Shown in pieces: positions 1 to 64,000 of a stretch of DNA of 64,000 nucleotides. Within the stretch, counting starts at the first letter, position 1. The number at the start of each line of letters is the position of its first letter. Source of the stretch: Candidatus Yonathbacteria bacterium (GTDB lineage Bacteria > Patescibacteriota > Minisyncoccia > Phycocordibacterales > UBA1550); NCBI GenBank assembly GCA_016215205.1, contig JACRKU010000024.1, forward strand, positions 4,321-68,320, given 5' to 3'. A program made the position numbers and the translations under genes. The notes beneath the pieces were generated by a model, which was given only the letters and a program-made list of their open reading frames with translations, did no database searches and was not told the DNA's origin.

Positions 1-794
1 TACTCGAGCGCCAACCCAAACGGAATCGCTTTTGAACCGCTAAGAGAAAAAAGTTCTGCGCGAATTGCGGCGGCGCTCTTTTGTTTTTCTTTCAAGACTT
101 TTTGATAGGCAAGCTCCTGCCCTTTTGTCTCTTTTAAAATACGTCTTTTTTCCGCTTCATTTGCGACAAGAAGCTTTCTCTCGAGCTCTTGAATGCGGCG
201 AAGGTCGACTTCTTCCTCTTTTTTGTCCTCAAGAATTTTCTTTTCTTCTTCGGTTGCCCTTTTTGCCACGCCAACTTCTTCAAGCGAAACCCCTATTGAG
301 TCCTCTACATACTGAAAATTATCCAAATCAACAAAAAATTCCGAGAAGTTTTTGTCGGAGAGCGCGACTTCCACAATGGAATATGTGTCGAGCTCGTACG
401 TGCGGCGCATGAGTCCCGCAAGCGATTCGCGTTCGCGATTTATCTTTGTGGAATACTTTACAATCGTGCGATTTTTTACGCCGATATCGTCAACAAGGCC
501 CGCGATGGAAAGATTGCGCGCCTTGATCGACAACTTTGCTTTTTCAATTTGCGCATTGAGTATTGCGATGTCGCGTTCAAGGGAAACTCCTTCGCGTTGT
601 TTATTTGTAAGAATGCTTTCTTGCGCGACAATTTCTTTTTCGCATGTGAGGAGCGCGGCTTCAAGCTCGGGCTTGCTTAACCCGGTAAAGGATTCTGGGC
701 ACCCAGCCGCCGCCGCTGGTATCGTAAAAATACCGAAAAATGACACGGAGAGAACAGAGGATATGAAAAACTTCCGAAAAAAACTTTTGGACAT
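1..794 (-). CDS. Secreted coiled-coil protein, partial (C-terminus beyond left edge); N-terminal region typical of EnvC/M23-type peptidoglycan hydrolase-activator proteins
   Basis: Minus-strand ATG at about 792-794 opens a frame that stays open to position 1. Translation MSKSFFRKFFISSVLSVSFFGIFTIPAAAAG... gives a signal peptide followed by long E/K/L-rich heptad-like coiled coil. It is absent from the ORF track only because it runs off the edge. Confidence 0.5.
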   Translation of the reverse strand, partial: MSKSFFRKFFISSVLSVSFFGIFTIPAAAAGCPESFTGLSKPELEAALLTCEKEIVAQESILTNKQREGVSLERDIAILNAQIEKAKLSIKARNLSIAGLVDDIGVKNRTIVKYSTKINRERESLAGLMRRTYELDTYSIVEVALSDKNFSEFFVDLDNFQYVEDSIGVSLEEVGVAKRATEEEKKILEDKKEEEVDLRRIQELERKLLVANEAEKRRILKETKGQELAYQKVLKEKQKSAAAIRAELFSLSGSKAIPFGLALE

Positions 795-861
795 ACGCTA
801 TTTTATTATAGCAAAAAATCCGTCGAGCACCATTTTGGTGCTCGACGGATTTTTGTGCCTT

Positions 862-1512
862 TTATTTTTCAACTTCCGCGGGAGCTTCTCCTTCCTCTTC
901 TTTCTTTCCTTTCTTTTCAACTTCGATTGCCGAAAGATCCATAACCGGCGCTTCAAGGGGTTCTTCTTTCGCAACCGCAATCGCGGCAACAACATCTGTT
1001 CCGTGAGTTACAAGAGTAATTCCTTTTGGAAGCGCGATACTTTTTGCAAGAATTTGGCTGTCGATAGTGTCGAGTGCTGAAATGTCGATAGTAAAATTGT
1101 GAGGGAGATTTTCCGGCTGACCCTTTACCTCAACCTCGTGAAGAACTTTCACAAGCGAACCGCCGAGGTCCTTTACCGCAGCTGATACACCGGTGAATTC
1201 AAGTGGGATATGCACCGAAACCTCCTGTCCTTTTTCGAGAGCATAAAAATCAACATGTATTGGTTGACCCTTGATTGGGTCTACTTGAACCTCGTGGATA
1301 AGGGCGTTCAATTTCCCCTTTGGCATTTCAAGTGTCACCACTGTTGACTCGCCCGCAGTCTTCCAAACTTTCTTAAAACTATTGAGTGGAAACACGCAGG
1401 GGGTCGCCGCTTCTTTATGACCATAATACACAGCGGGAACAAAACCCTGCGCGCGAATTGCGGTGAGCTTCGTCTTTGGGTCGCGGATTTCTCCTTTAAG
1501 TGTGATATTCAT
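862..1512 (-). CDS. rplY: 50S ribosomal protein L25 / general stress protein Ctc
   Basis: 216 aa, MNITLKGEIR...AIRAQGFVPAVYYG, Ctc-form L25 with acidic C-terminal tail. ATG start and TAA stop verified in the sequence. Confidence 0.85.
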   Translation of the reverse strand: MNITLKGEIRDPKTKLTAIRAQGFVPAVYYGHKEAATPCVFPLNSFKKVWKTAGESTVVTLEMPKGKLNALIHEVQVDPIKGQPIHVDFYALEKGQEVSVHIPLEFTGVSAAVKDLGGSLVKVLHEVEVKGQPENLPHNFTIDISALDTIDSQILAKSIALPKGITLVTHGTDVVAAIAVAKEEPLEAPVMDLSAIEVEKKGKKEEEGEAPAEVEK

Positions 1513-1551
1513 ATTGGGCTAGTATACGGATTTTAAAGGAAAAAGCAAATT

Positions 1552-2427
1552 TTAAAGCCCTGAGAACAACTTCAACCGCGCCTCAATCACCTTCTGCATC
1601 GCTTCGGTTGGCTCCTTCATCACTTTATATGGAGCGACTTCATCAGGATGCGCGGTGAGGTACGAGGCGAGAGATTTTACAAAAGCCACGCGGATTTCGG
1701 TATTTATATGTACCAGACTGATGCCCGCCTTGATAGCATCACGAAAATCTTCGTCCGATGTTCCTGAACCGCCATGGAGAACAAGTGGTACTCCTGCGGC
1801 GGCGCGCACTTTACGGATACGCGGAATATCCAAGCGCGGCTCGGGCGCATTCCTAAGCATGCCGTGCATATTCCCCACTGCGGGAGCAAACAAATCAACT
1901 CCCGTTTCTTTCACAAAACGCTCTGCCTGCTCTGGAGTGGTGAGTGTCGTGTCGTCAAACTTCACGCCTTCGGGAATCGCATCGAGAACTTTTGAAGAAG
2001 TGCCGATGTAGCCCACCTCTGCTTCAACGAGCACATCTCTTCCGGAAGCGCGCGCATAATCCACGCATTCTTTTGTCTTGGCAATATTTTCATCGAGTGA
2101 AAGTTTTGCTCCGTCAAAAATCACTGCGTCAAAGCCAGCGTCAATCGCTTCCTTCACGCGCTCCACGGTGTAGGTGTGGTCTGCGTTGATGAAAATCGGG
2201 TACTGATATTCTTCACGAATGCTTTTTACAAGCGCGACCGCCTGACGCACGCCCACGAAATCACGCTCTCCCTCCGAGAGCCCGACAATGACCGGAAGAT
2301 TGAGCGACTTCGCCGCGCGAAAAATAGCCCACAAGCCCTCAAGGTTTGAAATATTGAAATGCCCGACCGCAATGTGTTTTTTCTCTGCGTCAGTGATAAC
2401 CTCGCGTAATGTTGGAATGATACTCAT
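1552..2427 (-). CDS. fba: Class II fructose-bisphosphate aldolase
   Basis: 291 aa with the conserved class II ketose-bisphosphate aldolase blocks HFNISNLEG, INADHT, LVLHGGSG. ATG and TAA verified. Confidence 0.85.
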   Translation of the reverse strand: MSIIPTLREVITDAEKKHIAVGHFNISNLEGLWAIFRAAKSLNLPVIVGLSEGERDFVGVRQAVALVKSIREEYQYPIFINADHTYTVERVKEAIDAGFDAVIFDGAKLSLDENIAKTKECVDYARASGRDVLVEAEVGYIGTSSKVLDAIPEGVKFDDTTLTTPEQAERFVKETGVDLFAPAVGNMHGMLRNAPEPRLDIPRIRKVRAAAGVPLVLHGGSGTSDEDFRDAIKAGISLVHINTEIRVAFVKSLASYLTAHPDEVAPYKVMKEPTEAMQKVIEARLKLFSGL

Positions 2428-2498
2428 AGTAAAGTTATTCTACCACAAACCAACTGATATGGTATACTTTTCACATTACTATTAAAAATTAACACTAC

Positions 2499-3503
2499 AT
2501 GGAACAACTAGATTTCGTAGGCATCGGAGACACGGTCGTAGATGCTTTTATACGCCTTCGCGAGGACCAAGCACACACGACTGTTTGCAAGATTGATGCT
2601 AACGCATCGGAGATCTGCATGCCATTCGGCGCAAAAGTTCCATATGATTTTGTAAAAGTCGTTTACGCCGTCGGAAACAGCGCCAATGCGTGCGTGTCCG
2701 CGTCGCGTCTCGGTCTCAAAAGCGCGCTCATAACAAATCTCGGCAATGATGATGACGGCGCAAAATGCGTCGCATCGCTTAAAAAAGACGGTGTCAGCAC
2801 AGAGTATGTAAAACAATATAACGACATCAAGACAAATTATCACTATGTGCTCTGGTACGGCAGTGAGCGCACGATTCTCATAAAGCACGAGGTGTTCCCT
2901 TATATTCTGCCGCAAGATTTTGTGGGGCCCAAATGGCTATACCTAAGCTCACTCGGTGAAACTTCACTTGATTTTCATCACGAAATCGCAACTTATCTCG
3001 CCGCGCATCCCGAAACCAAGCTCGCATTTCAGCCGGGAACATTCCAAATAAAACTCGGTACGGATGCACTCAAAGATTTATACGCGCATACGGAAGTTTT
3101 CTTCTGCAATGTTGAAGAGGCGCGCCTCATCTTGAAAACAGACGAGCCGGAACCAAAAAAGCTCGCGCGAATGATGACCGCCCTCGGACCAAAAATTACG
3201 GTCATTACCGACGGACCAAAGGGCGCGTATGTATTCGACGGCACAGATGTTTGGTTTATGCCGGTTTACCCGGACATAGCGCCGCCGTATGACCGCACCG
3301 GCGCGGGCGATTCGTTTGCTTCAACATTTATCGCGGCGCTCGCGCTTGGCAAGGAGCCGCGCGAGGCTGTCACATGGGCGCCCGTGAACTCAATGTCTGT
3401 CGTACAGAAAATCGGCGCTCAAGAAGGACTCCTGTCGCGCGCAGAGCTTGAAAAATATCTAGCGGAAGCACCTGCGGATTATAAAGCGGTGAAATTGGAT
3501 TAA
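2499..3503 (+). CDS. PfkB-family carbohydrate kinase (ribokinase-like)
   Basis: 334 aa; C-terminal DRTGAGDSF anion-hole motif of ribokinase/PfkB kinases; N-terminal GxGD-type glycine motif. The sugar substrate cannot be assigned. Confidence 0.8.
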   Translation: MEQLDFVGIGDTVVDAFIRLREDQAHTTVCKIDANASEICMPFGAKVPYDFVKVVYAVGNSANACVSASRLGLKSALITNLGNDDDGAKCVASLKKDGVSTEYVKQYNDIKTNYHYVLWYGSERTILIKHEVFPYILPQDFVGPKWLYLSSLGETSLDFHHEIATYLAAHPETKLAFQPGTFQIKLGTDALKDLYAHTEVFFCNVEEARLILKTDEPEPKKLARMMTALGPKITVITDGPKGAYVFDGTDVWFMPVYPDIAPPYDRTGAGDSFASTFIAALALGKEPREAVTWAPVNSMSVVQKIGAQEGLLSRAELEKYLAEAPADYKAVKLD

Positions 3504-3504
3504 G

Positions 3505-3559
3505 CGCAAAATAAAACATCCAGCCTGCCAGCTGGCAGGCTGGATGTTTTATTTTGCGC
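3505..3559. terminator. Bidirectional intrinsic terminator between convergent pfkB-like and tkt-C genes
   Basis: About 26-bp perfect palindrome gcgcaaaataaaacatccagcctgccagc / gctggcaggctggatgttttattttgcgc, with A/T runs on both sides. Confidence 0.7.
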
Positions 3560-4534
3560 TTACAAAAGTTTCTTCACTGCTTTTTTGATGGAATCCTTAT
3601 CCATTCCGTAATGCTTCACGAGCTCCTCAGGCTTCCCCGACTGCCCAAATTGATCCTGCACGCCAACGAATACAATCTTAGTCGGATGTTCCATTGCAAG
3701 GACTTCGGCAACTGCCGAACCCATTCCTCCTGCAACTTGATGTTCCTCGACAGTGACAATTGCGCCACATTCTTTTGCAAGCTTCACAATCGCCCCGCGG
3801 TCAATCGGCTTCACGGTACCGATATTTAAAACAACTGCGCCGACTACCTCTCCTTCGAGTTCTTTTGCCGCAATGAGCGCATTGTATACGAGCGAACCGC
3901 ACGCAATGATGCCGACTTTGGGTGCAAGCGACGAGCGGAAAAATTCTTGCGCTTTTCCAATCTCAAAAGGCGTGTCCTCTGCCGTGATGATAGGAGTTTT
4001 TTCACGAGCGAGACGAATGTACGTTGGTGAATTTGTTTTCGCCATTGCGATAGTTGCTTTGCGCGCCTCAACGCTGTCGCATGGGGTAATTACCACCATG
4101 CGCGGCATCACGCGCACGAGCGCGATGTCTTCGATTGCTTGATGCGTGCCGCCATCGGGACCAACCGAAACTCCCGCATGCGAGCCCGCGATTTTCACCG
4201 GGCGGTCATTATAGCAAATGTTTGTGCGAATCTGCTCCCAATTTCTGCCGGGAGAAAACATCGCGTACGACGACACAAACGGCACCTTCCCCATCGCCGC
4301 CATTCCGCTTGCCACCGATGCCGACGACTGCTCCATAATTCCCATCTCAAAAAATCGCTTAGGAAATTCTTTTGCGAACGCATCCATCTTTGTGGATTCA
4401 GTAAGGTCGCAACACATCGCCACCACGCGCTCATCCGCACGCCCCGCAAGCACCAGCCCCTCGCCAAAACCCGCGCGAATCGGCGCTTGTTCTACATCAG
4501 TATCAAAAAGTTTTGGGTTGAGTGGGATGTTCAT
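3560..4534 (-). CDS. tkt: Transketolase, C-terminal (pyrimidine-binding) subunit
   Basis: 324 aa with characteristic blocks GEGLVLAGRADERVVAMCCDL, MGIMEQ, VGPDGGTHQAIEDIA. It lacks the TPP-binding N-terminal half, which is encoded separately at 5159-6028. Confidence 0.9.
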   Translation of the reverse strand: MNIPLNPKLFDTDVEQAPIRAGFGEGLVLAGRADERVVAMCCDLTESTKMDAFAKEFPKRFFEMGIMEQSSASVASGMAAMGKVPFVSSYAMFSPGRNWEQIRTNICYNDRPVKIAGSHAGVSVGPDGGTHQAIEDIALVRVMPRMVVITPCDSVEARKATIAMAKTNSPTYIRLAREKTPIITAEDTPFEIGKAQEFFRSSLAPKVGIIACGSLVYNALIAAKELEGEVVGAVVLNIGTVKPIDRGAIVKLAKECGAIVTVEEHQVAGGMGSAVAEVLAMEHPTKIVFVGVQDQFGQSGKPEELVKHYGMDKDSIKKAVKKLL

Positions 4535-4558
4535 ATCTTACCTTAATTACAGTATACA

Positions 4559-4828
4559 TTAAATTTCATACACATTCGATCTATGGCCGATACACGCAAC
4601 CATCAACAAGCGTTCATCTCAACATATTTTATATATCACCCGATAATCACCAATCCTTAACTTAAAAAACCCGACCCACTCTCTTTCAAGCGGCAAAGGC
4701 ACCACCTGGTCAAAATTGCCTTCAGGCCATTCAAGCTTTCTGTGTACGCTCACGCGAATTTTCTTATCTAGCCCAAGAAAATTCTTCTCCGCATCTTTTG
4801 TTAAAACAATTTTCCACGCTTGCACCAT
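4559..4828 (-). pseudogene. RelE/ParE-family toxin interrupted by in-frame TGA (likely inactivated toxin)
   Basis: From the in-frame ATG (MVQAWKIVLTKDAEK...FKLRIGDYRVIYKIC) the frame hits TGA at 4619-4621. The same frame then continues DERLLMVACIGHRSNVYEI and ends at TAA 4559-4561. The segment after the TGA carries the conserved RelE/ParE C-terminal IGHR..VY motif, so the full 90-codon toxin is split by one stop. Confidence 0.6.
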
Positions 4829-4838
4829 AATAACGGGA

Positions 4839-5033
4839 TTAGTTTTTCCTACTAAACTCTTTAAGTGCAATCAGTTTTTTAGGATTTACCTTTTGAGCTT
4901 TTTTAAGTTGTTTTATTGTTTGAGATGACAACATCATGCCAAAATCAGGATCAGCAAAAATCTCCTGAACGGACTCAATAATTGTTTGGCGTACGAGAGA
5001 TTGCAATTGTCTTTGTTGAACGATTGTATTCAT
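4839..5033 (-). CDS. Putative antitoxin cognate to the RelE/ParE-like toxin
   Basis: Small ORF (64 aa from the ATG; the track start is TTG at 5075) located 10 nt upstream of the toxin start, the classic antitoxin-toxin arrangement. No family-specific motif recognised. Confidence 0.5.
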   Translation of the reverse strand: MNTIVQQRQLQSLVRQTIIESVQEIFADPDFGMMLSSQTIKQLKKAQKVNPKKLIALKEFSRKN

Positions 5034-5158
5034 AATTATTATATTACCACAGGCACTAGTCTTTGTAAAAATCAATTTCCATCAAAAATTTTGGGTTGAG
5101 GGGGGTCATGTTTCTATTTATTAAAGTCCGCGTTCATTCCGCGTCTAGTCCGCATCTA

Positions 5159-6028
5159 CTATTCGTGCTCACTCTCAATCTGCCCGCCGAGCGTACGAAG
5201 CTCTGCCATCGCATTCGCACCCTGTTCTTTGTCTGGCGGGTTGCCGTGCCACTTGAAGTCGCGCTGAAACATTTCAACACCCTTGCCCGGAATAGTGTGC
5301 GCGATTATGACTGACGGCTTTTCAAAGATCGCTTTTGCTTCATCAATCGCATCAACAATCGCAGACATATTGTGTCCGTCAATCTCGAGAACGTGCCAGC
5401 CGAATGCTGCCCACTTATCCGCAAGCGGTTCGAGGGGCATCACGTTTTCCGTAAAGCCGTCTATTTGGATATTGTTGCGGTCTACAACGGCGACGAGGTT
5501 GTGAAGCTTTTCGCGACCCGCTAGCATCGCCGCCTCCCAGATTTGCCCTTCGTTCAATTCACCGTCGCCCAAAAAAGAGTAAATGGTTCTGTTTGAGCTT
5601 TGTCCGCGGTCGAGGCGGTCCGCAAGCGCCATCCCCACTGCCTGCGAAAGCCCTTGTCCAAGAGGACCGGAGCTTGTTTCAAGCATCGGCAAATACTCGC
5701 GGTGCGGATGCCCCTGAAGTCGTGTGCCGAATTTGCGGAGCGTTTTTAATTCTTTTACAGGGAAATATCCCGCGTGCGCCATCGCCGCATACATCACCGG
5801 GCAAATGTGGCCGTTGGAAAGCACTAGTCGGTCACGGTCTTCCCACTCCGGATTCTTTGGGTCGTGTTTGAGAATATGAAAATAAAATGCGGTAAAAATA
5901 TCCGCCATGCCGAGCGGTCCCGCCGTGTGTCCGGACTTTGCTTCAACAAGCGATTCAATAATCGACTTCCTGATCTCAAGCGCTTTCTCTTCGAGAAATT
6001 TTATTTTGTCGTCGTGGAGATGGGTCAT
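5159..6028 (-). CDS. tkt: Transketolase, N-terminal (TPP-binding) subunit
   Basis: 289 aa; blocks SGHTAGPLGMADI, GDGELNEGQIWEAAMLA, GHPH; TAG stop. Separated from the C-terminal subunit by the TA cassette. Confidence 0.9.
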   Translation of the reverse strand: MTHLHDDKIKFLEEKALEIRKSIIESLVEAKSGHTAGPLGMADIFTAFYFHILKHDPKNPEWEDRDRLVLSNGHICPVMYAAMAHAGYFPVKELKTLRKFGTRLQGHPHREYLPMLETSSGPLGQGLSQAVGMALADRLDRGQSSNRTIYSFLGDGELNEGQIWEAAMLAGREKLHNLVAVVDRNNIQIDGFTENVMPLEPLADKWAAFGWHVLEIDGHNMSAIVDAIDEAKAIFEKPSVIIAHTIPGKGVEMFQRDFKWHGNPPDKEQGANAMAELRTLGGQIESEHE

Positions 6029-6032
6029 AAGA

Positions 6033-6704
6033 CTATGATACTAGATTTCTCATTTCAGTGATAGCTTGAGTAAAATCATCGCTCCCAAGTATCGCCGAGC
6101 CGGACACGAGACGCGTTACTCCGGCATCTACAAGCCTCTTTGCGGTTTCCATATTTACAGCGCCGTCGACGCTGATAGGCATATCTGGGCGCGTACTTCG
6201 TGCCACACGCACTTGGTCGAGTACGCGCTCATCAAAAGCTTCTCCCTGAAAACCGATGCGCGCGATACCCATACACTGCACAAAGTCGATACGGTGGCAA
6301 AATGGCGCGAGTGTCTGGATTGGAGTCGTGGTATTTATCGCGAGACCGAGTTCGATAAGCCCCTCCGGTACTGCCGCGCGAATTTTTTCAAAATCCTTCA
6401 TTGATTCCACATGCACAATAATACGCCGAGCGCCGGCGGAAACCCATTTGGGCACCGCAAGCTCGGGATTCTCTATCATCAAGTCAACTTCAAAATCAAG
6501 TGTTTCCCACTCGGGCATCCCCTCTTCCTCAGCGACAATGGCGTCAAAATGCGCATCCCGCGGATACGGCCATGTGCGCTCGGGTACAAATTTTCCGTCC
6601 ATGATGTCGAGCTGCACAAGAGGAACAACACCCGCAAAAAGACTCATCATCTCATCAAGATGCTCGTAGTCCTTTGGCATTATCGCGGGAATAATCTCTA
6701 TCAT
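6033..6704 (-). CDS. rpe: Ribulose-phosphate 3-epimerase
   Basis: 223 aa; LDIMDGKFVP and SVDGAVN blocks typical of Rpe. Confidence 0.85.
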   Translation of the reverse strand: MIEIIPAIMPKDYEHLDEMMSLFAGVVPLVQLDIMDGKFVPERTWPYPRDAHFDAIVAEEEGMPEWETLDFEVDLMIENPELAVPKWVSAGARRIIVHVESMKDFEKIRAAVPEGLIELGLAINTTTPIQTLAPFCHRIDFVQCMGIARIGFQGEAFDERVLDQVRVARSTRPDMPISVDGAVNMETAKRLVDAGVTRLVSGSAILGSDDFTQAITEMRNLVS

Positions 6705-6710
6705 AAAAAA

Positions 6711-7151
6711 TTATTTATCCAGTTTTTGAATTCTTCGCTCGTGCCGTTCATCGCCCGAAAAAGGTGTTTCGAGCCACACGCGCACCACTTCTTTCGCTTC
6801 GTCTTCTTCAATGAACCGCGCACCGAGAGAGAGGATGTTCGCATCATTGTGCTCGCGCGAGAGTACCACGATATCCACAGTACCTCCATAGTAGACTGCC
6901 GCGCGCGCGCCGGGCACCCTGTTTGCGCACATCGCTTCACCCTGACCAGAACCGCCAAGTATAATTCCGCGCGACTTGGGGTCGCGAGCAACATTTTCCG
7001 CAACCGGACGAATGAAATCCGGATAGTCATCGAGGCTATCGAACTTATGCGCGCCAATATCCTCCACCTCATGTCCGCGCGCGCGAAGAAATGGAATAAG
7101 CGATTCCTTGAGTTCAAACCCTGCGTGGTCGGTGCCGATATAAATGCGCAT
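6711..7151 (-). CDS. rpiB: Ribose-5-phosphate isomerase B
   Basis: 146 aa; MRIYIGTDHAGFELK N-terminus and GGSGQGEAMCANR block of RpiB/LacAB family. Confidence 0.85.
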   Translation of the reverse strand: MRIYIGTDHAGFELKESLIPFLRARGHEVEDIGAHKFDSLDDYPDFIRPVAENVARDPKSRGIILGGSGQGEAMCANRVPGARAAVYYGGTVDIVVLSREHNDANILSLGARFIEEDEAKEVVRVWLETPFSGDERHERRIQKLDK

Positions 7152-7158
7152 GATGCTG

Positions 7159-8202
7159 TTAAAGATTCTCTGCCACCTTAACTACATGTTTTACCAAAGT
7201 GTTCGTGTAACCCATTTCATTGTCATACCACGACATAACTTTCACGAGGTTGCCGTCCACCACGCGCGTCAAATCAAGGTCGGCAATCGCGCCATAGAGA
7301 GTTCCCACAATATCAGACGACACAAGGGGCTCATCGGTGACCGTAAAGATACCTTCCCATCGCGGGGTTTTTGAGGCATCGCGCAAAATTTTGTTTACCT
7401 CTAGAACACTGGTGTTCCTTTTTGCGATGAACGTAATGTCGGCGATAGAGCCGGCAATAATCGGCACGCGCACGGCGATGCCGTCAAACTTGCCCTTCAA
7501 ATCAGGCACCGCTTCCGTGACAGCAATAGCCGCACCCGTCGATGATGGCACCATGTTTGCCGCACCCGCGCGCCCACCGCGAAGGTCTTTGCCGCCGGGA
7601 CCGTCCACAATTTTTTGCGTACCGGTGTACGCGTGCGTGGTGTTAAGCACTGCTTTCTCAATACCAATAGTTTCATTCAAAATAGTAATGACCGGCGAAG
7701 CGGCGTTTGTCGTGCACGAAGCATTTGAAGAAATCTGACATGTCGCAAGTTTTTCATCGTTGATACCCATAAGCACGGTCGCACCGGTGATACCCTCAAT
7801 CATTTCGCCTTTCACTGGCGCAGTAATTACAACTCGTTTTGCGCCTGCATCCAAATGCACTTTTGATTTTTCGTAGCTCGTGTAAAAGCCGGTTGATTCA
7901 ACCACGACATCAATGTCGTACTTTGCCCACGGAAGTTTCGTTGCGTCTTTTTCCTGAATCAAAACAACTTTTTCCACACCAACGCGGAAACCCGGCTCCT
8001 CGCCATTGCCGGGAGGGACGACTGCCACATCGAAGTCCGCGCGCCCGTACGCGGTGTCGTACTTGAGGAGATACGCCATGTTCTCTGGGTCGCCGAGGTC
8101 GTTCACCGCCACAATCTCAAGCTCTGGTTGCGTGCGCGCCAACTTATAAAACGCGCGTCCTATGCGCCCAAACCCATTAATCGCTACTCGTGTCTTTTTC
8201 AT
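7159..8202 (-). CDS. gap: Type I glyceraldehyde-3-phosphate dehydrogenase
   Basis: 347 aa; INGFGRIGR NAD-binding N-terminus, ASCTTN catalytic Cys block, WYDNE C-terminal block. Confidence 0.9.
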   Translation of the reverse strand: MKKTRVAINGFGRIGRAFYKLARTQPELEIVAVNDLGDPENMAYLLKYDTAYGRADFDVAVVPPGNGEEPGFRVGVEKVVLIQEKDATKLPWAKYDIDVVVESTGFYTSYEKSKVHLDAGAKRVVITAPVKGEMIEGITGATVLMGINDEKLATCQISSNASCTTNAASPVITILNETIGIEKAVLNTTHAYTGTQKIVDGPGGKDLRGGRAGAANMVPSSTGAAIAVTEAVPDLKGKFDGIAVRVPIIAGSIADITFIAKRNTSVLEVNKILRDASKTPRWEGIFTVTDEPLVSSDIVGTLYGAIADLDLTRVVDGNLVKVMSWYDNEMGYTNTLVKHVVKVAENL

Positions 8203-8246
8203 TTTTGTGGTGGTTAAATTGATTAAAACTATGCGTCCATTTTAGC

Positions 8247-8276
8247 ACACAGAGCAAAAAAGAGCACAATTTGTGC
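8247..8276. terminator. Hairpin terminator downstream of the yafQ-like toxin gene
   Basis: aaaaaagaGCACAAtTTGTGCcctttt: short GC stem flanked by an A-run and a T-run. Confidence 0.45.
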
Positions 8277-8280
8277 CCTT

Positions 8281-8541
8281 TTATGAATACAATTCGCTAT
8301 GACTTCCAATATCAGCAAATTCAACGTGTTTGTCGTCTATTTCTTCAAACACTGCGCGAATGTCGCCAGTGACATTAATACTTCTGCACCCATCCCATTC
8401 CCCGCCGAGTGCGTGATTATTAAGTAGTGGATAGTGCGGATTCTTTATAAACAAAGCGAGCCTCTCATAAAATTTTTCTTGTATCACTTTTGATTGCTTG
8501 CGAAGCATCTTCTTGAACACTCGACCATAAGTGATAGTCAT
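8281..8541 (-). CDS. Type II toxin, RelE/YafQ family (mRNA interferase)
   Basis: 86 aa; C-terminal ...GEWDGCRSINVTGDIRAVFEEIDDKHVEFADIGSHSELYS matches the YafQ/RelE pattern (GxW.G.R..H...D.Lxxy......l.RtGSHS.Lf). ATG and TAA verified. Confidence 0.75.
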   Translation of the reverse strand: MTITYGRVFKKMLRKQSKVIQEKFYERLALFIKNPHYPLLNNHALGGEWDGCRSINVTGDIRAVFEEIDDKHVEFADIGSHSELYS

Positions 8542-8545
8542 AAAA

Positions 8546-8815
8546 TTATGAACGAAGAGACTTAATCATACTTTCAGCATCGTAAAATGGTCCAACCGAT
8601 TTCCCATGAGCGCGGTCAAGGCGAGCAGACTTAATAGAATGCTTCAAGCGTGGAGATGGCTCAAGGACAGAAAAAGAAACGGTCTTATTTCGCGCCAAAT
8701 TCTTCAAAGACGCATTGATAATAGCCGACAATGTAAAGCCGAGCTCGTCCGCCACCTTTTGTGCCTCATTTTTAACTTTTGGGTCTATTTTGATATTTAA
8801 TACTGCTGTTTTCAT
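8546..8815 (-). CDS. Type II antitoxin, RelB/DinJ family
   Basis: 89 aa; N-terminal AVLNIKIDPKVKNEAQKVADELGFTLSAIINASLKNLA is DinJ-like (ribbon-helix-helix); ends 4 nt upstream of the toxin. Confidence 0.75.
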   Translation of the reverse strand: MKTAVLNIKIDPKVKNEAQKVADELGFTLSAIINASLKNLARNKTVSFSVLEPSPRLKHSIKSARLDRAHGKSVGPFYDAESMIKSLRS

Positions 8816-8936
8816 CCCGTTAGAGGTAGGAAACGCTGTGCGTTTCCGTAATTAACTAATAATTATTGCTGTTAATATACTTAACCTAAATTCCCCATTA
8901 GATTGCACCACTGAACTATGCAACCTCTAACGGGAT
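8814..8936. repeat. About 123-bp element bounded by perfect 14-bp terminal inverted repeats (MITE-like or structured RNA)
   Basis: atcccgttagaggt at the left end and acctctaacgggat at the right end. The interior is AT-rich and contains its own hairpin ggaaacgc-tgt-gcgtttcc. Confidence 0.4.
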
Positions 8937-8989
8937 TCATATATGCTAAAGTATATACTTTGTCATTACTGGTGTCAACGGCAATATTT

Positions 8990-10402
8990 TTACTTCAACC
9001 CCTCTTCAAATAGCGTTTTGAACATCGCAGGATTCCCACTTCCCTTGCTTGCCTTCATTCCTTGCCCGATGAAAAACTGAAGGAGGGCGACTTTGCCCGA
9101 CTTGTAATCGGCTACCACCGTTGGATTCGCAGAAATAATTTCTGCTACCATTTTTTTGAGTGCCTCAACATCATTTTTCTGAATGAGATTGTTTTTCTCT
9201 GCAATTGCGCGAGGATCACCGCCTTCGGCGTACATTATTGCGAGTGTGTCTTTCGCGCCACGCGAAGATAAGTCGCCTGCTTTAATCATTGTCACGAGAT
9301 CAGCAAGTGATTTGCCAGTTACTCCTCCGATTGAGCCAGAGCTCTTCATAAGTCCCACAAAGTCAGAGGTAATATAGTTCTCAATGAGGGCGACGGATGG
9401 TCTGTCTCCGTCAATCGCATTCACAGCATCTTCAAAAAGTCTGCCGAGGATTTTGTCCGCGACAAACACTTCCGCATTTTCCGTCTTCACCCCATACTCA
9501 CGCACGAGGCGCGCGCGCTTCTCCCAAGGAAGTTCCGGCATTGTAGCTTTCAGTTTCTCATTTGAAAATTCCGGAATCTCGGAAATTTTTAATTTTGGCA
9601 AATCGGGGTCAGGGAAATAGCGATAATCATGCGCGCTTTCTTTTTTGCGTTGTGAAAATGTCTTCTGACCTCCTTCATCCCATCCGCGCGTCTCTTGCAC
9701 AATCTCGCCCGGACCACCGTCCAAGATTTTTGTCATACGCTCCACCTCATACACAATCGCGCGCTCAACCGAGCGAAACGAGTTTAAGTTTTTCACTTCT
9801 ACTTTCGTGCCTAGCTTATCGGTCTTTGATATTGAAATGTTTGCCTCCACGCGCATCTCCCCCTTTTCCATGTTTGCGTTCGATACGCCGAGAGTACGAA
9901 GGAGGAGCTGGAGCTCGCGCGCAAATGCGCCCGCTTCTTCTGCGGTGTGAATCACTGGCTTGGTTACGAGCTCCATGAGAGGCACACCCGCGCGATTGTA
10001 GTCCACGAGGCTTCCTTCGCTCCCCTCGTGCGACGAACTCGCGGTGTCTTCCTCCAAATGCACACGCTCAATAGCTATGCCATTTAACATTCCATTTGAA
10101 ACAAGCGGATATTTATACTGGCTAATCTGATACCCTTTTGGAATATCCGGATAAAAATAATTTTTGCGGTCAAACTCGGTGAAGTCCGCGAGGTCGCTCC
10201 CGAGCGCAGTGCCCACACGCAAAACATGATGCACCGCCTGTTTGTTGATGACCGGCAAAGTCCCCGGATGCGCCATGCACACAGGGCAAATGTTCACATT
10301 CGGCTCCGCATTAAACGGGTCGTTCGCCGAATTGCAAAACATTTTCGTTTTTGTTTTCAGCTCTGCGTGGACTTCCAGACCAACGGTTAGTTTGTAACTC
10401 AT
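8990..10402 (-). CDS. gatB: Asp-tRNA(Asn)/Glu-tRNA(Gln) amidotransferase subunit B
   Basis: Start moved from the track TTG (10447) to the in-frame ATG giving MSYKLTVGLEVHAEL..., the canonical GatB N-terminus. The GatB/YqeY C-terminal domain is present. Confidence 0.9.
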   Translation of the reverse strand: MSYKLTVGLEVHAELKTKTKMFCNSANDPFNAEPNVNICPVCMAHPGTLPVINKQAVHHVLRVGTALGSDLADFTEFDRKNYFYPDIPKGYQISQYKYPLVSNGMLNGIAIERVHLEEDTASSSHEGSEGSLVDYNRAGVPLMELVTKPVIHTAEEAGAFARELQLLLRTLGVSNANMEKGEMRVEANISISKTDKLGTKVEVKNLNSFRSVERAIVYEVERMTKILDGGPGEIVQETRGWDEGGQKTFSQRKKESAHDYRYFPDPDLPKLKISEIPEFSNEKLKATMPELPWEKRARLVREYGVKTENAEVFVADKILGRLFEDAVNAIDGDRPSVALIENYITSDFVGLMKSSGSIGGVTGKSLADLVTMIKAGDLSSRGAKDTLAIMYAEGGDPRAIAEKNNLIQKNDVEALKKMVAEIISANPTVVADYKSGKVALLQFFIGQGMKASKGSGNPAMFKTLFEEGLK

Positions 10403-10505
10403 AATGGGGAGTATATCGTCAAACGAGGAGCGGCGCAAACATAGCAATGTTTATGACGTCCGAGTGCCGACAATATATAGTAATCTATATAACACGAAAC
10501 CTATT

Positions 10506-10724
10506 TTATTTTTTATCCCACGCTTCCCTGCTTATCCCTGCTTGACGAAGAATCCTCACGAGCAAATCAACACTTATTTCTTTTTCGTGAGGGTTTGGGA
10601 TTGTAACCATGAGATTCCCTTTAACCATATATGGATGCTTTCCTTCCTTGTACGGTCCATCAAATCCAAACTTGCGGAGTCGTTGAATCAAAACGCGCAG
10701 AGAAACTGGTCCGAGTTTAGGCAT
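10506..10724 (-). CDS. hicA: Type II toxin HicA (YcfA-like mRNA interferase)
   Basis: 72 aa; LIQRLRKFGFDGPYKEGKHPYMVKG...LVRILRQAGIS follows the HicA pattern (l..Lek.Gw......GSHh.f.h......ip.H..kel..gtl..ilkqag). Confidence 0.75.
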   Translation of the reverse strand: MPKLGPVSLRVLIQRLRKFGFDGPYKEGKHPYMVKGNLMVTIPNPHEKEISVDLLVRILRQAGISREAWDKK

Positions 10725-10974
10725 AAACTTCTTTTTTCGTCTGTATCTTTAGTCGAGGCACTCTAAATCCAGGAATAGGAAGGTTCATTCGCAGACGAAG
10801 AATAACCCACCCCTCTAAAACACTTGCGAGCTCCTTACGGCATGACTCAAGAGTCTTCCCTGTCGCCCACACGCCTTTTAACTGAGGTATCTCGCCGTAG
10901 TACCGTTCCTTATTGTCGATAATTTCATAGCGAGCCTTATCCAAATATGACATTATGTAATCGTGAATCATCAT
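10717..10974 (-). CDS. hicB: Type II antitoxin HicB (N-terminal RNase-H-like domain)
   Basis: Motif YYGEIPQLKGVWATGKTLESCRKELASVLEGWV fits the HicB/UPF0150 pattern. The track start is TTG; in-frame ATGs lie at 10974, 10971 and 10953, so the start is uncertain. Overlaps hicA by 8 nt. Confidence 0.7.
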   Translation of the reverse strand: MMIHDYIMSYLDKARYEIIDNKERYYGEIPQLKGVWATGKTLESCRKELASVLEGWVILRLRMNLPIPGFRVPRLKIQTKKEVYA

Positions 10975-11089
10975 ACGCAAATGGTATCATGGCTAAAAAT
11001 CAAAATCAACGCACGCTGTCACCTAATTCTAATTTTGACCCCTAATTTTTCGTGACGGCACTAAACAAAGGTACCTGACCCCTAATTTT

Positions 11090-11173
11090 TCAAAATACCG
11101 AATGCTTTGCTCCTTCGCGAACAAGAGTGCATCCTTCCCTCAATAAATATCGCACAAGAATCACACGCTTCAT
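11090..11173 (-). pseudogene. HicA remnant (27 codons, ends at in-frame TGA)
   Basis: The ATG lies 3 nt after the upstream hicB-like stop. The product MKRVILVRYLLREGCTLVREGAKHSVF matches only the N-terminal half of HicA, then TGA. It sits in a region with direct repeats tgacccc(c)taatttttc. Confidence 0.4.
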
Positions 11174-11176
11174 ATA

Positions 11177-11395
11177 TTAAACTGTAACCAAAAGCGGTTC
11201 GCGACGCGCTGTTTTCCCTGCGTCATTTTGATTCACCAAACGGTTTGTTTCAATAACAAGCATGAGTGCGTCTTTTAGGTTTTCACGGACTTCTGCAATC
11301 GTGCGTCCTTGTGTATTCACGCCAGAAAGTTCCTCGACCCAGCCAAGGTACCATTTACCGCTTTTTTTATACACTGCTGTGAATTGCTGTTTCAT
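11177..11395 (-). CDS. HicB-like antitoxin (UPF0150 family)
   Basis: 72 aa; FTAVYKKSGKWYLGWVEELSGVNTQGRTIAEVRENLKDALMLVIE fits the HicB N-domain pattern. Confidence 0.6.
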   Translation of the reverse strand: MKQQFTAVYKKSGKWYLGWVEELSGVNTQGRTIAEVRENLKDALMLVIETNRLVNQNDAGKTARREPLLVTV

Positions 11396-11428
11396 GTTTG
11401 ATATATTACCACAGCCAATTATAGGCGT

Positions 11429-12409
11429 CTATGCCATTGATTTCAGTAATTTCAGTAGTTCATCCTGAAATACTTTCATTCCTTTATCATCAAGAATCGT
11501 GATGGCAAACACTTCCGAATGCGGGTAAGTTTTTTTGAATGCAGTCGCGACTTCTTTCACATGTTCGGGGGTCACCATGTCCGTTTTGGTGAGAATAATT
11601 ATTTCGTGCTTCGAAGCCAAGTCTTTATCAAAAGCAGAAAGTTCTTTGCGCACGGTTTCATACACCGCGAGTGGATCTTCATTTTCAAGTGACACTAAAT
11701 GCGCGAGCATTTTTGTGCGCTTTACATGGCGGAGGAATTTGTGACCGAGACCGCGTCCTTCTGATGCACCCTCAATGAGCCCCGGAATATCTGCGATGAT
11801 GAAACCGAAACATTCACCCAAGTTTGGTTCAAGTGTGGTGAAAGCATAGTCGGCAGTCTTTGCGCTCGCGCGCGTGAGGGCGTTCAGAAGCGACGACTTG
11901 CCTGCGTTAGGAAGACCGACAAGTCCGATGTCAGCAACAATCTGAAGTTCCAATTTAAAATCCGCTTCTTGTCCCTTTTGTCCCGGCACATGCTCTTTTG
12001 GCGTGCGGTTGGTTGCCGACTTAAAATGCTCATTACCAAAACCACCGCGACCACCCTTGAGCACCAAAGTCTCCGCGCCGTCTTTAAGGAGCTGATACTC
12101 CACGCCCGTATCGAGGTTCGTCACAATGGAACCAATCGGCAAATCCAATATAAAATCATTACCGTTTCTGCCGTGAAGGCTGTCATTGCCTCCATCGCCA
12201 GCGCGCTCTGCGGAAAATTCTTTTTGATGGCGGTATTTTGAAAGAATGTGCACATCACGAATGGCGCGAATGTACACATCCCCGCCCTTTCCGCCGTCGC
12301 CGCCGGAAGGCCCGGCAAATTCTTTTCCTTTTTCATGCTTAAGACGCATCACGCCGTTTCCGCCGTTGCCCGCCTTCATATGCATCGTCATTTCATCAAC
12401 AAAAGCCAT
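11429..12409 (-). CDS. obg: GTPase Obg/CgtA
   Basis: Start moved to the ATG giving MAFVDEMTMHMKAGNGGNG (Obg fold N-terminus). Contains G1 GLPNAGKSSLL and G3 DIPGLIEGA motifs. Confidence 0.9.
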   Translation of the reverse strand: MAFVDEMTMHMKAGNGGNGVMRLKHEKGKEFAGPSGGDGGKGGDVYIRAIRDVHILSKYRHQKEFSAERAGDGGNDSLHGRNGNDFILDLPIGSIVTNLDTGVEYQLLKDGAETLVLKGGRGGFGNEHFKSATNRTPKEHVPGQKGQEADFKLELQIVADIGLVGLPNAGKSSLLNALTRASAKTADYAFTTLEPNLGECFGFIIADIPGLIEGASEGRGLGHKFLRHVKRTKMLAHLVSLENEDPLAVYETVRKELSAFDKDLASKHEIIILTKTDMVTPEHVKEVATAFKKTYPHSEVFAITILDDKGMKVFQDELLKLLKSMA

Positions 12410-12444
12410 AGTAAAATTAGTTAAATCCAACTATATCACAAAAA

Positions 12445-13347
12445 TTACAGAGCGTCCACTGCTATTTTTGCGAGCGCGAGCGCGCCTTCTTTCGAGCCAG
12501 CCACAGCGATAAAAAGTTTATTGTGACAAAAAAGAGCGTCGTCTACTCCGGAAACTTCCGCCAATTCTTTCCCTGTCTTTCCCGCCCACGCACTCGGCAA
12601 ATTCTTCCTGTTTTTAAACGAATGCACATCGCCTCGCACCGCTTCTATTTTCCACTTGCCCATATTCCCGCGATCCGGCTTTACGACAAAAAGCGGTTCC
12701 GGCTTTGTGCCGAGCGCTTCATACCACAAATAATGGTCGTCAAGAATGATGATGCGTTTGTCCGCGGCACGAATGTATGCTTCTTCCGCGTGTTTTTTCC
12801 CTTCTTCCTCTGTTCGCGTGCGCACTATTTCTCGCGACAAAATTTTTTCTGCCACCGCGACTGCTTCAAAAAATCCTTCGTCTTCGGTGCGCGCTTCATT
12901 CCATCCGGGACGAAATGCGCTTATCACGTCTTGAAGAATATACGGAGCGACTTCCCCACGAACACCGAATGTCTCAAAACCATTGTCCCCCGCGTCAACC
13001 GGTTGAACGAGACGCTTGTCAATAATACTCATTGCGTACGGAGAGCCTGCAATCTTTTCCCCAAATTCCTTCCACACCAACCCAAATGATGAATAAGGGA
13101 CGCCATTTTCACGACTACCCGCTCCGCCGCTCTGATGGTGGTCAAACCGCCCGCGCGAAGCATCGTACTCGCCACCCACATCCACCACATAGTCGCCTTT
13201 TGCCCATACTTCCGGCTCGCGACTGCGCGCGATTTCTACATTCCCATCATGCAAAACAGAAAGGACTGCGCATGCAAAAACCTCATCAGTATGGAAATTA
13301 CCGCTGTGGGTGACTATCAGAAGATTCTTCGAGTTCTTTTTGTCCAT
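12445..13347 (-). CDS. MYG1 family (UPF0160) metal-dependent hydrolase
   Basis: 300 aa; THSGNFHTDEVFAC and DHHQ blocks typical of the MYG1/GAMM1 family. Confidence 0.75.
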   Translation of the reverse strand: MDKKNSKNLLIVTHSGNFHTDEVFACAVLSVLHDGNVEIARSREPEVWAKGDYVVDVGGEYDASRGRFDHHQSGGAGSRENGVPYSSFGLVWKEFGEKIAGSPYAMSIIDKRLVQPVDAGDNGFETFGVRGEVAPYILQDVISAFRPGWNEARTEDEGFFEAVAVAEKILSREIVRTRTEEEGKKHAEEAYIRAADKRIIILDDHYLWYEALGTKPEPLFVVKPDRGNMGKWKIEAVRGDVHSFKNRKNLPSAWAGKTGKELAEVSGVDDALFCHNKLFIAVAGSKEGALALAKIAVDAL

Positions 13348-13921
13348 AGTATTTAGATGTCGAGCGTTGAATCAGGATAAACCCTATCACAAAAATGAGC
13401 GCAATCAAAGCAAATTGCGCCGCCCTGTGCGTGACGGCAAGCGCCGCGTGTCCAAACATAAAACCAACCACTGAAAAAATCGCGACCCAAGCAAACGAAG
13501 CAATCAGCTCCGCTTTTATAAAAAGCTGAAATTTCACGCGCACAATCCCCGACAATACGAGCGCTGCGTGGTTTGCGCCATAAATAAATTTGGAAAGAAA
13601 AATCGAGTTGAACGGATTCTCGCGAAAACGCGGCAAAAGAATCAGGACTGTCCTTTCGGCGGCGCGCATAAGGAACAAAAATTTTCTTGAACGTGCGGTG
13701 AACATTCCGAGCCAATACCAAAATATGTCGCCAACCATCACACCGGCAAAAGACACCCACAAAACATCGCCGAGGTCCAGAGCTTTTAATCGCGCGAGTA
13801 TTCCCGCGACGATAAGAAACATTTCCCCTTCTGCCACCATTGCGAGGAAAAGAACGACATACCCCAAAACACGGTGGTCCTGCACAAACAAAATAAAAAA
13901 ATCGATAGATTGCTCGAGCAT
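13298..13921 (-). CDS. DedA/SNARE-associated (VTT-domain) membrane protein
   Basis: 207 aa, multi-TM; FLAMVAEGEMFLIVAG and IYGANHAALVLSG blocks of the DedA family. Its 3' end overlaps the MYG1 start by about 50 nt. Confidence 0.75.
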   Translation of the reverse strand: MLEQSIDFFILFVQDHRVLGYVVLFLAMVAEGEMFLIVAGILARLKALDLGDVLWVSFAGVMVGDIFWYWLGMFTARSRKFLFLMRAAERTVLILLPRFRENPFNSIFLSKFIYGANHAALVLSGIVRVKFQLFIKAELIASFAWVAIFSVVGFMFGHAALAVTHRAAQFALIALIFVIGFILIQRSTSKYYGQKELEESSDSHPQR

Positions 13922-13923
13922 AA

Positions 13924-14265
13924 CTATTCTTTAGAAAATATGACGTGCATGACAGAGCTTACCGCGGAAACAACGAGTGACCCGATGAGCGCCGGCACGA
14001 AACCAGCCACCTCGAAACCCTTTACAAACGACCCGACTCCCCAAAAAAGAAGAGCATTCACGACAAACGAAAAAAGCCCGAAGGTGATGAGTGTAATCGG
14101 AAACGCGACGAGCAAAATGAGCGGACGCACGACCGTATTCAGGATACCGAAAAACGCCGCGACAAGGAGCGCAGTGCCAAATGATGTTATTGTAATTCCT
14201 GGCACAAACGAAGGAAGAGCGAGAATCGTAAGCGCTACAATAATCCATTTCGCAATGAGTTTCAT
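13924..14265 (-). CDS. Small four-TM membrane protein, phage-holin-family-like (PF04020/DUF360-like)
   Basis: 113 aa with four predicted TM helices; resembles the phage holin 4 family common in bacterial genomes. Function uncertain. Confidence 0.5.
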   Translation of the reverse strand: MKLIAKWIIVALTILALPSFVPGITITSFGTALLVAAFFGILNTVVRPLILLVAFPITLITFGLFSFVVNALLFWGVGSFVKGFEVAGFVPALIGSLVVSAVSSVMHVIFSKE

Positions 14266-14276
14266 TGTTTAAAAAG

Positions 14277-15251
14277 TTAGGCGAGCGCGTTCGGCGCGGT
14301 GCGACCCGAAAGATGTTCAATGATGTTCGTTGCGACCAACTCCGCCATTTTTGTGCGTGTTTCTTCGGTTGCTGAAGCGAGGTGCGGGTTCACCACCACA
14401 TTCTGCAAAGTTAAAAGTTCAGGTGTTATGTTCGGTTCAAACTCAAACACATCAAGCGCCGCGCCGCGAATGGTTCCTGCTTTGAGCGCGGAAACAAGCG
14501 CAAGCTCGTCCACCACAGGTCCGCGCGAAGTATTTACAAGGAGCGCGCTCTTCTTCATGAGCGCAAGACGCTCCTTGTTGATAAGGTGGTGTGTCGCAGG
14601 AAGGAGCGGCACATGAATACTCACCACGTCGGACTGCGCGAGCACTTCTTCGTATGTCGTGTAGTGCTTCGCATCACACAGAGCTTCAAGCGCTTCATTT
14701 TTCTTGGTGTCATAATAAACAATCTTCATTCCAAAACCATTGTACAAAATCCCCGCAACCTCGGAGCCGATGCGTCCGGCGCCCACGAGACCAAGCGTCT
14801 TGTTTTTGATGTCTGTCCCCAAAAGAAGCATCGGCTCCCATCCGACAAATTTCCCCTCGCGAATAAAGCGGTCCCCTTCTGCAGTGCGAGAAGCAAGTGT
14901 TAAAATAAGCGCCACCGTATGCTCGGCGACGGTCGCCGTGAGAACCTCGGGGGTATTGGTTACCACTATTCCGCGCTCTTTCGCCTTGGGAATATCAATG
15001 TGATTAAAACCAACTGAATAGCTTGCAATTATTTTTACCGATGGGGGCATCGCCGCAATCATATCTGCGTCAATAGTGTCGGTAAGAAGAGGGACAACCG
15101 CATCATACGGCGCCTGCGCCAAAGCCTTCTTCAACTCATCGCGCGTAAGCACACCATCTTTTGAGCTTACGGTCACCCCGTATCCCGCCCCGCGCAACAT
15201 TTCTTCGGCGCGCGCCGGAATGCGTCTCGTCATAAATATCTGTTTTGTCAT
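14277..15251 (-). CDS. D-isomer-specific 2-hydroxyacid dehydrogenase (glyoxylate/hydroxypyruvate reductase-like)
   Basis: Start moved to the ATG giving MTKQIFMTRRIPARAEEML... NAD-binding motif GLVGAGRIGSEVA; catalytic R/E/H positions present. Confidence 0.8.
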   Translation of the reverse strand: MTKQIFMTRRIPARAEEMLRGAGYGVTVSSKDGVLTRDELKKALAQAPYDAVVPLLTDTIDADMIAAMPPSVKIIASYSVGFNHIDIPKAKERGIVVTNTPEVLTATVAEHTVALILTLASRTAEGDRFIREGKFVGWEPMLLLGTDIKNKTLGLVGAGRIGSEVAGILYNGFGMKIVYYDTKKNEALEALCDAKHYTTYEEVLAQSDVVSIHVPLLPATHHLINKERLALMKKSALLVNTSRGPVVDELALVSALKAGTIRGAALDVFEFEPNITPELLTLQNVVVNPHLASATEETRTKMAELVATNIIEHLSGRTAPNALA

Positions 15252-15364
15252 ATACTCAATATTATACCATGAGGACTCTAGCGTGTGCACGTTGCCCGTT
15301 TGAAAAAAACATGGTATACAGACTATACGTTTACGCCCCGTAACCGCGGGCATTTTTACCAAAA
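15252..15364. promoter_or_regulatory. Divergent promoter region between the 2-hydroxyacid DH and GT2 synthase genes, with 8-bp inverted repeat
   Basis: ataccatg ... catggtat inverted repeat separated by about 37 bp; AT-rich. No sigma-70-like consensus could be placed with confidence. Confidence 0.3.
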
Positions 15365-16606
15365 ATGGTCGAAACATTTTTCAACAGCATTCTTTATGTA
15401 TTCCTCTTTCTCACCCTCTATCTCGAGGTGTTTTTTCTCATTACCTTTTTTGAAGAGCGGCTAAAGCTAGGCATCATATCCGTACGCGCAAAACTTTCCC
15501 GATATCCCTCCGTCACTATTATTGTCCCATGCTGGAACGAGGAAAAAACTGTTTCAAAAACAGTCGACTCTCTTCTCGCGCTCCATTACCCGAAAGACAA
15601 ACTCGAAATTTTCATTATTGATGACGGCTCAACCGACCGCACGTGGGAAGTCGTGCAAAAATTTGCAAAAAACACGCAGGTGAAACTTTTCCGCAAAGAG
15701 AACGGCGGAAAACACACTGCGGTAAACTTTGGCATTGAAAATTCCACGGGCGAGCTTGTTGGATGCCTCGACGCGGATTCATTCGTAGACAAAGATGCGC
15801 TCCACGAAATCGCAAGTGCTTTCAACGAAGACCGGCAAATGATGGCGGCAACGCCGATGCTTGTCGTTCATGAGCCGAAAACAATTCTTCAAAAAATGCA
15901 AAAAACAGAGTACCATACGGGCGCATTTTTGAAACGAATGCTTTCGCCTCTTGACGCTATCACGGTGACACCCGGACCATTTTCCATTTTTCGCCGAGAA
16001 GTATTCAAAAAAATCGGCCTCTACAAAAAAGCGCACAATACAGAGGATATGGAATTTGCGCTCCGTATGCAGGCAAACCACATGCGTATCAGGAATGTTC
16101 ACACGGCGCAGGTGCACACCACAACACCCGGAACGCTCTACACGCTCTATCGCCAGCGCCTGCGCTGGGCATACGGCATAATGAAAAATACGCTTGATTA
16201 TCGCTTTATGATTTTCCGGAGCGAGTACGGCATCCTCGGAACGATTGCGCTCCCTTTGTCATTCTTTGGTGTCTTTATTTTTCTCTACAATTTCGGCTTT
16301 ATCGTATTTCATATAGCGCGCGTAATTATAAGCAAAACGGTAGAGATAAGCACCGTCGGACTTTCGTTCGCGCTTCCCCGCGCCGATTCGTTTTTCTTTA
16401 ACACCGATTTTATGTCAATCCTTTCGTATGTCTTTCTTGGGCTTGGGCTGGTCATCATTTGGAACGGGGTCAAGCTCGCGGAGGGGCGTTTCCGTCCAAG
16501 TTCCGGTATCTTTTATTTCATTTTCCTTTATGGTATTGTGGCACCAATCTGGTTTACTCGCGCCGTTGTCAATGTCGCCATTTCTCGAGGCACATCATGG
16601 CGATAG
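15365..16606 (+). CDS. Processive family-2 glycosyltransferase (NodC/HasA/IcaA/PgaC-like polysaccharide synthase)
   Basis: 413 aa: N-terminal TM helices; GT-A core with IVPCWNEE, DDGSTD and DADS (DxD); C-terminal QRLRWAYG (QxxRW processivity motif) followed by 3-4 TM helices. Size class matches NodC/HasA/IcaA. Confidence 0.8.
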   Translation: MVETFFNSILYVFLFLTLYLEVFFLITFFEERLKLGIISVRAKLSRYPSVTIIVPCWNEEKTVSKTVDSLLALHYPKDKLEIFIIDDGSTDRTWEVVQKFAKNTQVKLFRKENGGKHTAVNFGIENSTGELVGCLDADSFVDKDALHEIASAFNEDRQMMAATPMLVVHEPKTILQKMQKTEYHTGAFLKRMLSPLDAITVTPGPFSIFRREVFKKIGLYKKAHNTEDMEFALRMQANHMRIRNVHTAQVHTTTPGTLYTLYRQRLRWAYGIMKNTLDYRFMIFRSEYGILGTIALPLSFFGVFIFLYNFGFIVFHIARVIISKTVEISTVGLSFALPRADSFFFNTDFMSILSYVFLGLGLVIIWNGVKLAEGRFRPSSGIFYFIFLYGIVAPIWFTRAVVNVAISRGTSWR

Positions 16607-16624
16607 GATAGTCGCTACCAAACC

Positions 16625-17332
16625 ATGCGCGCAAAAATCGAAACAAAAAAATATGTATTCGCCTTCATTATTGCCGCAATAGTGTTTTTCGGCGCGCTCG
16701 GCGTGAGCAACCGCTTTTCGGAAAAACGCATCGCGGAAATTAAAACAGTCGAAGATAAAATATCTCTGGATATTCTTTCGTCTGAAACGCAATTCGCGCT
16801 CCTAAAAGAATCTTCGTGCAGGGCCATCGACCACGGAACCGCATTTTCAGAGGAGCTGGGTTCTCTCGCGGCAAAACTCTCATATATGGAAGACAATTTG
16901 GGTAACAATAACCCCAATGTGATAAGCCTCAAAAAATACTATTCTCTCCTCCAGATCAAGGACTACCTTTTGGTCGCGCAAATCAAAGAAAAATGCGGCA
17001 CTAAACCCATTACAGTCATTTATTTCTACTCCAACAATGGCGACTGCGATGATTGCAAAAAAGAAGGATATGTTTTGACAAAACTCCGCGAGGAATATCC
17101 TGAACTTCGCATTTACTCGTTTGACTACAACCTCGACCTTTCCGCGGTTAAAACAATGAAGTCAATCCAGGGGGTGCAAAACAAACTCCCCGCGCTGGTC
17201 ATTTGGGATGAACCATACTACGGTTTCAAGAGCGCCGAGGATGTTGAAAAAATAATTCCACAACTCAAACGCCTCCGCGCCGTGCGCGAAAAAGCCGAGG
17301 CCGCAAAAAGCGCAACAAGCACCAAGAAATAG
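16625..17332 (+). CDS. Membrane-anchored thioredoxin-fold protein with CxxC motif
   Basis: 235 aa; one N-terminal TM helix; VIYFYSNNGDCDDCKK (CxxC) and ...LPALVIW (cis-Pro loop) indicate a thioredoxin fold. It lies 19 nt downstream of the GT2 gene on the same strand. Confidence 0.6.
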   Translation: MRAKIETKKYVFAFIIAAIVFFGALGVSNRFSEKRIAEIKTVEDKISLDILSSETQFALLKESSCRAIDHGTAFSEELGSLAAKLSYMEDNLGNNNPNVISLKKYYSLLQIKDYLLVAQIKEKCGTKPITVIYFYSNNGDCDDCKKEGYVLTKLREEYPELRIYSFDYNLDLSAVKTMKSIQGVQNKLPALVIWDEPYYGFKSAEDVEKIIPQLKRLRAVREKAEAAKSATSTKK

Positions 17333-17376
17333 GACATAGAAAAAATCCGCCTTTGGGCGGATTTTTTCTATGTCCT
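17331..17376. terminator. Strong bidirectional intrinsic terminator
   Basis: 21-bp perfect stem aggacatagaaaaaatccgcc-tttg-ggcggattttttctatgtcct between convergent genes. Confidence 0.75.
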
Positions 17377-17400
17377 AAACTCTACTTTCTAATTTCTATT

Positions 17401-17958
17401 CTACGCTCCCTTCTCAATGAGATCCATGAACGCAACAACTTTTGCTGTGTATGTTGGAACAACCGAATTGTTGTAGTGATGAAGAATCTCCGTGGTAGTT
17501 GCATCCTTGTAGTACTGTTCAGTCTTAGGGTTATTACCGCCAAGGTTCATTGCGACAGTCTCGATAGCGGAATCAAAGTCCTTGAACTTGATTTTGCATG
17601 ACCCCCAACCAAATGGGTTGTTGTTGCAAGCAAACTTACCGCCGGTCGATTCCGCGATAGCAATGGCTGGAAGAAGGCGCCAATCTAGATCATTGTCTAT
17701 GGCTTCTTTCACAAGCTTCGCGCCATAGCCTTCAAGAGGCATATCACGCTTTGCAAAGTAATCATCAATCTTTTTCGCGTGCATTGCATCAGTAGAGGCC
17801 TGCTCGCTTTGCGACATACCATTGGCGTCTATGGCCAAGCCACGAATCAGCTGATTCGAAAACGCAAAGTTAGTATTGAACATCGCGAGCGGGCTTCCGG
17901 CGGTCAAAAATGGAATAAGCATCAAACCGCGCGCGAACTGTATTGTTTGTTTTTTCAT
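17401..17958 (-). CDS. Secreted glucosaminidase/muramidase-domain protein (FlgJ-like)
   Basis: 185 aa; signal peptide; LPAIAIAESTGGKF...NNNPFGWGS fits the glucosaminidase-domain pattern (ESgwG ... NlFG). Confidence 0.5.
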   Translation of the reverse strand: MKKQTIQFARGLMLIPFLTAGSPLAMFNTNFAFSNQLIRGLAIDANGMSQSEQASTDAMHAKKIDDYFAKRDMPLEGYGAKLVKEAIDNDLDWRLLPAIAIAESTGGKFACNNNPFGWGSCKIKFKDFDSAIETVAMNLGGNNPKTEQYYKDATTTEILHHYNNSVVPTYTAKVVAFMDLIEKGA

Positions 17959-18004
17959 ATAGTGGCAATATTTGCTTTGCCGAACGCCATGTCTATTTCG
18001 TCCA

Positions 18005-18035
18005 ACAAAAAAGCACCATTAAAGGTGCATTTGAG
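18005..18035 (-). terminator. Candidate secA terminator
   Basis: On the minus strand, gcacc-tttaat-ggtgc hairpin followed by TTTTTT, about 170 nt downstream of the secA stop. Confidence 0.4.
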
Positions 18036-18202
18036 CCTGACTGAAGGTAAACCAAGCCTATCATATCCAGTCCCAAAAGTCAAGGATTTTTCTTCTGTTT
18101 TGACATAGTTTTTGATGGAAAATTGCCAAAATATCCTTATTTTTCAATAGTTTTTATGCAATGGGCTTTACGCCCTGTCAAACCTGTTTTTTCGTTACTT
18201 TT

Positions 18203-20665
18203 CTACGCCCCGTGGCACTTCTTGTATTTTTTACCTGAACCGCACGGACAAGGGTCGTTGCGCCCAATTTTGTCGGAGCGGATAGGCGCCACAGTAGACG
18301 CCTCATCTTCTCCACCGCCGATTAGAGTAGCGTGTTTCACCACCTCGCGGGCTTTTTCTTCTTCTTTTTTAAATGCGTCGGCGGCAATTGCGGGTACAAG
18401 GCGCAAAATTTCGTTCTGCACATTCTCCTTCATCTCGCGGAAAAGGCGAAGTCCTTCTTTTTTGTATTCCACAAGCGGGTCGCGCTGTCCGTACGCGCGA
18501 AGGTTCACCGATGACTTCAAATATTCCATCGCGTCCAAATGTTCCATCCACATCATATCGACAACCTGGAGAATGAGGCGCTTCACCGCGTGATAAAATT
18601 CTGTCTCGCCGAGTCCGGAAACTTTCTCTCCAATAATTTTCGTAAGTTCTTCGTTGCCCGCTACAATTTCCGTGATATAAGCCTTTGATTCTGGAATGCC
18701 GCCCAAGAGAATCCCGCGACGCATGCCGTACACATACGCGCGCTGTTTGGTCATCACGTCGTCATACGAAAGCACGTGCTTGCGCGAGTCAAAATGAAAT
18801 CCTTCGATTTTTTCCTGCGCGGTCTCAAGCGAACGAGAAATCATTTTGTTTTGAATCGCCTCATCTTCGGGGATACCGAGCCTGCCCATCATATTCTTCA
18901 CGACATCCGATGCAAAGACCCGCATAAGACTGTCTTCCATCGATACAAAAAACTGTGTTTCGCCGGGGTCCCCTTGGCGACCTGCGCGCCCGCGAAGCTG
19001 ATTGTCGATACGGCGCGCTTCGTGGCGTTCGGTACCGAGCACAAAAAGCCCGCCAAGGGATTTGACTTCCTCATACAACTCCGTGGTCGACGGATTTCCG
19101 CCGAGCTTGATGTCCACACCGCGACCCGCCATGTTGGTCGCAATGACCACGCTCCCCTTTCGACCCGCCTGCGCGATAATTTCTCCCTCGCGTTCGTGGT
19201 TCTTTGCATTCAAAACCTCATGCGGAACGCCTTCGCGCTTTAAATACTCCGAGAGAAGCTCGTTCTTTTCAATCGAAACTGTGCCAATGAGCACAGGCTG
19301 ACCTTTTGCGTTAAGCTCCTTCACTTTTCGCGCAATAGCTTTGAACTTTCCATTTTCAGTTTGAAAAATAAGGTCGGTGCGGTCAAGGCGCGACACAGAG
19401 CGATTGGTTGGGATCTGCGTCACCTCAAGTCCGTACACTTTATAGAACTCCTCGCTCGAAGTTTCCGCAGTTCCGGTCATCCCCGAAAGCTTGTCGTAAA
19501 GACGGAAGTAGTTTTGGAATGTGATTGACGCAAATGTCCGCGATTCTTTTTGAATTTTCACCGCCTCTTTTGCCTCTACTGCCTGATGCAAGCCCTCTGA
19601 CCAACGACGCCCCGGCTGAAGGCGCCCCGTAAACTCATCTACAATAATAACCTCATCATCTTTTACGACGTATTCCTTGTCTTTAATAAAAAGCGCCTGT
19701 GCGCGAACAGCGGTCTCCAAATGATGCACATATTTCACCCCGCGTTCAGTGTAAATGTTCTCTACGCCCAAAAGCTCTTCGGCGCGATTGATTCCCTCTT
19801 CGGTAAGCTGAATTGCTTTCAACTTTTCGTCCACTGTATAGTGCTCTGGTGCTTTCAGTTTTCCTGCAATGCCCGCAAAAACGGTGTATAAATTTTCCGC
19901 ATCGCCAGATGGCGCAGAAATGATGAGCGGGGTGCGCGCTTCGTCTATTAAAATGGAGTCAATCTCGTCCACGATTGCGAAATGATAATCGCGCTGTGCT
20001 ATGTCCCCGGTCGTGTACGCGACATTGTCGCGGAGATAATCAAAACCGAATTCGTTATTGGTACCGTATGTAATGTCCGCGCGGTATGCATCCTGTTTTG
20101 AACAAGGACGCATAAATTCGTGAATGACTTTAAATGAACCAAGCATGTCACGCTCAGAATCAAGCTCTTGGTGGTTCGGATCGTAGAGATACGAAGACAT
20201 GTGGTTGAGCACCCCGACAGATAGACCGAGGAAAGAATAAATCTGCCCCATCCATGTTGCATCGCGACGAGAAAGATAATCATTCACCGTCACGACATGC
20301 ACGCCTTTGGAAGAGAGGGCATTTAAATATGCCGGAAGGGTTGCGACAAGAGTTTTTCCTTCTCCGGTCATCATCTCGGCAATTTTCCCCTCGTGGAGCG
20401 CGATTCCGCCGGCAAGCTGAACATCGTAGTGGCGCTGGCCTAGGGTTCGGCGCGACGCTTCACGCACAACCGCAAATGCTTCGGGAAGAATGTCGTCCAA
20501 AGCCGTACCGGAGGTCAAACGTGCGCGAAATTCCTCCGTTTTCGCGCGCAGAGCGTCATCTGAAAGCGTTTTCAGAATAGGTTCAAAATTATTAATTTTC
20601 TTTACCAATGGCGCGTACTTCCGGGCTTCCCCGCCGCCTCCAAAGATGGTTTTTAGAAATGACAT
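18203..20665 (-). CDS. secA: Preprotein translocase ATPase SecA
   Basis: 820 aa; DEAD-like motor motifs (MTGEGKT Walker A, DEID), and C-terminal zinc-binding [14 protein letters not shown]. Confidence 0.95.
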
Positions 20666-20725
20666 TTAAACACTTTAACATAAAACCCCGTTCTGCTGAA
20701 GTAGCCGCTTCTGCGGGCTCAAAAA

Positions 20726-20761
20726 GCAAAATCCCCGCCTAAAACCAGACGGGGATTTTGC
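20726..20761 (-). terminator. Intrinsic terminator or attenuator hairpin in the secA leader (minus strand)
   Basis: gcaaaatccccg...cggggattttgc stem, followed on the minus strand by TTTTGCTTTTTGAG. It lies immediately downstream of a 22-codon K/A-rich ORF and about 60 nt upstream of the secA ATG. Confidence 0.5.
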
Positions 20762-21203
20762 GAAAGCGTGGTTACGCGCGCTTTGCAGAGCGCTTCTTTG
20801 ACTTTTTTGCTGCTTTCTTAGCCTTTTTCTTTGCTGCCATGTTTTTGTATGCTGTCTCGAGATGCATTGCTATATCTCAAAACGATGTATGCAAATTATT
20901 ATCTACAATAATGTTCGACCCGAGGTATAAATTATTTTCTAAACCTCGCGTATAATTATTGGATCATTTTTTGTGTGGAATTTCATCCACACTCTGTACT
21001 GTGATCTACTATTATTATCCCGCATACAAAAATCAAACACAATACGTTTTGAAATTAAACTGTGGATAACTCGCATGCACAGATTTTTTTCAAAAAATCT
21101 GTGCATGCGTCAAAAGTTGAAAGTCACAAGTAAAAAGTAAATGCAAAATGCATTCACTTTCAACTTCGAATCAACTGATTTCGTGGCTCGGCCATAAACA
21201 CTT

Positions 21204-22214
21204 TTAACTTTTTACTAGTATCACTTCTTCTTCAAGCAATACTCCTGTTTTTTCTTTTATGTCGCTCTTCATTTCATCTGTGAGCGACAATATTTCTTCC
21301 GCAGTCGCAGTGCCATAGTTTACTAAAATGAGTGCGTTTTTTTCATGCACGCCCGCGCCCTGTCGACGTACGCCGCGCCACTTTCCAGCATGGTCAAGGA
21401 GCCATCCAGCCGAAAGCTTTACGCTATTATCTGCTTGTAAATAGCCCTTAATCTCAGGAAGCTCGTTTTTTAGCGCTTCGTATTCTGGAACAGAAACAAC
21501 TGGATTTTTGAAAAATGAACCTGCGGTGCCAATGCCGGGTGCAGGCATTTTCCATGTGCGAATAGCGACAATCGCTTCACGAATTTCTCCAAGCGCGGGC
21601 GACTTAATCCCGCGTTCCGCAAAATAATTTTTTACATCTTCGTAGTCCGCGCGCGGAGTACCGTTCTGCGCGAGCTCAAATGTAACGCGCGTAACGACAA
21701 GATTTTTATTTTTTTTGAAAATACTTTCGCGGTAGCCAAATTCACATTCCGCTCGCAAAAATATTTTTGTTTGCGTCGTTTTCATATCAAATGCTTCTAC
21801 AGAGAAAATTGTGTCGCATGCCTCCACTCCGTACGCGCCAATATTTTGTACCGCCGCGCCGCCGACTGTCCCGGGAATAAGCGACAGATTTTCGATCCCA
21901 CACAAATTGTGCGCCACAACATCGCTCACAACTTCATCCCACACAACGCCCGCGCCCGCGGTAATATGATTATTTTTATAAGTGATTCCCTTGAATTCTA
22001 TCTTTATGACTAGTCCAAAAAATCCAGCTCCCGAAACAAGCGTGTTTGAGCCGCCGCCAAGTATGAATATTGGCAGGTTTTTTGAACGAGCAAAAAACAC
22101 CGCTTCGGAAAGCTCGTCGACCGTTCCGACACGCGCGAAGAAGCGCGCATTTCCGCCGACTCGCATCGTGGTAAATGGCGCTAGCAACACTTGTTCTTTA
22201 ACTTGAATACCCAT
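21204..22214 (-). CDS. murB: UDP-N-acetylenolpyruvoylglucosamine reductase
   Basis: 336 aa; FAD-binding PCMH domain (LAPFTTMRVGG, ILGGGSN), MurB C-terminal domain. Confidence 0.9.
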   Translation of the reverse strand: MGIQVKEQVLLAPFTTMRVGGNARFFARVGTVDELSEAVFFARSKNLPIFILGGGSNTLVSGAGFFGLVIKIEFKGITYKNNHITAGAGVVWDEVVSDVVAHNLCGIENLSLIPGTVGGAAVQNIGAYGVEACDTIFSVEAFDMKTTQTKIFLRAECEFGYRESIFKKNKNLVVTRVTFELAQNGTPRADYEDVKNYFAERGIKSPALGEIREAIVAIRTWKMPAPGIGTAGSFFKNPVVSVPEYEALKNELPEIKGYLQADNSVKLSAGWLLDHAGKWRGVRRQGAGVHEKNALILVNYGTATAEEILSLTDEMKSDIKEKTGVLLEEEVILVKS

Positions 22215-22462
22215 AAATAACTATACCACAAGAAAATCCAGAGAACCTCTGGGTTTTCTTTTCCTGTACTCTTATGGCCAGCGTGGGCGAGCTCCAAAAC
22301 AAATGTCTATGAGTGCAGACGCTAGCCATAGGAACACACGAACTATCTTAGTGCATGGAAAGTAGAATGTCGGAGCCGGAGTCTAGTCGGAACCAAACTC
22401 ACCATTCCATGCATGCCACATATTGTAAGCGATTTAGCTTTGAGGTGCAATCAAAAAACATA

Positions 22463-22486
22463 AAACCCCGCTTGCGCGGGGTTTTA
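22463..22486. terminator. Intrinsic terminator downstream of metalloprotease-like gene
   Basis: aaaaccccgc-ttgc-gcggggtttt; on the minus strand followed by TTTTATGTTTTTT. Confidence 0.6.
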
Positions 22487-22588
22487 TGTAGACATTCGTT
22501 TGTTTTGGAAGTACCTAGAGGTTTCCCTCACTGCACTCATACAAACATACTAGCAGAAACAAGAAAAAAGTCGAGCAGGCCCCTACGG

Positions 22589-23395
22589 TTAGTCCGCCCA
22601 GATTACGAAAGTAAAGACTTTCTGGCCATTTCCAAGATTGCGCTCATGGAGAGAGCTCCGCCCGTCATTAGATTTTCGTATCACCTTTCCCCATTCCGAT
22701 GGATTTTCAGTATCAATATCAGAAACACGAGCAGGAGCCACGCCGGATATTTTGTTCAGAAGCGTCGTAATACTGTCGAAGTGCGCATAAATAGTATCAA
22801 GCATATCGTAATCGTGCGTGTTCGGGCGCTCGTTGCTTGGCTGATTATAGAGGACTCCGCTCGGATCATTCGTATAATCCATACATGTGCCGAGATTTAT
22901 GTTGGTGAATATCTCATCTTGATGGTCAAGACCGAAAGTATGCCCGACTTCTTGACACATAACGAACTGTCTCCACGCGGTGGTATTATATTTTGCGGTA
23001 TTAAAGTATGTGTCGTTCAACTTTACTGTGCCCTGCGTAATATGACCGCCACTTGCCCATATGGAAGCAATCCCCAACCAGCCGTTGTTACCGTATGTTT
23101 TGTTGCAAACTTCCACACGACCGTTTGTCGGACGGCAATTTTTTTTACTCTGCCCAGGCACGATATTGGTATCGAGAACCGAAGAAATGCTCCAATCGTA
23201 TGAAGTTGCGACAAGGCGAGTGTCCCATATCGCTCCAACATTATCTCCAAGTTTCAAGGTAAACGGGTTTGCGGTACGCGCCCAGTGGTAACCGCCCCAC
23301 GAATGACTCGCTGACGCGACTGTCGCGAACGCGGAAACTGACAATACTACGGCCACAACTCCGATAAACGCCTTAATGCGATATTGTTTGTTCAT
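22589..23395 (-). CDS. Secreted putative zinc metallopeptidase with variant metzincin-like motif
   Basis: 268 aa; signal peptide; motif CQEVGHTFGLDH resembles HExxHxxGxxH with Gln in place of the first His (a Cys immediately precedes); the downstream Met-turn region is not resolved. Confidence 0.5.
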   Translation of the reverse strand: MNKQYRIKAFIGVVAVVLSVSAFATVASASHSWGGYHWARTANPFTLKLGDNVGAIWDTRLVATSYDWSISSVLDTNIVPGQSKKNCRPTNGRVEVCNKTYGNNGWLGIASIWASGGHITQGTVKLNDTYFNTAKYNTTAWRQFVMCQEVGHTFGLDHQDEIFTNINLGTCMDYTNDPSGVLYNQPSNERPNTHDYDMLDTIYAHFDSITTLLNKISGVAPARVSDIDTENPSEWGKVIRKSNDGRSSLHERNLGNGQKVFTFVIWAD

Positions 23396-23445
23396 ACTTG
23401 CATTGTATACCCCTATTTTAAAATTACAATGTCCTTGGTTTTTTA

Positions 23446-25413
23446 CTACAGGCTTACATTTGGAATAGGATGTGCTTTCAAGATTTTTTCCGCTTCGGCT
23501 CTTTTCCCGTTCACCATCAAAATCTGCAAATAATACTTCTCGGCAGTCTCAAACTCTGGTGCGAGTTCAAATGCGCGCTTAAATATTTCCTCAGTTTTTA
23601 CTGTGTCCTTCTTGCCGTAATACGCGCTTCCAAGCTCAAATAAAATTGTTTGCTTTGTTGGTGAAAGTTCCAATGCCTTGGTTAAATAAGTGATTCCCTT
23701 ATCTATCTCCCCTGTTTTTGCTAGGAAAGAGCCGGCGAAAAGTTGATGACGCGCGTCGCGCGGAAGCTCTGTGACCTGTTTCTCAATCTCGCTTCCGGCA
23801 AGAGCGAGAAATTGTTTCTGCATGTCCGATATTCCTTTCGATTGGTCGAAAGCGTTCATTGAAAAAGATGCGAGCTGTTCGCGAATCTCTGCTGTTCCAA
23901 ACGAATTATACCCGATAGCATCTTTGAAAAGACCTAGATTATACGACGCTCCTATTTCTGATCGCTCCGATAGTGCGCGAATAAGCGTCGTGTTTTGCAT
24001 ATAGCCGTTGTAGTTTACTGTATAGATGAGCACAAGCGCGAGAATAACTGCGCCACCAGAAACTATGAACGTTAAGTCTTCCTCTTCGGCCCCTGCTTTG
24101 AGTTTGCCCTGTGGTTTTTTGCTTTCGATTTCTCTATGACTCATGCTTTCAATATACGCAAGAATTGTCCCAAAGTAGATAAGTGAAGAGATATTATCAA
24201 ACACAAAAAGATTTTGGAAAAAGTATCCGCCGAGGAGGCCCGTGAACACACTTTTCTCCACAATAGACAATTCGTCTGCTCGACGCCAGATACAATATAT
24301 AGCGCATCCAAAAAGCGACAAGTATCCGAAAAGTCCGAGTGCGCCGCCGGCAATAAGCCAATCAAAAAATACATTGTGCGCGCGGTCAAACCACTGCTCC
24401 TGACCCCACATGTTCGGGTCGTAGTATTTATTGAAAACATAATTGAAATTATCCATTCCCCATCCAAGGATTGGGCGTTCTTTGAATCCTTCAATTGCCA
24501 TGCCCCAAACCATAAGGCGCGCCTTACCTGTTCCCTCGCTTGGAGATATAGCTGCGAGGCGCGACAGAACTGGGCTATTCTGTATGAAAGATGCATCACG
24601 AAGAGCAACAAACCCTCCAACAAAGATTACAATTGCGAGCAAAACACCAATCGCGCCTTTCTGGACAGCTTTGTTGTTTCTCTCAAAAATAGCAACAAGA
24701 AACGTTGCGAGGCCAAGTCCCGCAAGAAGCCCGAGCGTTGCTCCACGCGTCCCAGCGTGGTAAAGCACAAATGTTTGAATGAGAATAATTGCGCCGTATA
24801 TTGCCACACGCGCTCTTTCGCCTGCTGTTGTAAAACTTTGGCGAACAATAAAAAATCCTGCTAAAAAAATATTAAAGAGCGCGTAGGTGCTCAAATACTC
24901 CGCATTGCCGAGAGTACCATTGATACGGATGCCGTCTTGCACGACTTCAAGCGCCCCCGCCCATTGCATGACACCGTAAAGAGCCATGATGACCCCGACG
25001 CCGAGATTAAAGTTTAAATATGGCCGCCAAAAACCGCGCGCGGTGAGCACCGTAGTCGCGACGATAAAGTACGCAAAAAGATGAAAATATGTTACCACTC
25101 CCTCCATTCGCTCAAAGTTGGACCAGAAACTCTTTGCGGGATTTTCGCCAAAGATTGCCGCCATAGTAATAATGCTGATAAATGCGGCAAAAACGCCGAG
25201 GAGATAGCTTTTCTTTGGTCGGTACGTCGGGTCGATAAATGCGAGGACAAGCCACGCAGAAAACATTATTTCAACAACGATACGGAATGCGAAGTTCTTC
25301 CCGACAATAAAAGGGAAAAACGTTGTATCGCCAAGTATGATAAACGGAATAAAAGGCACCGCGAGGAAACCCGCCAAAACCACCGCATTCGCCAAAATTT
25401 TATGTATGTTCAT
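23446..25413 (-). CDS. O-antigen ligase/Wzy-like polytopic membrane protein with C-terminal TPR repeats
   Basis: Start moved to the ATG (MNIHKIL...). About 10 TM helices in the Wzy_C/O-antigen ligase arrangement, then a C-terminal domain of about 250 aa with TPR-like repeats (AYYGKKDTVKTEEIFKRAFEL...). Confidence 0.75.
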   Translation of the reverse strand: MNIHKILANAVVLAGFLAVPFIPFIILGDTTFFPFIVGKNFAFRIVVEIMFSAWLVLAFIDPTYRPKKSYLLGVFAAFISIITMAAIFGENPAKSFWSNFERMEGVVTYFHLFAYFIVATTVLTARGFWRPYLNFNLGVGVIMALYGVMQWAGALEVVQDGIRINGTLGNAEYLSTYALFNIFLAGFFIVRQSFTTAGERARVAIYGAIILIQTFVLYHAGTRGATLGLLAGLGLATFLVAIFERNNKAVQKGAIGVLLAIVIFVGGFVALRDASFIQNSPVLSRLAAISPSEGTGKARLMVWGMAIEGFKERPILGWGMDNFNYVFNKYYDPNMWGQEQWFDRAHNVFFDWLIAGGALGLFGYLSLFGCAIYCIWRRADELSIVEKSVFTGLLGGYFFQNLFVFDNISSLIYFGTILAYIESMSHREIESKKPQGKLKAGAEEEDLTFIVSGGAVILALVLIYTVNYNGYMQNTTLIRALSERSEIGASYNLGLFKDAIGYNSFGTAEIREQLASFSMNAFDQSKGISDMQKQFLALAGSEIEKQVTELPRDARHQLFAGSFLAKTGEIDKGITYLTKALELSPTKQTILFELGSAYYGKKDTVKTEEIFKRAFELAPEFETAEKYYLQILMVNGKRAEAEKILKAHPIPNVSL

Positions 25414-25444
25414 TGTCTCCAACTATATCATAAAAAATCAAAAA

Positions 25445-26113
25445 CTACTCGCTATGCCGTTTCAAGAGCCACGAGCTCGATTGCACCTTCCCTCCACCGA
25501 CATTAAAGACCATCTCAACACCGAGCTCTTTGCAAATTTTCGCCTCTGGAATATCCGCTTCTGCTTTGCGGTCTCCGCCATTCGCAAACACATTAGGACG
25601 AATTCTTTCAATGGCTTCTCCAACATCATTACGGTCGCTCTCAAGAATAAACACGTCATCGACACAGCTGAAACCGCGAACGATTCCTGCGCGTTCTTCT
25701 TGATTCATAAAATTTTTGCCCTTTTTGCGAATGAGCCATTTATCTGAGTTGAGCACCACAACCAATTTATCGCCGAGCTTTTTTGCTTCCTCAAACATTT
25801 GCAAATGACCGACATGGACAGGGTCGAAACCGCCGCTTACCATCACCACGCGCTTTGCGGTCTCACGACCATAATCATCTTCGTAGCGAATGATATCATT
25901 TTCATCCGGCTCTCCGTGTATAAACTCAAAATACACGCCGGGCAAGAGCCGATGTTTTTGCATCGGGTCAACTCGGTAAAACCCAAAGTGCCATTCGGTG
26001 CGCCGGCTATGGGACTGCAAACTCGTACGTCCGCGCACTAAAATAAACTTAAGCCAAGAATGCTTGGTGCTAAAAACCTTCCACATTGTCCCCCATGGTC
26101 GTACGATTTTCAT
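25445..26113 (-). CDS. Fusion protein: PMI-type cupin domain + RfaE-domain-II-like nucleotidyltransferase (HxGH cytidylyl/adenylyltransferase)
   Basis: N-terminus RPWGTMWKV...SLQSHSRRTEWHF is a mannose-6-P-isomerase-type cupin. The C-terminal GGFDPVHVGHLQMFEEAKKLGDKLVVVLNSD closely follows the RfaE/HldE adenylyltransferase domain II and TagD-type HxGH nucleotidyltransferases. Confidence 0.65.
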   Translation of the reverse strand: MKIVRPWGTMWKVFSTKHSWLKFILVRGRTSLQSHSRRTEWHFGFYRVDPMQKHRLLPGVYFEFIHGEPDENDIIRYEDDYGRETAKRVVMVSGGFDPVHVGHLQMFEEAKKLGDKLVVVLNSDKWLIRKKGKNFMNQEERAGIVRGFSCVDDVFILESDRNDVGEAIERIRPNVFANGGDRKAEADIPEAKICKELGVEMVFNVGGGKVQSSSWLLKRHSE

Positions 26114-26186
26114 GTAAAATACTGTAGCATAAAGAATCCCGCCAAGCTACTCAACGAAACCAAAATAGTGTACTATGCTCGTATAT

Positions 26187-27269
26187 ATGAAAAAAGCGCT
26201 TATCACCGGCATCACGGGGCAGGACGGTTCATACCTCGCTGAGCTCCTTATCGAAAAAGGGTACGAGGTGCACGGCATCATACGCCGCGCAAGCAGTTTC
26301 AACACGGGAAGAATCGACCACATCTACCAAGACCCGCACGACAAGGGCAAGAGACTATTCCTTCATTATGGCGACCTCACCGACTCCACAAACTTGATAA
26401 GAATAATCAAAGATGTTCAACCTGATGAAATTTACAACCTTGCGGCGCAAAGCCATGTAAAAGTATCTTTTGAGACTCCTGAATATACGGGAAACTCTGA
26501 TGCGCTTGGCACACTTCGAATACTTGAAGCAATTCGCCTACTTGGTCTAGATAAAAAAACAAAATACTATCAGGCATCAACCTCAGAAATGTTTGGGTCG
26601 ACTCCCCCGCCACAGAGTGAAGGTACGGCCTTTTATCCGCGCAGTCCCTACGGAGCGGCAAAACTCTACGCCCACTTTATAACCATAAACTACAGAGAGG
26701 CGTATGGCATCTTTGCGGTGTCGGGAATACTTTTCAATCATGAATCACCTCGCCGCGGCGAAACATTCGTCACAAAAAAAATTACACGCGCGGCCGCAAG
26801 AATAAAATTGGGACTTCAAGAAAAACTATTTTTGGGGAACCTCAACGCAAAACGAGACTGGGGGCACGCCAAAGATTATGTCAAAGCGATGTATCTGATG
26901 CTTCAACAACCCGCGCCAAAAGACTACGTCATAGCAACAGGTACACAATATTCCGTAAGAGAATTCTGTGAAGCTGTTTTTAAAGAACTGGACATAACAA
27001 TCATCTGGCAAGGAAAAGGTATCGACGAAAAAGGCATTGACAAAAAAACCGGAAAAACAATTATTGAAATTGACCCGCGCTATTTCCGCCCCGCAGAAGT
27101 CGAGTCACTGCTTGGCGACCCGACCAAAGCAAAAAATGAACTGGGATGGGGGGCCGAGATAAGTTTCGCGGAGCTGGTCAAAGAAATGGTCGCGACTGAC
27201 CTCGAAGAAGCGCAGATGGATGTCCACATGGAAAAGGGAGGTTTTATAACCAAAAAGCATCACGAATAA
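26187..27269 (+). CDS. gmd: GDP-mannose 4,6-dehydratase
   Basis: Start at the ATG giving [31 protein letters not shown], nearly identical in pattern to the E. coli Gmd N-terminus; SEMFG, YGAAK (YxxxK), NHESPRRG blocks. Confidence 0.9.
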
Positions 27270-27270
27270 T

Positions 27271-27744
27271 ATGCAAAATTTGCTCCCACGCGAAAAATAT
27301 AGAGAGGTTCTCGACATTACTCCTGTTTGTACTGCTGATATATTATTTTTCAACAGTGATAAAACAAAAACACTTCTCTTTAAAAGAGAAAACGAGCCGC
27401 TTCGAGGTGTTTATTTTTCTGTCGGCGGACGGCTTCTAAAGAATGAGCTATTGGAAAACTGCGCCGTACGCCAAGGGCTTCGAGAAGCGGGTATAAACAT
27501 AAATAGAAACGAGCTCACATTTGGCGGCGTACAAGAAGAGCTTCATCCGAATTCAGTGTTTGAAGGAGTGTCCTACCACGCGGTCGTTATTTACTACGGC
27601 TATGTGCTCAATGATGATGAGCTGATAAAACTTGATAGTCAGCACAGCGATTACGAATGGTTTTCTGTGTCTGATGATTCACTGCATCCGTTCATTAAAT
27701 CCAGAATTGCCAATTTGTTAAAAATCTATGGGAAAAAAATCTAA
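27271..27744 (+). CDS. NUDIX-family hydrolase (GDP-mannose mannosyl hydrolase-like by position)
   Basis: 157 aa; degenerate Nudix box GGRLLKNELLENCAVRQGLREAGI; sits between gmd and fcl as wcaH/gmm does in colanic-acid-type loci. Confidence 0.55.
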   Translation: MQNLLPREKYREVLDITPVCTADILFFNSDKTKTLLFKRENEPLRGVYFSVGGRLLKNELLENCAVRQGLREAGININRNELTFGGVQEELHPNSVFEGVSYHAVVIYYGYVLNDDELIKLDSQHSDYEWFSVSDDSLHPFIKSRIANLLKIYGKKI

Positions 27745-28657
27745 AATTTTTGTTGCGGGTCATCGCGGGCTCGTGGGTTCGGCGATTGTGCGCGCGCTTC
27801 AAAAAAGGGGTTTCGCAAACCTCGTCCTCAAAACGCATGCGGAGCTCGACCTGACTAATCAAGATGCAGTTGCAGATTTTTTTGCACAAGAAAAGCCGGA
27901 GTATGTCTTTCTTTCAGCCGCAAAGGTGGGCGGCATCATGGCAAACAAAACCTTCCCCGCCGATTTCATTTACAATAACCTCGCAATACAAACAAATGTC
28001 ATTCATAATGCCCATATACACAAAGTAAAAAAATTGTTGTTTCTCGGAAGCTCCTGCATCTATCCCAAGTTATGTCCGCAACCAATAAAAGAGGAGTATC
28101 TTTTGACGAGCGCCCTTGAACCATCCAACAAGGCTTACGCGGTAGCAAAAATCGCGGGAATAATTATGTGTCAGTCATACAACGAACAGTATGGCACCAA
28201 TTTCATCTCGCTTATGCCAACCAACCTTTATGGTCCTCACGACAACTTTGACCTTGAAAACTCGCATGTGATGCCGGGAATGATTCGAAAATTCCACGAA
28301 GCTAAACTGGGCGATAAACCGAGTGTTACCTTGTGGGGCACAGGGAGCGCGATGCGCGAATTTCTGCACATAGACGACCTCGCGGAGGCAAGTTTATTTT
28401 TGATGGAGAATTACAACGATTCTTCTATTATTAATGTGGGGACAGGAGAAGACGTGACAATAAAAGAACTCGCGGAAAAAATAAAAAAAGTCGTAGGATA
28501 TAATGGCGAGATTGTTTGGGACAAAACTATGCCGGATGGTACTCCTAGAAAACTTCTTGATGTAAGCAAGCTCCACGCGCTTGGATGGAAACACTCTGTT
28601 CAACTCGGCGAAGGCATCTCATCAACGTATAATTGGTTTAAAGAGAACTATAAATAA
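27728..28657 (+). CDS. fcl: GDP-L-fucose synthase (GDP-4-keto-6-deoxymannose 3,5-epimerase/4-reductase)
   Basis: 309 aa; IFVAGHRGLVGSAIVR, SSCIYPK, YAVAK (YxxxK), NLYGPHDNF blocks characteristic of Fcl/WcaG. Confidence 0.85.
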   Translation: MGKKSKIFVAGHRGLVGSAIVRALQKRGFANLVLKTHAELDLTNQDAVADFFAQEKPEYVFLSAAKVGGIMANKTFPADFIYNNLAIQTNVIHNAHIHKVKKLLFLGSSCIYPKLCPQPIKEEYLLTSALEPSNKAYAVAKIAGIIMCQSYNEQYGTNFISLMPTNLYGPHDNFDLENSHVMPGMIRKFHEAKLGDKPSVTLWGTGSAMREFLHIDDLAEASLFLMENYNDSSIINVGTGEDVTIKELAEKIKKVVGYNGEIVWDKTMPDGTPRKLLDVSKLHALGWKHSVQLGEGISSTYNWFKENYK

Positions 28658-28663
28658 CTAACC

Positions 28664-29524
28664 TTAGATCCTCACCCACCCTTCGGGGATTATGTTGGGA
28701 TGTGGGTCTGGAGCTATGTTTACCCATTTTTTAGGAGCAATGACTATCTTGTTTGGATTTTTATTAAGGTATGCTCCCCACCAAGAAAAAGAAGAGTTTG
28801 CGATGATGTTGTGGGCACATGAGGACATTAACATTAGCTCTTCATACTCCTCGAGACTAGGGCTTGAAACATATTTAAAATCGGCATGCTCCCCGAACTC
28901 TTTTTTGACCCACTCGATATCGTCAGAGAAAAAGTAGAATATTGGCGAATCAACTTTTGACCTCATTAAACTCATTGCCTGCTCATAATACTCCTTCGAA
29001 CATACCCCGTGAGTACTATTTATTTTAGGGTCGCTCACATAGTCCCCTCTTCTAATATGCACGGAGACACTATTCACTTTATCAATCTTACTTTTCTCCA
29101 GTAAAAAAATTTTTGATTCATTTTTAAAAGTGAACTCTTTAAGTACCTTATCCTTTATGTTGAGAAAGTTTTTTTCTGACTGAAAATATCCTTCAATATA
29201 ATTGTGGCTTTTCTTTAAAAAATTGGGATTATAATCCAGATTATGCTTCTTTAAAACCCTTTGATTAAGAGCTCTCAACAATTTTGAAATAACCCCGAGC
29301 GGATTTCTCGCCTTTTCAACTTCGTTGATAGTCGCGATATTTCCTGAAAGATTAAGGGGAAACATTTTATATTGCCTCGGCGTATTCGCATTAACATAGC
29401 GCGGGTCATCATACCCAGTAATATCAAGCTTCATCTCTTGGTTGTGCGCAGTAGCAATAGCAAGCCCTGTCGCATACTGAAACATCTGGTTCCCGAGACC
29501 TCCTTTTAATTTAATGGTAATCAT
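28664..29524 (-). CDS. GT11-family alpha-1,2-fucosyltransferase
   Basis: 286 aa; LKGGLGNQMFQYA N-terminal motif and HIRRGDY motif are the signature of glycosyltransferase family 11 (FutC/WbgL-like). Confidence 0.8.
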   Translation of the reverse strand: MITIKLKGGLGNQMFQYATGLAIATAHNQEMKLDITGYDDPRYVNANTPRQYKMFPLNLSGNIATINEVEKARNPLGVISKLLRALNQRVLKKHNLDYNPNFLKKSHNYIEGYFQSEKNFLNIKDKVLKEFTFKNESKIFLLEKSKIDKVNSVSVHIRRGDYVSDPKINSTHGVCSKEYYEQAMSLMRSKVDSPIFYFFSDDIEWVKKEFGEHADFKYVSSPSLEEYEELMLMSSCAHNIIANSSFSWWGAYLNKNPNKIVIAPKKWVNIAPDPHPNIIPEGWVRI

Positions 29525-29526
29525 AA

Positions 29527-30252
29527 TTATTTTTTAAACAAAAAGCATCCGCAAGCATAGTTTTGATATTGTACGAGATTGGGATCTGCGTTTTTAATAA
29601 AATCCCCCTGTTCCACCATATCGGTAACCATCGAAAATTCCACGAGTTTTAAGTCTGGAAAAAGAGATGGGACTTGCTCGTAACTATAAATGCGGTGCGC
29701 GTTAAATTCTATTTTGGGCTTTCCAACTGGCACTACAAAAATGAGATGCCCGCCCACTGTAAGTACGCGAGAAAGTTCACGCGTAGCCTTAATATCGCCA
29801 TTAGGGTCAATAGTATCACCGTATCTTCCAAGCCCGATATGCTCAACAGTATGCATACACGAAAGCGACTTAATCGAGTTGTCCTTAAATTGCATTTTTG
29901 TAAGGTCGCAAGCACCACTTTCTACGCCAGACAATTTTAATTGAGCTGGTCGATAATCATAAAATTTTACGGGAACAAAAGCTGATACAATACCCGCAAA
30001 ATAGAGAGAAGAGGAAATATCCGTATGAAACGGAGGATTTATTTCCTTCACTTTCCTTGCCGCCCAAGACGTATGATAGACATAATGTCTATCAAATCCA
30101 GTTTTTACTGTCTTGTCTTTTATGCAAGGGTAAAAATCAGATAATAATAAACTGAATCGAGGATTTTTATCCTGCTTCCAAAACTTCAAAAAATCCATCA
30201 GCACAAATGGAGTAAGGAACAGACGTATAGTTTTTTTTATTATTTTTTTCAT
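29527..30252 (-). CDS. Methyltransferase-like protein (DUF268-like; CMHTVEHIGLGRYGD motif)
   Basis: 241 aa; the LSCMHTVEHIGLGRYGD...LIFVVPVG block recalls DUF268/class I SAM-MTase-like proteins. Assignment is tentative. Confidence 0.45.
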   Translation of the reverse strand: MKKIIKKTIRLFLTPFVLMDFLKFWKQDKNPRFSLLLSDFYPCIKDKTVKTGFDRHYVYHTSWAARKVKEINPPFHTDISSSLYFAGIVSAFVPVKFYDYRPAQLKLSGVESGACDLTKMQFKDNSIKSLSCMHTVEHIGLGRYGDTIDPNGDIKATRELSRVLTVGGHLIFVVPVGKPKIEFNAHRIYSYEQVPSLFPDLKLVEFSMVTDMVEQGDFIKNADPNLVQYQNYACGCFLFKK

Positions 30253-30298
30253 TTTTGATTTTTATCCATTTTGTCTTTTTGTTTGACTTATCTAATTT

Positions 30299-30991
30299 AT
30301 GTATCAAAATGTAAATTATGGTATAGTGTCAATTATATCATTAAATATGAAACAAAGTACGCCAAAAAACAAGAAAAATGCAGTCAAAGCAGTACTTTTT
30401 GACCTAGATGGTGTTCTGGTAAACATGCCGGACGGGCACTACGAAGCACTGAATAAAGCACTCGGGCTTTTTGGTGTCTGTATAAACAAGGACGAGCATT
30501 ACGGTCATTTTAACGGGCTACCGACAAGAAAGAAGCTGGAAACACTTGAGCAACAAGGGCGCCTGCCAACTGGTTTGCGAGAATTCATCAATGATATAAA
30601 ACAGAAATACACAAAAGAAATTATTCCTCAGTACTGCGCGCCGGATTATTCAAAAATAATACTCCTACGCCATCTTAAGGAACAAGGATTTAAGCTTGGG
30701 TGTTGCTCAAATTCTACAAAAGAAACACTTCATTTGATGTTAAAATCCGCTCAACTTTTTGATTTTTTTGATATAATTATAGGGAATGACGAGGTTAAAA
30801 ACCCGAAACCGAGTCCCGAGATATATCAAGTAGCATTTGAAAAACTTTGTGTTTCTCCAGAAGAGTGTGTCGTTGTCGAGGATTCCCCCCATGGAATTGC
30901 GTCCGCGAAGGCAAGCGGCGCGGCGGTATACGAAGTTAAAGATGTCGATGATGTGACCTTATCTTTGTTTGAAAAAATTTTATCAAAATAA
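30299..30991 (+). CDS. HAD-superfamily hydrolase (HAD-IA phosphatase/beta-PGM-like)
   Basis: Motif I AVLFDLDGVLV, motif III K, motif IV EDSPHG. An alternative ATG at 30347 (MKQSTPK...) is equally possible. Confidence 0.7.
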   Translation: MYQNVNYGIVSIISLNMKQSTPKNKKNAVKAVLFDLDGVLVNMPDGHYEALNKALGLFGVCINKDEHYGHFNGLPTRKKLETLEQQGRLPTGLREFINDIKQKYTKEIIPQYCAPDYSKIILLRHLKEQGFKLGCCSNSTKETLHLMLKSAQLFDFFDIIIGNDEVKNPKPSPEIYQVAFEKLCVSPEECVVVEDSPHGIASAKASGAAVYEVKDVDDVTLSLFEKILSK

Positions 30992-31003
30992 CTAAACTAT
31001 ACT

Positions 31004-31750
31004 ATGCTCAATATTGTCATCCCTATGGCCGGAAAAGGCTCTCGTTTCCAAGAAGCTGGTTATGCGTTTCCTAAGCCACTCATTGATATCAATGGCGAAA
31101 CAATGATTGAAGTGGTTATCAGAAACCTAAAACCACAATGCGAACATAAGTTTATTTTTATTTGCCAGAGAGAACATTATGAAAAATATGACCTTCATAA
31201 TGTTCTAAAGAACGCAACTAACAATAATTTTGAAGTTGTTTTGCTGAACGACATCACACAAGGCGCAGCCTGCACTGTTTTGACCGCCGCACAATATATT
31301 AATAACGATGACGATTTAATTATCGCCAACTCAGACCAGTTCATCGAATTCGATATTAACGATTTCATCAAGGAATCGCGCGAGGATGGAAAAGATGGGC
31401 TCATTATGACGTTCAAAGCAAGCCACCCCAAATGGAGCTACGCTCGTGTTGACAGCACAGACAAAGTGGTTGAGGTTGCAGAAAAGAAGGTAATTTCAGA
31501 CAAGGCAACTGTAGGAATCTACTATATAAAAAATGGCAAGGATTTTGTGAAAGGGGCACAATCAATGATCCATAAAGACATCCGTCACAATAATGAATTC
31601 TACGTCTGTCCAGTGTATAATGAGCTCATTCTTGAAGGAAGGAAAATTTACATTTACAACATTGACGCTGGGAAAATGCATGGACTCGGAACACCTGAAG
31701 ACCTTGGTGCATTTCTTAGAAAAGTAGATGAGGGGAAAATAACCCAATAA
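31004..31750 (+). CDS. MobA/LicC-like sugar- or polyol-phosphate nucleotidyltransferase
   Basis: 248 aa; N-terminal IVIPMAGKGSRF nucleotide-binding loop and GT-A-like fold pattern of small nucleotidyltransferases (LicC/IspD/KpsU type). Confidence 0.6.
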   Translation: MLNIVIPMAGKGSRFQEAGYAFPKPLIDINGETMIEVVIRNLKPQCEHKFIFICQREHYEKYDLHNVLKNATNNNFEVVLLNDITQGAACTVLTAAQYINNDDDLIIANSDQFIEFDINDFIKESREDGKDGLIMTFKASHPKWSYARVDSTDKVVEVAEKKVISDKATVGIYYIKNGKDFVKGAQSMIHKDIRHNNEFYVCPVYNELILEGRKIYIYNIDAGKMHGLGTPEDLGAFLRKVDEGKITQ

Positions 31751-32610
31751 TGCAAACTATTACACACCGCGGGCTTGACCCATCAATAAAAGATTATTTC
31801 GTTGAAAGTTCGCGCGAGGCATTCAAGGATCAACTAACTCGCGGTTTTGGACTTGAGTTTGACCTTCAATTAACAAAAGATAATAGAATCATTATCCTGC
31901 ACGACAGCACACTTAGCCGTATTTCAAACGAGAAAGATGAACGAAAAATTTGCCAAGTTACCGAAGAGGAAATACTTTCTATGGAGTTTCGTGGTTGCCA
32001 CTTGGTCTCGTTCGATACACTACTAACACTTATTCAAGATAATCAGGCACCAAACGCTATTTCAGCAATTCACCTTAAGCAAAGAAATCAAGATAAGGAG
32101 ACGCTTGATATCATCCTTTCTTATTTGGAGCATCAAGATACAACGAAATTCCTAGTGTTTGATGTTACATTAGAGACTGCCAAATACATAAAAGGTAAGA
32201 ATAGTAAAATAAATCTCGCGCCATCAGTAGCACATCCTTTTGATATAGTACGTTACGGCAGTGCTGTTGGCGGTACTCTTATGGATTTAGAGACTGCACT
32301 TAAACATAAAGATCTTTTTAGTTGGGTGTGGCTTGACGAATGGGACATTACGGGCGAGAATAATTGCACAAAACTGTTTTATACTGAGGAAGTGTTTAAT
32401 AAGATTCGCAAGGCTAATATAAAGATTGGCCTTGTAACACCGGAGTTGCACGCTACCTCTCCTAATTTATTGGGTGGAGAAGGCCACCCAGATGCCGCGG
32501 ACAAAGACGGATTATTTGCACGAATTAAAGAAATAATTAAACTTAAACCCGATGCAATTTGTACAGATTACCCAGATTATGTTAATAATTTATCCAAACA
32601 GCGGGTATGA
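31750..32610 (+). CDS. Glycerophosphodiester phosphodiesterase (GDPD)-family protein
   Basis: 286 aa; HRG...E.S.EAF...GFGLEFDLQLTKDNRIIILHDSTLSR fits the GDPD catalytic N-terminal block (HR..ENT/E..D..T.DG..V..HD). TGA stop overlapping the next ATG (ATGA). Confidence 0.65.
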   Translation: MQTITHRGLDPSIKDYFVESSREAFKDQLTRGFGLEFDLQLTKDNRIIILHDSTLSRISNEKDERKICQVTEEEILSMEFRGCHLVSFDTLLTLIQDNQAPNAISAIHLKQRNQDKETLDIILSYLEHQDTTKFLVFDVTLETAKYIKGKNSKINLAPSVAHPFDIVRYGSAVGGTLMDLETALKHKDLFSWVWLDEWDITGENNCTKLFYTEEVFNKIRKANIKIGLVTPELHATSPNLLGGEGHPDAADKDGLFARIKEIIKLKPDAICTDYPDYVNNLSKQRV

Positions 32611-33677
32611 CATCAAATATATTTAAAATTCGAAATATAAGACAAATAGTAGTCAGGATTCGCAAACGACTATCGTCTTGGGAAATACTTAATTTTTTAC
32701 TTTTGCTTATTATTAAAATTAAAGAAGCAAGAGAAAATAGTTTCTACACAATACACAGAAGGCCGCAGAAATCTTCTGGCATTTCTACTTATGTAATAAA
32801 ATATAAAGAAAAACAAAATACAGCAATTGTTATGCATGGCCAAATTATTACTAAAAATAATTTTACACTGGAGACAGCTTCCCTCTATAAGAAAAATTTT
32901 CCTAACACAATTTTGATACTTTCTACGTGGCTAAACGAGGACAAGAAAACTATACAAAAGATACGGCAGGTTGGTTGGACCGTGGTACAAAATGAAAAAC
33001 CATCATACTCTGGGTACTACAATATAAATTATCAACTCACTAGTTCTAGTAACGGAATTCAGGCTGCTAAAAAATCAGGTGCTGAATATGTTCTAAAAAC
33101 TCGTACTGACCAACGCATTTATAATCCAAATGCTATTAGGCTACTCCATAGCTTCAGCAAACTATACCCCCCAAATAAAGATTCGCAACAAGCTAAACGC
33201 TTAATTATTCCAAATATTGATACATTCAAATATAGACCATACGGCATAGGAGACATGATTATGTTTGGACATATTGACGATATGTTGCTTTATTGGGGAA
33301 CAGAGCACGACATGAGATCGGCGCCCCTCAATAGATACCCGACAGTTATTGAAGATGCGCAAGCAAAAACGAGCGAGGTCTATCTTTGTACAGAATATAT
33401 GAAAAAGTTAAAACAACCACTAATCTGGACAATTGATAATTCCTGGAAAGTATTCGGGAAGTACTTTTGTATATTTGATTACTCTCTTTTGGATATGTTT
33501 TGGTATAAATATAAGGTGCATGAAGAATACAGATCACACTATTATAATTCAACTCACAGTCTTCAAATTATGCAATACTACGAATGGATTTCCTGCTACG
33601 AAAATACCTATAACCCGAATTCTCTTCCAGAAGAAATACTTAATGTGAAGATTGGCGACTCACTACCAAAAAGGTAA
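32607..33677 (+). CDS. Hypothetical protein in glycan cluster (no confident family; possibly LPS/glycan-modifying)
   Basis: 356 aa, AT-rich codon usage consistent with island neighbours, translationally coupled (ATGA) to the upstream gene; no diagnostic motif recognised. Confidence 0.55.
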   Translation: MTSNIFKIRNIRQIVVRIRKRLSSWEILNFLLLLIIKIKEARENSFYTIHRRPQKSSGISTYVIKYKEKQNTAIVMHGQIITKNNFTLETASLYKKNFPNTILILSTWLNEDKKTIQKIRQVGWTVVQNEKPSYSGYYNINYQLTSSSNGIQAAKKSGAEYVLKTRTDQRIYNPNAIRLLHSFSKLYPPNKDSQQAKRLIIPNIDTFKYRPYGIGDMIMFGHIDDMLLYWGTEHDMRSAPLNRYPTVIEDAQAKTSEVYLCTEYMKKLKQPLIWTIDNSWKVFGKYFCIFDYSLLDMFWYKYKVHEEYRSHYYNSTHSLQIMQYYEWISCYENTYNPNSLPEEILNVKIGDSLPKR

Positions 33678-33709
33678 GCTATATTATAGAGACCTTACTC
33701 AATATCGCC

Positions 33710-34621
33710 ATGTTTACTACCCCAATACTACTCATCATATTCAACCGCCCCGACAAGGTTGAACGGCTAATTAACTCCTTGCGCAGTGTGAAACCTACGA
33801 AAGTATACGTTTCTGCAGATGGACCACGGGAGAATGTTGCTACAGACCATTCACGCTGTGATAGAGCGCGCGCGGTCGTTAGTCAGATTGACTGGCCATG
33901 TGAAGTTTTTACGAATTTCCATGAATATAATACGGGGGCAGATTTTGGTCCAGAAAAGGCGATTAATTGGTTTTTCGATAATGTTGATGAGGGGATTATT
34001 CTTGAGGATGACTGTATCGCGCATCCTGATTTCTTTCGCTTTGCGAAAGAAATGCTTTCGCGATATCGTGCCAATGATCAAGTAATGATGATTTCAGGCA
34101 ACAATTTTCAGAACGAAATTATACGAGGTGATGGGAGTTATTATTTCTCAAAATACCCGAGCACGTGGGGCTGGGCTTCATGGAGGCGGGCATGGATGCA
34201 TTACGACACAAGAATTTCTGGCTACAGAGAATTCACCGATAGAAATATACTGGACACTATATGCCAAAGCCCTGCTGAAAAAAAATACTGGACGAAATTC
34301 TTTGAGAAAATTAACAGCGGAGAACTCAATCATTGGGATATTAAATGGATATTTGCAGTTTGGAATAATAATGGCATTTCAATCACACCAAATGTAAATC
34401 TTGTTCAGAATATTGGCTTTGGAAACGACGCGACACACACCTTTACGCATGATGATACAATGGTAGTAAGAGCAGTTGAACTAGGTGAGATAACCCACCC
34501 ATCAACCACTATAGTAGATAAAAAGGCGGACGCATACCTTTTCGAGCATGTCTACAAATTCACTCTTATAAAAAGGTTTTTCTATCTTATAGAACTTATA
34601 AAAAGAAGACTTACTAGATGA
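33710..34621 (+). CDS. Putative GT-A-fold glycosyltransferase (GNT-I/HlpA-like)
   Basis: 303 aa; N-terminal PILLIIFNRPDKVERLINSL and EDDC (DxD-like) blocks recall GlcNAc-transferase-I/HlpA-like GT-A proteins. Tentative. Confidence 0.45.
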   Translation: MFTTPILLIIFNRPDKVERLINSLRSVKPTKVYVSADGPRENVATDHSRCDRARAVVSQIDWPCEVFTNFHEYNTGADFGPEKAINWFFDNVDEGIILEDDCIAHPDFFRFAKEMLSRYRANDQVMMISGNNFQNEIIRGDGSYYFSKYPSTWGWASWRRAWMHYDTRISGYREFTDRNILDTICQSPAEKKYWTKFFEKINSGELNHWDIKWIFAVWNNNGISITPNVNLVQNIGFGNDATHTFTHDDTMVVRAVELGEITHPSTTIVDKKADAYLFEHVYKFTLIKRFFYLIELIKRRLTR

Positions 34622-34654
34622 AAAAATACCCCACATATACATGTGGGGTATTTC
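34621..34654. terminator. Intrinsic terminator after the plus-strand sub-operon
   Basis: aaaaa-ataccccaca-tataca-tgtggggtat-tt hairpin directly after the TGA stop of 33710-34621. Confidence 0.6.
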
Positions 34655-34662
34655 CTTAATTA

Positions 34663-35181
34663 CTACTGACACCATCCATTGTTTCTTGTGAAGGCGACTG
34701 CGCAGAATGACCAATAGAGATCCCGCTCGCTCACAATCACATCGACAAATCCGAGATCAAGGAGTAACCGCTCCATATCTTTCGGATAAAACATGTGGAA
34801 GTGTTTTTTATTATTCTGAGGCAACCAGCAGACCATATCGGGATGCGGTAAGTAGAGGAAGAGAACCCCGTCAATTTCTTTCAAATGCTCCTTCCAATAC
34901 ATGAGCGCGCGCACATAGTCAGGAAGATGTTCGAGCGTATGACTGCTAAAAATAAAATCAAACTTTCCGGCGGGCAGGTTATATGCATCAAATTTGTCCG
35001 GAATAACAACATTAATTGCTTGAGCTCCGGGGAAAACCGAATTATCAAACCCGCCGATATCAAGACCCCTACCTTTACAAAATTCAACTGCGAAAGGCAT
35101 GATATATGAACACGCATTCCCTCTTTTCATATAGGATGGGTACCTGATGCCCTTGCAATATACTTCCAGTGCTTCTGCCAT
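34663..35181 (-). CDS. Class I SAM-dependent methyltransferase
   Basis: 172 aa; motif I LDIGGFDNS, motif post-I FDFIFSSHTLEHL. Confidence 0.7.
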   Translation of the reverse strand: MAEALEVYCKGIRYPSYMKRGNACSYIMPFAVEFCKGRGLDIGGFDNSVFPGAQAINVVIPDKFDAYNLPAGKFDFIFSSHTLEHLPDYVRALMYWKEHLKEIDGVLFLYLPHPDMVCWLPQNNKKHFHMFYPKDMERLLLDLGFVDVIVSERDLYWSFCAVAFTRNNGWCQ

Positions 35182-35220
35182 GACAACCTCCGTATAATTA
35201 GGTTACGAACAGATCCTCAG

Positions 35221-35733
35221 TTACACTACCACACTTATAGATTTTTGTAAATGAATCATCGCTTCGGAGGGTTTATTAGGTTGCACAAAAATTGATTTAC
35301 CCAATCCAAACTGCTCCCCCATATAAACATCGTCAACCGAGTCGGAAATGAGCAACGATTGAGTTTTGTCAAATTTATAAAGCTCCATAGCTTCACGAAG
35401 CATCCCATCTTTGGGTTTCCTGCACTCGCAGGTATTATTTTCATGAGGGCAGTATAAAATATCTAGAATTTCAATTCCCTTTTTATAAAATTCATCTTTC
35501 ATGTGCCTGTGAATTTTACGTACTGTTTCTTCTGTGTAAAGTCCCCTTGCGACCCCTCGTTGATTAGTTATAACAATAAACTCAAATCCTTCATTTTTTA
35601 ACTTTGAAACAACCCCAAATATACCCTCGTTAAAAATGAAATCTTCTACGCGCGTGATGTAATAGTGTTCTTCTGCTTTCTTATTTATCACACCATCACG
35701 ATCTAAAAAAGCAATTTTTTTACTTTTTCCCAT
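35221..35733 (-). CDS. gmhB: D-glycero-D-manno-heptose 1,7-bisphosphate phosphatase
   Basis: 170 aa; IAFLDRDGVINK (HAD motif I), ITNQ, and the GmhB-specific CxC-RKP zinc loop (CECRKPKDGML). Confidence 0.8.
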   Translation of the reverse strand: MGKSKKIAFLDRDGVINKKAEEHYYITRVEDFIFNEGIFGVVSKLKNEGFEFIVITNQRGVARGLYTEETVRKIHRHMKDEFYKKGIEILDILYCPHENNTCECRKPKDGMLREAMELYKFDKTQSLLISDSVDDVYMGEQFGLGKSIFVQPNKPSEAMIHLQKSISVVV

Positions 35734-36325
35734 TTTTTTCTATGATATGGTCAAAATAATCCTGGAAGTAACTGGTAAGTAAGTGCAGTATGGCATTATG
35801 AACACTTTCAACTACTGCATAAGCTCCAGACTTCGTCTTTACCACAATTTTTGCATCTGCCAATTCATTTAATTTACCGCCTGTAAATCCCGAAACTCCG
35901 ATGACCGGCACGTGGTGAGATTTTGCCAGTTCCACTGCTTTAATAATATTCAGAGAATTACCAGAACTGCTTATTGCAATAAGGCAATCTGTCTCCTGCA
36001 AGTAATTCTTAAGCGGACCGGCAAAGACCATGTCAAAACCAACATCATTTGCCCAAGCGGTAATCTCTGCCTCTGTTGAAGGAAGCCGGATTGCTTGGAA
36101 TCTTTTTATGCTGGAATCTAGATTGTGACTAAATACTGTCTTATTAAAATCACCGACCCAATGTGTTGCCATCGCCATTGACCCTCCGTTTCCAAAAACG
36201 TAGATTCTTCCATCGCGCTCATAGACTGACTGAATAATATGAATGGCTTTGGCTATCTCATCTTTGGGAAGATTCCTCATTTGTTCTATTACCTCGTCTG
36301 CAAAATTATCAATATATTTATACAT
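35720..36325 (-). CDS. gmhA: Sedoheptulose-7-phosphate isomerase (SIS domain)
   Basis: 201 aa; GNGGSMAMATHWVGDF and SSSGNS SIS-domain blocks as in GmhA. 14-nt overlap with gmhB. Confidence 0.8.
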   Translation of the reverse strand: MYKYIDNFADEVIEQMRNLPKDEIAKAIHIIQSVYERDGRIYVFGNGGSMAMATHWVGDFNKTVFSHNLDSSIKRFQAIRLPSTEAEITAWANDVGFDMVFAGPLKNYLQETDCLIAISSSGNSLNIIKAVELAKSHHVPVIGVSGFTGGKLNELADAKIVVKTKSGAYAVVESVHNAILHLLTSYFQDYFDHIIEKNGKK

Positions 36326-36327
36326 AA

Positions 36328-37335
36328 CTATAATATGTTAGATGAGTTAAATAAAACATCAATCCCAGATACGGTTAAACCAAAATGTACTCTTTTGAAA
36401 TCATTAAGTTTTAATCCCTTCGCTTTCTTCTCCAAAGCTTCTTGAATTTTTTCCTGTGTCCCTGGTTCTGCCATAAAAAGCAAGCACCCCCCGCCACCCG
36501 CGCCTAAAATCTTGCCGCCCCAAGCCCCCGCCTTTATGGCCGTCTCGTACAATGCATCGGTTGAATCATTTGTGACAGATGAAGCAAGGGTCTTTTTTCT
36601 CTGCCATGCTTCATGAAGCATCTCTCCCATACCTCGTAAATCTTGCGATAATAACTTATCCCTAAAAACAAGAACGGAGTCAGACATTTTTTTGTAGGTT
36701 TCAAAATTATCATCAATTTTTTTCTTTTGCCCAGAAAGGACGCTACTTGCCGATCTTGTCATCCCAGTAAAAAAAAGCATCATGTGGTTTTCAAACTTTG
36801 ACTTGAATTTAAAATCCATAAATACTGGCTCCACAGAAACGGTTCCATCCGTATTAAAAGTAATGACGTTTAATCCGCCATACGCTGCTGCATATTGATC
36901 CTGCTTACCGATTGGCTCTTTCAAAATATCTATTTCAAGTTCGCATGCAGCTTGTGCTGTTTCTTCTTTACTAATCTTTTTGCCTTTAATTGAATAAAGG
37001 GCTTTCATTAGGGCGACAGTAAAAGAAGAGGATGACCCGAGACCAGTTTTTGCAGGTAAATCAGCAAAAGAAGCGATTTCAATCCCTTTTGGGATTTCCA
37101 TTTTTACTAAGGCTTCTTTGAATCGAGTGTGGGATATCTCTAAAACATCTTCAACAGTTTCTGTTTTAGAATATTTCATAATGAAATTACCAAAGTTGCC
37201 GGTGTGGGCAACTATATAAACAAATTTATCTATGCTTGTAGACAAAACTCGCCCCGGGTAACGAGAATAAAATTCTTTTATATCGGTTCCGCCTCCAACA
37301 AAACTAATTCTAAGCGGGGCTCGTGTAATAATCAT
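36328..37335 (-). CDS. hddA: GHMP-family D-glycero-alpha-D-manno-heptose 7-phosphate kinase
   Basis: 335 aa; MIITRAPLRISFVGGGTD N-terminus and PAKTGLGSSSSF (GHMP motif II) as in HddA of the GDP-heptose pathway. Confidence 0.75.
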   Translation of the reverse strand: MIITRAPLRISFVGGGTDIKEFYSRYPGRVLSTSIDKFVYIVAHTGNFGNFIMKYSKTETVEDVLEISHTRFKEALVKMEIPKGIEIASFADLPAKTGLGSSSSFTVALMKALYSIKGKKISKEETAQAACELEIDILKEPIGKQDQYAAAYGGLNVITFNTDGTVSVEPVFMDFKFKSKFENHMMLFFTGMTRSASSVLSGQKKKIDDNFETYKKMSDSVLVFRDKLLSQDLRGMGEMLHEAWQRKKTLASSVTNDSTDALYETAIKAGAWGGKILGAGGGGCLLFMAEPGTQEKIQEALEKKAKGLKLNDFKRVHFGLTVSGIDVLFNSSNIL

Positions 37336-37370
37336 AATCTATGTAAGTGATTTAAGGCTTGTTTTACAAG

Positions 37371-38087
37371 CTAAATTGATATGCCTTGGGCATCATTATA
37401 GCTTTCTGGGGTGCCAATATCAAGTAAAATTTCATCCATTTTATATACATACATTTCCTCATTTTTGACAAGTAGATAAGGAAAAATGTCGTGTCCAAAA
37501 TCAAGGGGTGTTTTATCAATAGAATTTAGATACTTAAAAATTCTACTGTTTAAAACATAAATGCCTGCATTGGCATATTTACTAATAATCTTGTTAGATC
37601 TTGGCTTTTCTATAAATTTAAGTATCTTACCATTCTCGTTAAAACTTATGATGCCTTTGCCTTCTGGATGCTCCTCCACATAAGAAGCAATCGTTGCGAT
37701 ACCATTTTTTTCTTTATGTGCCGCTATCAATTTTCCATAGTTTATATTTGTCAGATTATCACCATACACAACCAAAAAATCATCCTCGCCCTTAAAAAAG
37801 GGGGCGTTTTTTTTCAAAGTGCCGGCACTTCCTAAGAGCTCCTTTTCAAAAGCTATCTGTATAGTAAGTCCGTTAAATCTATCTCTATTATTTTTTACAA
37901 ACTCGTTTATCTGTTTATGCAAGTAATGAGTATTAATTAAAATATCTCTGACACCGTATTTATACAGACTTTCTAAATGATAAGAGAGTAGCGGTTTGCC
38001 ATTAATCGGCAATAATGACTTTGGTGTTGTTTCCGTAAGTTGCCGCAGTCTTGTCCCTAAGCCAGCAGATAAAATTAATGCTTTCAT
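37371..38087 (-). CDS. hddC: D-glycero-alpha-D-manno-heptose 1-phosphate guanylyltransferase-like nucleotidyltransferase
   Basis: 238 aa; MKALILSAGLGTRLRQLT nucleotide-binding loop. It is positioned with gmhA/gmhB/hddA, consistent with HddC. Confidence 0.7.
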   Translation of the reverse strand: MKALILSAGLGTRLRQLTETTPKSLLPINGKPLLSYHLESLYKYGVRDILINTHYLHKQINEFVKNNRDRFNGLTIQIAFEKELLGSAGTLKKNAPFFKGEDDFLVVYGDNLTNINYGKLIAAHKEKNGIATIASYVEEHPEGKGIISFNENGKILKFIEKPRSNKIISKYANAGIYVLNSRIFKYLNSIDKTPLDFGHDIFPYLLVKNEEMYVYKMDEILLDIGTPESYNDAQGISI

Positions 38088-38102
38088 TTTTATTGTTTTA
38101 GT

Positions 38103-40022
38103 TTATCTTATTGCATTTACCATCATGTTCTCTGGTTTTTCATTTTTATAATGATGAAATGAAATAGACTTGTACTTATTTGCGTATTGTTTTGTTAACG
38201 CTGATAACGGGAGCAACTTTTCTCTTGGTAGAGCCGTGTTATAAAAAGGAGTGAAGCAAATCTCTGATGGATAATTTCTCTTCATCCAGTTTGCGTATGT
38301 GTCATAATCAGAAACACACGAGGGCTCCTTCTGATCTATTGTTGACAAATACACCTTATCCCACGTTGCACCATGTAGATCCCCAATACGCTTCTTCATC
38401 TCTTTAAGTCTCTCGCAATCAAAAATCATCATATGCGCTGTATAGGAGAGCGTATTATTGCTTGAGTACCCAAATAATTTTTTAAACGCTCTAAAATACT
38501 GGTCATGCCATTCCTCACTTTGCAAAAATACATCCTTTCCATTTTTAATAAACGAATGTGGTTTAATTAAAATAGTATCAGAATCTAAAATAAAATACTT
38601 TTTTTGTGTTACGAATATGTCTCCTGATAGCTTCAATAATTGCTGAAATATCCACCCGCTTCTATCCTTCCCGTTTACTACATAATTAATAAAATCTTTC
38701 CCGTACCCCAAAACGGAAACCTCATCTACAAAAACATAATTATGCTTTTCGCAAAATTCCAGCATTTCCTTATTTTTTTGAGAGACAATATAGAAATTAG
38801 AAATCTTGTGCTTCAGATTTTCCTTTATAGATTCTATAACTTCCCCAACTAATGTATAGTCTTTTGACACAGTAGGGATAACCACATCAATAATCTCTGA
38901 TTGGGTATGCAAATCAATCTCGTTAAATTCAACCTTAAAAACTTTTCTTATCTTCAAAAAAAGAAAGGCGGAAATGAGAAAAGGGTTCCATTCTCTTGAT
39001 TTGCATAAATTTATAAATACATCAACCTTTTTGATAAATGTAAAAATCATTCCAATACCAGCTTTAAATAAAATTGTTGTCCTTTTTTTTATTCTCATCA
39101 TAATCCCTTTTATGCTCGCGCGTTTTATATACTTTCTATTGTGAAATAATGTCTTATCTTTTTTACGGGCAGGCGTCAAAAAGGCTGCGTAATTTTCGTT
39201 AAGTATGTTTCCTTTTTTCTTTAACTCCTCAAAAAGATTTCGCGAGAAATCCTGACAATCAAACTTCAGGATGAAGTTTTGTGCTTCGGCATTAAACAAC
39301 GACAAGTGCTCTGACAAAATATCCTGCCAATTATAATTTATCTTTCCAGAATCAGATTCCCTAATATAATAGGATTTTTTGTATTGTACCCTGTGCAGAT
39401 ACGAAGCCTCCGGGCAAGTATAAGCAACAAGTCCGCTAGCGAGAAATCTCCATGCAAACCCCTGTGTATCAAAACCGTGTTCCGTGGGGTACCCGCCCGC
39501 AATAACAAAAGCTCTTTTAGTATGCATGAATGTTGAATAGAGAGGGCACATAATTCCATCCTTTTGCAAAAGGCTTTCAAAGGGTATTTTTTCTCCTGCA
39601 AAACTAAAAATATCTACGCGCTCAATATCATTAGTATTTCTCCCCCTAAACTTGATTGATTTATGAATACCCACCCCATCACATTTTTTCTCATTCATAA
39701 ATTTGAACATTCTGGAAAGAGTGTCCTGTGGGAGGATATCATCGCTATCAAGGCAAAAAATAATTTCTGCGCTTGTGTGACTGACAGCGGTGTTCCTTGT
39801 TGCTCCGCCACCTCTATTTTTATCATGGTAAAAAATCTTAATTTCAGAATGCTTATTTGCGAGCTCCTTCATCACCGTCTTTGTGCTATCAGTTGACCAA
39901 TCATCCACCATTATGATTTCAAAATTCCGCAGACCTTGAACATAGCAGGATTCCACTGCCTCCTCAAGAGTTTCAGCGCAATTGAAGCAGGGGATTACTA
40001 TTGAAATATCTTTTTTAGGCAT
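38103..40022 (-). CDS. Two-domain glycosyltransferase: N-terminal GT2 domain + uncharacterised C-terminal domain of about 350 aa
   Basis: Start moved to the ATG (MPKKDISIVIPCFN...). GT2 blocks IVIPCFN, MVDDWSTD, DSDD. The C-terminal half (from about aa 300) has no recognised motif. Confidence 0.7.
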   Translation of the reverse strand: MPKKDISIVIPCFNCAETLEEAVESCYVQGLRNFEIIMVDDWSTDSTKTVMKELANKHSEIKIFYHDKNRGGGATRNTAVSHTSAEIIFCLDSDDILPQDTLSRMFKFMNEKKCDGVGIHKSIKFRGRNTNDIERVDIFSFAGEKIPFESLLQKDGIMCPLYSTFMHTKRAFVIAGGYPTEHGFDTQGFAWRFLASGLVAYTCPEASYLHRVQYKKSYYIRESDSGKINYNWQDILSEHLSLFNAEAQNFILKFDCQDFSRNLFEELKKKGNILNENYAAFLTPARKKDKTLFHNRKYIKRASIKGIMMRIKKRTTILFKAGIGMIFTFIKKVDVFINLCKSREWNPFLISAFLFLKIRKVFKVEFNEIDLHTQSEIIDVVIPTVSKDYTLVGEVIESIKENLKHKISNFYIVSQKNKEMLEFCEKHNYVFVDEVSVLGYGKDFINYVVNGKDRSGWIFQQLLKLSGDIFVTQKKYFILDSDTILIKPHSFIKNGKDVFLQSEEWHDQYFRAFKKLFGYSSNNTLSYTAHMMIFDCERLKEMKKRIGDLHGATWDKVYLSTIDQKEPSCVSDYDTYANWMKRNYPSEICFTPFYNTALPREKLLPLSALTKQYANKYKSISFHHYKNEKPENMMVNAIR

Positions 40023-41064
40023 AATCTTTGTGAATACCAATAACACCTCCAAGACTTTCTAAATCCGCTTTTGTAATTATTTCTACCAATTCATCAAAGG
40101 TCACCTTTGGTTCCCATTTAAGAACTTTCTTTGCGCGAGAACTATCTCCTAGCACACTATTTACTTCATTCGGTCTATAGTATTTTGGGTTAATTCTTAA
40201 AATAATTTTCCCTGAGGAATCTTTAGCAACTTCTTTAAGCCCCTTTCCATGCCATGTTATTTTCATATCAAGAGCGTTTGCTGTTGCATTCACAAAATCC
40301 CTGACCGAATGGCTTTCACCGGTTGAAATAACAAAATCTTGCGGGGTTTTTTGCTGAAGCATCAACCACATAGCCTCAACATAATCTTTTGCATATCCCC
40401 AATCTCGCTTTGCGTCAAGATTACCAAGCTCAAACGAGTCCTGAAGGCCTAACTTTATTTTTACCATTGAATGAGTAATTTTCCTAGTTACAAAGTTTCT
40501 GCCTCGTCGGGGAGATTCGTGGTTGAAAAGAATCCCTGCGCAGATAAAAAAATTATGTCGTTTCCTATATTCAACAACGTAATCATTGTGAGCTTTTACC
40601 TTCGATTCTGCGTATGGACTTACTGGATTAAAAGGAGTTGTTTCTTTTTGTGGTGTTTCAAGCACATTCCCAAACATTTCAGAGGATGATGCCTGATATA
40701 TCCTTACCTGCGGATTTAAGTGAGTCGCCTCGCTAACTAATCTACCAAATCCATTATAATTGACCTCCATGGTTTCTTCTGGACACTGAAAAGAAACTCC
40801 GACTTGAGATTGCGCTCCTAGGTTATATATTTCATCTGGTCTTGATTCTTCTAGCGCTCGGATAATAGAATTATTATCCCTCATGTCACCGTAAATAATT
40901 TTTATCATGCGGTCCAAAGATAACCTCTCAATTCTCATTAATGGATCGGTGCTTGCTGGTCTCACAAGGCCATACACTTTATATCTCTTCTTTAACAAAA
41001 ATTCAGCAAGATAAGAGCCGTCCTGGCCGGTAATGCCTGTAATTAAGGCTCTTTTTTGTTTCAT
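40015..41064 (-). CDS. Second GDP-sugar 4,6-dehydratase paralogue (Gmd family; candidate GDP-manno-heptose 4,6-dehydratase DmhA-like)
   Basis: 349 aa; [29 protein letters not shown] (YxxxK), NHESPRRG. Clearly homologous to Gmd at 26187 but divergent (not a recent duplicate). Directly upstream of the GDP-heptose genes. Confidence 0.8.
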   Translation of the reverse strand: MKQKRALITGITGQDGSYLAEFLLKKRYKVYGLVRPASTDPLMRIERLSLDRMIKIIYGDMRDNNSIIRALEESRPDEIYNLGAQSQVGVSFQCPEETMEVNYNGFGRLVSEATHLNPQVRIYQASSSEMFGNVLETPQKETTPFNPVSPYAESKVKAHNDYVVEYRKRHNFFICAGILFNHESPRRGRNFVTRKITHSMVKIKLGLQDSFELGNLDAKRDWGYAKDYVEAMWLMLQQKTPQDFVISTGESHSVRDFVNATANALDMKITWHGKGLKEVAKDSSGKIILRINPKYYRPNEVNSVLGDSSRAKKVLKWEPKVTFDELVEIITKADLESLGGVIGIHKDYA

Positions 41065-41072
41065 GGGCTTGA

Positions 41073-41774
41073 TTATAGCATTTCAAAAACTATCAAGCCA
41101 ACGCTTTCTGGTGGCTTAACTTCTTTGTATACTCTCCATTTTCCACCCCTCAACAGTATAGGCTTTAGCTCTCTCGTCTTTTCTGTATTCCAATCGTGCA
41201 CCATAAGTATGGTTCCTTTATGGAAAAATGGCAGGAAATAATTATATTGCGAAAGAGTTTGATTACTATCCTCTGCGCCATCAAGAAAGGCGCAATCAAC
41301 ACGTACATATAATTTTATAATTTTATCAAAATCCTGCGCTTTGTCGCCAAACATAAATTCAACATGTTTTGCAACTACTGGTATTTTTTCTGCATAATAT
41401 TTCTTGGCCTTATTATAAAAATATGGATCATTTTCCAGTGTTACAAGATGACCCGACCCAACACTTTCAAAAGCTTTTGAAATAAAATAGGTGCTTCCGC
41501 CTCCAGTGTACGTACCTACCTCAAAACAGTGGCGTGGTTTCTTTTCTTTGATTACATCAAATAATACTTTTCTTTCTGCAATATACATTTGTCCAGGAAG
41601 AGCGAGTGAGCCTTCAAAGAAGAAACGTCTTTTTTTATCCCAAAATGACCTAATAAAAATAAGATAAATAAGCATTTCAAGCACGGTTAACTCATGAAAG
41701 TTGTGCGTAAGTTTTTCCTTGAAGTTTGGCGTTATTTTGAGCCCTTTGATTACAAATAATATTTTGTTTTTCAT
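41073..41774 (-). CDS. Class I SAM-dependent methyltransferase (TylF/MycF or Methyltransf_24-like sugar O-methyltransferase)
   Basis: 233 aa; CFEVGTYTGGGSTYF glycine-rich SAM loop and FLDGAED/HDW blocks reminiscent of macrocin-O-MTase-like enzymes. Confidence 0.55.
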   Translation of the reverse strand: MKNKILFVIKGLKITPNFKEKLTHNFHELTVLEMLIYLIFIRSFWDKKRRFFFEGSLALPGQMYIAERKVLFDVIKEKKPRHCFEVGTYTGGGSTYFISKAFESVGSGHLVTLENDPYFYNKAKKYYAEKIPVVAKHVEFMFGDKAQDFDKIIKLYVRVDCAFLDGAEDSNQTLSQYNYFLPFFHKGTILMVHDWNTEKTRELKPILLRGGKWRVYKEVKPPESVGLIVFEML

Positions 41775-41775
41775 A

Positions 41776-42666
41776 TTAATCTTTTGCGTTCCTTATCTTA
41801 TCAGTCCAATAGTCCATATACAATAGGGCCTGATTTGAACCCTTTTTTATGTTTTCAAATTTATTCTCAATATCCTTTTCACTAAGACCGTCTAGATCAT
41901 GCCAATCTTTGACCAACCAAAGAGGTATTCCCAGTTTTTCAAAATAATCTATTGTTACAGAACTTTTTACCACCGGTACAACGCCGAGATACAAAGCATC
42001 CCACGTCCTATGCCCCTCCACGCACGAACCAGGCGGTGAAGCAACAAATTTATAGGTTGCGAGCAAGCATAAATAATTATAAAAATTAAGCCATCTCTTA
42101 ACAGTCTCCGCTAGTGGATTACTTTTTAAAACATCCAGTGCCACTTGTCTTTCGTTTGTATTTGTTGACACAGTGAAACCGTAAAAAATACGGTTCATTT
42201 TAGTAATTTGTTTTTTAGTTACATTATTAAATATTGCGGGGATCCCCGTAACATACCAATGCTTATTTTCGATTCCTAGCGGAATAGGGACAACTCTTGG
42301 ATCAACTACTAAAACATTTATACCATACCATTTTAAAATTTTATCATCTGAAAGATCCAGTACTTCCTGACCTACAACAGCATCACCATTGTGGGTAATT
42401 AAAATGTAGGGATGTTTTATCTCTGGGTGAATCTCCGTAAGAAATTTTTTTATCTTACTATCACCAACAAAAACAATGTTTCTTTCTTTTATATCCGCAG
42501 GATTAAAAGTTTTAAGATCGTCATATACATAGTCTGCAAAGTTGCGAAAACCGTCACCCGTCACATATGGATAACTTGATGGCCGCGGGTTAGATGAATA
42601 CTTTATTAAAATACGCCCTGCAATGCGGTATATACGAAAGATGAGGTCAAGTAATTTCTGTATCAT
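41776..42666 (-). CDS. Hypothetical protein (candidate novel glycosyltransferase)
   Basis: 296 aa, no recognised family; translationally coupled within the operon. Confidence 0.55.
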   Translation of the reverse strand: MIQKLLDLIFRIYRIAGRILIKYSSNPRPSSYPYVTGDGFRNFADYVYDDLKTFNPADIKERNIVFVGDSKIKKFLTEIHPEIKHPYILITHNGDAVVGQEVLDLSDDKILKWYGINVLVVDPRVVPIPLGIENKHWYVTGIPAIFNNVTKKQITKMNRIFYGFTVSTNTNERQVALDVLKSNPLAETVKRWLNFYNYLCLLATYKFVASPPGSCVEGHRTWDALYLGVVPVVKSSVTIDYFEKLGIPLWLVKDWHDLDGLSEKDIENKFENIKKGSNQALLYMDYWTDKIRNAKD

Positions 42667-43553
42667 AGTCCTTTTATTAGTAATGTAACATAGCGTGCCA
42701 CTTTATTATAAAATATGACGACTCTAATTAGTTTTTTATAAATAAAAACAGGAATGTATTCTCTTATTCCTGTACGAAAAGCTAACTTCCAATGTGGTAT
42801 TTCAACCGTGGAAGCCACTGGTCTAAGAACTCTTTTGGAATAGAGATCTCTTGACTGAAGAGAGTAACCTTCACCACCGTCATCAATTGAGGCAAAGAGC
42901 TCATATTTTGGAATAGCGTAATGAATGGGCAACCACTGAACCTCTTCTGCTCCCTTTTCAAAATCAAGAGGTGTTTTTTTGGGATAGCTCCGCAATACTG
43001 GAGCGCCTCTTTTAATAATTTTTTTAAATAGGCTCGTTGCGAATATGCCAAGCATGCTTATTATGTAAGCTGAGTATTTTTCATTTATTCTATGATTTGC
43101 TTCTTGATCAAGAATAAAGCTGAAAATATTTTTTGATTCCTTCTTTTTTACATCACGATAAATTTCCAATGGTCGACCAGAAAACCACCAAGAATGAGTC
43201 AAATACTCTGCCCCCGTTGATTTCATCTCACTAATAATCTCCTTATACCTAGTAACATCCACCTGATTTACATGATCTTCAACCCAGAATAAGATGAAAT
43301 CTGTATCAATAATATCGATCATTTGTTTTGTATCATCGAACCACCCTTCTTTGCTATCAAGTGCATAAGAAATTAACTTTTGTTTCAAATTGCTGCGCAA
43401 AAAGATCATTGCATCTTCTTTAAATTCCCCCCTAATATTAATTACCCATTTCTGAGCCTCTATATCTTTAAATGAAAGGAAGGAGTCTTTCATTCTTAAA
43501 AACCGCTCTTCGTCGTTAACATAAAAATTAGCGAAGATGCTTAGAGTTGCCAT
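42663..43553 (-). CDS. Hypothetical protein (candidate novel glycosyltransferase or modifying enzyme)
   Basis: 296 aa, no recognised family; ATGA overlap with the downstream gene. Confidence 0.55.
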   Translation of the reverse strand: MATLSIFANFYVNDEERFLRMKDSFLSFKDIEAQKWVINIRGEFKEDAMIFLRSNLKQKLISYALDSKEGWFDDTKQMIDIIDTDFILFWVEDHVNQVDVTRYKEIISEMKSTGAEYLTHSWWFSGRPLEIYRDVKKKESKNIFSFILDQEANHRINEKYSAYIISMLGIFATSLFKKIIKRGAPVLRSYPKKTPLDFEKGAEEVQWLPIHYAIPKYELFASIDDGGEGYSLQSRDLYSKRVLRPVASTVEIPHWKLAFRTGIREYIPVFIYKKLIRVVIFYNKVARYVTLLIKGL

Positions 43554-43556
43554 ATT

Positions 43557-44702
43557 TTACCAGAAAGTCACCTGTGGGTTTATATTCTCAAGAATATCTT
43601 TTTTAATTTCTTCATCATAACCCCCTGCCCTCAAAATCACATTTACTGGACCCTTGTTTTTGAGTACCCTAGGCGATTCTATCACAAAATTAGTACCGTA
43701 CAATCTTTTACCTTGCTTAATTGGGCTATTATCTAAAATAGCGATAATTTTATCAGTCTTGAGCCCAAATTGAATTAAGGTCTGTGAAAATATATGCGCC
43801 CCAAATAAATAAATTGGTTGATCACTTTTTTCTATTAAACTATTCAGATCACTAATCATGTCGAGATGGTAGTTTATATAACCCATAAATACCTTCTTGT
43901 ACTCCTCGTACTTATTCTCTATTGAAGCTGGTGCAAGCGGAACATCAGTTTTTTCTGTAGCATAAAATATACTATGGGGGTCTCCGTAATATTGCTTTTC
44001 CAAAATAACAAAACCGTATTTCTCTAGTATGTATTCCGTAAAGTATTCAGTTAAAAAAACTGTATGCTCAAAATTTATGCAATTTGTCCAGTTTAATTTG
44101 AGCATCGGCATAAGGTTAGGAAATGTGAAGATATGTTTGTCTCCATTTTTCATAAACTTTGAGATATGCTCGATAAAAACTATCGGATTATATGTATGCT
44201 CAAATACATGCGAATGAATAATTGTATCAAAATGTTCATCTATGACAAATTTATCATCAAACCAAGCCTTGATAACTTTTATTTGCGGATCGTCTATGTG
44301 TTCAGGGTTCGGCTCAACTATGGTCCATTTTATATTTTGATCAAGCGCACGATAATTTCTAGCTATCTGGTCGTGGGCTCCCCCTACTTCTAATATATTT
44401 TTCGGTTTATATTTATGAAGAAATTGCGCGAAAGCAGTATAATGCTCTTTCCATATTTTACCAGTGCCATCATTGTGCTGATTCTTGTATAAGATTTCCA
44501 GAGGGATTAATTTTCGGAGCTGGATCAATCCAGTATCCTTACAAATGTCCCAAATCATATCAGCTACGATGTCCTCATCTTCTGGACTATCAACGCACCC
44601 CATAAACACAGGGAAATTCTCAAGTGTGTGCAAGTGCTCTAAATTATCCCCGCTGGCAAGCAAGCTTTTTGTTCTTTCATTAAACGTAGCGAGTTTTTTC
44701 AT
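43557..44702 (-). CDS. SAM-dependent methyltransferase, two-domain (possible sugar C-/O-methyltransferase, TylC3/NovU-like architecture)
   Basis: 381 aa; central ILEVGGAHDQ SAM loop and HSHVFEH block, with an extra C-terminal domain of about 150 aa as in C-methyltransferases. Confidence 0.5.
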   Translation of the reverse strand: MKKLATFNERTKSLLASGDNLEHLHTLENFPVFMGCVDSPEDEDIVADMIWDICKDTGLIQLRKLIPLEILYKNQHNDGTGKIWKEHYTAFAQFLHKYKPKNILEVGGAHDQIARNYRALDQNIKWTIVEPNPEHIDDPQIKVIKAWFDDKFVIDEHFDTIIHSHVFEHTYNPIVFIEHISKFMKNGDKHIFTFPNLMPMLKLNWTNCINFEHTVFLTEYFTEYILEKYGFVILEKQYYGDPHSIFYATEKTDVPLAPASIENKYEEYKKVFMGYINYHLDMISDLNSLIEKSDQPIYLFGAHIFSQTLIQFGLKTDKIIAILDNSPIKQGKRLYGTNFVIESPRVLKNKGPVNVILRAGGYDEEIKKDILENINPQVTFW

Positions 44703-44713
44703 ACACCGTTGTA

Positions 44714-45106
44714 CTACTTCTGCTTGTGTTCGCTTTCAATCTTTCCATCAGGTCTTTGTGTATCATCCTCAATACGAACGACATCATCAACTTCTGGTGT
44801 TGAAACTTCCTGAAGAACAATGTCCGTTATTGCAATAACTCTATGCTTTTTTGGTGGAGCAACATTGAAAAAATCTCCTGCCTTCATCTGGAATTTTTCC
44901 ACAACGCCCTTATCGTTTTCTAGCCAAACCTCTGCTTCACCATCTATAATATAATTGGTTTCTCTTTTTTTATTATGATACTGGAAGCTTGTTCTCGTGC
45001 CCGCATTTATATAAATTCGCTTGTAGCAGTAGGAATCATTTAACTCAAGCCAAATTTCCTTCCCCCATGGTTTTGAAACCTCCTTAAACGGATTATTCTT
45101 GTACAT
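44714..45106 (-). CDS. Small PMI-type cupin protein (possible sugar isomerase/epimerase)
   Basis: 130 aa; KPWGKEIW...TSFQYHNKKRETNYIIDGEAEV follows the cupin_2/mannose-6-P-isomerase motif (PWG...S.Q.H..R.E...i..G). Confidence 0.6.
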   Translation of the reverse strand: MYKNNPFKEVSKPWGKEIWLELNDSYCYKRIYINAGTRTSFQYHNKKRETNYIIDGEAEVWLENDKGVVEKFQMKAGDFFNVAPPKKHRVIAITDIVLQEVSTPEVDDVVRIEDDTQRPDGKIESEHKQK

Positions 45107-46112
45107 AATGATTAATTACATCTGATATAATGTTTATAATTGACTCCTTTATATCCTCACGCTTAGCCAGCTCTTCAATTAGAAACATGTACTCTGGTGA
45201 GGCAAAATGATAATGTCCAGCAATAACAGAGCATAACATTTTATTGTCAGGAGTATTTTTATTCATCCATTTTTTCCATTTGCCGCCTTGATAAACTTTT
45301 TCTAAGAAATTATCTAATGATATTCCGTAAACAAGACATTTTGTTATAACAATTTGTGTTTGAATAACGCCAAGCTGTGGAGCGATATTTACGGCGTCAA
45401 CAATTCCGCCCCTCATCTTAATTTCATCCTTAGTTAGGTAGTCGGCGTTGTGCTCCTTTAATTTGAGCCCCTTGCTCTTGAGCATTCTTGATACATTTTC
45501 AACAAATGGCTTATTAAACGACCCAGCTTGATTAATTTCTTTAATTACTGTGCCGGTCTGAACCACATAAAACTCTGGTTCACAAAAACTTTTAAAGAAA
45601 TCAATCTCCCTCTCCCATTCAGCTAAATTGGGAAGACTGTAATTTGTTCCTGTATTCTCATCGGTACCTATCTCTATTTGAATAGATGGTTTCAATGATA
45701 GACAATGTAAAATTGCTTTTTTAGTTGCCTCTAACCTTTCACTATTTGTTCCTTTGAAATGACAAAAATCTATGTGAATTAAGTCAAAGCCGTTCTTAAT
45801 ATCATCCTCGATTGTTGAGTATGTATCTGTAATATCATAATTACCATTAAAACCTGGGCCACAATGGTCTCGGCAGATTTTAACCTCAGCATTTGGATTT
45901 TGCTTCCTCACCTCTCCTACAAACTCCATATATTCTTTAGTCGTCCAGTTATTTACATACCCTCCAGAATAATCTACTTGGTTTTTAGATGCAATAAGCA
46001 TCAGTGGTTTCCGGTTAAAATGGGAATACCTGAACACCGCCTCGACAATCTCTGGGCTCATCGGCCCAAGCGCTAAGGAAACTAAATTTTTGTTGTTTTT
46101 AACAGGTGTCAT
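45093..46112 (-). CDS. GatZ/KbaZ-family protein (tagatose-bisphosphate-aldolase accessory / ketose-6-phosphate 4-epimerase-like)
   Basis: 339 aa; LMLIASKNQVDYSGGYVNNWTTKEY, KICRDHCGPGF, DLIHIDFCH align block-by-block with E. coli KbaZ ([36 protein letters not shown]). It is shorter than KbaZ by about 90 aa. Confidence 0.65.
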   Translation of the reverse strand: MTPVKNNKNLVSLALGPMSPEIVEAVFRYSHFNRKPLMLIASKNQVDYSGGYVNNWTTKEYMEFVGEVRKQNPNAEVKICRDHCGPGFNGNYDITDTYSTIEDDIKNGFDLIHIDFCHFKGTNSERLEATKKAILHCLSLKPSIQIEIGTDENTGTNYSLPNLAEWEREIDFFKSFCEPEFYVVQTGTVIKEINQAGSFNKPFVENVSRMLKSKGLKLKEHNADYLTKDEIKMRGGIVDAVNIAPQLGVIQTQIVITKCLVYGISLDNFLEKVYQGGKWKKWMNKNTPDNKMLCSVIAGHYHFASPEYMFLIEELAKREDIKESIINIISDVINHYVQE

Positions 46113-46130
46113 AATCGTGATATTTTATCA

Positions 46131-47147
46131 TTATTTAAGAGATTTATTAAGCATATTTCTTCCTAAACTATGCAGTAACGTATCAAACGGCGCATTATGA
46201 AGTGGCGCCATATTAAGAAATATTAACGATGTGAGAATATTTACTTTTTTAACATCAAATTTATTGTCACGCAGAAATTGCTCATAATGCTCTTTTACCT
46301 CTAATAAATCACTTTTAATGAAGAAGTTATAGCATGCATTATCATCACAAATACTGGAGGAGAACATCCCGTCTTTAATTAGCGGGTAAGACAAAATCAT
46401 GCCACCATATAGTTTTGCTAGATCATAATACAAGTCCCCAAAATCAGTGAGTCCGCCAAACTCATGTCGCCAGTCAATTAGTAAAAATTTCTCTTTGTCT
46501 GAATGTGGGTTTCTGGGGATAAGGACATTATCAAATTGTAAATCACCATGAAAATTAGCTGGTACGCCATTTGTTATATAATCCCAATCAATTTTGCTTA
46601 ACAGTTCATCTGTTGTTGGTATCTCTATTCCATTAATAAACCTGCTTTCCTCAGTTGTGCCAATTTTATCATAGAACATTTGCAGTCGCTTTTTTGTCTT
46701 CGTGTAATAGAAGTCATAGCAAGCTTTAGTAAACTTATCCCTATCCTTGTCTGATAAGCTAACCTCTTTCCATAAGTATTTTTTTGCCCACGAAAGGAAA
46801 TCTGTTGCTATTTTGGGATCCAGAACACTATAGACAGTTTGACCATCAACGAGAAGGTACGAGTAAAAATTATTTCTATACCCCTCAACAACTGGCGTCA
46901 ATCCTCGGAGTGCATTGTTTGCGCGATAATTTCTTTTTTCAGCTACTGTTTTATCAGAAAAAAACTTAATCACACGATTATTCACAAAATATAAAAATTC
47001 ATCTTCTTTGCTAAAATTAAATTTTTTCTCCTCACCAGAAAAATTTTTATTTGTTTCATCGTATTTTGAATCAGAACCAGTGTCAAACCATGTAAAACCG
47101 ATAGGTACTAATCTCCTCTCGAGAAGACCCTTAAGCCCATCTGTCAT
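46131..47147 (-). CDS. APH/choline-kinase-fold small-molecule kinase (LicA/AmgK/NahK-like)
   Basis: Start moved to the ATG (MTDGLKG...). Catalytic loop HGDLQFDNVLI and Mg-binding LIDWRHEFGG (the IDW/DFE-type motif) of the APH/ChoK kinase fold. Confidence 0.7.
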   Translation of the reverse strand: MTDGLKGLLERRLVPIGFTWFDTGSDSKYDETNKNFSGEEKKFNFSKEDEFLYFVNNRVIKFFSDKTVAEKRNYRANNALRGLTPVVEGYRNNFYSYLLVDGQTVYSVLDPKIATDFLSWAKKYLWKEVSLSDKDRDKFTKACYDFYYTKTKKRLQMFYDKIGTTEESRFINGIEIPTTDELLSKIDWDYITNGVPANFHGDLQFDNVLIPRNPHSDKEKFLLIDWRHEFGGLTDFGDLYYDLAKLYGGMILSYPLIKDGMFSSSICDDNACYNFFIKSDLLEVKEHYEQFLRDNKFDVKKVNILTSLIFLNMAPLHNAPFDTLLHSLGRNMLNKSLK

Positions 47148-47182
47148 CTGCAATTCATTGTCTCGAAGTTCTCTGTTTTGCT

Positions 47183-47725
47183 CTAGTGCTGAAAAAACTC
47201 TTTGTAGTCGTGAATACCAGCGAGACCAATAAAGGCAAACTTGTTATCTGTTTTAATCTTTGTATCGAGTTGATAGATAAGATTATTTTTCATTTTTATT
47301 GTGCAATAAGCCTCTGTTTCGCGCACGGGGGCAACACCAATCCAGTTCTCTTCTGGTAGTGGGACATCTTCAAGTACCATCGTGTCTGCGGTAGAAAAAA
47401 TAAACGGGCAATCTAAATATTTTTTACATGCAAGAAGCGAGTACCCAGGCCCGCTACCTGGACCTGTATATTTATCAACTTCAACAAAATTAAAAATTCT
47501 GTCTGGGTAGGCGAGTTTTAGGTAATCAATAACAGTATCTTTCTTGTGACCAACTGCTATTACTATCTCTGTATCAACTGGAAATTTCTCAATAATATAC
47601 GAAATAACTGCTTTATTATTTATTGGCAAGATACCCTTATTGATAGACTCGGAAAAATGACCCATTCTAGATCCTACTCCAGCTGTTAAAATACATACCT
47701 TATATTTTTCATCTTTATCTTTCAT
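47183..47725 (-). CDS. LicC/MurU-like nucleotidyltransferase
   Basis: 180 aa; KVCILTAGVGSRMG nucleotide-binding loop. It lies immediately downstream (minus strand) of the AroE-like gene with a 4-nt overlap. Confidence 0.7.
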   Translation of the reverse strand: MKDKDEKYKVCILTAGVGSRMGHFSESINKGILPINNKAVISYIIEKFPVDTEIVIAVGHKKDTVIDYLKLAYPDRIFNFVEVDKYTGPGSGPGYSLLACKKYLDCPFIFSTADTMVLEDVPLPEENWIGVAPVRETEAYCTIKMKNNLIYQLDTKIKTDNKFAFIGLAGIHDYKEFFQH

Positions 47726-48555
47726 ATTTCTTTAAGAATGTCTTTTACATACTTTGTCATCATTTTAAGTGGCGCTTTTTTGCCCGTATACAATGTGAAC
47801 TGTTCAGCCGCTTGATAGACGGCCATTTCATATCCGGAGATTATTATTTTCCCTTCTTTTTTTGCTGTTTTTATAAGCTTAGTATGAATTGGTGACACCA
47901 CAACGTCCATTATAGCATGGTAGTTTTTTAGTTCATCCTTATCAATAATCATATCTTGGACTAATGGAGTCATACCTACTGGTGTTGCATTTATGAGTAT
48001 GTCGGCCTTTATTTGCTTGCGCGCATTACTTGGACAATATTTTATGCCAAATTTTTTTGAAATTATGCGAGCCTTTTTCTCGTCTCTATTTGATAGTGTT
48101 ATTTCCTTACATTGACCCCTTTTAAGAGCTACTATTATTGCCCTTGATGCGCCACCTGCTCCAATGATGTGGGCAGTTTTACCCTTAATTGGATAGTATT
48201 TTTTAAGGGCCGTTTCTACGCCAACGACATCGGTATTATGTCCGGTAAGGACGCCTTTTTTATTCACAATAGTATTTATAGCTCCAATTTCTTTTGCGAC
48301 AGTGGTTACTGCGTCTACATATTTGTGTACGATTGTTTTATGCGGCATTGAGACACCGCAACCACGAATATCTAGCGCGCGTATTCCCAATATTGCCTTA
48401 TTTAAATTATCAGGAGTGACACGAAATGGTTTATAAATAAAATCAAGAGACAGAGACTTGAAAGTTCTATTAAAAATAAGGCTCCCAAAATTTCCAGGAG
48501 CAGACGCAATTGAAATGCAGAATTCCGTATTTTTTGTAATCTTAATATTTTTCAT
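47722..48555 (-). CDS. Shikimate/quinate-dehydrogenase-like NAD(P)-dependent oxidoreductase (AroE family)
   Basis: Start moved to the ATG (MKNIKITKN...). Substrate-domain S..P..F N-terminus, GHNTD catalytic block, GAGGASRAI dinucleotide loop. Confidence 0.7.
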   Translation of the reverse strand: MKNIKITKNTEFCISIASAPGNFGSLIFNRTFKSLSLDFIYKPFRVTPDNLNKAILGIRALDIRGCGVSMPHKTIVHKYVDAVTTVAKEIGAINTIVNKKGVLTGHNTDVVGVETALKKYYPIKGKTAHIIGAGGASRAIIVALKRGQCKEITLSNRDEKKARIISKKFGIKYCPSNARKQIKADILINATPVGMTPLVQDMIIDKDELKNYHAIMDVVVSPIHTKLIKTAKKEGKIIISGYEMAVYQAAEQFTLYTGKKAPLKMMTKYVKDILKEI

Positions 48556-48567
48556 AACAATCAATTA

Positions 48568-49071
48568 CTAGAGAATATTTTTAAGACTACGGGGTACTTC
48601 TAAAAACTTTTCCATTAAATGCAGGCACGCCTCTGCGACCGCTCCTTCTCCAGATTTTGCACTAGTTACAAAATCTGCTTTATTGCGTGCTAAATAAAAA
48701 GCATTCGCAGGCGCAATACTGTATGCTACGTGCTCAAAAATCATCGCATCATAAATACCATCCCCGACATATGCAGATTCACTAAGATCAAAATTTTCTT
48801 GAAGCCACGAGAGCCTTGTGGATTCACTTACTAGATTGAGTTTTAGTCCCATATCAACAGCAACCCTTTTTTCGGTTATTTCAAACCCTCTTTTGTCTGC
48901 AGAAATTGCGCAGACATTTATTAATTTACTTATCAGCTTGACGCCATCATTGTCATGCGGCCCGAAGACTTTTGCGAGTTTACCGTCTTTCGTGTATAGG
49001 AACTGCCCCGTTGTTAACACTCCATCAACATCCAGAATTAGATTCTTTATTACTTTTTGTTTGCCGTTCAT
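48568..49071 (-). CDS. KdsC-family HAD phosphatase (3-deoxy-octulosonate-8-phosphate-phosphatase-like)
   Basis: Start moved to the ATG (MNGKQKVIKNLILDVDGVLTTG). DVDGVLTDG-type motif I, GDGIYD motif III as in KdsC/YrbI. Confidence 0.75.
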   Translation of the reverse strand: MNGKQKVIKNLILDVDGVLTTGQFLYTKDGKLAKVFGPHDNDGVKLISKLINVCAISADKRGFEITEKRVAVDMGLKLNLVSESTRLSWLQENFDLSESAYVGDGIYDAMIFEHVAYSIAPANAFYLARNKADFVTSAKSGEGAVAEACLHLMEKFLEVPRSLKNIL

Positions 49072-49215
49072 AAACGCGATTATAGACCATAAAGCTACGT
49101 TTTGCAATTTGAATTATTGCTCAAAATCTATGCGTAGCTATCTCAAGCCTACAGCAAACACCATATAATCAACAAGGGGAAAAGACATTAAGAAATGGTG
49201 AACTGGTACCTTATT

Positions 49216-50769
49216 TTAAAAACGGTTATTTAAGGTAGCGATGGCTTGCCTTATGAAATTATAAATATCGTGAGAGTCTTCTTTTTCAAAAAAACCAAGG
49301 AGATAGTGGGTGGACATAAATAAAATGCCGGAAATCCCCAAACCAACGATAACCAGCGGGAAACTGCTGATAAGTGGTTTTATAAAAAATACATCTACCA
49401 AAAAAACTATCGTTGATGTTATAAAAAGTTGTCTCATAAGTTTCAAATAATGAGCGCGTCGGAACGTGAGTTCTAAATATGACTTTTCTGTTATGTAAAT
49501 AAGGAATATGTACGGAATGAGCGCCAGAAAATATGCCCAAGCCGCGCCAACGAGACCAAAACGAGGAAGTAGTGTGACCAAAAGAATGGCATTAAGCACT
49601 GCGGTACTCACTGAGGTAATACTCAATGCTTTCAATTTACCCATACCCAAAAGAAAATTATTAAGTGGGTAGGTGATTGCAAGAGCAAGGTTTGTTAGCG
49701 CCAAAATTACAAGTACACTCGTGGCTTTTTCTGCAAGCTCAGGACTAATCCAATACTCCAGCATTTGATAAGCGAATGCTATAAACGAGATGGTAACTGC
49801 CGTAGAAATAATAGTTATTAACCGCATAGACCTCACATAAAGATTTTTTGTCATTTCTCTGTTCCCTCCCCCTTCAAAGTGGGCGGTCATTGGAAAAACA
49901 ACAGTAGAAAGAGTAGTCGATAAAGATGGCACCTTGTTGGTAATGCTTCCCGGGAGAGAATAAAATGTTAAGTTTGACGGCCCAAGAAATAGCGGAATAA
50001 TCATACGGTCTAGATAGGTGAGTGATGACCCCGCAAGATTATTTAAAAATGAAACTATCCCAAATCTGTAACATTTAATGGCTACCAATTTATTCCATCC
50101 ATACATTCTAATATATGAACACTCGTCTGGGTTCAATATCGTCATAGAATATTTCTTGTATACAAAATAAAAGACAAGAGCAAGAAGTGCTTGCAAAAGA
50201 AAAAGAGTATTAATGGACCAACCAAGAAACACAACTGCCAAAATACCCGCTTGTTGAATCGTTATAAAACTAATGCCAATCTTAGAACTTATATCAAAGC
50301 GCTGATACGCTATAGGAATTAATGCATAAAGACCACTGATACTATTTGTAAAAAACAGGACACCTGCATACATGAAAGCAGGAATGTATGCCCGATATGC
50401 GCCAACAGTTTCCCCGGGGAATGATACTAACCCTATAAAAATAGAAGAAATAATAAAGATGGCTCCAGTAAGCCCAATAATGACCAGTATAGTATTAGTG
50501 GTCTTGAATAAATCCTTTATCCCCTCCTTGTCTTGACTACCATGCTTTTCGGCAATAAATTTGCTCAGTGCGACAGAAACCCCCAGATCTAAAAGACCTG
50601 CTAGGCTGACAAGTGTACTAATAAAAATATAAATACCATACTCCTTGACTCCGAAATGGTGAACAATTATTGGTGTAACGAAGATGGCAATAAGCACTGG
50701 CCCCCCAAAAGAAAGCAGGCTGTACGAGATATTTTTGAGGGCGCGTTCTTTTATATTTATGGCGTTCAT
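49216..50769 (-). CDS. wzx: Wzx-type oligosaccharide flippase (MOP superfamily polysaccharide biosynthesis protein)
   Basis: Start at the ATG (MNAINIKERALKN...). About 14 TM helices, typical PST-family length and N-terminal KN..Y........pvl pattern. Confidence 0.8.
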   Translation of the reverse strand: MNAINIKERALKNISYSLLSFGGPVLIAIFVTPIIVHHFGVKEYGIYIFISTLVSLAGLLDLGVSVALSKFIAEKHGSQDKEGIKDLFKTTNTILVIIGLTGAIFIISSIFIGLVSFPGETVGAYRAYIPAFMYAGVLFFTNSISGLYALIPIAYQRFDISSKIGISFITIQQAGILAVVFLGWSINTLFLLQALLALVFYFVYKKYSMTILNPDECSYIRMYGWNKLVAIKCYRFGIVSFLNNLAGSSLTYLDRMIIPLFLGPSNLTFYSLPGSITNKVPSLSTTLSTVVFPMTAHFEGGGNREMTKNLYVRSMRLITIISTAVTISFIAFAYQMLEYWISPELAEKATSVLVILALTNLALAITYPLNNFLLGMGKLKALSITSVSTAVLNAILLVTLLPRFGLVGAAWAYFLALIPYIFLIYITEKSYLELTFRRAHYLKLMRQLFITSTIVFLVDVFFIKPLISSFPLVIVGLGISGILFMSTHYLLGFFEKEDSHDIYNFIRQAIATLNNRF

Positions 50770-50837
50770 TTGCAAGGTTTCTTTATCTTCCCCATTATAG
50801 CTGAAATTAGAGGAAATAGGATATAATATAAGTTCCT

Positions 50838-51611
50838 ATGAAATTTAGCATAATTACCCCAACATACAGACGAAGAGACTTACTTGAGCGCGCAATCAAG
50901 TCGGTGCTTTCTCAAACCTACACTGACTGGGAAATGATTATAGTCAATGATTCTCCAGATGACCCGAAGTATCAAAATCTTGCTTCGTCGATTACCGATC
51001 CACGAATTCGTTACTATGTAAATGACATAAACAGCGGCGTAAACTACTCGCGGAACCGCGCGCTTGATAATCTTTCCAGGGATTCAGCCTGGGTTGTCTT
51101 TTTAGATGATGACGACTATTTTGTTCCAGATGCGCTTGCAGAATTTAATAAACTCATTACAGCTTTTCCTGATAAAAAATGGTTTATGACAAATCGCGCC
51201 TACGCAGACGGAATACTAGAAACAAGGTTTAGAAGACCAGAGACTCAATATTCTTTTATCTGGGAATATTTAATACTCAAACGCGGTAAGGGCGAGATGA
51301 CTCAGTGTATATCCACTAAACTCATAAACGGGATACGATTTTCAAAACGCGTAAAACAAGGTGAAGAGTGGCTATTTTATTATCAAATAGAACTCCATGA
51401 AAAAATGTACTATCATAATCACAACAGCACGCTCACTGACGGATATGATGAAGTTTCTGGGCTCAATTTTCGTAAGCGTTCTCGCTCTGAGCAATTTAAA
51501 ACATTGCTCACTCTTATCAGAGAAGGGAACCAGCTCCATCTTCTGCACCATCCGACATTTCTCATTTACCTCTTTATGCGCCTCGTGAGATTGTGTATTA
51601 AGACTCAATAG
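50838..51611 (+). CDS. Family-2 glycosyltransferase
   Basis: 257 aa; FSIITPTYRR, IIVNDSPDD, LDDDDY (DxD). Confidence 0.8.
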   Translation: MKFSIITPTYRRRDLLERAIKSVLSQTYTDWEMIIVNDSPDDPKYQNLASSITDPRIRYYVNDINSGVNYSRNRALDNLSRDSAWVVFLDDDDYFVPDALAEFNKLITAFPDKKWFMTNRAYADGILETRFRRPETQYSFIWEYLILKRGKGEMTQCISTKLINGIRFSKRVKQGEEWLFYYQIELHEKMYYHNHNSTLTDGYDEVSGLNFRKRSRSEQFKTLLTLIREGNQLHLLHHPTFLIYLFMRLVRLCIKTQ

Positions 51612-51616
51612 TATAT

Positions 51617-51646
51617 AAAAAGCCCGACACGAAGTGTCGGGCTTTT
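51617..51646. terminator. Bidirectional intrinsic terminator
   Basis: aaaagcccgacac-gaa-gtgtcgggctttt between convergent genes. Confidence 0.7.
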
Positions 51647-51662
51647 GTTTGTAACAAAAATA

Positions 51663-52607
51663 TTACTTATAGGCTTTAGATTTGATACACTCCAAAAGCC
51701 CTTGGTCTAAAGTAAACTTTGGATTCCATCCAAGGTTCCTTAATTTTGAATCATCAATGGACTGATCTTTGCTTTCATGAAAAAATGCAAGTTTTTCAAC
51801 TGTTTCAATCTCTCCATCGTAACCCATTAACAAACAAATTTTTCTTACCAAAGCATTTATAGAGATAGCTTCAGGGCCTCCAACACAAAAGATTTCTCCG
51901 TTGTTTGCCTTTTCCTCAATAAGAAGAATTGCATCAATCAGGTCATCAATGAAAACAAATTCCCTAATTGAATCTCTAACGCTGGAATATACCTGCGGTT
52001 TCTCCTTTCTGTTGATTGTCTTGATCGTTGTCGGAATAATCCTGCTTTCATTTGGATCATTCGGGCCATACAAATTTGAACACCGAACAATGTTTATCGG
52101 CAAGCCATAACTGGAAAAATAATTCTGCGCAACGATATCTTGACAGGCCTTGGTACTTTCGTACGTATACTTAGGCTTCAGAAGTGTCTTCTCATCATAA
52201 GGCGCCGAAACATCTCCGTACACTTTAGAAGAAGTTGAGACAATAATTTTTTTAACTGTCTCCATCCCTACTTTGTGCACAGCCTCCAACAAATTGACAG
52301 TACCCATAACATTAACCTCGTACGCATTTATCGGATTATCAAAACATCTCTTGAGGATTGAATCGGACGCAAAATGATAAATAGTATTAATTTCATACTT
52401 ACTTATGATGTCGCATAAAGAAGTGTGGTCGTTGAGGTCTCCTTTCACGAAAACGATACAGGGCTCATAAAGATGACTTGTCGGCTTATCGTGGTGATAC
52501 AATAAAACAATTTTTCTATCTTTATTATCATTAAGCTCAAGCAACCGAGAGGTTAAACCTAAGCCCATGAAACCAGCTGAGCCGGTTATTAATATATTGT
52601 TTTTCAT
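51663..52607 (-). CDS. NAD-dependent epimerase/dehydratase (extended SDR; candidate 4-keto-sugar reductase)
   Basis: 314 aa; ITGSAGFMG Rossmann loop, YTYESTK (YxxxK). Confidence 0.75.
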   Translation of the reverse strand: MKNNILITGSAGFMGLGLTSRLLELNDNKDRKIVLLYHHDKPTSHLYEPCIVFVKGDLNDHTSLCDIISKYEINTIYHFASDSILKRCFDNPINAYEVNVMGTVNLLEAVHKVGMETVKKIIVSTSSKVYGDVSAPYDEKTLLKPKYTYESTKACQDIVAQNYFSSYGLPINIVRCSNLYGPNDPNESRIIPTTIKTINRKEKPQVYSSVRDSIREFVFIDDLIDAILLIEEKANNGEIFCVGGPEAISINALVRKICLLMGYDGEIETVEKLAFFHESKDQSIDDSKLRNLGWNPKFTLDQGLLECIKSKAYK

Positions 52608-52747
52608 TTTGTTTAACCTCGCAGAGTGATAATGATACTGCTATATATGCCCAAATTAGAAAAGTGCTACCCGTTGGCAGTATAGGGGAAATCACCTACT
52701 TTTTCAAGGCTCGCTTTACACTAACAATAAGAGTAAGATATACAAAT

Positions 52748-53473
52748 ATGAAGGGAATTATTTTGGCTGGAGGTGCAGGAAAAAGATTAAGTCCGCTTAC
52801 ACGCATCACGTCTAAGCAACTTTTGCCTATCTATAATCGCCCAATGATTTATTATCCTCTCAATACACTCATTAAGGCAGGCGTAAAAGAAATCCTAATC
52901 ATTATCGCCCCAGAAAAAGCTGGGGAATTTCTGAACTTACTTGGTTCTGGAAAAGAATTCGGTGTAAAATTTACATACGAAATTCAAGATAAGCCTGGAG
53001 GGCTCCCTGAAGCATTCATCATTGGAGAGTCGTTTTTAGACAATGATAATGTGGCTATGATTTTAGGAGATAATATCTTTGAAGAGGATTTTTCTGAGCA
53101 CATTCGTTCTTTCAAAAGTGGAGGGCGCGTATTCGCGGTTGAGGTGGCAGACCCCGAACGCTCTGGTGTCGTTGAATTTGATAAAAAAATGAAAGTCCTT
53201 TCAATTGAGGAAAAGCCAGAACATCCGAAGAGCAATTTTATTATTCCCGGGCTTTTTATATATGATTCTCGGGTTGTTCAATTTGCGAAAGAACTCAGAC
53301 CAAGCAAACGCGGTGAACTCGAAATCACTGATCTGCATAAACGATATCTAGAAATTGGCGAACTTGATGTAAAGAAAATTTCAGGAGAATGGATTGACGC
53401 AGGAACATTTGATTCACTGTTGAAAGCTAATCAACTAGCGAAAGAAAAGCTACACAAGGGTCTTATTATCTAA
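52748..53473 (+). CDS. Glucose-1-phosphate thymidylyltransferase-like nucleotidyltransferase (short form)
   Basis: Start at the ATG giving MKGIILAGGAGKRLSPLTRITSKQLLPIYNRPMIYYPL, nearly the RmlA consensus; about 241 aa (short-form RmlA). Confidence 0.75.
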   Translation: MKGIILAGGAGKRLSPLTRITSKQLLPIYNRPMIYYPLNTLIKAGVKEILIIIAPEKAGEFLNLLGSGKEFGVKFTYEIQDKPGGLPEAFIIGESFLDNDNVAMILGDNIFEEDFSEHIRSFKSGGRVFAVEVADPERSGVVEFDKKMKVLSIEEKPEHPKSNFIIPGLFIYDSRVVQFAKELRPSKRGELEITDLHKRYLEIGELDVKKISGEWIDAGTFDSLLKANQLAKEKLHKGLII

Positions 53474-53483
53474 AAAATAATTC

Positions 53484-54362
53484 CTACCGAACCGTTGCAA
53501 CAAATTCTTTAATGTAATCAATGATCTTCTTCTCTGTGTGCCAGCCAAGCTCGTTCCTTGACCGAGCAAGGTCAATTGAAGCACTCATGCGATTCCCTTT
53601 CCTCTCAGGAAGCATGGTGATCTCGCCACCGAAAGCTTTCGCAATATCAAGAATACTATAGCCATCTTCCGCGCCAAGTCCATAGTCGTCACCATCCCCT
53701 TTTTCTCCGACGAGTATGAGTCCGCGCACAATGTCATCAACATGTGTAAAGTTTCGCACCTGTGTTCCTGGGGCAACTACCGTGAGTGACTCACCTTTCT
53801 TAAACTTTTCTTTAAAAAGCGCTATGAGCGTTGCATACTGTCCTGTAGAAATTTCGCGCGGACCATATACATTATAAAAATAAATGATTGCATACGGGAG
53901 GTCAAACCATTCTCCGTAGTTACGGACTAGCTCTGTATTGCTTGCCTTCGTCCACGCGTAAGGACTCTGATCTCTTCCGAGTCCGCCATCGCCAAACTTG
54001 GTGCTAGAGCCAGCATAAATAATCTTTACTTTATTTTTTCTACAAAACTCCAGCACCGCAAAAGTTCCTTGCTTGTTTGACTCCCACACGATGGGCATGT
54101 CCGCAAAGCTTTGCTCCACGCGGGAATATTCACCGAGATGATACACAAGGTCAGGAATAAAGTTGATGAGCTTCGCAATATCCTTTGTATGCCCTTCAAT
54201 ATACGTTGCGCCTAGAATATGATTTTCCTTTTTACCGGTGAAATAATTATCTAGGGAGTAAACATTGTACCGCCCTGCCTCCACCAAGCGTTCAATAAGA
54301 TTTGACCCAATAAAGCCCGCGCCACCAGTGACGAGAATTGTCTTTTTAGCTGTTTTATCCAT
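53484..54362 (-). CDS. NAD-dependent sugar epimerase/dehydratase (extended SDR)
   Basis: 292 aa; VTGGAGFIGSNL, YAWTK (YxxxK). Confidence 0.75.
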   Translation of the reverse strand: MDKTAKKTILVTGGAGFIGSNLIERLVEAGRYNVYSLDNYFTGKKENHILGATYIEGHTKDIAKLINFIPDLVYHLGEYSRVEQSFADMPIVWESNKQGTFAVLEFCRKNKVKIIYAGSSTKFGDGGLGRDQSPYAWTKASNTELVRNYGEWFDLPYAIIYFYNVYGPREISTGQYATLIALFKEKFKKGESLTVVAPGTQVRNFTHVDDIVRGLILVGEKGDGDDYGLGAEDGYSILDIAKAFGGEITMLPERKGNRMSASIDLARSRNELGWHTEKKIIDYIKEFVATVR

Positions 54363-54409
54363 AATTTCAGCAGTATAACACTGATAGGGAGTGCGGGCAA
54401 AGGTCTATT

Positions 54410-55804
54410 TCAATATGGCTCCTCGTCTTCAGTAATTTCAAAATCTTCGGCAGAAATGGTATTCTTTTCTTCTTTTTCTCTGGTGAGACGAATTCCGAGA
54501 AGCGCAAGAGCGGCAAGAAATGCCGCGCCGATGTACCACGGCCACATACTTCCCTCTTTCGGAACAGTAAAAGGCGTTGTCGTTCCAATTGGCATAAATG
54601 CATCTGCTGCGCTAGCAGTTTGTTTATACGACACAGAAGCGACTTTTTCTTGAAGACGCGCTTGCGCTGCGGGTTTTACTATTGGCGCTTGAATGTTCTT
54701 CTGTACATCTTTCAAAGCTTGCTCGTATAGCAGACCATTTGGATAAAAAATCTTGATAAACGAAAGTGGTGCCCGAAAGCCAGTCGTCTCGGGCGCGAGA
54801 GTTATGACAGAGCCGGCAAGAAGCATTGTGTGTTCCGGAAAAGTAAAACGCCTATAATCGGCTTCAACTATCCACGATGATAGGTCGATATCTCTCGCGC
54901 CGTCGTTTGCAATATCCACCGCAGAAGAAGTAGTGGCGTGCAGGGACGCACGGAGAAATGCCGGCGACACAGCAATTTTTATACGCGTACTTACGGAAGG
55001 TGTGCCGTACCCGGTCGATACATCAAGGGCGACACTGTACGTCCCCGGATAGCGGAACACATGCGATGCGATTTTTCCCGAGCCAGTTTCGCCATCGCCA
55101 AATGTCCACAAGTAGTATGCGCCATCAAGCAGTTTCTTGTTTGAATCAACCGCTTCTCCGGAAAAAAATATAGGCGCTCCGGAAACAGTACTGCCTGATT
55201 GTATTATTATGCGCGCGGTTGCGGGTTCTCCGAAAGCTGCCGCGCCTCCTGTGGCAGATGCAGGGGTTTTTGCCTGTGCTCCTCTAGGCGTTTGGCTTGC
55301 CTCTGATGAAGGCGTATTTGCATTCCCCGGAGTTGGCGCCGCTCCTTGCCACGCGCCGTCAATCTTATGAATGGAATTACCATCGCCTGCGCCGCCCTGG
55401 TCTCCTGTATAAACCGCCGTGTCAGAAACAGAGCCATCAGGCATTTTGAATGAGATGGTCTCACCGGTATTTTTTAATGAAAAAGAACTGTCAAGAACAA
55501 TGCCGGAAAAACCCGCATGGTCGCTTAAAAATGTTTGCGCATTGTCGGCAATAATTGCATACGCACCTGAAAGAAGATTCGTGCTCCCCTGTACAGATAC
55601 CAAACTATGGTTGCTTCCTTCTTCAAAAAATTTCGCCTGAGCAATGTCCACAGACGCGCTTCCTTGATTCACTACCTCCACCCACTCATGTCCGGTATCC
55701 GCCCCTTCCGGGTCGTACATTATTTCCGAAATAAAAACCTGCGCGGAGACGGTCCGCGCGAAAAATAAGACAAGAAACGGAAATAAATACTTCATCTTAT
55801 TCAT
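54410..55804 (-). CDS. Cell-surface protein with lamin-tail domain (LTD) and PKD domain, C-terminal TM anchor
   Basis: 464 aa; signal peptide; VFISEIMYDPEGADTGHEWVEVVN (LTD); YLWTFGDGETGSGKIASHVFRYPGTYSVALDV (PKD); C-terminal hydrophobic helix + acidic tail. TGA stop. Confidence 0.7.
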   Translation of the reverse strand: MNKMKYLFPFLVLFFARTVSAQVFISEIMYDPEGADTGHEWVEVVNQGSASVDIAQAKFFEEGSNHSLVSVQGSTNLLSGAYAIIADNAQTFLSDHAGFSGIVLDSSFSLKNTGETISFKMPDGSVSDTAVYTGDQGGAGDGNSIHKIDGAWQGAAPTPGNANTPSSEASQTPRGAQAKTPASATGGAAAFGEPATARIIIQSGSTVSGAPIFFSGEAVDSNKKLLDGAYYLWTFGDGETGSGKIASHVFRYPGTYSVALDVSTGYGTPSVSTRIKIAVSPAFLRASLHATTSSAVDIANDGARDIDLSSWIVEADYRRFTFPEHTMLLAGSVITLAPETTGFRAPLSFIKIFYPNGLLYEQALKDVQKNIQAPIVKPAAQARLQEKVASVSYKQTASAADAFMPIGTTTPFTVPKEGSMWPWYIGAAFLAALALLGIRLTREKEEKNTISAEDFEITEDEEPY

Positions 55805-57710
55805 CTCCTCTTAAAATAGCCGTAAGCACATCTTCGGGGACCTCTTTGAGTTTTGTAGGAGTCTCGCGGTCTCGTTCGCGTAGTGGTTGTTGTTTTGGAG
55901 TCACGGGGAGGACTTTTGGCTCCGCCGCCGATTCTTTCTTTTCCCACGCCTGCCATCGCCTATCTGCTCCGCTTGTGTTCGATGAAGCAGTGGCGGGCAG
56001 GGCCTCTAAAACACCTGCCAAAGCAGCTTTGAGGCCGCTCAAACCCGCTGTGGTAGGACCTTTGCTTTTGGTTGGTAAAATTACGCCTCTGGCCGCCGGT
56101 CGAGCTTGTGTGAGCGTTGAGAAGCTAGCGCTCTCTGGAACAGGTTTCGGCTGCTGTTTTTGCTCTGGTTTCGGGAAAGTTTTGAACGCCTGCGCAAATG
56201 GCTTTTCCAATTTTTCTGGTTTTGCGGCTTGCCCGCTTGAGTTTTTCTCCTTGCCCGCCTCAATTTCTGTGAAATTTTGGCGTGGAGAAAAATTCTGGCG
56301 GGGTCGTTCAAACATCGCATTGCTGTCACGGCGTACAACGGGAGGGCGCGGCGAAATGTCGGCGCGCGGTGCGGGATATTCGCGGGCAGACTCGCGCGGA
56401 GGAATTTCAGCTCCACTTCCATACCACTCGGCTATGTTTTTTTCCACTTCCGCGCGTGGATGCCCATACAAAGCGCGTGATGACGCTATCACTTCTTCAC
56501 GAAGCGATTTTTTAGGCGGAGCGATAGGCCCAAGAGTCACTGATGAAAAAGGATGAGAAGCAACTCCGTCAATCATAAGTTTCAGATAGATCTGCGTGAA
56601 GCCGAGGCTCACCATGTCCTCTGCGGTAAATACCGGCGCATATTCTTTTTCCAAAACCTCGGCGTCGGGTGCGCCGACACGGAACATTATTTGCGTACCT
56701 ACGTTGCCAAAAACCGCGTCCGCAACTTTTTCATCCATCTGCTTAATGTACTGATGCGCCACCACGAGGGCGAGTTTGTACTTGCGCGCTTCTGACAAAA
56801 TATCGGCAAAGGATTCGTTTGCGAACGACTGGAACTCGTCCACATACATATAAAAATTGGGGAGTTTTTTGAGCTCGCCTTCGTTCAAATCCGCGCGCGA
56901 CATAGCTGCGAGATAGATTTTTGTAATGATCATTCCGCCCAAAAGATTTGCGTTGCCTTCACCGAGCTGACCTTTGGAAAGATTCACGATGAGAATCTTT
57001 CGCTCGTCCATCATTTTGCGCAAGTCAAAACTCGAATGCGGCTGGCCGATGATATTTCGAATGAGCGGGTTTGAAGTAAATTGTCCAAGCTTATTTTGAA
57101 TGGCGGGGGTCGCGTCTTTTGCATACTGCTCGCTGTACTTTGCAAACTCGTCAGTCCAATACGTTTTTACCGATGGATCCTTTATGTTATCGACGACTTT
57201 TTTTCGGTACACTTTATCGGTGAGCATTCGATTCACGCCAAGGAGCGTCGACTCCGGGTATTCAAGAAGAGCCAGGAGCGTGTTCATAAGAATATACTCC
57301 ATGCGCGCCGACCATGTCTCGGGTCCCCAAATCTTTTTGAATGCGCTCATAAGTCCATTGGCTACGAGATGCCTCTTGTCGGGTCCCACATCTTCCATCA
57401 CATTAAAAGAAATCGGATTGTCCATATCAAACGGCGCGAAATACACAACGTCTTTCACTCGCTCGTGCGGAATGTAATCGAGGATCATCGCCGCTGACTT
57501 TCCGTGCGGGTCAAGAAACGCAAACCCCTCGCCATTTCTGATATCCTGCACCACCATATTTTCAATGAGCGTGGACTTTCCCATGCCGGTCTTGCCGATG
57601 ATGTACATGTGGCGCGTGCGATCCTCGGCCTTGATGCCAAAAGGTACGCGCTTGTTCCGACGGTCTGTCTCCGCAAAGTATGTAATGCGATTTTTATCGT
57701 AGAGATACAT
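55797..57710 (-). CDS. FtsK/HerA-superfamily ATPase, type IV coupling-protein (TraD/VirD4)-like, with long low-complexity C-terminal tail
   Basis: ATG start (MYLYDKNRITYF...; the track start is GTG at 57728). Walker A IIGKTGMGKST, Walker B LYMYVDEFQSF; C-terminal tail of about 200 aa rich in P/Q/K/A. Confidence 0.7.
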   Translation of the reverse strand: MYLYDKNRITYFAETDRRNKRVPFGIKAEDRTRHMYIIGKTGMGKSTLIENMVVQDIRNGEGFAFLDPHGKSAAMILDYIPHERVKDVVYFAPFDMDNPISFNVMEDVGPDKRHLVANGLMSAFKKIWGPETWSARMEYILMNTLLALLEYPESTLLGVNRMLTDKVYRKKVVDNIKDPSVKTYWTDEFAKYSEQYAKDATPAIQNKLGQFTSNPLIRNIIGQPHSSFDLRKMMDERKILIVNLSKGQLGEGNANLLGGMIITKIYLAAMSRADLNEGELKKLPNFYMYVDEFQSFANESFADILSEARKYKLALVVAHQYIKQMDEKVADAVFGNVGTQIMFRVGAPDAEVLEKEYAPVFTAEDMVSLGFTQIYLKLMIDGVASHPFSSVTLGPIAPPKKSLREEVIASSRALYGHPRAEVEKNIAEWYGSGAEIPPRESAREYPAPRADISPRPPVVRRDSNAMFERPRQNFSPRQNFTEIEAGKEKNSSGQAAKPEKLEKPFAQAFKTFPKPEQKQQPKPVPESASFSTLTQARPAARGVILPTKSKGPTTAGLSGLKAALAGVLEALPATASSNTSGADRRWQAWEKKESAAEPKVLPVTPKQQPLRERDRETPTKLKEVPEDVLTAILRGDE

Positions 57711-57720
57711 GGGGGAGTTG

Positions 57721-57765
57721 ATAGCCACTAGTCAATAGCCAATAGTGAATAGCAGATACGATAAA
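57721..57765 (-). repeat. 7-nt periodic CTATTNN array abutting the start codon of the T4CP-like gene
   Basis: Minus strand reads CTATTCA CTATTGG CTATTGA CTAGTGG CTATCAA CTCCCCC ATG. Confidence 0.5.
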
Positions 57766-57790
57766 GTATATCACCAATCATAAACAAAAT

Positions 57791-57835
57791 AAAAACACAG
57801 GTGCGATTGGCTACGCCAATCGCACCTGTGTTTTT
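57791..57835. terminator. Bidirectional intrinsic terminator
   Basis: aaaaacacaggtgcgattggc-tac-gccaatcgcacctgtgttttt, 18-bp perfect stem. Confidence 0.75.
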
Positions 57836-59075
57836 ACTCCGCCAAGAGCGCCGCCGGCGTATATACATTCTTTGGGTCCCACAAGAGCCACGAAGTGAGG
57901 CCGGAATCGTATGTCGCTTGTATCTGGGCGCGCACTTTCGCGGCATCATAGTCTCCTCCGTAATCAAAATCCTGAAGCCATGGGCGGAGTTTGTTTCGGT
58001 CGTAAACATCTTTTGTATAAACAGCTGGCGTTGACGTGCCGATGCGTTCGCCGCCAAAGTGTAACACAGGTGTCGTGGAAGCCATGGCGCGAACAGCCGC
58101 GCGACTCATTGAAAAATTTACGACATCATACACGTGGTCATTTGGGTTCTTCCATCCGTTGAAAAGAGGAGGGTAATGCGACGGGTACACCATGGGCGAA
58201 ACATAATCAAAATACGGAAGCGCGCGCTCGAGCACTTGCCCGATGTTCAAATCGTCATTGTTTGTCGCTGTCATCCCAAACAAATCAGCGGAAATTTTTG
58301 CGCCGGTATCTTTGAAAGAATCATGAAGGTACGCGAAAAAATGTTCAAGCGCCTCGGCTTTGCTCATTCCCTTGCTCAATGAGAAATCGATATCTTTCAT
58401 ATCCCCGTCCGACGGAAACCGTATGTAATCAAAGTTGAGTTCATCAAAACCCATCGCGTACGATTCTTTGCCGAGAGCCGCGACGTATTCCCAATACGGC
58501 TTCGCGCCCACATCCACAAAACTCAAACCTTTTCTGTCCCTCCAAACACTGCCATCGCTTTTTTTGTGCACAGCAAGTTCGGGATGAACTTTCGTGTAAT
58601 ATGGGTCTTGAAAAACAGTGATGCGCGCAATCGCGTAAATTCCTTTCTTATGAAGCTCCGCGATAAACTCTCGCAAGTCTTTGGTGCGACAGCCCTTCCC
58701 TTCGTTATTTTTCAAAAGAGAATCTTTGGGGGTAAATGCAATCGTGCCACTGAAGTCTTTCACATCAATGATAATACTGTTGATTTCGGTTGTGTCGGCA
58801 ATATTCACGAGTTTGTTGCGAAATGACGGCATGGTCGCAACGCATGCTGTCATATAAATCGCCTTAAGGGGCTCTGGGGTTTGCATATGAGTAACAATAA
58901 TTTGCGGCTCCAAAAAAGTCTCCCTTGCCTCAACTGCCGGCGAAGTGGTAGATGCCATCATATTGTCAGGGCGATATGCCACTGAAGAAAATGCTGGGAT
59001 AAAAAAATAAAAAAGAGAGAACGCGGCTGTAAAAACAGCGCCCGCTACAAAGAGATGCTTGTGGTTGAGATTCAT
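57834..59075 (-). CDS. Secreted or membrane-anchored glycoside-hydrolase-like TIM-barrel protein (DUF4015/GHL-type)
   Basis: 413 aa; N-terminal TM/signal; FDELNFDYIRFPSDGD and GWKNPNDH blocks reminiscent of putative glycosyl-hydrolase-like families found in exopolysaccharide loci. Tentative. Confidence 0.45.
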   Translation of the reverse strand: MNLNHKHLFVAGAVFTAAFSLFYFFIPAFSSVAYRPDNMMASTTSPAVEARETFLEPQIIVTHMQTPEPLKAIYMTACVATMPSFRNKLVNIADTTEINSIIIDVKDFSGTIAFTPKDSLLKNNEGKGCRTKDLREFIAELHKKGIYAIARITVFQDPYYTKVHPELAVHKKSDGSVWRDRKGLSFVDVGAKPYWEYVAALGKESYAMGFDELNFDYIRFPSDGDMKDIDFSLSKGMSKAEALEHFFAYLHDSFKDTGAKISADLFGMTATNNDDLNIGQVLERALPYFDYVSPMVYPSHYPPLFNGWKNPNDHVYDVVNFSMSRAAVRAMASTTPVLHFGGERIGTSTPAVYTKDVYDRNKLRPWLQDFDYGGDYDAAKVRAQIQATYDSGLTSWLLWDPKNVYTPAALLAE

Positions 59076-59338
59076 TATATATTTTGCGGAGGAGCGGCAG
59101 AACTTCCTTCCGAGAGAGCGTCAGTTTTGGGAAGCGCTTGCTCGGCATCTAAAATGAGCTTTTTACAATTACTGCAATATACAACCGACGAAAGATAGGC
59201 AAGGACAGCAATGCCTATTCCGCTTAAAACTAGAATTGTCGTGCGCGCCCATGCCGGGAAACCGCCGATGGCCACGACAACAATGAGAACGCTAAGAAAT
59301 ATTATTACGGTGTGTTTGGTCATAGGGACAGTATACAT
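59075..59338 (-). CDS. Small membrane protein, hypothetical
   Basis: 87 aa, two TM helices and a CSNC motif. A second in-frame ATG (MTKHTVIIF) is 5 codons downstream and may be the real start. Confidence 0.45.
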   Translation of the reverse strand: MYTVPMTKHTVIIFLSVLIVVVAIGGFPAWARTTILVLSGIGIAVLAYLSSVVYCSNCKKLILDAEQALPKTDALSEGSSAAPPQNI

Positions 59339-59366
59339 AGAAAATAGAAAATAGAAAATAGAATCT
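59338..59366 (-). repeat. Tandem heptamer array (CTATTTT x3) directly abutting the start codon
   Basis: Plus strand: catag aaaatag aaaatag aaaatag aat. The minus strand reads CTATTTT CTATTTT CTATTTT CTATG (the ATG is the ORF start). A mirrored AGAANNN array lies on the other side of the adjacent terminator hairpin (59421-59452). Confidence 0.55.
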
Positions 59367-59379
59367 GGGATAAACTCAG

Positions 59380-59420
59380 CAAAAACGGGCAGTGCGACCT
59401 ACGGTCGCACTGCCCGTTTT
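59380..59420. terminator. Bidirectional intrinsic terminator flanked by inverted heptamer arrays
   Basis: aaaaacgggcagtgcgacc-tac-ggtcgcactgcccgttttt, 17-bp perfect stem. Confidence 0.75.
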
Positions 59421-59441
59421 TGCTATTCTACTTTCTATTTT

Positions 59442-60128
59442 CTAACTTCTACCTCTCACAATTACTACAAATTCCCCGCGAACATGGTCGGGGTTTTGAG
59501 TAAAATAAGCTCGGACTTCTCCGACTGTTCCACGCGAAAATTCCTCATAAATTTTGGTTAGTTCACGAGCGACAATTACTCCCCTCTCCGCCTCGCAAAA
59601 TTTTTCGAGTGACTCAAGCGCTTTCAGAATTCGATGCGGTGATTCGTAAAAAACCATAACGCGCGCGGAGTTGGCAATTTCTTTAAACAAAGTTTCTCTT
59701 CCTTTTTTATGCGGCAAAAAACCGAGAAATGTAAACTCTGCGACTGAAATGCCCGCGCTCGAGAGTGCCGTCACCAGAGCCGATGGTCCAGGAATAGGGA
59801 CGATAGCGACTTGGTCGCCAAATCTCTCACGCACCTGAGAAACAATCAGCACGCCGGGGTCAGAAATACACGGCGTCCCCGCGTCAGATACGAGCGCGAG
59901 ATTCTTCCCTTCTTCAAGGAGCGTCAAAATTTTATCCACTTTTGAGAGTTTTGACTGAGCATGATAACTCAAGGTCGGCGTATCAATTTCATATTTTGAA
60001 AGCAAGCGTTTTGTCACACGCGTGTCTTCACACAAAATCATATCGACTTCCTTGAGCACGCGAAGCGCACGCAAGGTAATATCCTCGAGGTTGCCTATTG
60101 GTGTACCGACAATAAAAAAATTTGCCAT
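59442..60128 (-). CDS. rsmI: 16S rRNA (cytidine1402-2'-O)-methyltransferase
   Basis: 228 aa; FIVGTPIGNLEDITLRA, LCEDTR, VSDAGTPCISDPG blocks of RsmI (tetrapyrrole-methylase fold). Confidence 0.85.
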   Translation of the reverse strand: MANFFIVGTPIGNLEDITLRALRVLKEVDMILCEDTRVTKRLLSKYEIDTPTLSYHAQSKLSKVDKILTLLEEGKNLALVSDAGTPCISDPGVLIVSQVRERFGDQVAIVPIPGPSALVTALSSAGISVAEFTFLGFLPHKKGRETLFKEIANSARVMVFYESPHRILKALESLEKFCEAERGVIVARELTKIYEEFSRGTVGEVRAYFTQNPDHVRGEFVVIVRGRS

Positions 60129-60131
60129 GAA

Positions 60132-61430
60132 TTACCTAATGAGTGACTCCCCTATTTTAAAAACATCGCCCGCTCCCATGGTGATTATAATATCATCTTT
60201 TTGGATGGTCGTGCGGATATATTTTTCAACAGCGGAAAATTCACCTAGGACGCGCACATTCTTGTGATGCGCTTTGATAGCTTGCGCAAGTTTTTCCGCG
60301 GTAATTTCCGGGTCAGGCTTCTCGCGCGCGGCATAAATTGGCACAATAATTACCTCGTCAGCGTCAGTAAAACTTTCCGCAAATTCATTAAGTAAAAGCT
60401 TTGTGCGTGAGTAGAGATGCGGTTGAAATATAGCGCGAATTTTACCAGTTGGATATTTTGCACGGAACCCCTGGAGAGTTGCTCTTATTTCTGTCGGATG
60501 GTGCGCATAGTCGTCGTACACAAATGCTCCGTTTTCTGTCTTGCCTTTGAGTTCCTGCCTACGCCATGTACCTTCAAATTTCGCGAGAAGCTTCGTCGCC
60601 TCCACTTCATCGACCGCAAGAATACGCGCGACCGCAAGCGCCGCTTTGGCGTTTTTAATATTATACTCCCCCGAAACCTGAAGCACCAACTTGGACGTCG
60701 GGTTTCCAAGTTGATAGTCGACAATTTTTGCGACGGCTTTTGTAAGCACGGGCGCCACACGCGGGTCACTGGGGTCGCACACGATTGCACCGCCCACGGG
60801 GACTTTTTGAACAAGCTCTCCAAACGCCTTTTGCACTCCTTCTAATGTCCCGTAATAATCGAGGTGATCATTGTCGATATTCGTGATTACTAAAATTTCT
60901 GGAGAGAGATTCAAAAAAGAGTGTTTATACTCACAGGCTTCAACCACAAAAATATCACTTGTGCCTGAAATAAAATTCGAACCGGACTTCATGAGACTAC
61001 CCACAATGACAGTCGGGTTCTTGTGTGCGCCCGCAAGAACCCCCGCTATCATCGCAGTGGTCGTTGTCTTTCCGTGCGTTCCCGACACTGCAACTGTGCG
61101 CATTCCGCGCGAAATCATGCCGAGGGCTTCCGGATACGAAAGTATTTGCACTCCTCTCTCGCGCACAATACGAAGCTCCGGATTGTTTTCCGGTACTGCA
61201 GGCGAATATACCACGAGGTCGCACACCTCGGGCACATTCGCCGCATCATGACCAATGAAAACCTTTGCGCCTTCAGTTTCAAGTTTTTCTGTAATTGGCG
61301 AAGAGATGCGGTCTGAACCTGTCACAGAAACTCCGCGGATGAGCATCATGCGCGCTACTGCTGAAACACCGATGCCGCCGATGCCGATAAAATGTGCGGC
61401 ATGAATATCTTTTAAAAATTCTTCATTCAT
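60132..61430 (-). CDS. murC: UDP-N-acetylmuramate--L-alanine ligase
   Basis: 432 aa; HFIGIGGIGVSAVA N-terminal Rossmann, VSGTHGKTTTTAM P-loop, Mur-ligase C-terminal domain. Confidence 0.9.
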   Translation of the reverse strand: MNEEFLKDIHAAHFIGIGGIGVSAVARMMLIRGVSVTGSDRISSPITEKLETEGAKVFIGHDAANVPEVCDLVVYSPAVPENNPELRIVRERGVQILSYPEALGMISRGMRTVAVSGTHGKTTTTAMIAGVLAGAHKNPTVIVGSLMKSGSNFISGTSDIFVVEACEYKHSFLNLSPEILVITNIDNDHLDYYGTLEGVQKAFGELVQKVPVGGAIVCDPSDPRVAPVLTKAVAKIVDYQLGNPTSKLVLQVSGEYNIKNAKAALAVARILAVDEVEATKLLAKFEGTWRRQELKGKTENGAFVYDDYAHHPTEIRATLQGFRAKYPTGKIRAIFQPHLYSRTKLLLNEFAESFTDADEVIIVPIYAAREKPDPEITAEKLAQAIKAHHKNVRVLGEFSAVEKYIRTTIQKDDIIITMGAGDVFKIGESLIR

Positions 61431-62116
61431 GGGTTCAGGTTAGACAAGATTTCCTCCGCCCGTTTAATATCATGCGGATATGCAATGGGAATCCAAAAAT
61501 CGCTTTCAATAACCGGAATATGGTGGTCACGCACATATCGTTCAATCATGTCTGTGAGATAATACTCACCCATGTGCGTCTTGGAAACATCGTAATCAAA
61601 AATCTTTGGAGTAAGGACGTACACGCCGGTCGCGGCGAGGTTAGATTTTGGATTCGCTGGTTTCTCTTCAATATTTTTAATCGTACCATCCTCATTTACA
61701 ACAACGACACCAAAATCTCGCGGATCATCCACAAACGAAACGAGGATGGCTGTGTCGTGTTCAACACATTTCGCGACCGCCGTTTTGCCGTGTACGTCAT
61801 CGGCGTACATAAGGAGAAACCTTTTTTCTTCCAGAAGATGCGGGCGGCAAATTTTGAGCGCATGCGCGGTGCCGAGCGGTTCTTTTTGCTCAACATACGT
61901 TACCCGTTTCCCCATAAATTCATTACCAAGAAAAGCGCGCATCATCTCACTCTTATAGCCAACCACGACCACCACCTCGTCGATTATTTTCGGCAAAATT
62001 TCCCAGATATGCGCAATGAGCGGCTTACCGAGGACCCGAACAAGCGGCTTTGGTCTATCAAGGGTAAGCGGATGCAAACGCTTCCCTTCCCCTGCGGCAA
62101 AAATAACAGCTTTCAT
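61427..62116 (-). CDS. Sugar-1-phosphate nucleotidyltransferase (GlmU-N-terminal/RmlA-like, no acetyltransferase domain)
   Basis: 229 aa; MKAVIFAAGEGKRLHPLTLDRPKPLV nucleotide loop; ATGA overlap with murC. Confidence 0.7.
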   Translation of the reverse strand: MKAVIFAAGEGKRLHPLTLDRPKPLVRVLGKPLIAHIWEILPKIIDEVVVVVGYKSEMMRAFLGNEFMGKRVTYVEQKEPLGTAHALKICRPHLLEEKRFLLMYADDVHGKTAVAKCVEHDTAILVSFVDDPRDFGVVVVNEDGTIKNIEEKPANPKSNLAATGVYVLTPKIFDYDVSKTHMGEYYLTDMIERYVRDHHIPVIESDFWIPIAYPHDIKRAEEILSNLNP

Positions 62117-62152
62117 GTTGGTTGCAATGATATCAAAAAATTGATGTATCCG

Positions 62153-63550
62153 CTACGCGATATTTTTAACCAATCCCACAAACTGGTCCCCGCGGTCAAA
62201 TTCATTTTTAAATACGCCGAAACTCGCCGCGCCGGGAGAGAGCAGGACGGTATCTCCGCGGCGCGCGAGTACGCGCGCCGCGTCCAGTGCTCCTCTCATT
62301 GACGACACAATGTACACCGAGTACGAAGTTTTTTTCGGAATTAAAGAAAGAAGCTTCTCTGTTGCCGCGCCTTCAATAAGCACAAGGCCTTTTACCGTCT
62401 TGTGAACCAGTCGCGCCATATCGGTATAATCAAGATTTTTATCCGCACCGCCCGCAATCAAAACAATGTTCTTTTTCTTTTTTGAAGCCAACGCCTCAAG
62501 TGCGGCCTTGTTGCCATCTGGGGTTGTCGCTGTAGTGTCGTTATAGTACATCACGCCACCAACAATGCGTACAAGCTCAAGGCGACCGGGTACTCCAAGA
62601 AAACTTTCCACGCCTTTTTTTATTGCATCTTTCGGCACGTCGAGTTCTTGGCATACTAAAATAACGCATGCGATGTTCGCTCTGTTGTGTTCGCCGGGAA
62701 TTTTAATTTTCCACGCTTTTGGAACAATACTCTTCCGCGCAACAAGCATTTCACTTTTAACTTTTAACTTCGAATCAGCTGATTCTGAACCAGCAGGTTC
62801 ACGTCCCGGACGCAAGCTCGGCCATGAAAACTTTTTGACTACCCGTGTTACTTGCTCGCTAAGCACGAGCACATCATCTTCCTTTTGAAATTTAAAAATA
62901 TTCGCCTTATCGTCGAAATATTTACTCATATCTCCTTTGTAATAGTTCAGATGGTCTGGCAAAAAATTGGTAAACACTGAAATATGCGGGGAAAGTTTTG
63001 CATCACCAAAACCCTGCAACTGCCATGAGTCAAGCTCGAGAACAGCAATATCCCCTATTTTTGTTTTTTTGAGAAGCGGGAGTGTCGCCATTCCGCGCAC
63101 ATTGCCGCCAACAAAAACATGCTTCGGGTACACGCGCGCGAGAATGTGCAGAAGAAGATGGGTAACTGTGGACTTGCCCCTTGTCCCCGTCACCCCGACA
63201 ATAGTCGCTGGTGTGAACTTTACAAAGAGTGACGCGTCCATCTCCACAGGAATTTTGTTTTTCATTGCCTCGGCAATAAATGGCGAATCTATCGGCACGC
63301 CAGCCGCCTTGATGACCATGTCGCAACTTTTAAAATCCTCGAGCCTGTGTTCACCTAGCACATAGCGAATGTTTTTAAACTTTGTAAGTTGCTTGATTGA
63401 TGACGCAAGCGCCTCCGCAGATTTCAAATCGGTAATCGTAAGTTCCGCGCCGAGCTCTGCCAAAAATTTTGCCACATTGACCCCACGCCCCAGAAGCCCT
63501 AAGCCAAGCATCGTAATTTTCTTGCCCTTGAAGTAAGTTTTATAGTTCAT
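62153..63550 (-). CDS. murD: UDP-N-acetylmuramoylalanine--D-glutamate ligase
   Basis: Start placed at the ATG giving MNYKTYFKGKKITMLGLGLLGRG. VTGTRGKSTVT P-loop, Mur-ligase domains. In-frame ATGs also lie 3 and 7 codons upstream. Confidence 0.85.
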   Translation of the reverse strand: MNYKTYFKGKKITMLGLGLLGRGVNVAKFLAELGAELTITDLKSAEALASSIKQLTKFKNIRYVLGEHRLEDFKSCDMVIKAAGVPIDSPFIAEAMKNKIPVEMDASLFVKFTPATIVGVTGTRGKSTVTHLLLHILARVYPKHVFVGGNVRGMATLPLLKKTKIGDIAVLELDSWQLQGFGDAKLSPHISVFTNFLPDHLNYYKGDMSKYFDDKANIFKFQKEDDVLVLSEQVTRVVKKFSWPSLRPGREPAGSESADSKLKVKSEMLVARKSIVPKAWKIKIPGEHNRANIACVILVCQELDVPKDAIKKGVESFLGVPGRLELVRIVGGVMYYNDTTATTPDGNKAALEALASKKKKNIVLIAGGADKNLDYTDMARLVHKTVKGLVLIEGAATEKLLSLIPKKTSYSVYIVSSMRGALDAARVLARRGDTVLLSPGAASFGVFKNEFDRGDQFVGLVKNIA

Positions 63551-63678
63551 TTCACTCATAAAACCAATCATAGCAGAAGCCGGGAACCATTGCGAAATAT
63601 ACTGTTTTCTGATATATTCTAGCGAGCGAGAGCAGTAAAAAGCGTACGTTTTTTACTCTCGAGCAAGAAAAACAAAAA

Positions 63679-63752
63679 GCGCGTGTAGCTCAGGTGGTTA
63701 GAGCGCGTCACTGATAATGACGAGGTCCCAGGTTCGAGTCCTGGCATGCGCA
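63679..63752 (+). tRNA. tRNA-Ile (anticodon GAT)
   Basis: Folded by hand: acceptor GCGCGTG/CATGCGC (one G-U pair), D-arm GCTC-AGGTGGTTA-GAGC, anticodon arm CGTCA-CTGATAA-TGACG (anticodon GAT), T-arm CCAGG-TTCGAGT-CCTGG, discriminator A; no encoded CCA. Confidence 0.85.
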
Positions 63753-63852
63753 CTTTGAAAAGAAGATGTGAAAAAACTGCCTGGTGGAAGCCGGAGGTGG
63801 AAAAAGAAACACTGATGATGGCGCCAGAGTAACCCTAGCAATAAGCAAAAGA

Positions 63853-63886
63853 AAAGGCCGAACGCAAGTTCGGCCTTGTTTTTGTC
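63853..63886. terminator. Intrinsic terminator hairpin
   Basis: aaaaggccgaac-gcaa-gttcggcctt followed by gttttt. It probably terminates the tRNA transcript and/or the convergent edge gene. Confidence 0.6.
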
Positions 63887-64000
63887 GTCTTTTTTCAAAA
63901 ATCGACAATCACTTTTTCATACCGTCCTTTCATTGCCTCCTTGCACGGCATCGGACCGTGCGGCCCATATGCGCGGAGACACTTTCCAGTGTTAACACTT

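What the first reader, a model, noticed from the sequence alone, without database searches (positions are those of the whole stretch)
4502..5104. Toxin-antitoxin cassette inserted between the two halves of a split transketolase, flanked by about 25-bp direct repeats that duplicate the tkt-C start region
The transketolase N-subunit (5159-6028) and C-subunit (3560-4534) genes are separated by a RelE/ParE-type toxin-antitoxin pair. The sequence atcaaaaaGttttgggttgagTggg at about 4502-4526 covers the first codons of tkt-C (M-N-I-P-L-N-P-K). It reappears as atcaaaaa-ttttgggttgagGggg at about 5081-5104, immediately beyond the cassette, and even retains a vestigial ATG-ACC-CCC-CTC-AAC-CCA-AAA reading frame. 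A target-site-duplication-like repeat bracketing exactly the toxin and antitoxin genes indicates the cassette was inserted into an originally adjacent tktN-tktC pair, leaving a fossil copy of the junction.
Basis: seen in the sequence. Interest (0 to 1): 0.6.

Follow-up and report, generated by a model that had tools for sequence, protein, structure and literature searches.

The report
Toxin-antitoxin insert with duplicated gene start
A small toxin-antitoxin gene pair sits between the two halves of a split transketolase in a Candidatus Yonathbacteria genome, and beside it lies a 29-base worn-down copy of the downstream gene's start, the remnant of an old insertion that duplicated about 100 bases of its target; this type of insertion was already described for restriction-modification genes.

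Summary
The 12-mer CTCAACCCAAAA occurs only twice in the 64-kb window (0.01 expected). One copy is in the true tktC start (4502-4534). The other is in a vestigial start (5081-5109), 49 nt after the tktN stop. Together they bracket a promoter, a 64-aa antitoxin and a RelE/ParE toxin.

The "target-site duplication" reading is wrong in kind. The same cassette and both of its junctions recur in related Yonathbacteria-like genomes. There the vestigial copy is about 107 nt (L084) or 62+31 nt (L093), and 29 nt in L081. [quoted passage not shown] It is not a transposon footprint.

The ancestor probably already had a small membrane-protein gene between tktN and tktC, so the pair was not "originally adjacent" at the time of insertion.

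Among 77 relatives, 42% carry co-oriented cargo at this junction. Duplicated ends of neighbouring genes also flank inserts at tktN, rpiB and a PBP2 gene.

The window's toxin is dead: Trp70 TGG has become TGA. A second lineage carries TAG at the same codon.

Verdict: a new variant of a known kind, of moderate interest.

The parts
5159..6028 (-). tktN, the transketolase N-terminal (thiamine-diphosphate-binding) subunit. It forms the upstream flank of the insertion site.
   Evidence: PF00456, E = 2e-65. 79-89% identical to tktN of Yonathbacteria-like loci.
5110..5158 (-). A 49-nt spacer between the tktN stop and the fossil start. It is probably a remnant of an older, larger array.
   Evidence: GACGCGGAATGAACGCGGACTT matches GAACGCGGAATGGACGCGGGCTT, which precedes a decayed membrane-protein ORF in L091/L092. 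The match is short, so it is only suggestive.
5081..5109 (-). Fossil tktC start (ATGACCCCCCTCAACCCAAAATTTTTGAT). This is the eroded upstream copy of a long target duplication.
   Evidence: It is orthologous to the L081 fossil (27/29 nt identical) and to the first part of the ~107-nt (L084) and 62+31-nt (L093) fossils. It opens an 18-codon ORF (5056-5109) that ends inside the promoter spacer.
5041..5069 (-). The cassette's own sigma-70-type promoter: TTTACA, 17 nt, TG-TAATAT. The -10 box ends 7 nt before the antitoxin ATG, so the mRNA is leaderless or nearly so.
   Evidence: Consensus scan. The same layout is conserved upstream of the antitoxin in L081, L084, L088, L089, L090 and L093. No experimental evidence.
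4839..5033 (-). Antitoxin gene, 64 aa, apparently intact. It belongs to no curated family.
   Evidence: No Pfam or NCBIfam hit. Fifteen homologues at 68-100% identity, all in Parcubacteria, each followed by the ParE/RelE toxin wherever the context was read. Predicted as three helices (pLDDT 73) with no PDB fold match.
4559..4828 (-). RelE/ParE-superfamily toxin gene, inactivated by a nonsense codon. Codon 70 is TGA (4619-4621) where relatives have TGG (Trp). Homology continues in frame to the TAA at 4559-4561.
   Evidence: PF05016 scores 23.9 bits for the 69-aa product and 37.8 bits, covering profile positions 1-89, when read through. Relatives encode 89 aa with ...YKICWDD...GHRSxVY. Codon alignment. 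The rest of the window is densely coding when read with the standard code (table 11), so TGA acts as a stop here.
4535..4558 (-). A 24-nt stretch between the toxin stop and the tktC ATG (TGTATACTGTAATTAAGGTAAGAT). It is the right end of the cassette and carries an AAGG ribosome-binding motif for tktC.
   Evidence: Conserved in WIN, L081, L084 and L093 (96% identical between WIN and L081). It differs from the sequence upstream of the fossils and of tktC starts not adjacent to the cassette. No terminator-like site lies in 4400-5300.
4502..4534 (-). The real tktC start, which is the downstream copy of the duplication (ATGAACATCCCACTCAACCCAAAACTTTTTGAT).
3560..4534 (-). tktC, the transketolase C-terminal subunit, intact. 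It forms the downstream flank.
   Evidence: PF02779 and PF02780. 83-89% identical to relatives.

Best explanation
In an ancestor of this Yonathbacteria-like lineage, a promoter-bearing type II toxin-antitoxin cassette of about 550 bp was inserted immediately upstream of tktC, inside the gap-rpiB-rpe-tktN-tktC operon. The cassette comprises an unclassified 64-aa antitoxin and an 89-aa RelE/ParE toxin, and it carries no mobility gene.

The insertion duplicated roughly the first 105-110 bp of tktC. This matches the class called 'insertion with long target duplication'. The downstream copy stayed joined to tktC and kept the gene intact. The upstream copy became a fossil. Deletions have since whittled the fossil down to different lengths in different descendants, leaving 29 nt in this window and in L081.

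How the duplication arose is inferred, not shown. The likeliest route is illegitimate, microhomology-guided joining of incoming or copied DNA by host recombination or replication functions, not by an element-encoded transposase or integrase.

The cassette is transcribed from its own promoter, in the same direction as the operon, and no terminator lies before tktC. In this genome the toxin has been killed by a Trp70 TGG->TGA nonsense mutation. What remains is an antitoxin gene plus a truncated toxin lacking the C-terminal GHRxxxY segment.
For: 1. Repeat and gene anatomy are as described.

2. Empty sites exist. Of 77 relatives, 35 have an intergenic gap of 30 bp or less, and L001 (85% aa identity) has 4 bp. 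In these genomes the tktC start sequence occurs once.

3. The same cassette lies directly upstream of tktC in L081, L082/83, L084-87/L094, L088, L091/92 and L093. The right junction is orthologous across them (toxin stop-TGTATACTGTAAT...ATG).
   - The left junction is shared by WIN and L081 (TTTTGAT|RGAAATTGATTTTT).
   - Another left junction is shared by L084 and L093 (GCGGATGRTTTTTCYTTGTAAAC).

4. Fossil lengths: about 107 nt at about 90% identity in L084; 62 nt at 94% plus 31 nt at 97% in L093; partial pieces in L082 and L088; 29 nt in WIN and L081; none in L091/92.

5. Nothing in the insert resembles a transposase or integrase, and the flanks have no significant secondary structure.

6. 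The same signature appears at other sites and with other cargo.
   - L089: the same toxin-antitoxin family sits after a PBP2 gene, bracketed by a 44-nt copy of that gene's 3' end plus hairpin.
   - L017: a Gp49/HTH toxin-antitoxin pair is bracketed by a 28-nt copy of the tktN 3' end, joined at the microhomology GGTAA-ATAA.
   - L070 and L069: 38- and 33-nt fossil rpiB starts lie next to inserted genes.
   - L044, L009, L068 and L046: further fossil tktC starts.

7. The described class shares the key properties: long, variable target duplications of 30-400 bp, no linked mobility genes, insertion into operons, and mostly competent hosts (PMC2853133, PMC3874152). Patescibacteria are reported to carry comEC and pilus DNA-uptake genes and recombination genes (PMC12455944).

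8. Toxin decay is documented.
Against: - In the window alone the repeat is only 29-33 nt with a 3-nt and a 1-nt indel. It therefore fails the >30-bp criterion of the described class. The long-duplication reading rests on orthology with L084 and L093.
- The different left junctions (WIN/L081 against L084/L093 against L088) could reflect independent insertions and not erosion of one event.
- The fossils of WIN, L081 and L084 are one codon shorter than the adjacent real starts. That fits a donor-derived downstream copy better than a strict in-situ duplication.
- No within-species empty-site allele was found. The exact-match metagenome scan returned nothing.
- The molecular mechanism of long target duplication has never been demonstrated, here or elsewhere.
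Confidence: 0.62

Rival explanations
1. Homology-anchored import. The cassette arrived on donor DNA from a related genome together with the donor's tktC 5' end. One end recombined homologously within tktC. The other end joined illegitimately a short way into the recipient's tktC (homology-facilitated illegitimate recombination), or a circular cassette-plus-repeat integrated by a single crossover. On this view the fossil is the recipient's own start, and the working start came in with the cassette.
For: - Fossils in WIN, L081 and L084 are of the 'short' type (M-x-P-LNPK), like the real starts of L002 and L090. The adjacent real starts are of the 'long' type (M-x-I-P-LNPK) with a shared upstream GTAAGATATG.
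- Between WIN and L081, the block from fossil to tktC nt 63 is 87-96% identical, against 79-80% for tktN and the rest of tktC. Four-fold synonymous codons are identical at 20/28 in the toxin-antitoxin genes against 32/84 in tktN.
- The first 63 nt of tktC show 70% identity at four-fold codons across the clade, against about 33% further in and 37-58% at the 5' ends of neighbouring genes.
- tktN and tktC give different nearest neighbours.
- An analogous model has been published for T6SS and Rhs displacement arrays (PMC5361080).
Against: - In L093 the fossil and the real start share a lineage-specific second codon (ATGAAAATCCCA) and are 94-97% identical. This fits in-situ duplication or gene conversion better.
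- L091/92 carry the cassette next to a short-type start.
- Duplicated gene ends at unrelated sites (PBP2, rpiB, tktN 3') would each need a donor that already carried that arrangement.
Confidence: 0.22
2. Site-specific recombination. The conserved first ~60 nt of tktC act as an attachment site for a recombinase encoded elsewhere. Cassettes would be inserted there one after another, as in an integron, each regenerating the site.
For: - 42% of relatives carry cargo at this junction, the highest of the four operon junctions.
- 54 of 58 cargo ORFs are co-oriented with the operon.
- Fossils separate successive cargo genes in L084, L046 and L044.
- Synonymous sites at the tktC 5' end are unusually conserved.
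Against: - Fossil right ends vary from 22 to about 107 nt, and left junctions differ, so there is no fixed crossover point.
- No integrase lies in or next to the inserts whose gene tables were read.
- No attC-like structure: the folds of the flanks are not better than shuffles.
- Similar duplications occur at unrelated sequences (PBP2 3' end, rpiB 5' end, tktN 3' end).
- Other operon junctions are also occupied (8-36%).
Confidence: 0.08
3. A classical transposon-type target-site duplication of about 25 bp, made by a transposase cutting the target with a stagger.
For: Direct repeats bracket exactly the inserted genes.
Against: - No transposase and no terminal inverted repeats are present.
- The copies differ by two indels.
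- Orthologous fossils reach about 107 nt, far beyond the <10-bp direct repeats that typical DNA transposons leave (PMC2853133), and their length varies.
Confidence: 0.03
4. Chance similarity of two A/T- and G-rich stretches.
For: The sequence is of low complexity (A and T runs, G run).
Against: - The 12-mer occurs twice against 0.01 expected.
- The second copy lies exactly where a tktC start would sit, and it has an ATG in register.
- Orthologous and longer copies exist in relatives.
- A loose tktC-start motif is about 50-fold enriched in tktN-tktC gaps and is found only on the coding strand there.
Confidence: 0.01

Closest known systems
Insertion with long target duplication of restriction-modification gene units (Nobusato et al. 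2000, Gene 259:99; Furuta, Abe & Kobayashi 2010, PMC2853133)
   Same: A small, self-contained 'addiction'-type gene unit with no transposase or integrase is inserted between conserved genes, often inside an operon and co-oriented with it. It is flanked by direct repeats tens to hundreds of bp long and of variable length. These repeats are copies of a target sequence that occurs once in empty-site genomes. Fusion of an inserted gene to a duplicated gene end also occurs there; here the L089 toxin is fused to the duplicated PBP2 gene tail.
   Different: The cargo here is a type II toxin-antitoxin pair, and in relatives also membrane proteins and other small genes, not a restriction-modification system. 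DNA cleavage by the cargo, which those authors suggested as a possible common cause, therefore cannot explain it. The host is a Patescibacteria (CPR) lineage. The event is old and the window's copy has eroded to 29 nt. Repeated events at one junction build arrays.
Displacement arrays of polymorphic toxin loci, i.e. Rhs, CDI and T6SS effector-immunity arrays (Kirchberger et al. 2017, PMC5361080; Jackson et al. 2009; Poole et al. 2011, as cited there)
   Same: Serial gain of modules next to a conserved anchor gene leaves behind strings of displaced fragments of that gene. The proposed mechanism is homology-facilitated illegitimate recombination followed by spread through ordinary homologous recombination.
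   Different: In those loci the anchor is the 3' part of the toxin gene itself, and the displaced pieces are orphan toxin tips and immunity genes with a plausible selective role. Here the anchor is the 5' end of a housekeeping gene, and the cargo is functionally unrelated to it.
RelBE/ParDE-type type II toxin-antitoxin modules
   Same: An upstream small antitoxin gene is followed 10 nt later by an ~89-aa RelE/ParE-fold toxin with the C-terminal GHRxxxY segment. The pair has its own promoter. The toxin is often found mutated.
   Different: The antitoxin matches no curated antitoxin family and is predicted to be all-helical. The toxin here is truncated at codon 70.
Integron cassette arrays
   Same: Several small, co-oriented cargo genes of mixed function, rich in toxin-antitoxin pairs, are stacked at one site and separated by repeated sequence.
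   Different: There is no integrase, no attI/attC structure and no fixed recombination point. The repeats are pieces of the neighbouring gene.

Membership tests
RelE/ParE superfamily type II toxin | Sequence match to the family profile above the curated threshold | tested here: met
   PF05016 scores 37.8 bits (cut-off 23) over profile positions 1-89 when the TGA is read through, and 23.9 bits for the 69-aa product. The best PDB sequence hits are RelE-like: Rv2866, RelE, YoeB and YafQ. TIGR02385 (RelE_StbE) scores 26.2, below its cut-off of 27.9, so the subfamily is not settled.
RelE/ParE superfamily type II toxin | Complete reading frame including the C-terminal segment that holds conserved Arg/Tyr residues (catalytic in E. 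coli RelE, from my own knowledge) | tested here: not met
   Codon 70 is TGA. Relatives have TGG followed by ...GHRSxVY. The gene in this window is a pseudogene or encodes a truncated protein.
RelE/ParE superfamily type II toxin | Paired with an adjacent small antitoxin gene in one transcription unit | tested here: met
   The 64-aa ORF ends 10 nt before the toxin ATG. The pairing is conserved wherever a homologue's context was read.
RelE/ParE superfamily type II toxin | Toxicity and its neutralisation by the antitoxin | not testable with these tools
   This needs expression assays.
Insertion with long target duplication (criteria of Furuta et al. 2010) | Insert shorter than 20 kb with no mobility-related genes | tested here: met
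   The insert is about 550 bp and holds only a promoter, antitoxin and toxin.
Insertion with long target duplication (criteria of Furuta et al. 2010) | Flanking direct repeat longer than 30 bp | tested here: inconclusive
   The window has 29 nt against 33 nt, with indels, which is below the threshold. Orthologous insertions have about 107 nt (L084) and 62+31 nt (L093). The criterion is therefore met for the event but not for this copy.
Insertion with long target duplication (criteria of Furuta et al. 2010) | An empty-site genome in which both flanks align and the repeated sequence occurs once | tested here: met
   L001 has tktN, 4 bp, then tktC with a single start sequence. Of 77 relatives, 35 have a gap of 30 bp or less. 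Caveat: the comparison is between species-level lineages (about 85% aa identity), not strains of one species.
Transposon with target-site duplication | Transposase, terminal inverted repeats, and a short duplication of fixed length | tested here: not met
   None of these is present. Duplication length varies from 22 to about 107 nt among orthologues.
Integron cassette or site-specific integrative element | Integrase, a structured attC/att site, and a fixed crossover point | tested here: not met
   No integrase lies in the insert or in the neighbouring genes that were read. The flanks fold no better than shuffles. Fossil ends vary. The rest of the 64-kb window was not scanned for recombinases.
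Homology-facilitated illegitimate recombination product | One junction inside a homologous anchor with a switch of ancestry, the other at a microhomology | tested here: inconclusive
   Microhomology is seen in L017 (GGTAA-ATAA) and possibly in L084 (GGATGA). The toxin-antitoxin block and tktC 5' end diverge less than the flanks. However, L093 argues for an in-situ copy.

The most novel reading that the evidence does not exclude
The first ~60-110 nt of tktC, and to a lesser degree other gene ends in this operon, may serve in Paceibacteria as a reusable docking sequence for an integrase-free cassette system. In this reading, small promoter-bearing or promoterless genes are captured one after another from environmental DNA. 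Each capture regenerates an intact gene start and leaves a fossil copy. The resulting repeats then let cassettes be excised, shuffled and passed between lineages by ordinary homologous recombination. This would amount to a recombination-driven, integron-like accessory-gene array embedded in a core metabolic operon of ultra-small bacteria.
Probability: 0.15. Interest if true: 0.75.

Novelty: new variant of a known kind. Interest (0 to 1): 0.42.

Why it matters
Three points make this more than a routine annotation.

1. Long-target-duplication insertion is not peculiar to restriction-modification genes or to Proteobacteria. It also places toxin-antitoxin pairs and other small genes inside tightly packed core operons of Patescibacteria. 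That argues against DNA cutting by the cargo as the cause and points to host recombination, probably acting on taken-up DNA.

2. It gives a concrete picture of how genomes with almost no intergenic space can gain genes without breaking their neighbours: the end of the neighbouring gene is duplicated.

3. The series of orthologous loci, with fossils of about 107, 93, 29 and 0 nt, forms a natural time course of how such footprints decay. Two independent stop codons at Trp70 show the toxin being disarmed repeatedly.

For annotating this window the result is modest: a decaying toxin-antitoxin cassette and a 29-nt pseudo-start that should not be called as a gene.

Tried and rejected
- **Integron attC idea.** GTTGAGT/GTTGAGG resembles the GTTRRRY core, but there is no partner inverse core, no significant hairpin and no fixed crossover. 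Dropped.
- **TGA recoding.** Considered as an explanation for the in-frame stop. Rejected because the window is densely coding when read with the standard code (table 11) and relatives have TGG at that codon.
- **Start type as a marker.** I hoped the 'long' start type (M-x-I-P-LNPK) would mark a cassette-borne tktC start. This held in five toxin-antitoxin-adjacent loci but fails in L091/92, and L001 has a long start with no cassette. It is kept only as weak evidence.
- **Metagenome exact-match scan.** A 31-mer spanning codon 70 was searched for same-species alleles. No hits.
- **Rfam search of the hairpin element** that follows fossil starts in L009, L044 and L068. Nothing relevant.
- **nhmmer profile of tktC 5' ends.** It found the fossils in L044, L009 and L068 but was too insensitive for the window's 29-nt copy.
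- **Fold search of the antitoxin model against the PDB.** No match.
- **Did the insertion split a once-fused transketolase?** Rejected. All relatives, with or without cargo, have separate tktN and tktC ORFs.
- **Is the fossil ORF (18 codons, conserved between WIN and L081) a functional leader peptide?** Not supported, because it is absent or different in L082, L084, L088, L091 and L093.
Full report
**1. What is in the window**

On the minus strand the window carries a pentose-phosphate/glycolysis operon. In order it reads: gap (7159-8202), rpiB (6711-7151), rpe (6033-6704), tktN (5159-6028), a two-gene insert, and tktC (3560-4534).

The insert has these parts:
- A sigma-70-like promoter: TTTACA at 5069-5064, a 17-nt spacer, and TG-TAATAT ending at 5041, which is 7 nt before the ATG.
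- A 64-aa ORF at 5033-4839 with no Pfam or NCBIfam family.
- Ten nt later, a RelE/ParE-superfamily toxin gene starting at 4828.

The toxin frame is interrupted by TGA at 4619-4621, yet homology continues in frame to the TAA at 4561-4559. Pfam PF05016 rises from 23.9 bits for the 69-aa product to 37.8 bits, covering profile positions 1-89, when the stop is read through. The best sequence matches in the PDB are RelE-like proteins.

Twenty-four nt, containing an AAGG motif, separate the toxin stop from the tktC ATG. No terminator-like site lies between 4400 and 5300.

The antitoxin is 100% identical to a protein of a Candidatus Yonathbacteria MAG (HZB11_02745), which identifies the organism.

**2. 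The repeat is real**

The real tktC start reads ATGAACATCCCACTCAACCCAAAACTTTTTGAT (4534->4502). Forty-nine nt after the tktN stop lies ATGACCCCCCTCAACCCAAAA-TTTTTGAT (5109->5081).

- The shared 12-mer CTCAACCCAAAA occurs nowhere else in the 64 kb. Shuffles expect 0.01, and 0 of 100 shuffles gave two or more.
- A 24-nt pattern with up to three mismatches also finds only these two sites.
- It is the only such repeat within 4 kb in the window that touches a gene start.

**3. Relatives show an insertion**

A genome scan with TktC returned 80 Paceibacteria/Parcubacteria loci. Of these, 77 also hold tktN upstream.

- In 35 of them the two genes are no more than 30 bp apart. L001, at 85% identity, has 4 bp between them and a single start sequence.
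- The fossil in the window aligns base for base with the real starts of L002 (ATGACCCCACTTAATCCAAAA, MTPLNPK) and L090.

**4. It is not a transposon-type target-site duplication, and it is not recent**

The antitoxin has only 15 homologues among 5.8 billion proteins, all from Parcubacteria. Their genomic contexts were read.

In L081, L082/83, L084-87 (= L094), L088, L091/92 and L093 the same antitoxin/toxin pair lies directly upstream of tktC. The right junction is the same throughout: toxin stop, TGTATACTGTAAT..., ATG.

The state of the fossil differs among these loci:

| Locus | Fossil | Left junction / note |
|---|---|---|
| WIN | 29 nt | TTTTGAT\|GGAAATTGATTTTTAC |
| L081 | 29 nt, 27/29 identical to WIN | ATGATCCCCCTCAACCCAAAACTTTTGAT\|AGAAATTGATTTTTGC; same junction as WIN |
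| L084 | ~107 nt at ~90% identity to its own tktC | reaches ...GEGLVLAGRA and joins the promoter region at GCGGATGATTTTTCTTTGTAAAC |
| L093 | 62 nt at 94% plus 31 nt at 97% | same junction as L084; the two pieces are separated by a ~58-nt insertion |
| L082, L088 | partial pieces | – |
| L091/92 | none | – |

The simplest reading is one old insertion that duplicated at least 105 nt of the tktC 5' end. Lineage-specific deletion followed, sparing the cassette promoter. The window and L081 keep only the first 29 nt.

Nothing in the insert resembles a transposase or integrase, there are no terminal inverted repeats, and the flanks have no significant secondary structure.

**5. The recipient probably already carried cargo**

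In L081 and L084 the fossil start follows directly on the stop of a 61-63-aa membrane-protein ORF (MEKIKEYKG...). In L090 the same ORF abuts the real tktC, with the toxin-antitoxin pair upstream of it.

L091/92 carry a decayed copy of that ORF. The sequence before it (GAACGCGGAATGGACGCGGGCTT) matches the window's 49-nt spacer (GACGCGGAATGAACGCGGACTT).

The window therefore looks like a reduced array, not a single clean insertion into an adjacent tktN-tktC pair.

**6. The pattern is general in these genomes**

Of the 77 unbiased relatives, 32 (42%) have at least 140 bp between tktN and tktC. The other operon junctions are occupied less often: rpe|tktN 22%, rpiB|rpe 8%, and gap|rpiB 36% of a smaller sample.

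Cargo ORFs are co-oriented with the operon in 54 of 58 cases. The cargo includes:
- six Gp49 (HigB-like) toxins and seven HTH_3 antitoxins;
- one PemK/MazF toxin;
- DUF5654, DUF1653, a 23S-rRNA-IVP protein and a Bro-N protein;
- many small membrane proteins without a family.

The closest named relative, L003 (Yonathbacteria), has a membrane protein plus a Gp49/HTH pair at this site.

Extra fossil tktC starts occur in L044 (two), L009, L068 and L046. All are on the coding strand. A loose motif for the start is about 50 times denser in these gaps than elsewhere in the loci.

Duplicated ends of neighbouring genes also bracket inserts at other places:
- **L089.** A 70%-identical copy of the same toxin-antitoxin cassette follows a PBP2 gene. 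It is flanked by a 44-nt repeat of that gene's last codons, stop and hairpin, and the toxin is fused to the duplicated tail.
- **L017.** A Gp49/HTH pair is flanked by a 28-nt copy of the tktN 3' end. The join is at the microhomology GGTAA-ATAA, and the repeat restores the overlapping start of the next gene.
- **L070 and L069.** Fossil rpiB starts of 38 and 33 nt lie next to inserted genes, an IS200-like gene in L070.

**7. Comparison with what is known**

This is the anatomy that Kobayashi's group named "insertion with long target duplication". In that class, restriction-modification units without mobility genes are inserted, often into operons. They have long and variable direct repeats (30 to over 400 bp) of a target that is single-copy in empty-site genomes, and most cases are in naturally competent species (PMC2853133; PMC3874152; operon insertion is noted in PMC4615327).

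Those authors suggested that DNA breakage by the restriction enzyme might be the common cause. The cargo here has no such activity, which argues for a host-driven process.

A second close analogue is the displacement array of Rhs, CDI and T6SS loci. For these, homology-facilitated illegitimate recombination followed by homologous spread has been proposed (PMC5361080).

Patescibacteria are reported to encode comEC/pilus DNA uptake and recombination functions (PMC12455944).

**8. Mechanism: what is shown and what is inferred**

Shown:
- insertion relative to empty sites;
- long, variable duplication of the neighbouring gene end;
- absence of mobility genes;
- erosion of the fossil;
- co-orientation with the operon and an own promoter-like site.

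Inferred: the duplication was produced by illegitimate, microhomology-guided joining.

Two variants cannot be separated with these data.

*(a) True in-situ target duplication.* This is favoured by L093, where the fossil and the real start share a lineage-specific second codon and are 94-97% identical. It is also favoured by the unrelated sites listed in section 6.

*(b) Import of the cassette together with a donor tktC 5' end.* This is favoured by:
- the one-codon difference between fossils (short type) and adjacent real starts (long type) in WIN, L081 and L084;
- the lower divergence of the whole block from fossil to tktC nt 63 between WIN and L081 (87-96% against 79-80% for the flanking genes; four-fold synonymous codons identical at 20/28 against 32/84);
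- the strikingly low synonymous divergence of the first 63 nt of tktC across the clade (70% identity at four-fold codons against about 33% further in; 37-58% at the 5' ends of tktN, rpe, rpiB and gap);
- discordant nearest neighbours for tktN and tktC.

Gene conversion between the repeat copies could blur either signal.

A dedicated site-specific system is unlikely. Junction positions vary, no recombinase is linked, and other sequences are duplicated in the same way.

**9. State of the module**

All relatives encode an 89-aa toxin with Trp at codon 70 (TGG). The window has TGA.

L092 has TAG at the same codon, while L091, from a sister sample, matches L092 at every other aligned position of the toxin 3' end and keeps TGG. 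The toxin has therefore been knocked out independently twice, and one of the null alleles is polymorphic.

The truncated product lacks the C-terminal ...GHRSxVY segment. This segment corresponds to the region holding catalytic Arg/Tyr residues in E. coli RelE (from my own knowledge, not tested here). The antitoxin gene and promoter are intact.

The antitoxin is predicted as three helices (pLDDT 73) and has no PDB fold match. Its DNA-binding mode and family remain open.

**10. Verdict**

It is wrong in treating the repeat as a ~25-bp target-site duplication bracketing a recent insertion into an adjacent gene pair.

The best description is an old insertion with long target duplication, now eroded, at a junction that is a favoured landing place for small accessory genes in Paceibacteria. 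This is a new variant of a known kind. It is of moderate interest, chiefly because it extends that poorly understood insertion mode to toxin-antitoxin cargo and to ultra-small bacteria, and because it supplies a graded series of natural examples.

Noticed in passing
window 4619-4621 (minus strand); L092 ~1724-1726: Toxin codon 70 (Trp, TGG in relatives) is TGA in the window and TAG in L092. L091, from a sister sample and identical to L092 at every other aligned position of the toxin 3' end, keeps TGG. These are two independent knock-outs at the same codon.
   Followed up: yes
L089 3888-3931 and 4483-4526: A 70%-identical copy of the same antitoxin/toxin cassette lies after a PBP2 (mrdA-like) gene instead of at tkt. 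It is bracketed by a 44-nt direct repeat of that gene's last codons, stop and terminator-like hairpin. The toxin ORF runs into the duplicated tail, giving 95 aa.
   Followed up: partly
L017 2151-2178 and 2795-2822: A Gp49(HigB-like)/HTH toxin-antitoxin pair is bracketed by a 28-nt copy of the tktN 3' end. The join lies at a 10-nt microhomology with the antitoxin's own 3' end. The duplication preserves both the tktN stop and the overlapping start of the next gene.
   Followed up: partly
L070 168-205 / 1041-1078; L069 326-358 / 1079-1111: Fossil rpiB starts of 38 and 33 nt lie upstream of inserted minus-strand genes, followed by the real rpiB. The inserted gene in L070 looks IS200/Y1-transposase-like by eye.
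   Followed up: partly
L009 3895-3964; L068 3895-3964; L044 1192-1248 and 1318-1373: A 57-70-nt hairpin element with conserved ends (GACCCC ... GGGGCRRGAC) sits directly after a 48-nt fossil tktC start, with no ORF. L044 has two tandem units of fossil plus hairpin. There is no Rfam match, and only the L009 copy folds significantly better than shuffles.
   Followed up: partly
L082 3840-3900; L083; L084 766-800; L088 ~1400-1460; L093 1817-1874: A short element GAATCAGC(AG/TG)A...GTCTTGGRC recurs inside fossil tktC copies of several lineages. It may itself be a degenerate, reiterated piece of tktC nt ~50-75.
   Followed up: no
tktC first 63 nt (window 4472-4534) and orthologues: Synonymous divergence is strongly suppressed here. 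Identity at four-fold codons is 70%, against about 33% in the rest of the gene and 37-58% at the 5' ends of tktN, rpe, rpiB and gap. The last 63 nt of rpe also stand out, at 84%.
   Followed up: partly
Many loci, e.g. L018, L020, L028, L031, L035 (tktC start): Most Paceibacteria TktC proteins begin MLNPKLKLNPKIF..., which is an in-frame tandem LNPK...LNPK. This could be a retained short duplication of the same gene start. That is speculation.
   Followed up: no
window 3501-3562: A perfect 31+31-nt inverted repeat with no loop lies between the convergent pfkB-like gene (2499-3503) and tktC (stop at 3560). It is probably a bidirectional terminator. Relatives L081 and L082 have a HicAB toxin-antitoxin pair in this interval instead.
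   Followed up: no
L081 2197-2810: An MNT/HepT (nucleotidyltransferase/HEPN) toxin-antitoxin pair lies between rpe and tktN in the sister genome, with only 6 nt after rpe and no visible fossil. The window lacks this pair.
   Followed up: no
window 5031-5046: The -10 box of the cassette promoter ends 7 nt before the antitoxin ATG and there is no Shine-Dalgarno motif, suggesting a leaderless antitoxin mRNA. The layout is conserved in seven related loci.
   Followed up: partly
L084 1-710: In this contig the array (fossil, Gp49/HTH pair, membrane ORF, fossil, toxin-antitoxin pair, tktC) is not preceded by tktN. About 700 nt of apparently non-coding sequence lie there instead, so the locus has been rearranged.
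   Followed up: no

Follow-up and report, generated by a model that had tools for sequence, protein, structure and literature searches.

In the PNAG loci icaADBC of staphylococci and pgaABCD of E. coli, the gene for a PgaC/IcaA-type family-2 glycosyltransferase (GT2) is accompanied by that for a small membrane protein with two transmembrane (TM) helices, IcaD or PgaD; the gene roles in the ica and pgs systems are known. In the BcsA-BcsB cellulose synthase, the membrane GT2 has eight TM helices and a PilZ domain, and its extracytoplasmic alpha/beta partner BcsB, anchored by a single TM helix, is required for activity. NodC works with the cytoplasmic CE4 enzyme NodB and is not known to need a thioredoxin partner. 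Ost3 and Ost6 of yeast, with TUSC3 and MagT1 as their human counterparts, are subunits of a membrane glycosyltransferase complex that carry a CxxC thioredoxin domain. In three-component glycosylation systems (GtrB/GacI-GacJ-GacL, CsbB-YfhO, ArnC-ArnD-ArnT and LgmABC), a GT2 is combined with an extracytoplasmic GT-C enzyme and sometimes with a membrane activator (GacJ) or a deacylase (ArnD, LgmC); their GT2s are polyprenyl-phosphate glycosyltransferases with two C-terminal TM helices and no QxxRW. GT2 genes beside thiol-disulfide oxidoreductase genes have also been described in glycocin clusters, an example being sunS with bdbA/bdbB in the sublancin cluster.

The window, by which we mean the whole stretch of 64,000 nucleotides analysed, contains a GT2 gene followed by the gene of a membrane-anchored protein with a predicted thioredoxin fold, hereafter the partner (Table 1). 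The first-pass annotation placed the second gene 19 nt downstream of the first, which is effectively right; in orthologous pairs the intergenic distance varies between −9 nt and a few tens of nucleotides, archaeal pairs typically overlapping by 7 nt. At the end of the partner gene lies a hairpin with a free energy of −37.7 kcal/mol (z = −11.6 against shuffles), on the opposite side of which a convergent gene is located (17401–17958). The stem is perfect, as had been noted, but is one base pair longer than the 21 reported. Because of its position between convergent genes, the hairpin is probably a bidirectional intrinsic terminator that ends transcription of the pair as well as that of the gene facing it. 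A search of a literature collection found no description of this arrangement, in agreement with the earlier statement that it is not a described one.

Table 1. Features of the GT2-partner locus (nucleotide positions in the window; amino acids numbered within each protein).
Feature	Position	Strand	Remarks
GT2 catalytic subunit gene	15365..16606	+	413 aa; ORF as delimited in the first-pass annotation
DDG motif, aa 86-88	15620..15628	+	nucleotide-sugar binding motif of GT2 enzymes; read from sequence
DAD (DxD) motif, aa 136-138	15770..15778	+	read from sequence
TED motif, aa 226-228	16040..16048	+	catalytic-base position in BcsA-type synthases; read from sequence
QRLRW motif, aa 264-268	16154..16168	+	read from sequence
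Spacer, GT2 stop to partner start	16607..16624	+	18 nt
Partner subunit gene	16625..17332	+	235 aa; ORF as delimited in the first-pass annotation
TM anchor, aa 10-28	16652..16708	+	hydropathy; single hydrophobic helix
Helical stalk, aa 29-124	16709..16996	+	AF2 helices 7-61, 65-70, 73-92, 97-124
Stalk cysteine C65	16817..16819	+	near-invariant
Stalk cysteine C124	16994..16996	+	near-invariant
Thioredoxin-fold head, aa 125-212	16997..17260	+	AF2, Foldseek, profile matches
CDDC, aa 141-144	17045..17056	+	CxxC site of head
cis-Pro P189	17189..17191	+	aligned to thioredoxin cis-Pro
Perfect hairpin, flanking A and U runs	17330..17377	.	22-bp stem, 4-nt loop

Partner loci were examined for a neighbouring GT2, so that the following counts describe one direction of linkage. 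The GT2 gene adjoins that of the partner in all 80 species-level genome loci, lying immediately upstream in 78 of them and immediately downstream in two (L075 and L083). Of the 62 metagenome loci that could be evaluated, 61 likewise have the two genes side by side, the sole exception having one HAD-family gene in between. At least 579 confirmed stretches in a collection with one genome per species contain the pair. The other neighbours in the window recur only in the 15 closest loci; elsewhere, the flanks consist of unrelated housekeeping genes. Archaeal contigs (Woesearchaeota and Nanoarchaeota) carry the same pair, again amid unrelated flanks and often with the 7-nt overlap; they comprise L087, L088-L092 and L096, plus 26 loci with archaeal markers only. 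The distance matrices of the GT2 and the partner correlate with r = 0.85, the maximum upon permutation being 0.22. Co-inheritance of the two genes extends over CPR bacteria and DPANN archaea, which answers the proposal of the first-pass annotation that co-occurrence in other genomes be checked, and it is highly probable that they form a functional two-gene unit. As the GT2 and its partner are found side by side in ultra-small bacteria and archaea alike, their joint action at the cell surface is almost certain. One apparent fusion of the two proteins (P0188) is an artefact: when one A is inserted into an A6 run, an ordinary GT2 with the ending SWC results.

The GT2 of the window matches Pfam families Glycos_transf_2 (PF00535, E 8.8e-36) and Glyco_tranf_2_3 (PF13641, E 2.6e-29), as well as Glyco_trans_2_3 and Chitin_synth_2 (36 bits, with a cut-off of 27), and has the GT-A fold family-2 catalytic domain of membrane-embedded beta-glycan synthases. 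Its top NCBIfam model is PgaC_IcaA (E 9.7e-51), which is also the best model for an archaeal orthologue, aligned at model positions 15–374 of 407. Both proteins score 173 bits, far below the equivalog cut-off of 422.3 bits (TIGR03937); by sequence, the GT2 is nearest to PgaC/IcaA, yet it is not a member by NCBI's criterion. The NodC model matches it with E 2e-24 (86 bits, against a cut-off of 550 bits) and the archaeal orthologue with E 1.5e-28. In the PDB, BcsA (4hg6) is matched by query residues 9–314, its QxxRW region included, and PDB sequence matches as a whole cover residues 9–315; the GT2 shares with BcsA the D, DxD, TED and QxxRW motifs of a membrane synthase. In 76 orthologues, Asp87, Gly88 and Ser89, Asp136 and Asp138, Glu227 and Asp228, and Gln264, Arg265, Arg267 and Trp268 of the QRLRW motif are each at least 97% conserved. 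The protein ends in SWR, and 57 of the 76 orthologues share the terminal WR.

One N-terminal and three C-terminal hydrophobic helices were identified by eye from the translation. The predicted layout is an N-terminal TM helix, a cytoplasmic GT-A domain, an interface helix bearing QRLRW and three C-terminal TM helices. BcsA differs in having eight TM helices in all and a PilZ domain. Motif set and membrane layout appear complete for a synthase of the PgaC/IcaA/NodC/BcsA type, and the architecture reported earlier (N-terminal TM helix, DxD, QRLRW and C-terminal TM bundle) is borne out. The likeness to NodC extends to size, to the one-plus-three arrangement of helices, to the Chitin_synth_2 match above cut-off and to a product that would later be de-N-acetylated; with its one-plus-three helices, the GT2 resembles NodC, a maker of short oligomers, no less than a polymer exporter. 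The earlier name of processive polysaccharide synthase claims too much: it was deduced from motifs, the score is well under that of the PgaC/IcaA equivalog, and QxxRW-type GT2/GT21 enzymes include non-processive glycolipid synthases and lipid glycosyltransferases.

A Pfam search of the 235-residue partner gave no hit. Its AlphaFold2 model, calculated from an alignment of 61 sequences, has a pLDDT of 92.8 and a pTM of 0.80 and contains a beta-alpha-beta-alpha-beta-beta-alpha unit at residues 129–210. When this model was compared with the PDB using Foldseek, nearly all of the 50 listed matches, including the top 13, were natural thioredoxins, the leading ones with a probability of 1.00 and target TM-scores of 0.62–0.79; the remainder consisted of designed proteins based on thioredoxin, of one PDI-like domain and of an entry without relation to these. 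The family profile matches thioredoxin 4o32 (E 7.5e-7), aligning the CxxC with the thioredoxin WCxxC and Pro189 with the cis-proline, and weak matches were obtained to BdbD, ResA and DsbA-like proteins. The fold is thus accompanied by a CxxC where helix 1 begins and by a cis-Pro loop preceding strand 3, and the thioredoxin fold proposed for the second protein is upheld by model, structure comparison and profile. The head is followed by a Lys/Ala-rich helix at the C-terminus.

As modelled, the partner crosses the membrane once and carries its thioredoxin fold on a helical stalk. The N-terminal flank of the TM helix has a higher net charge than the C-terminal flank in 91 of 114 family representatives and a lower one in nine; from these flank charges and the conserved cysteines, the N-terminus is predicted to be inside and the rest of the protein outside. 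The topology of the stalk helices suggests a disulfide between Cys65 and Cys124. With IcaD and PgaD, the analogy is one of gene position only: Pfam and NCBIfam searches revealed no homology to either, and the partner has one TM helix and a stalk and thioredoxin region of about 185 residues where those small proteins have two TM helices and lack a soluble domain. The pair also differs from ica and pga in its hosts, CPR bacteria and DPANN archaea, and no link to c-di-GMP is known for it. With BcsB the partner has in common a single TM anchor and a predicted extracytoplasmic alpha/beta part. BcsB is much larger, has a C-terminal anchor, contains carbohydrate-binding and flavodoxin-like domains and lacks a CxxC; no match to BcsB was found in sequence, or in fold among the Foldseek matches listed.

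The partner family comprises 4179 homologues in 888 clusters at 50% identity, has no Pfam model and is a new, previously undescribed thioredoxin-fold family. Its signature consists of five residues, namely four cysteines conserved at 96%–99% and a fully conserved cis-proline (in 111 sequences, Cys65 98%, Cys124 99%, Cys141 96%, Cys144 99% and Pro189 100%). The stalk with its own conserved cysteine pair is specific to the family. The dipeptide within the CxxC is hypervariable, with 54 different dipeptides in 107 cluster representatives, and nine of 117 representatives deviate from the motif: three have CxxxC, one CxC, three only the second cysteine and two none. Catalytic thiol-disulfide oxidoreductases have a family-characteristic dipeptide and an indispensable N-terminal nucleophilic cysteine, and neither was found in this family. 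Among the 76 GT2 orthologues, cysteine columns occur only at positions 56 and 134, both in the cytoplasmic catalytic domain, and the GT2 has no external cysteine.

Given the hypervariable dipeptide, the members without cysteines and the lack of an external cysteine in the GT2, classical oxidoreductase catalysis by the partner appears doubtful, and direct disulfide control of the synthase unlikely. Of the thiol-disulfide oxidoreductase named in the first-pass annotation, the fold thus stands while the activity is doubtful, and redox control, if taken as disulfide control of the synthase itself, is disfavoured in the same way. The CxxC/cis-Pro site is more likely to be a redox-sensitive switch, a structural disulfide or a site for binding acceptors than a classical catalytic centre; that the CxxC is redox-active in vivo is possible, with the balance leaning against it. 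ResA, CcmG/DsbE, TlpA and BdbA/BdbD share with the partner an N-terminal anchor and an outside thioredoxin fold with CxxC and cis-Pro, and a general extracytoplasmic oxidoreductase of the DsbA/ResA/TlpA kind, near the GT2 by synteny only, would account for these features and for the weak profile matches. However, in those families the dipeptide is a characteristic one and the protein substrates are defined, whereas the partner has its variable dipeptide, its occasional loss of cysteines and its family-specific stalk with the probable disulfide staple; moreover, adjacency to the GT2 outlasts complete turnover of the flanks, a swap in gene order and the divide between bacteria and archaea. An association of unrelated neighbours is therefore strongly disfavoured and very improbable. 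Next to no credence can be given to S-glycosylation of the glycocin type, in which the GT2 would glycosylate a cysteine-containing peptide and the thioredoxin protein would form its disulfides, as in the sublancin cluster. It would explain why a GT2 is encoded beside a thioredoxin-fold protein, but no precursor-peptide or ABC-transporter gene recurs beside the pair, the flanks of the 80 loci being housekeeping genes, and the GT2, with its QRLRW motif, TM bundle and best full-length match to PgaC/IcaA, is not of the soluble SunS type.

Genes for further glycan-processing enzymes accompany the pair in some lineages. A PIG-L (CE14) domain is fused to the C-terminus of the partner, with no TM helix in between, in P0133 (L094/L095) and P0168, and is encoded beside it with an N-terminal anchor of its own in L055, L097 and L152; the subfamily is orthologous between lineages, at about 40% identity. 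The domain is predicted to share the outer side of the membrane with the thioredoxin head, and its association is a hint of a HexNAc product and an outside location. In L097, where a polytopic membrane protein and a deacetylase predicted to be extracytoplasmic join the pair, the order GT2-partner-PMT_2-PIG-L echoes the A-D-B-C order of ica, although the ica and pga deacetylases belong to CE4. PIG-L, named after the de-N-acetylation of a GlcNAc-lipid, would also suit a membrane glycolipid synthase. The GT2 would then be non-processive or weakly processive, like GT21 ceramide glucosyltransferase, cyanobacterial MGlcDG synthase or HpnI, and would add GlcNAc or Glc to a scavenged lipid, the GlcNAc-lipid being converted, where PIG-L is present, to a cationic GlcN-lipid, with the partner as membrane cofactor. 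CPR bacteria and DPANN archaea depend on host lipids, the small one-plus-three layout seen by eye fits, and the Glyco_transf_21 model matches the GT2 of the window (E 2.1e-11) and all orthologues listed, as HpnI does the archaeal orthologue (E 7e-14). These matches are much weaker and shorter than those to PgaC/IcaA, NodC and CelA, the lipid would have to flip before reaching a PIG-L domain outside, and no reason is offered for a thioredoxin head on a stalk of about 5 nm, making a glycolipid synthase quite unlikely.

Other accessory genes encode GT-C-like proteins. A PMT_2-like gene starts at, or no more than about 70 nt past, the partner stop codon in L097, L102, L119, L122 and L159. Genes for two polytopic proteins, A and B, belong to the operon of the pair in L088-L091 and L096 and in 21 metagenome loci that are all without bacterial markers; A-B-GT2-partner is the usual order. 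The profile of family A matches STT3 (E 5.6e-9 and 3.5e-6) and PglB (E 2.5e-5), with alignments that take in both the EL1 'D.YF..R' stretch and the surroundings of the WWDYG motif; family B matches C-terminal domains of AglB (E 1.3e-6). The two families are paralogous to each other (hhalign E 3.9e-42), and both lack the WWD sequon-binding residues. No GT-C neighbour recurs within 8 kb of the pair in the 80 CPR genome loci, and no homologue of A, B or PMT_2 was found in the 64-kb window at E<1e-4. The first-pass annotation had missed the distribution over CPR and DPANN and these recurrent accessory genes (PIG-L deacetylase, STT3/AglB-like and PMT_2-like GT-C), which together reshape the range of possible mechanisms.

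The archaeal operons and L097 contain the same cast as the three-component glycosylation systems, and with GT-C genes frequently co-encoded, a lipid-linked donor pathway fits at least as well as a free polymer. The GT2 could build or export a lipid-linked sugar or glycan that the GT-C enzymes (A, B or PMT_2-like) transfer to surface proteins or polymers outside the cell, while the thioredoxin head, like Ost3/Ost6, retains acceptor proteins with cysteines by forming transient mixed disulfides with them. As in Ost3/Ost6, a CxxC and cis-Pro site on the predicted outside face belongs to a membrane protein dedicated to a glycosyltransferase machine, here encoded, in archaea, with STT3/AglB-like proteins. 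The domain order is reversed, however: Ost3/Ost6 have an N-terminal thioredoxin domain followed by four TM helices, whereas in the partner the anchor comes first, then the stalk and then the head. The invariant linkage is with the GT2 and not with GT-C genes, the STT3-like proteins lack WWD, a few family members are without one or both cysteines, and neither Foldseek nor the family profile revealed a specific relationship to Ost3/Ost6 beyond the generic thioredoxin fold, Ost6 and TUSC3 not being singled out among the thioredoxin matches. The GT2 is also far nearer to PgaC/IcaA (E 1e-50) than to AglJ or to ArnC, which matches it only partially (E 2e-9). Lipid-linked glycosylation with such a helper is thus unlikely, if worth keeping in mind. 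A still bolder version, in which the pair lies at the heart of an ancient surface-glycosylation machine common to CPR and DPANN, two radiations of ultra-small and host-dependent prokaryotes, and the CxxC of an Ost3/Ost6 (TUSC3/MagT1)-like subunit holds or senses cysteine-containing acceptors at the glycan exit, is improbable; if true, it would be the first prokaryotic redox-assisted glycosylation and a candidate determinant of the host-attachment surface in CPR and DPANN.

We favour, on balance, a reading in which the two proteins form, as its subunits, a single membrane machine for the synthesis and export of a surface glycan. That the pair is an exported glycan synthase is probable, while a HexNAc-based product falls just short of an even chance. 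The GT2 would take a cytoplasmic UDP-sugar, most likely UDP-GlcNAc or another HexNAc, and its helix bundle would let through a beta-linked oligo- or polysaccharide, which may be lipid-primed. The TM helix of the partner, whose gene occupies the IcaD/PgaD position, would pack against the synthase, and the partner would be needed for activity or stability, as IcaD/PgaD or BcsB are; a requirement for synthase activity is somewhat favoured. The stalk, probably stapled by the Cys65-Cys124 disulfide, would hold the thioredoxin head about 5 nm above the membrane on the exit side by means of 33 helical residues (29–61). The exported product may then be processed by lineage-specific enzymes: a membrane-anchored or fused PIG-L de-N-acetylase in some CPR bacteria, a PMT_2-like GT-C in some CPR bacteria and archaea, and the two STT3/AglB-like paralogues in archaea.

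A large part of microbial diversity belongs to the CPR bacteria and DPANN archaea, which live attached to other cells, and to our knowledge little is known of how their surfaces are constructed. The presence of the module in both domains, linked and among housekeeping genes, suggests that the pair has a core envelope function rather than being an accessory biofilm trait. It provides a compact two-gene module and a large uncharacterised family with a clear structural prediction. If the thioredoxin head gates or assists glycan synthesis, this would be a new mode of control for synthase-type glycosyltransferases and a possible prokaryotic parallel to the oxidoreductase subunits of OST.

Translation of the window returns the two consecutive open reading frames described in the first-pass annotation, one for a family-2 glycosyltransferase (GT2) and one for a small membrane protein, the partner. 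The GT2 matches the Pfam families PF00535 (8.8e-36), PF13641 and PF13632, and its Chitin_synth_2 match exceeds the gathering score. PgaC_IcaA is the top curated family (E 9.7e-51), followed by the XrtG-associated glycosyltransferases, CelA, MftF and NodC; the 173 bits obtained lie far under the equivalog cut-off of 422 bits, and by NCBI's cut-off the protein is not a PgaC/IcaA equivalog. Among solved structures, BcsA is the sole long match spanning the QxxRW region (query residues 9-315). Across 76 GT2 orthologues, conservation of the DDG, DAD, TED and QRLRW motifs is at least 97%, and so is that of W412. A Trp-Arg dipeptide stands directly before the stop codon in 57 of these orthologues (16598-16603 in the window); such conservation of the extreme carboxy-terminus is unusual, and this end of the protein might be a point of contact with the partner.

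Features of the glycosyltransferase-partner locus, of the rest of the window and of a related archaeal operon
Feature	Position	Strand	Description
GT2	15365-16606	+	413 aa, family-2 glycosyltransferase
GT2 motifs DDG, DAD, TED, QRLRW	15620, 15770, 16040, 16154	+	read from the DNA
Partner	16625-17332	+	235 aa; start 18 nt past the GT2 stop codon
Hairpin	17330-17377		after the partner; perfect 22-bp stem, dG -37.7 kcal/mol, z -11.6
Convergent gene	17401-17958	-	185 aa, N-terminal hydrophobic segment; weak Glucosaminidase (PF01832) match, E 0.013
Small ORFs	10506-10980, 11177-11395	-	72, 87 and 72 aa
Wzy_C protein	23446-25422	-	658 aa, polytopic; Wzy_C/O-antigen-ligase domain, C-terminal TPR repeats; about 6 kb from the pair
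Low-GC island	26175-54362		glycan-biosynthesis genes
Island: GDP-mannose 4,6-dehydratases	26175-27269, 40015-41064		two genes
Island: epimerase	27728-28657		
Island: GT11	28664-29524		fucosyltransferase-like gene
Island: GT2+DUF6492	38103-40052		649 aa
Island: flippase	49216-50775		Wzx-type
Island: other genes			GDPD, WavE-like and C-methyltransferase genes
Lamin-tail/PKD protein	54410-55804	-	secreted; after the VirD4/TraG homologue
VirD4/TraG homologue	55797-57728	-	coupling-protein type
DUF4015 protein	57834-59075		putative glycosyl hydrolase
Archaeal genes A and B	L089:1957-4778		two GT-C paralogues ahead of the pair, as an example; loci L088-L091, L096, L099-L158

The partner has no Pfam match, and NCBIfam gives only a weak match of the PDO/thioredoxin type. 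Its sequence contains one hydrophobic helix (aa 10-28) and a CDDC motif at aa 141-144. Single-sequence AlphaFold prediction was unusable (pLDDT 43.5), and a model based on an alignment of 61 sequences from diverse members (25-55% identity) was used instead; it has a pLDDT of 92.8 and a pTM of 0.80. In this model, residues 7-61 form a single long helix, in which the transmembrane anchor runs on into a stalk with further helices at 65-70, 73-92 and 97-124. Residues 129-210 form a b-a-b-a-b-b-a unit, after which comes a carboxy-terminal helix. In a Foldseek search of the PDB, nearly all of the 50 matches listed are thioredoxins, with a probability of 1.00 and, for the leading matches, a TM target of 0.62-0.79; the matches span the head only, and the anchor and stalk gave no match in this search. 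The family profile also matches thioredoxin sequences (4o32, E 7.5e-7), placing the family CxxC over WCxxC and P189 over the cis-proline. Archaeal members have sub-threshold matches to Thioredoxin_3, Glutaredoxin and YruB over the same residues, and one is named 'thioredoxin family protein' by NCBI. The fold first read from the sequence is thus supported by model, structure search and profile match, which place the partner in the thioredoxin-fold superfamily. An archaeal member, P0273, carries a precomputed Pfam tag, PF20207, which hmmscan against the current Pfam did not reproduce at E<=1.

The family is large, with 4179 homologues at E<=1e-3 in a 90%-clustered database, or 888 clusters at 50% identity, nearly all of 205-245 aa and aligning end to end. 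Its most conserved positions, in 111 sequences, are C65 (98%), C124 (99%), C141 (96%), C144 (99%) and P189 (100%), with Y106, F134/Y135, Y164/F166 and others next. C65 ends the first stalk helix and C124 the last, and the two are predicted to lie together, membrane-distal, making a disulfide that staples the stalk likely. A single metal site formed by all four cysteines was judged unlikely, as the predicted topology puts C124 at the end of strand 1 opposite the CxxC. The amino-terminal flank of the anchor is the more positive one in 91 of 114 representatives (the reverse holds in nine), which favours an orientation with the amino-terminus inside and the carboxy-terminus outside.

A genome scan, taking one genome per species, gave at least 579 confirmed stretches, and adjacency was counted in the best 80 of these at least 579 loci, all labelled as Patescibacteria-type. 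In tblastn searches, a GT2 orthologue adjoins the partner gene in 80 of 80; in 78 it precedes that gene immediately, on the same strand, with a spacing of -9 to about 230 nt, and in two (L075 and L083) it follows immediately, the gene order having been swapped and the linkage retained. The Obg, MYG1, VTT, holin-4-like, 2-hydroxyacid dehydrogenase, 185-aa protein, SecA and MurB neighbours are found in only the 15 closest of the 80 loci, and the remainder have different housekeeping flanks (GyrB, PheS, EF-Ts, S2, RF, ThrRS, L31, L25). No further polysaccharide gene recurs in the best 80 loci.

The linkage extends to archaea. A homologue search from the distant member P0249 found four proteins, one of which pointed to an archaeal contig, L087; distant members (about 30% identity) are archaeal, with cluster members named Woesearchaeota and Nanoarchaeota. 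On contigs that carry archaeal markers (S3Ae, RadA, eRF1, PCNA, PolB, L34e), a GT2 39% identical to that of the window is directly upstream, typically with a 7-nt overlap. Metagenome scanning seeded by archaeal-type members yielded 80 further loci, 62 with sufficient flank; the GT2 is adjacent in 61 of these 62, the one exception (L175) having a single gene for a HAD-family hydrolase (DxDGVLxDS; 5030-5665), in the same orientation, between the two. Only archaeal markers occur in 26 metagenome loci, only bacterial markers in 19, and both in none. Over 74 loci, the GT2 and partner distance matrices correlate with r = 0.85; permutations reached 0.22 at most. The correlation is consistent with co-inheritance and alone does not prove contact. 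The pairing noted in the window holds across bacteria and archaea, and linkage of this constancy argues that the GT2 and its partner are a real unit; chance adjacency is essentially excluded, as is a glycocin-like system.

One protein of 717 aa, P0188, appears to fuse GT2 and partner, its DNA having no in-frame stop between them. It was rejected as Rosetta-stone evidence: adding one A to the A6 run at L093:5184-5189 gives a 411-aa GT2 ending ...VSWC*, with the partner ATG 35 nt downstream. The restored end fits the conserved 'xW(R)' carboxy-terminus of the family, and P0188 is attributed to misassembly or to a recent frameshift, the former, in a public metagenome-assembled genome, being likely. 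The perfect-stem hairpin after the partner, reported earlier, is present between convergent genes, its stem one base pair longer than the 21 bp first counted. A scan of 15100-17700 found sigma-70 sites no commoner than in shuffled sequence, and no promoter is therefore claimed. The convergent 185-aa protein accompanies the pair only in close Yonathbacteria-like loci and is placed outside the module.

The CxxC dipeptide is hypervariable: 107 representatives contain 54 different pairs, X1 being Pro in 31% and X2 being Asp in 45%. Of 117 representatives, nine have a deviant site: CxxxC in three, CxC in one, the second cysteine only in three and no cysteine in two. P0205, a candidate tenth, had been flagged merely through amino-terminal truncation. 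Classical oxidoreductase families retain the dipeptide and the first cysteine; judged by this variation, the partner does not behave as a conventional oxidoreductase family, and a catalytic Dsb- or ResA-like role of the head is unproven. The site is at least as likely to serve as a redox switch, to form a structural disulfide or to bind acceptors. Cysteine columns in the GT2 orthologues are found at positions 56 and 134 only, both within the cytoplasmic catalytic domain. Of the first-pass annotation, the unit and the thioredoxin fold stand; as for the redox control or disulfide-dependent assembly proposed there, disulfide exchange between head and synthase on the outside would not be possible with cysteines so placed. 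Both a redox role and processivity are unproven.

In some lineages only, the pair is accompanied by a PIG-L protein, of the GlcNAc de-N-acetylase family (CE14). In two independent clusters (P0133, on five contigs, and P0168) PIG-L is fused to the carboxy-terminus of the partner with no transmembrane helix between, and the GT2 remains directly upstream. Elsewhere a separate PIG-L gene overlaps the partner stop codon and encodes its own amino-terminal anchor (L055), is convergent (L097) or lies downstream (L152). The pair-associated PIG-L proteins share about 40% mutual identity, which indicates a dedicated subfamily. The fusions put deacetylase and thioredoxin head on the same side of the membrane, which the anchor charges suggest is the outside. 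Deacetylase action on the product there points to one that contains N-acetylhexosamine and reaches the outside. An analogy with mycothiol and bacillithiol synthesis, which also combine a glycosyltransferase, PIG-L and thiol chemistry, was dropped, since those pathways employ soluble, cytoplasmic GT4 enzymes.

Two polytopic GT-C proteins of 450-520 aa, A and B, share the operon of the pair in 21 loci from the metagenomes, none of which is bacterial, as well as in L088-L091 and L096; the gene order is usually A-B-GT2-partner. A matches STT3 (5.6e-9, 3.5e-6) and PglB (2.5e-5); its first-loop (EL1) 'D.YF..R' aligns with the STT3 'DPWFNFR', and its carboxy-terminal '...eeGhlIt..a.rknviDsnf' aligns with 'WWDYGYQIT..ANRT.LVDNNT', making this region homologous to the WWDYG region, yet the WWD residues are not kept. 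B matches AglB carboxy-terminal domains (1.3e-6), and the two are paralogous (hhalign E 3.9e-42). They may represent a divergent, uncharacterised oligosaccharyltransferase-like branch. To our knowledge, Ost3/6-TUSC3 is the only CxxC thioredoxin subunit dedicated to a membrane glycosyltransferase, and with STT3-like genes beside the archaeal pairs the partner could be an Ost3/6-like helper in a lipid-linked glycosylation pathway; the invariant linkage, however, is to the GT2, which weakens this explanation, and we consider it unlikely. A PMT_2-like gene begins at the partner stop or within about 70 nt past it in L097, L102, L119, L122 and L159. PIG-L, A/B and PMT_2-like accessory genes are all absent from the 64-kb window.

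The partner is 100% identical to a hypothetical protein from a metagenome-assembled genome of Candidatus Yonathbacteria, which places the window in the Patescibacteria (CPR, Paceibacteria/Parcubacteria). The other genes of the window, including GatB, Obg, SecA, MurB, Mur ligases and GAPDH, fit a small-genome bacterium. The GC content is 0.35-0.40 over about 28-54 kb and 0.45-0.50 elsewhere, and the glycan-biosynthesis island there looks like a separate Wzx-dependent heteropolysaccharide cluster, possibly horizontally acquired. Adjacency of the Wzy_C protein to the pair is not conserved in other lineages. The three small ORFs resemble, by eye, HicA-like toxins and HicB-like antitoxins. Genes for a VirD4/TraG-type protein, a lamin-tail/PKD protein and a DUF4015 protein lie beyond the island.

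Starting from the motifs, fold and linkage that are observed, we favour with moderate confidence a mechanism in which the GT2 would polymerise a UDP-sugar and deliver the chain to the outside. The sugar is probably HexNAc, given the top family matches (PgaC/IcaA, NodC, chitin synthase) and the dedicated deacetylase. The partner would be an obligate second subunit, its transmembrane helix packing on the synthase and its stalk holding the head at the point of chain exit, about 5 nm from the membrane; lineage-specific PIG-L and GT-C proteins would then act on the emerging chain. A membrane glycolipid synthase is a yet more doubtful alternative than the Ost3/6-like helper. The nearest described arrangements are icaADBC and pgaABCD, which share the GT2 type, have a partner gene in the same place and also include accessory genes for a deacetylase and a polytopic protein, whereas here each non-GT2 component is replaced by an unrelated fold. 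The partner occupies the IcaD/PgaD gene position and would be functionally comparable to BcsB, BcsA-BcsB being the nearest precedent for an extracytoplasmic partner with a single transmembrane helix. No description of the pair was found in the literature searched; a paper on Patescibacteria and PNAG treats a PgaC that belongs to other phyla. The pair is classed as a glycan system of the synthase type whose partner belongs to a new class, and it is notable for being strictly conserved and common to CPR bacteria (Patescibacteria) and the ultra-small DPANN archaea.

Follow-up and report, generated by a model that had tools for sequence, protein, structure and literature searches.

Genes and base composition of the locus

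The DNA analysed here, a 64-kb stretch from a Candidatus Yonathbacteria MAG (CPR/Patescibacteria) that is called the window below, carries a series of accessory glycan genes between two conserved flanks, and its GC content falls where these genes stand, as a sequence-only reading had noticed. Its main features are given here with the evidence for each; L numbers denote loci in other genomes or contigs.

23446..25422, minus strand: Wzy_C protein (O-antigen ligase/polymerase-type) with C-terminal TPR repeats (Pfam PF04932 and TPR)
25445..26113, minus strand: cytidylyltransferase-like, conserved left-flank gene (Pfam PF01467; 88-90% identity in relatives)
26175..28657, plus strand: gmd, NUDIX and fcl, GDP-L-fucose module of intermediate GC (Pfam)
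28390..53530, no strand: low-GC block of ~25 kb, 98% coding (changepoint fits, gene-level statistics, dinucleotide signature)
28664..30252, minus strand: GT11 fucosyltransferase and DUF268 methyltransferase, both low-GC (Pfam)
30299..34621, plus strand: HAD phosphatase, NTP transferase, GDPD, WavE-like and GNT-I-like genes (Pfam/NCBIfam)
34663..35181, minus strand: small SAM methyltransferase, GC-normal (0.44; 0.43 for the same gene in L102)
35221..38087, minus strand: GDP-heptose-type module of GmhB-like, GmhA-like, HddA-like and HddC-like genes (Pfam)
38103..42666, minus strand: GT2-DUF6492, second Gmd-family 4,6-dehydratase, TylF/MT24-type methyltransferase and RXYLT1_C-like genes (Pfam/NCBIfam)
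42663..49107, minus strand: cassette with genes for an unknown 296-aa protein, a KdsC-like phosphatase and others (Pfam/NCBIfam)
47192..47197, minus strand: T6 homopolymer (T7 in a Logan assembly), splitting the NTP_transf_3 fusion gene
49216..50775, minus strand: Wzx-type flippase (Pfam PF01943/MatE)
50838..53473, both strands: GT2 (plus), SDR 4,6-dehydratase/epimerase-type (minus) and sugar-1-P nucleotidyltransferase (plus) genes (Pfam)
53484..54362, minus strand: SDR epimerase, the first GC-normal gene rightward (GC 0.45), adjoining LTD/T4CP in many relatives
54410..57728, minus strand: right flank, with an LTD-PKD surface-type protein and a T4CP/HerA-like ATPase (Pfam; synteny in dozens of metagenome loci)

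Besides these two proteins, the cassette at 42663..49107 encodes a C-methyltransferase, a cupin, a GatZ/class-II-aldolase-like protein, an NTP_transf_3 fusion protein and an AroE-like dehydrogenase. The fusion gene (~531 aa) is unbroken in L001, L091, L092, L094, L095 and L100 and is split here into 47183-47725 and 46131-47153; the T6/T7 difference may be an assembly error. The NCBIfam matches of the GDP-heptose-type genes fall below the equivalog cut-offs, and the Wzy_C/TPR protein is a candidate polymerase, ligase or oligosaccharyltransferase. Pfam searches detected neither a priming phosphoglycosyltransferase nor a chain-length regulator (Wzz) in the window, and the pathway assignment is therefore incomplete.

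The limits of the block were derived from a 1-kb GC profile and maximum-likelihood two-changepoint fits over the 64-kb window, which place them at 28,390 and 53,530 (2-lnL support intervals 28,360-28,620 and 53,480-53,560). GC is 37.1% within the block and 47.2% elsewhere in the window (2*dlnL, the likelihood-ratio statistic, is 641), the 47% used as the genome-wide host value being that of the 39 kb of flanks in the window. The sequence-only reading had put ~35% against ~50% at 28660-52650; the shift is real and highly significant but milder than that, and the block reaches slightly further on the right. The NTP-transferase gene at 52664-53473 (GC 0.39) falls within the block.

At the gene level, medians for 28 island and 30 flank genes differ in GC (0.378 vs 0.475; Mann-Whitney p=9e-11), GC1 (0.459 vs 0.565), GC2 (0.319 vs 0.381) and GC3 (0.339 vs 0.501; p=3e-10), as do the codon adaptation index with the flank genes as reference (CAI, 0.690 vs 0.743; p=8e-8) and the share of FYMINK residues (35.8% vs 28.3%). 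The shift is more than one of base composition, as the dinucleotide signature differs too: island and flanks differ by a Karlin delta* of 126, compared with 16 between the left and right flanks and 21 between the two island halves, and the difference comes from CpG (rho 0.92 in the island, 1.36 in the flanks), CC/GG and TA. An island-specific tetranucleotide signature, which had also been proposed as a check, did not emerge, since z-score correlations did not discriminate island from flanks (0.72 vs 0.73). The sole GC-normal gene inside the block is the small methyltransferase (GC3 0.48), and gmd, NUDIX and fcl (0.46, 0.40 and 0.44) lie between block and flank levels, as anticipated from the letters.

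A fixed site with variable content

The left flank (SecA-MurB-Wzy_C/TPR-cytidylyltransferase-gmd-fcl) is conserved in nine related genomes, in which the Wzy_C/TPR protein, whose gene has a GC of 0.45, is 60-79% identical. The right flank (epimerase-LTD/PKD-T4CP-like-DUF4015-Mur ligases) is likewise conserved in relatives, and its synteny recurs in dozens of metagenome loci with different content behind it. The SDR epimerase has at least 50% identity in 19 loci; the LTD-PKD protein is highly variable (27-47% identity) and the ATPase conserved. Between these flanks lies a variable part of ~25.7 kb here and ~14.8 kb in the closest relative, L096. Relatives have the same GC trough, and their variable regions have a delta* of 24-58 to the island of the window and of 134-170 to its flank. 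The expected hotspot of glycan-gene variation is thus borne out among related genomes, at the level of species or genera; a conspecific genome whose locus differs was not found.

Identity to relatives varies from gene to gene. While fcl is 84-86% identical in all relatives compared, gmd is 84-91% identical in some and 68% in others, and the NUDIX gene is 87%, 70-73% or 31% identical, or absent; both vary as allele classes or by presence and absence. GT11 (71-75% in L004, L006, L009 and L010, 72% in L096) and the DUF268 methyltransferase (57-78%), the first two genes of the supposed island, are low in GC yet conserved across the lineage, in several relatives at flank-like identity. The Wzx flippase is 42% identical in L096, L011 and L091 and 75% in L012, with allele-wise replacement among relatives.

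For about half its length the block is collinear with L096 and AT-rich in both genomes (71-79% nucleotide identity over all collinear blocks): window 53475-50837 corresponds to L096 2753-5388 (77.5% nt; 67, 85 and 91% aa) and window 42667-38221 to L096 7353-11802 (75.9% nt; 70-80% aa). For this half, a locus of the same composition in a relative, which had been named beforehand as evidence against transfer, does exist. Identity at fourfold sites is 0.46 for flank genes and ~0.45-0.50 for shared island genes, with GC4 in the two genomes of 0.37/0.33 in island and 0.57/0.49 in flank genes. As the shared half has diverged as much as the flanks, the block is not a single recent import, and its shared content was apparently in place, and AT-rich, before the split from the closest sampled relative.

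The segments specific to the window are 29536-38220 and 42668-48945. At the position of the former, L096 carries non-homologous genes of its own (11803-15602). Where the 6.3-kb cassette stands here (42.7-48.9 kb), L096 has a 163-nt scar and retains the promoter and the first ~43 codons of the first cassette gene, which shows that the cassette was lost in L096 and not gained here. The remaining differences in content probably arose by deletion or replacement.

Origin of the low-GC block

All modules recur in other Paceibacterota glycan loci with 62-93% identity and ~31-39% GC irrespective of host GC, with the same gene order in L099, L091/L100 and L102-L104, and the nearest relative differs by module, L099, L100 and L102 each corresponding to another part. 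The HAD-to-GNT-I-like module, missing from L096, has the identical order in L102, L103 and L104 (62-78% identity), and the order of the GDP-heptose-type module is kept in L099 (68-93.5%) and L102 (72-89%). In L102 the 30-37 kb module as a whole is 62-89% identical at 33-39% GC, in a locus whose housekeeping side has 36-40% GC, while the adjoining Wzy_C protein, which may not be orthologous, is only 33% identical; this incongruence is suggestive of lateral module exchange. The small methyltransferase keeps its own GC in hosts that differ in GC. Other CPR loci also carry the core of the cassette, as do contigs that MAG labels assign to DPANN archaea, and identity is the same to these contigs as to other CPR classes. 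Lateral exchange of modules is indicated by these comparisons, so that the proposal of horizontal acquisition is supported for modules and not for one 24-kb island.

An assembly or binning chimera, in which a foreign low-GC contig was joined to Yonathbacteria flanks, would suit a MAG with so abrupt a break in composition, but we regard it as refuted: an independent Logan assembly (SRR12113407_253834) contains both junctions, relatives preserve the fcl-GT11 and NTP-transferase-epimerase-LTD adjacencies, and one 149-kb contig spans the L096 locus from flank to flank. That the whole ~24-kb island was acquired once, fairly recently, from a low-GC donor is highly improbable. The sharp break in GC and dinucleotide signature at either end, the accessory nature of the genes and the AT shift at all codon positions are what such an event would leave; collinearity and flank-like divergence with L096, however, largely refute it for the shared blocks, and it is further opposed by the conservation of GT11 and the DUF268 methyltransferase, by the ancestral presence of the cassette that the scar records and by the differing nearest relatives of the modules. 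Neither a tRNA nor an integrase nor flanking or direct repeats were found at the block borders (Pfam on window genes).

A vertical locus without any transfer, its content changing by deletion and in-situ divergence only and its low GC upheld by a locus-specific regime (for instance low expression and relaxed selection on codons, a mutational bias towards AT, or selection that favours AT-rich DNA), is unlikely, though far less so than a single acquisition. GC4 is low in both lineages despite ~one substitution per fourfold site, which could reflect a locus-specific equilibrium of mutation or selection, and it shifts between the two hosts in the same direction in island (+0.036) and flank (+0.081); island CAI is lower, the only difference that a scar documents is a deletion, and for Salmonella it has been noted that the low GC of wzx/wzy 'needs explanation' (PMC3715488). 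Such a regime is harder to reconcile with non-homologous genes at the same position, Wzx alleles 42% identical beside neighbours of 67-91%, modules shared with genomes whose other locus genes differ, a methyltransferase that carries its GC between hosts, a cassette as similar on DPANN-labelled contigs as in other CPR classes, and GC1 and GC2 that are shifted too.

We therefore favour, with a probability of roughly 0.7, the reading that the block forms the variable core of a surface-glycan locus dependent on Wzx, a mosaic of exchanged AT-rich modules at a fixed chromosomal site; the pattern is the familiar one of O-antigen loci in an unusual host, and not one recent foreign insertion. The site would be occupied in Candidatus Yonathbacteria and related Paceibacterota, with conserved flanks on either side, by fucosylation, phospho-/nucleotidyl-/GDPD/WavE and GDP-heptose modules, a second Gmd-type dehydratase with methyltransferases, an uncharacterised nucleotide-sugar cassette, a Wzx flippase and a nucleotidyltransferase/SDR pair. 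To judge from the patterns described, recombination within the locus and via its flanks may add, remove and exchange modules, independently of mobile-element machinery, and the modules would be drawn from a pool of glycan cassettes circulating in Paceibacterota and apparently reaching DPANN archaea, the direction of transfer being conjectural. The pool would be AT-rich and CpG-poor, as lower-GC members of the group typically are, and its cassettes would retain this composition in any host, whence the sharp GC trough in a 47%-GC genome. The predicted product is a methylated repeat unit that contains fucose and heptose, assembled on a lipid carrier, flipped by Wzx and then polymerised or transferred by the Wzy_C-TPR protein.

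Comparison with known systems

In Salmonella O-antigen (rfb) clusters, glycosyltransferase, wzx, wzy and sugar-specific genes have 28-37% GC in a genome of 51-52% (PMC3715488). Nucleotide-sugar genes of intermediate GC lie by the housekeeping flank (rml there, gmd-nudix-fcl here) and have allele classes that follow it, segments with separate histories form a mosaic whose place between conserved genes is fixed, mobility genes are lacking and Wzx alleles are highly divergent, all as in the locus described here (PMC3715488). The present locus differs in its host, a CPR bacterium whose genome is very small, in a Wzy_C-domain gene that is conserved, GC-normal and placed in the flank and is not the most variable gene, in the priming glycosyltransferase and Wzz that were not found in the window, and in variation that lies between species or genera. 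As a member of this group, the host should be without LPS.

Capsule loci of the Campylobacter jejuni type combine a GmhA/HddA/GmhB/HddC-type GDP-heptose module, set beside a Gmd-family dehydratase, with a number of methyltransferases and homopolymer-tract frameshifts in a biosynthesis gene, and export by a Kps ABC transporter. The heptose module with its dehydratase, the methyltransferases and, unless the T6/T7 tract is an assembly error, the homopolymer frameshift have their likeness here, whereas export is of the Wzx type and the heptose enzymes stay below the equivalog cut-offs.

Metagenomic or flexible genomic islands for surface polysaccharides in free-living bacteria, such as those of Salinibacter ruber (56% vs 66% GC), resemble the block in their atypically low GC, their genes and a lineage-variable content at the same site, but are poor in coding sequence and carry pseudogenes and phage integrases (PMC2800850). 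The block, by contrast, has a coding share of 98%, at most one frameshift and no integrase.

Groundwater Patescibacteria have been reported to carry hundreds of islands, with transfers mostly among Patescibacteria themselves and also some exchange involving DPANN archaea (PMC12455944). Glycan loci lie outside the main text of that study, in which 'glycosyltransferase', 'polysaccharide', 'O-antigen' and 'envelope' occur 0 times each. The conserved site, the mosaic of modules and the signature that the cassettes share go beyond what is described there.

Composition and borders of the low-GC block

The low-GC stretch is a replacement-type surface-glycan locus in Candidatus Yonathbacteria. In 1-kb windows, G+C drops from 0.43-0.51 in the first 28 kb or so to 0.34-0.41 between 29 and 53 kb and returns to 0.43-0.51 beyond, and a two-changepoint maximum-likelihood fit places the block (the island) at 28,390-53,530 (support intervals 28,360-28,620 and 53,480-53,560), with a G+C of 0.371 vs 0.472 outside (2*dlnL = 641). 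The block is 98% coding, and its sole GC-normal gene encodes a 172-aa methyltransferase (34663-35181; GC 0.44, GC3 0.48). When 28 island genes are compared with 30 flank genes (Mann-Whitney), the shift is present at all three codon positions (GC1 0.46 vs 0.57, GC2 0.32 vs 0.38, GC3 0.34 vs 0.50; p 3e-8 to 3e-10), codon adaptation to the flank genes is 0.69 vs 0.74, and FYMINK residues amount to 36% vs 28%. The difference goes beyond base composition: the Karlin dinucleotide distance is 126 between island and flanks, 16 between the left and right flank and 21 between the island halves, with CpG rho (0.92 in the island, 1.36 in the flanks) as the chief driver. An island-specific tetranucleotide signature, which the sequence-only reading advised looking for, did not emerge, as z-score correlations do not separate island from flanks (0.72 vs 0.73); GC, GC3/GC4 and dinucleotide rho are therefore relied on here.

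The trough perceived in the sequence-only reading is thus confirmed by the changepoint fit, the gene-level statistics and the dinucleotides. A chimeric assembly as its source is rejected, since an independent Logan assembly of the locus (SRR12113407_253834) covers both junctions and the contig of the closest relative, L096, spans the full site. The contrast of about 35% against about 50% G+C given in that reading is real but overstated in magnitude. The extent it gave holds broadly, except that the block ends about 0.9 kb farther to the right and takes in the nucleotidyltransferase gene at 52664-53473, and the gmd-nudix-fcl segment is indeed intermediate in gene GC.

Of the features of a classical integrative genomic island, the block shows the atypical composition, and a mobility gene, a tRNA insertion and direct repeats are all missing, so that it fails the tests for this class. 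Specifically, no integrase, transposase or other mobility gene occurs among the Pfam matches of the ORFs at 23-58 kb (dozens of relatives have the T4CP/HerA-like ATPase at 55797-57728 as a conserved gene of their flank), no tRNA or tmRNA lies at the block borders (the window's only tRNA is at 63679), and direct or inverted repeats at the boundaries are limited to chance-level short matches (20-30-mers). Because an Rfam search of the window returned tRNA only and promoter-like sites show no excess over shuffle expectation, no regulatory element is proposed.

Gene content and proposed function

The host is corroborated by the central glycosyltransferase, which is 100% identical to an NCBI protein from a 'Candidatus Yonathbacteria bacterium' MAG (69-kb contig). 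Housekeeping genes enclose the whole glycan locus, whose ends are the Wzy_C-TPR gene and the epimerase gene.

Features of the glycan locus and its flanks, in locus order
Left flank: housekeeping genes L25, FBA, transketolase, GAPDH, GatB, Obg, SecA, MurB
23446-25422: Wzy_C-TPR, conserved-flank gene (PF04932, 68 bits, cut-off 31.7; TPR repeats)
Second in order, before gmd: cytidylyltransferase-like gene
26175-27269: gmd (PF16363, 515 bits)
Between gmd and fcl: NUDIX gene
27728-28657: fcl (Epimerase/GDP_Man_Dehyd family; called as fcl by family and position only)
28664-29524: GT11 (PF01531, 143 bits)
Next to GT11: DUF268 methyltransferase
Plus-strand module, in order: HAD phosphatase, NTP transferase, GDPD, WavE-like and GNT-I-like genes
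34663-35181: small methyltransferase, between the plus-strand and heptose modules
Heptose module: GmhB-, GmhA-, HddA- and HddC-like genes
After the heptose module: GT2-DUF6492 protein
40015-41064: second Gmd-family 4,6-dehydratase (passes TIGR01472, 421 bits vs cut-off 415)
After the second Gmd-family gene: TylF-type methyltransferase and RXYLT1_C-like protein
Cassette (42.7-49.1 kb): protein without assigned family, C-methyltransferase, cupin, GatZ/aldolase-like, NTP_transf_3 fusion, AroE-like dehydrogenase, KdsC-like phosphatase
49216-50775: Wzx flippase (PF01943 3e-14, PF01554 3e-11; Polysacc_synt/MatE fold)
After Wzx: GT2, SDR and sugar-1-phosphate nucleotidyltransferase (52664-53473)
53484-54362: epimerase, right end of the locus
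Right flank: Mur ligases, tRNA-Ile

Clustered here are nucleotide-sugar genes (gmd, fcl, the second Gmd-family gene, at least three NTP transferases and SDRs) and glycosyltransferases (GT11, two GT2s, and WavE-like, GNT-I-like and DUF6492 proteins). The PF04932 match fits a polymerase, a ligase or an O-oligosaccharyltransferase, which the domain does not separate. Two components of a complete Wzx/Wzy cluster are missing within the window: Pfam gives no match to an initiating phosphoglycosyltransferase (WbaP/Bac_transf or WecA/GT4-MraY type) among its 58 main ORFs, and none to the chain-length regulator Wzz anywhere in 1-64000. The locus is otherwise complete, and the priming enzyme may be encoded elsewhere in the genome.

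The GDP-L-fucose pathway is represented by GDP-mannose 4,6-dehydratase, GDP-fucose synthase and GT11. The heptose enzymes score below the NCBIfam equivalog cut-offs (score/cut-off: GmhB 149/178, GmhA 93/209, HddA 169/600, HddC 99/300), though their best matches are the right families, and the module probably works like the GDP-D-glycero-alpha-D-manno-heptose pathway. Of 20 island proteins compared with NCBIfam, 7 had no match (those starting at 42663, 43557, 41776, 32607, 33710, 41073 and 29527). The second Gmd-family dehydratase shares about 50% identity with gmd and also occurs in L096, which is without the heptose module; its substrate may therefore be either GDP-mannose or GDP-manno-heptose.

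Two further observations concern individual reading frames. A T6 homopolymer at 47192-47197 (T7 in the Logan assembly) splits the approximately 531-aa NTP_transf_3 fusion gene on the minus strand into ORFs 47183-47725 (180 aa) and 46131-47153 (340 aa); the gene is unbroken in all other loci compared, and the tract reflects either a mistake in the assembly or the switching of a glycan gene on and off by strand slippage. The ORF at 22355-23203, without a Pfam match, ranks last in the window for codon adaptation (0.58) and has a homologue in one relative only (L009, 57%). A small variable gene is one possible reading and an erroneous strand call another, as it is overlapped by a minus-strand ORF (22589-23395).

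By analogy with Wzx-dependent systems, nucleotide sugars would be supplied as GDP-fucose, a GDP-heptose and its 4,6-dehydratase product, the product of the nucleotidyltransferase/SDR pair (52664/51663) and the cassette product. Their assembly on a lipid carrier would fall to the GT11, GT2, WavE-like, GNT-I-like and DUF6492 enzymes, and decoration of the unit to the five or six methyltransferases and phospho-transfer enzymes; Wzx would flip the unit for the conserved Wzy_C-TPR protein to polymerise or transfer. The products of the locus appear to include fucose, heptose or 6-deoxyheptose, several methylated sugars and phospho-substituents. A CPR cell is not expected to offer LPS as the acceptor of the glycan.

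Conserved flanks, variable content and the age of the low GC

The left-flank gene was found in nine species-representative genomes at 60-79% identity, the nearest being Yonathbacteria and other Paceibacterota MAGs, with a conserved order GT2-x-x-SecA-MurB-Wzy_C-cytidylyltransferase-gmd-(nudix)-fcl. In several of these genomes fcl is followed by GT11 and the DUF268 methyltransferase (57-78% identity), beyond which the content diverges; these are the two genes with which the foreign island begins in the sequence-only reading. The right flank (Mur ligases, TP_methylase, DUF4015, T4CP-like, LTD/PKD and often the epimerase) recurs in dozens of metagenome contigs, with divergent gene content behind it. 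In L030, a 583-kb contig of a more distant relative, the site is reduced to a minimal form of about 6.8 kb and five ORFs at 13358-20195, between LTD and Wzy_C, with no gmd or fcl matches. The same flanks with differing content between them, as in a replacement-type flexible island, are thus seen in L096, L030 and many other loci, which bears out the proposed hotspot of glycan-gene variation at the level of species or genera. The best flank identity to any other genome is 79-82% (aa), no conspecific strain was found among the metagenome contigs searched, and the only near-identical contig (Logan) has the same locus as the window. The LTD-PKD protein (54410-55804) is hypervariable, at 27-47% identity where the neighbouring T4CP-like and DUF4015 genes reach 55-82%, and may be a fast-evolving surface protein.

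The full site was obtained through L096 only, a 149-kb contig from the Hainich aquifer that runs from T4CP-LTD to Wzy_C. Two loci from one aquifer, L010 (left flank) and L011 (right flank), were considered as one locus and rejected, as they do not overlap and come from different organisms. The variable part measures about 14.8 kb in L096 vs 25.7 kb in the window, and four segments are collinear (nucleotide identity): 53475-50837 (77.5%), 42667-38221 (75.9%), 29535-25460 (79.3%) and 25413-23963 (71.2%). In place of window 29536-38220, L096 carries an unrelated 3.8-kb set (a 299-aa protein, two methyltransferases and a GT4), and 42668-48945 is missing from it. Between Wzx and the orthologue of the gene at 41776, however, L096 keeps a 163-nt remnant (7135-7296; 82% identical to window 49108-48946), consisting of the promoter region and the first ~43 codons of the cassette's first, KdsC-like gene, after which homology ends. 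This is a deletion or recombination scar, and it shows that the common ancestor had the cassette and that the L096 lineage lost it by deletion or replacement.

A single acquisition of the whole 24-25 kb, as first proposed from the AT-rich composition, is not borne out, since much of the block goes back to the split from the nearest relative. At protein level, shared island genes are 67-91% and flank genes 74-91% identical to L096/L011. Fourfold-site identity is 0.46 for flank genes, 0.34-0.55 for individual island genes shared with L096 and 0.50 for the pooled island genes (a pool that includes pairs with L099, another comparison locus), corresponding in both classes to roughly one substitution per site, with a fourfold divergence of about 0.95. 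The shared island genes thus diverged together with the flanks. Their GC4 is low in both genomes (0.37 in the window, 0.33 in the relative; flank genes 0.57 and 0.49), so the low GC predates the split and was retained in both lineages. At fourfold sites the window is GC-richer than the relative by 0.08 in flank and by 0.036 in island genes; as two numbers read outside a fitted model, these shifts would fit an amelioration that is slow and only partial. Low GC has long characterised the cassette pool and is not a sign of recent arrival.

Lateral exchange of individual glycan modules, the other part of the original proposal, is likely in view of recurring modules and discordant identities. Wzx is 42% identical to its L096 copy (protein), with neighbours at 67-91%. 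For window 26175-27744, relatives (L003-L010, L096) have two allele classes of gmd (68% vs 84-91%), and the NUDIX gene between gmd and fcl is present, absent or replaced by a 31%-identical gene; fcl is constant at 84-86%. The intermediate-GC segment, too, therefore contains recombination breakpoints. The Wzx, gmd and NUDIX discordances, read from identities rather than from tree reconciliation, point to cassette movement. Diversification would proceed by recombination within the locus and through its conserved flanks; the locus contains no mobile-element machinery.

Recurring cassettes and their reach

All window-specific modules have syntenic homologues elsewhere. The GT2-DUF6492 and heptose genes are found in L099 (68-93.5% identity), the cassette in variant forms in L091 (66-90%) and L100 (up to 92%), and the 30.3-37.3 kb block, with gene order and orientation unchanged, in L102-L104 (62-89%). 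Relatives show the same GC trough at the same site (0.35-0.38 vs 0.42-0.47); the delta* of their variable regions is 24-58 to the window island and 134-170 to the window flank, and the dinucleotide signature of their flanks is closer to that of the window flank. In L102 the housekeeping side has 36-40% GC and the shared module 33-39%, as in the window; the module is 62-89% identical beside a Wzy_C protein that is only 33% identical, and the orthologue of the GC-normal methyltransferase is 84% identical and keeps a GC of 0.43 in this lower-GC genome. Composition therefore follows the cassette and not the host, as would be expected if cassettes move among lineages mostly of lower GC than the window genome.

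The recurrent cassette core (44714-49107; also in L091, L092, L094, L095 and L100) comprises KdsC-like, AroE-like (replaced by an SDR in some), NTP-transferase fusion, GatZ/aldolase-like and cupin genes and is without a characterised pathway; our guess is a CDP/CMP-activated alditol or ulosonic-type sugar. The aldolase-like protein has about 1,980 homologues, the named ones including Kaiserbacteria and 'Patescibacteria group' bacteria, and at 64-67% identity also MAGs labelled Woesearchaeota, Pacearchaeota, Diapherotrites and Nanoarchaeota. On a Woesearchaeota contig (105 kb, JACOZP010000006.1) and a Diapherotrites contig (72 kb, JBDRJG010000001.1) the gene adjoins a ~530-560-aa NTP-transferase fusion and a cupin gene, and on the latter AroE-like and KdsC-like genes, Wzx and glycosyltransferases are also close by. 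The archaeal assignment of L094 and L095 is that of the NCBI MAG labels, marker genes being absent within their 10-kb flanks. The archaeal-labelled sequences cluster loosely in a neighbour-joining tree, with one Patescibacteria-labelled sequence among them, and are no more distant from the window protein than other CPR classes. Such copies fit the CPR-DPANN exchange reported in a study of Patescibacteria islands, in which glycan loci are not treated (PMC12455944). A tentative proposition, to which we would give some three chances in ten, is that ultra-small episymbiotic prokaryotes have their variable glycan cassettes in a single common pool, which is distinct in composition and crosses the boundary between bacteria and archaea. 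If true, CPR bacteria and DPANN archaea trade genes for an uncharacterised activated sugar or alditol used on their surfaces, and the cassettes land at a fixed chromosomal hotspot in Paceibacterota.

The pattern itself is textbook. In Salmonella O-antigen clusters, the glycosyltransferase, wzx, wzy and sugar-specific genes have 28-37% GC in a genome of 51-52%, rml genes beside the housekeeping flank are intermediate in GC and follow the flank, and the cluster is a mosaic of segments with differing histories, which the window locus closely matches in its low-GC core, intermediate flank-side genes and mosaic structure (PMC3715488). It also resembles the surface-polysaccharide 'metagenomic islands' of free-living bacteria, although these are gene-poor and carry integrases (PMC2800850). 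What is added is the host, a precisely defined conserved hotspot and an apparently cross-domain, uncharacterised cassette. The conserved flank pair (Wzy_C/gmd-fcl and LTD/T4CP-like) is usable to retrieve and type such loci in metagenomes, and a glycan locus can be of low GC without a recent import, since here the low GC is older than a split near synonymous-site saturation.

A life attached to host cells is generally assumed for CPR bacteria, whose genomes of about 1 Mb encode few biosynthetic pathways. About 30 kb of such a small genome is given to an elaborate, densely coded surface-glycan locus, and relatives keep the site and change its content, which suggests that in CPR, as in free-living bacteria, the cell surface is a main arena of diversification, by way of host recognition or escape from phages.
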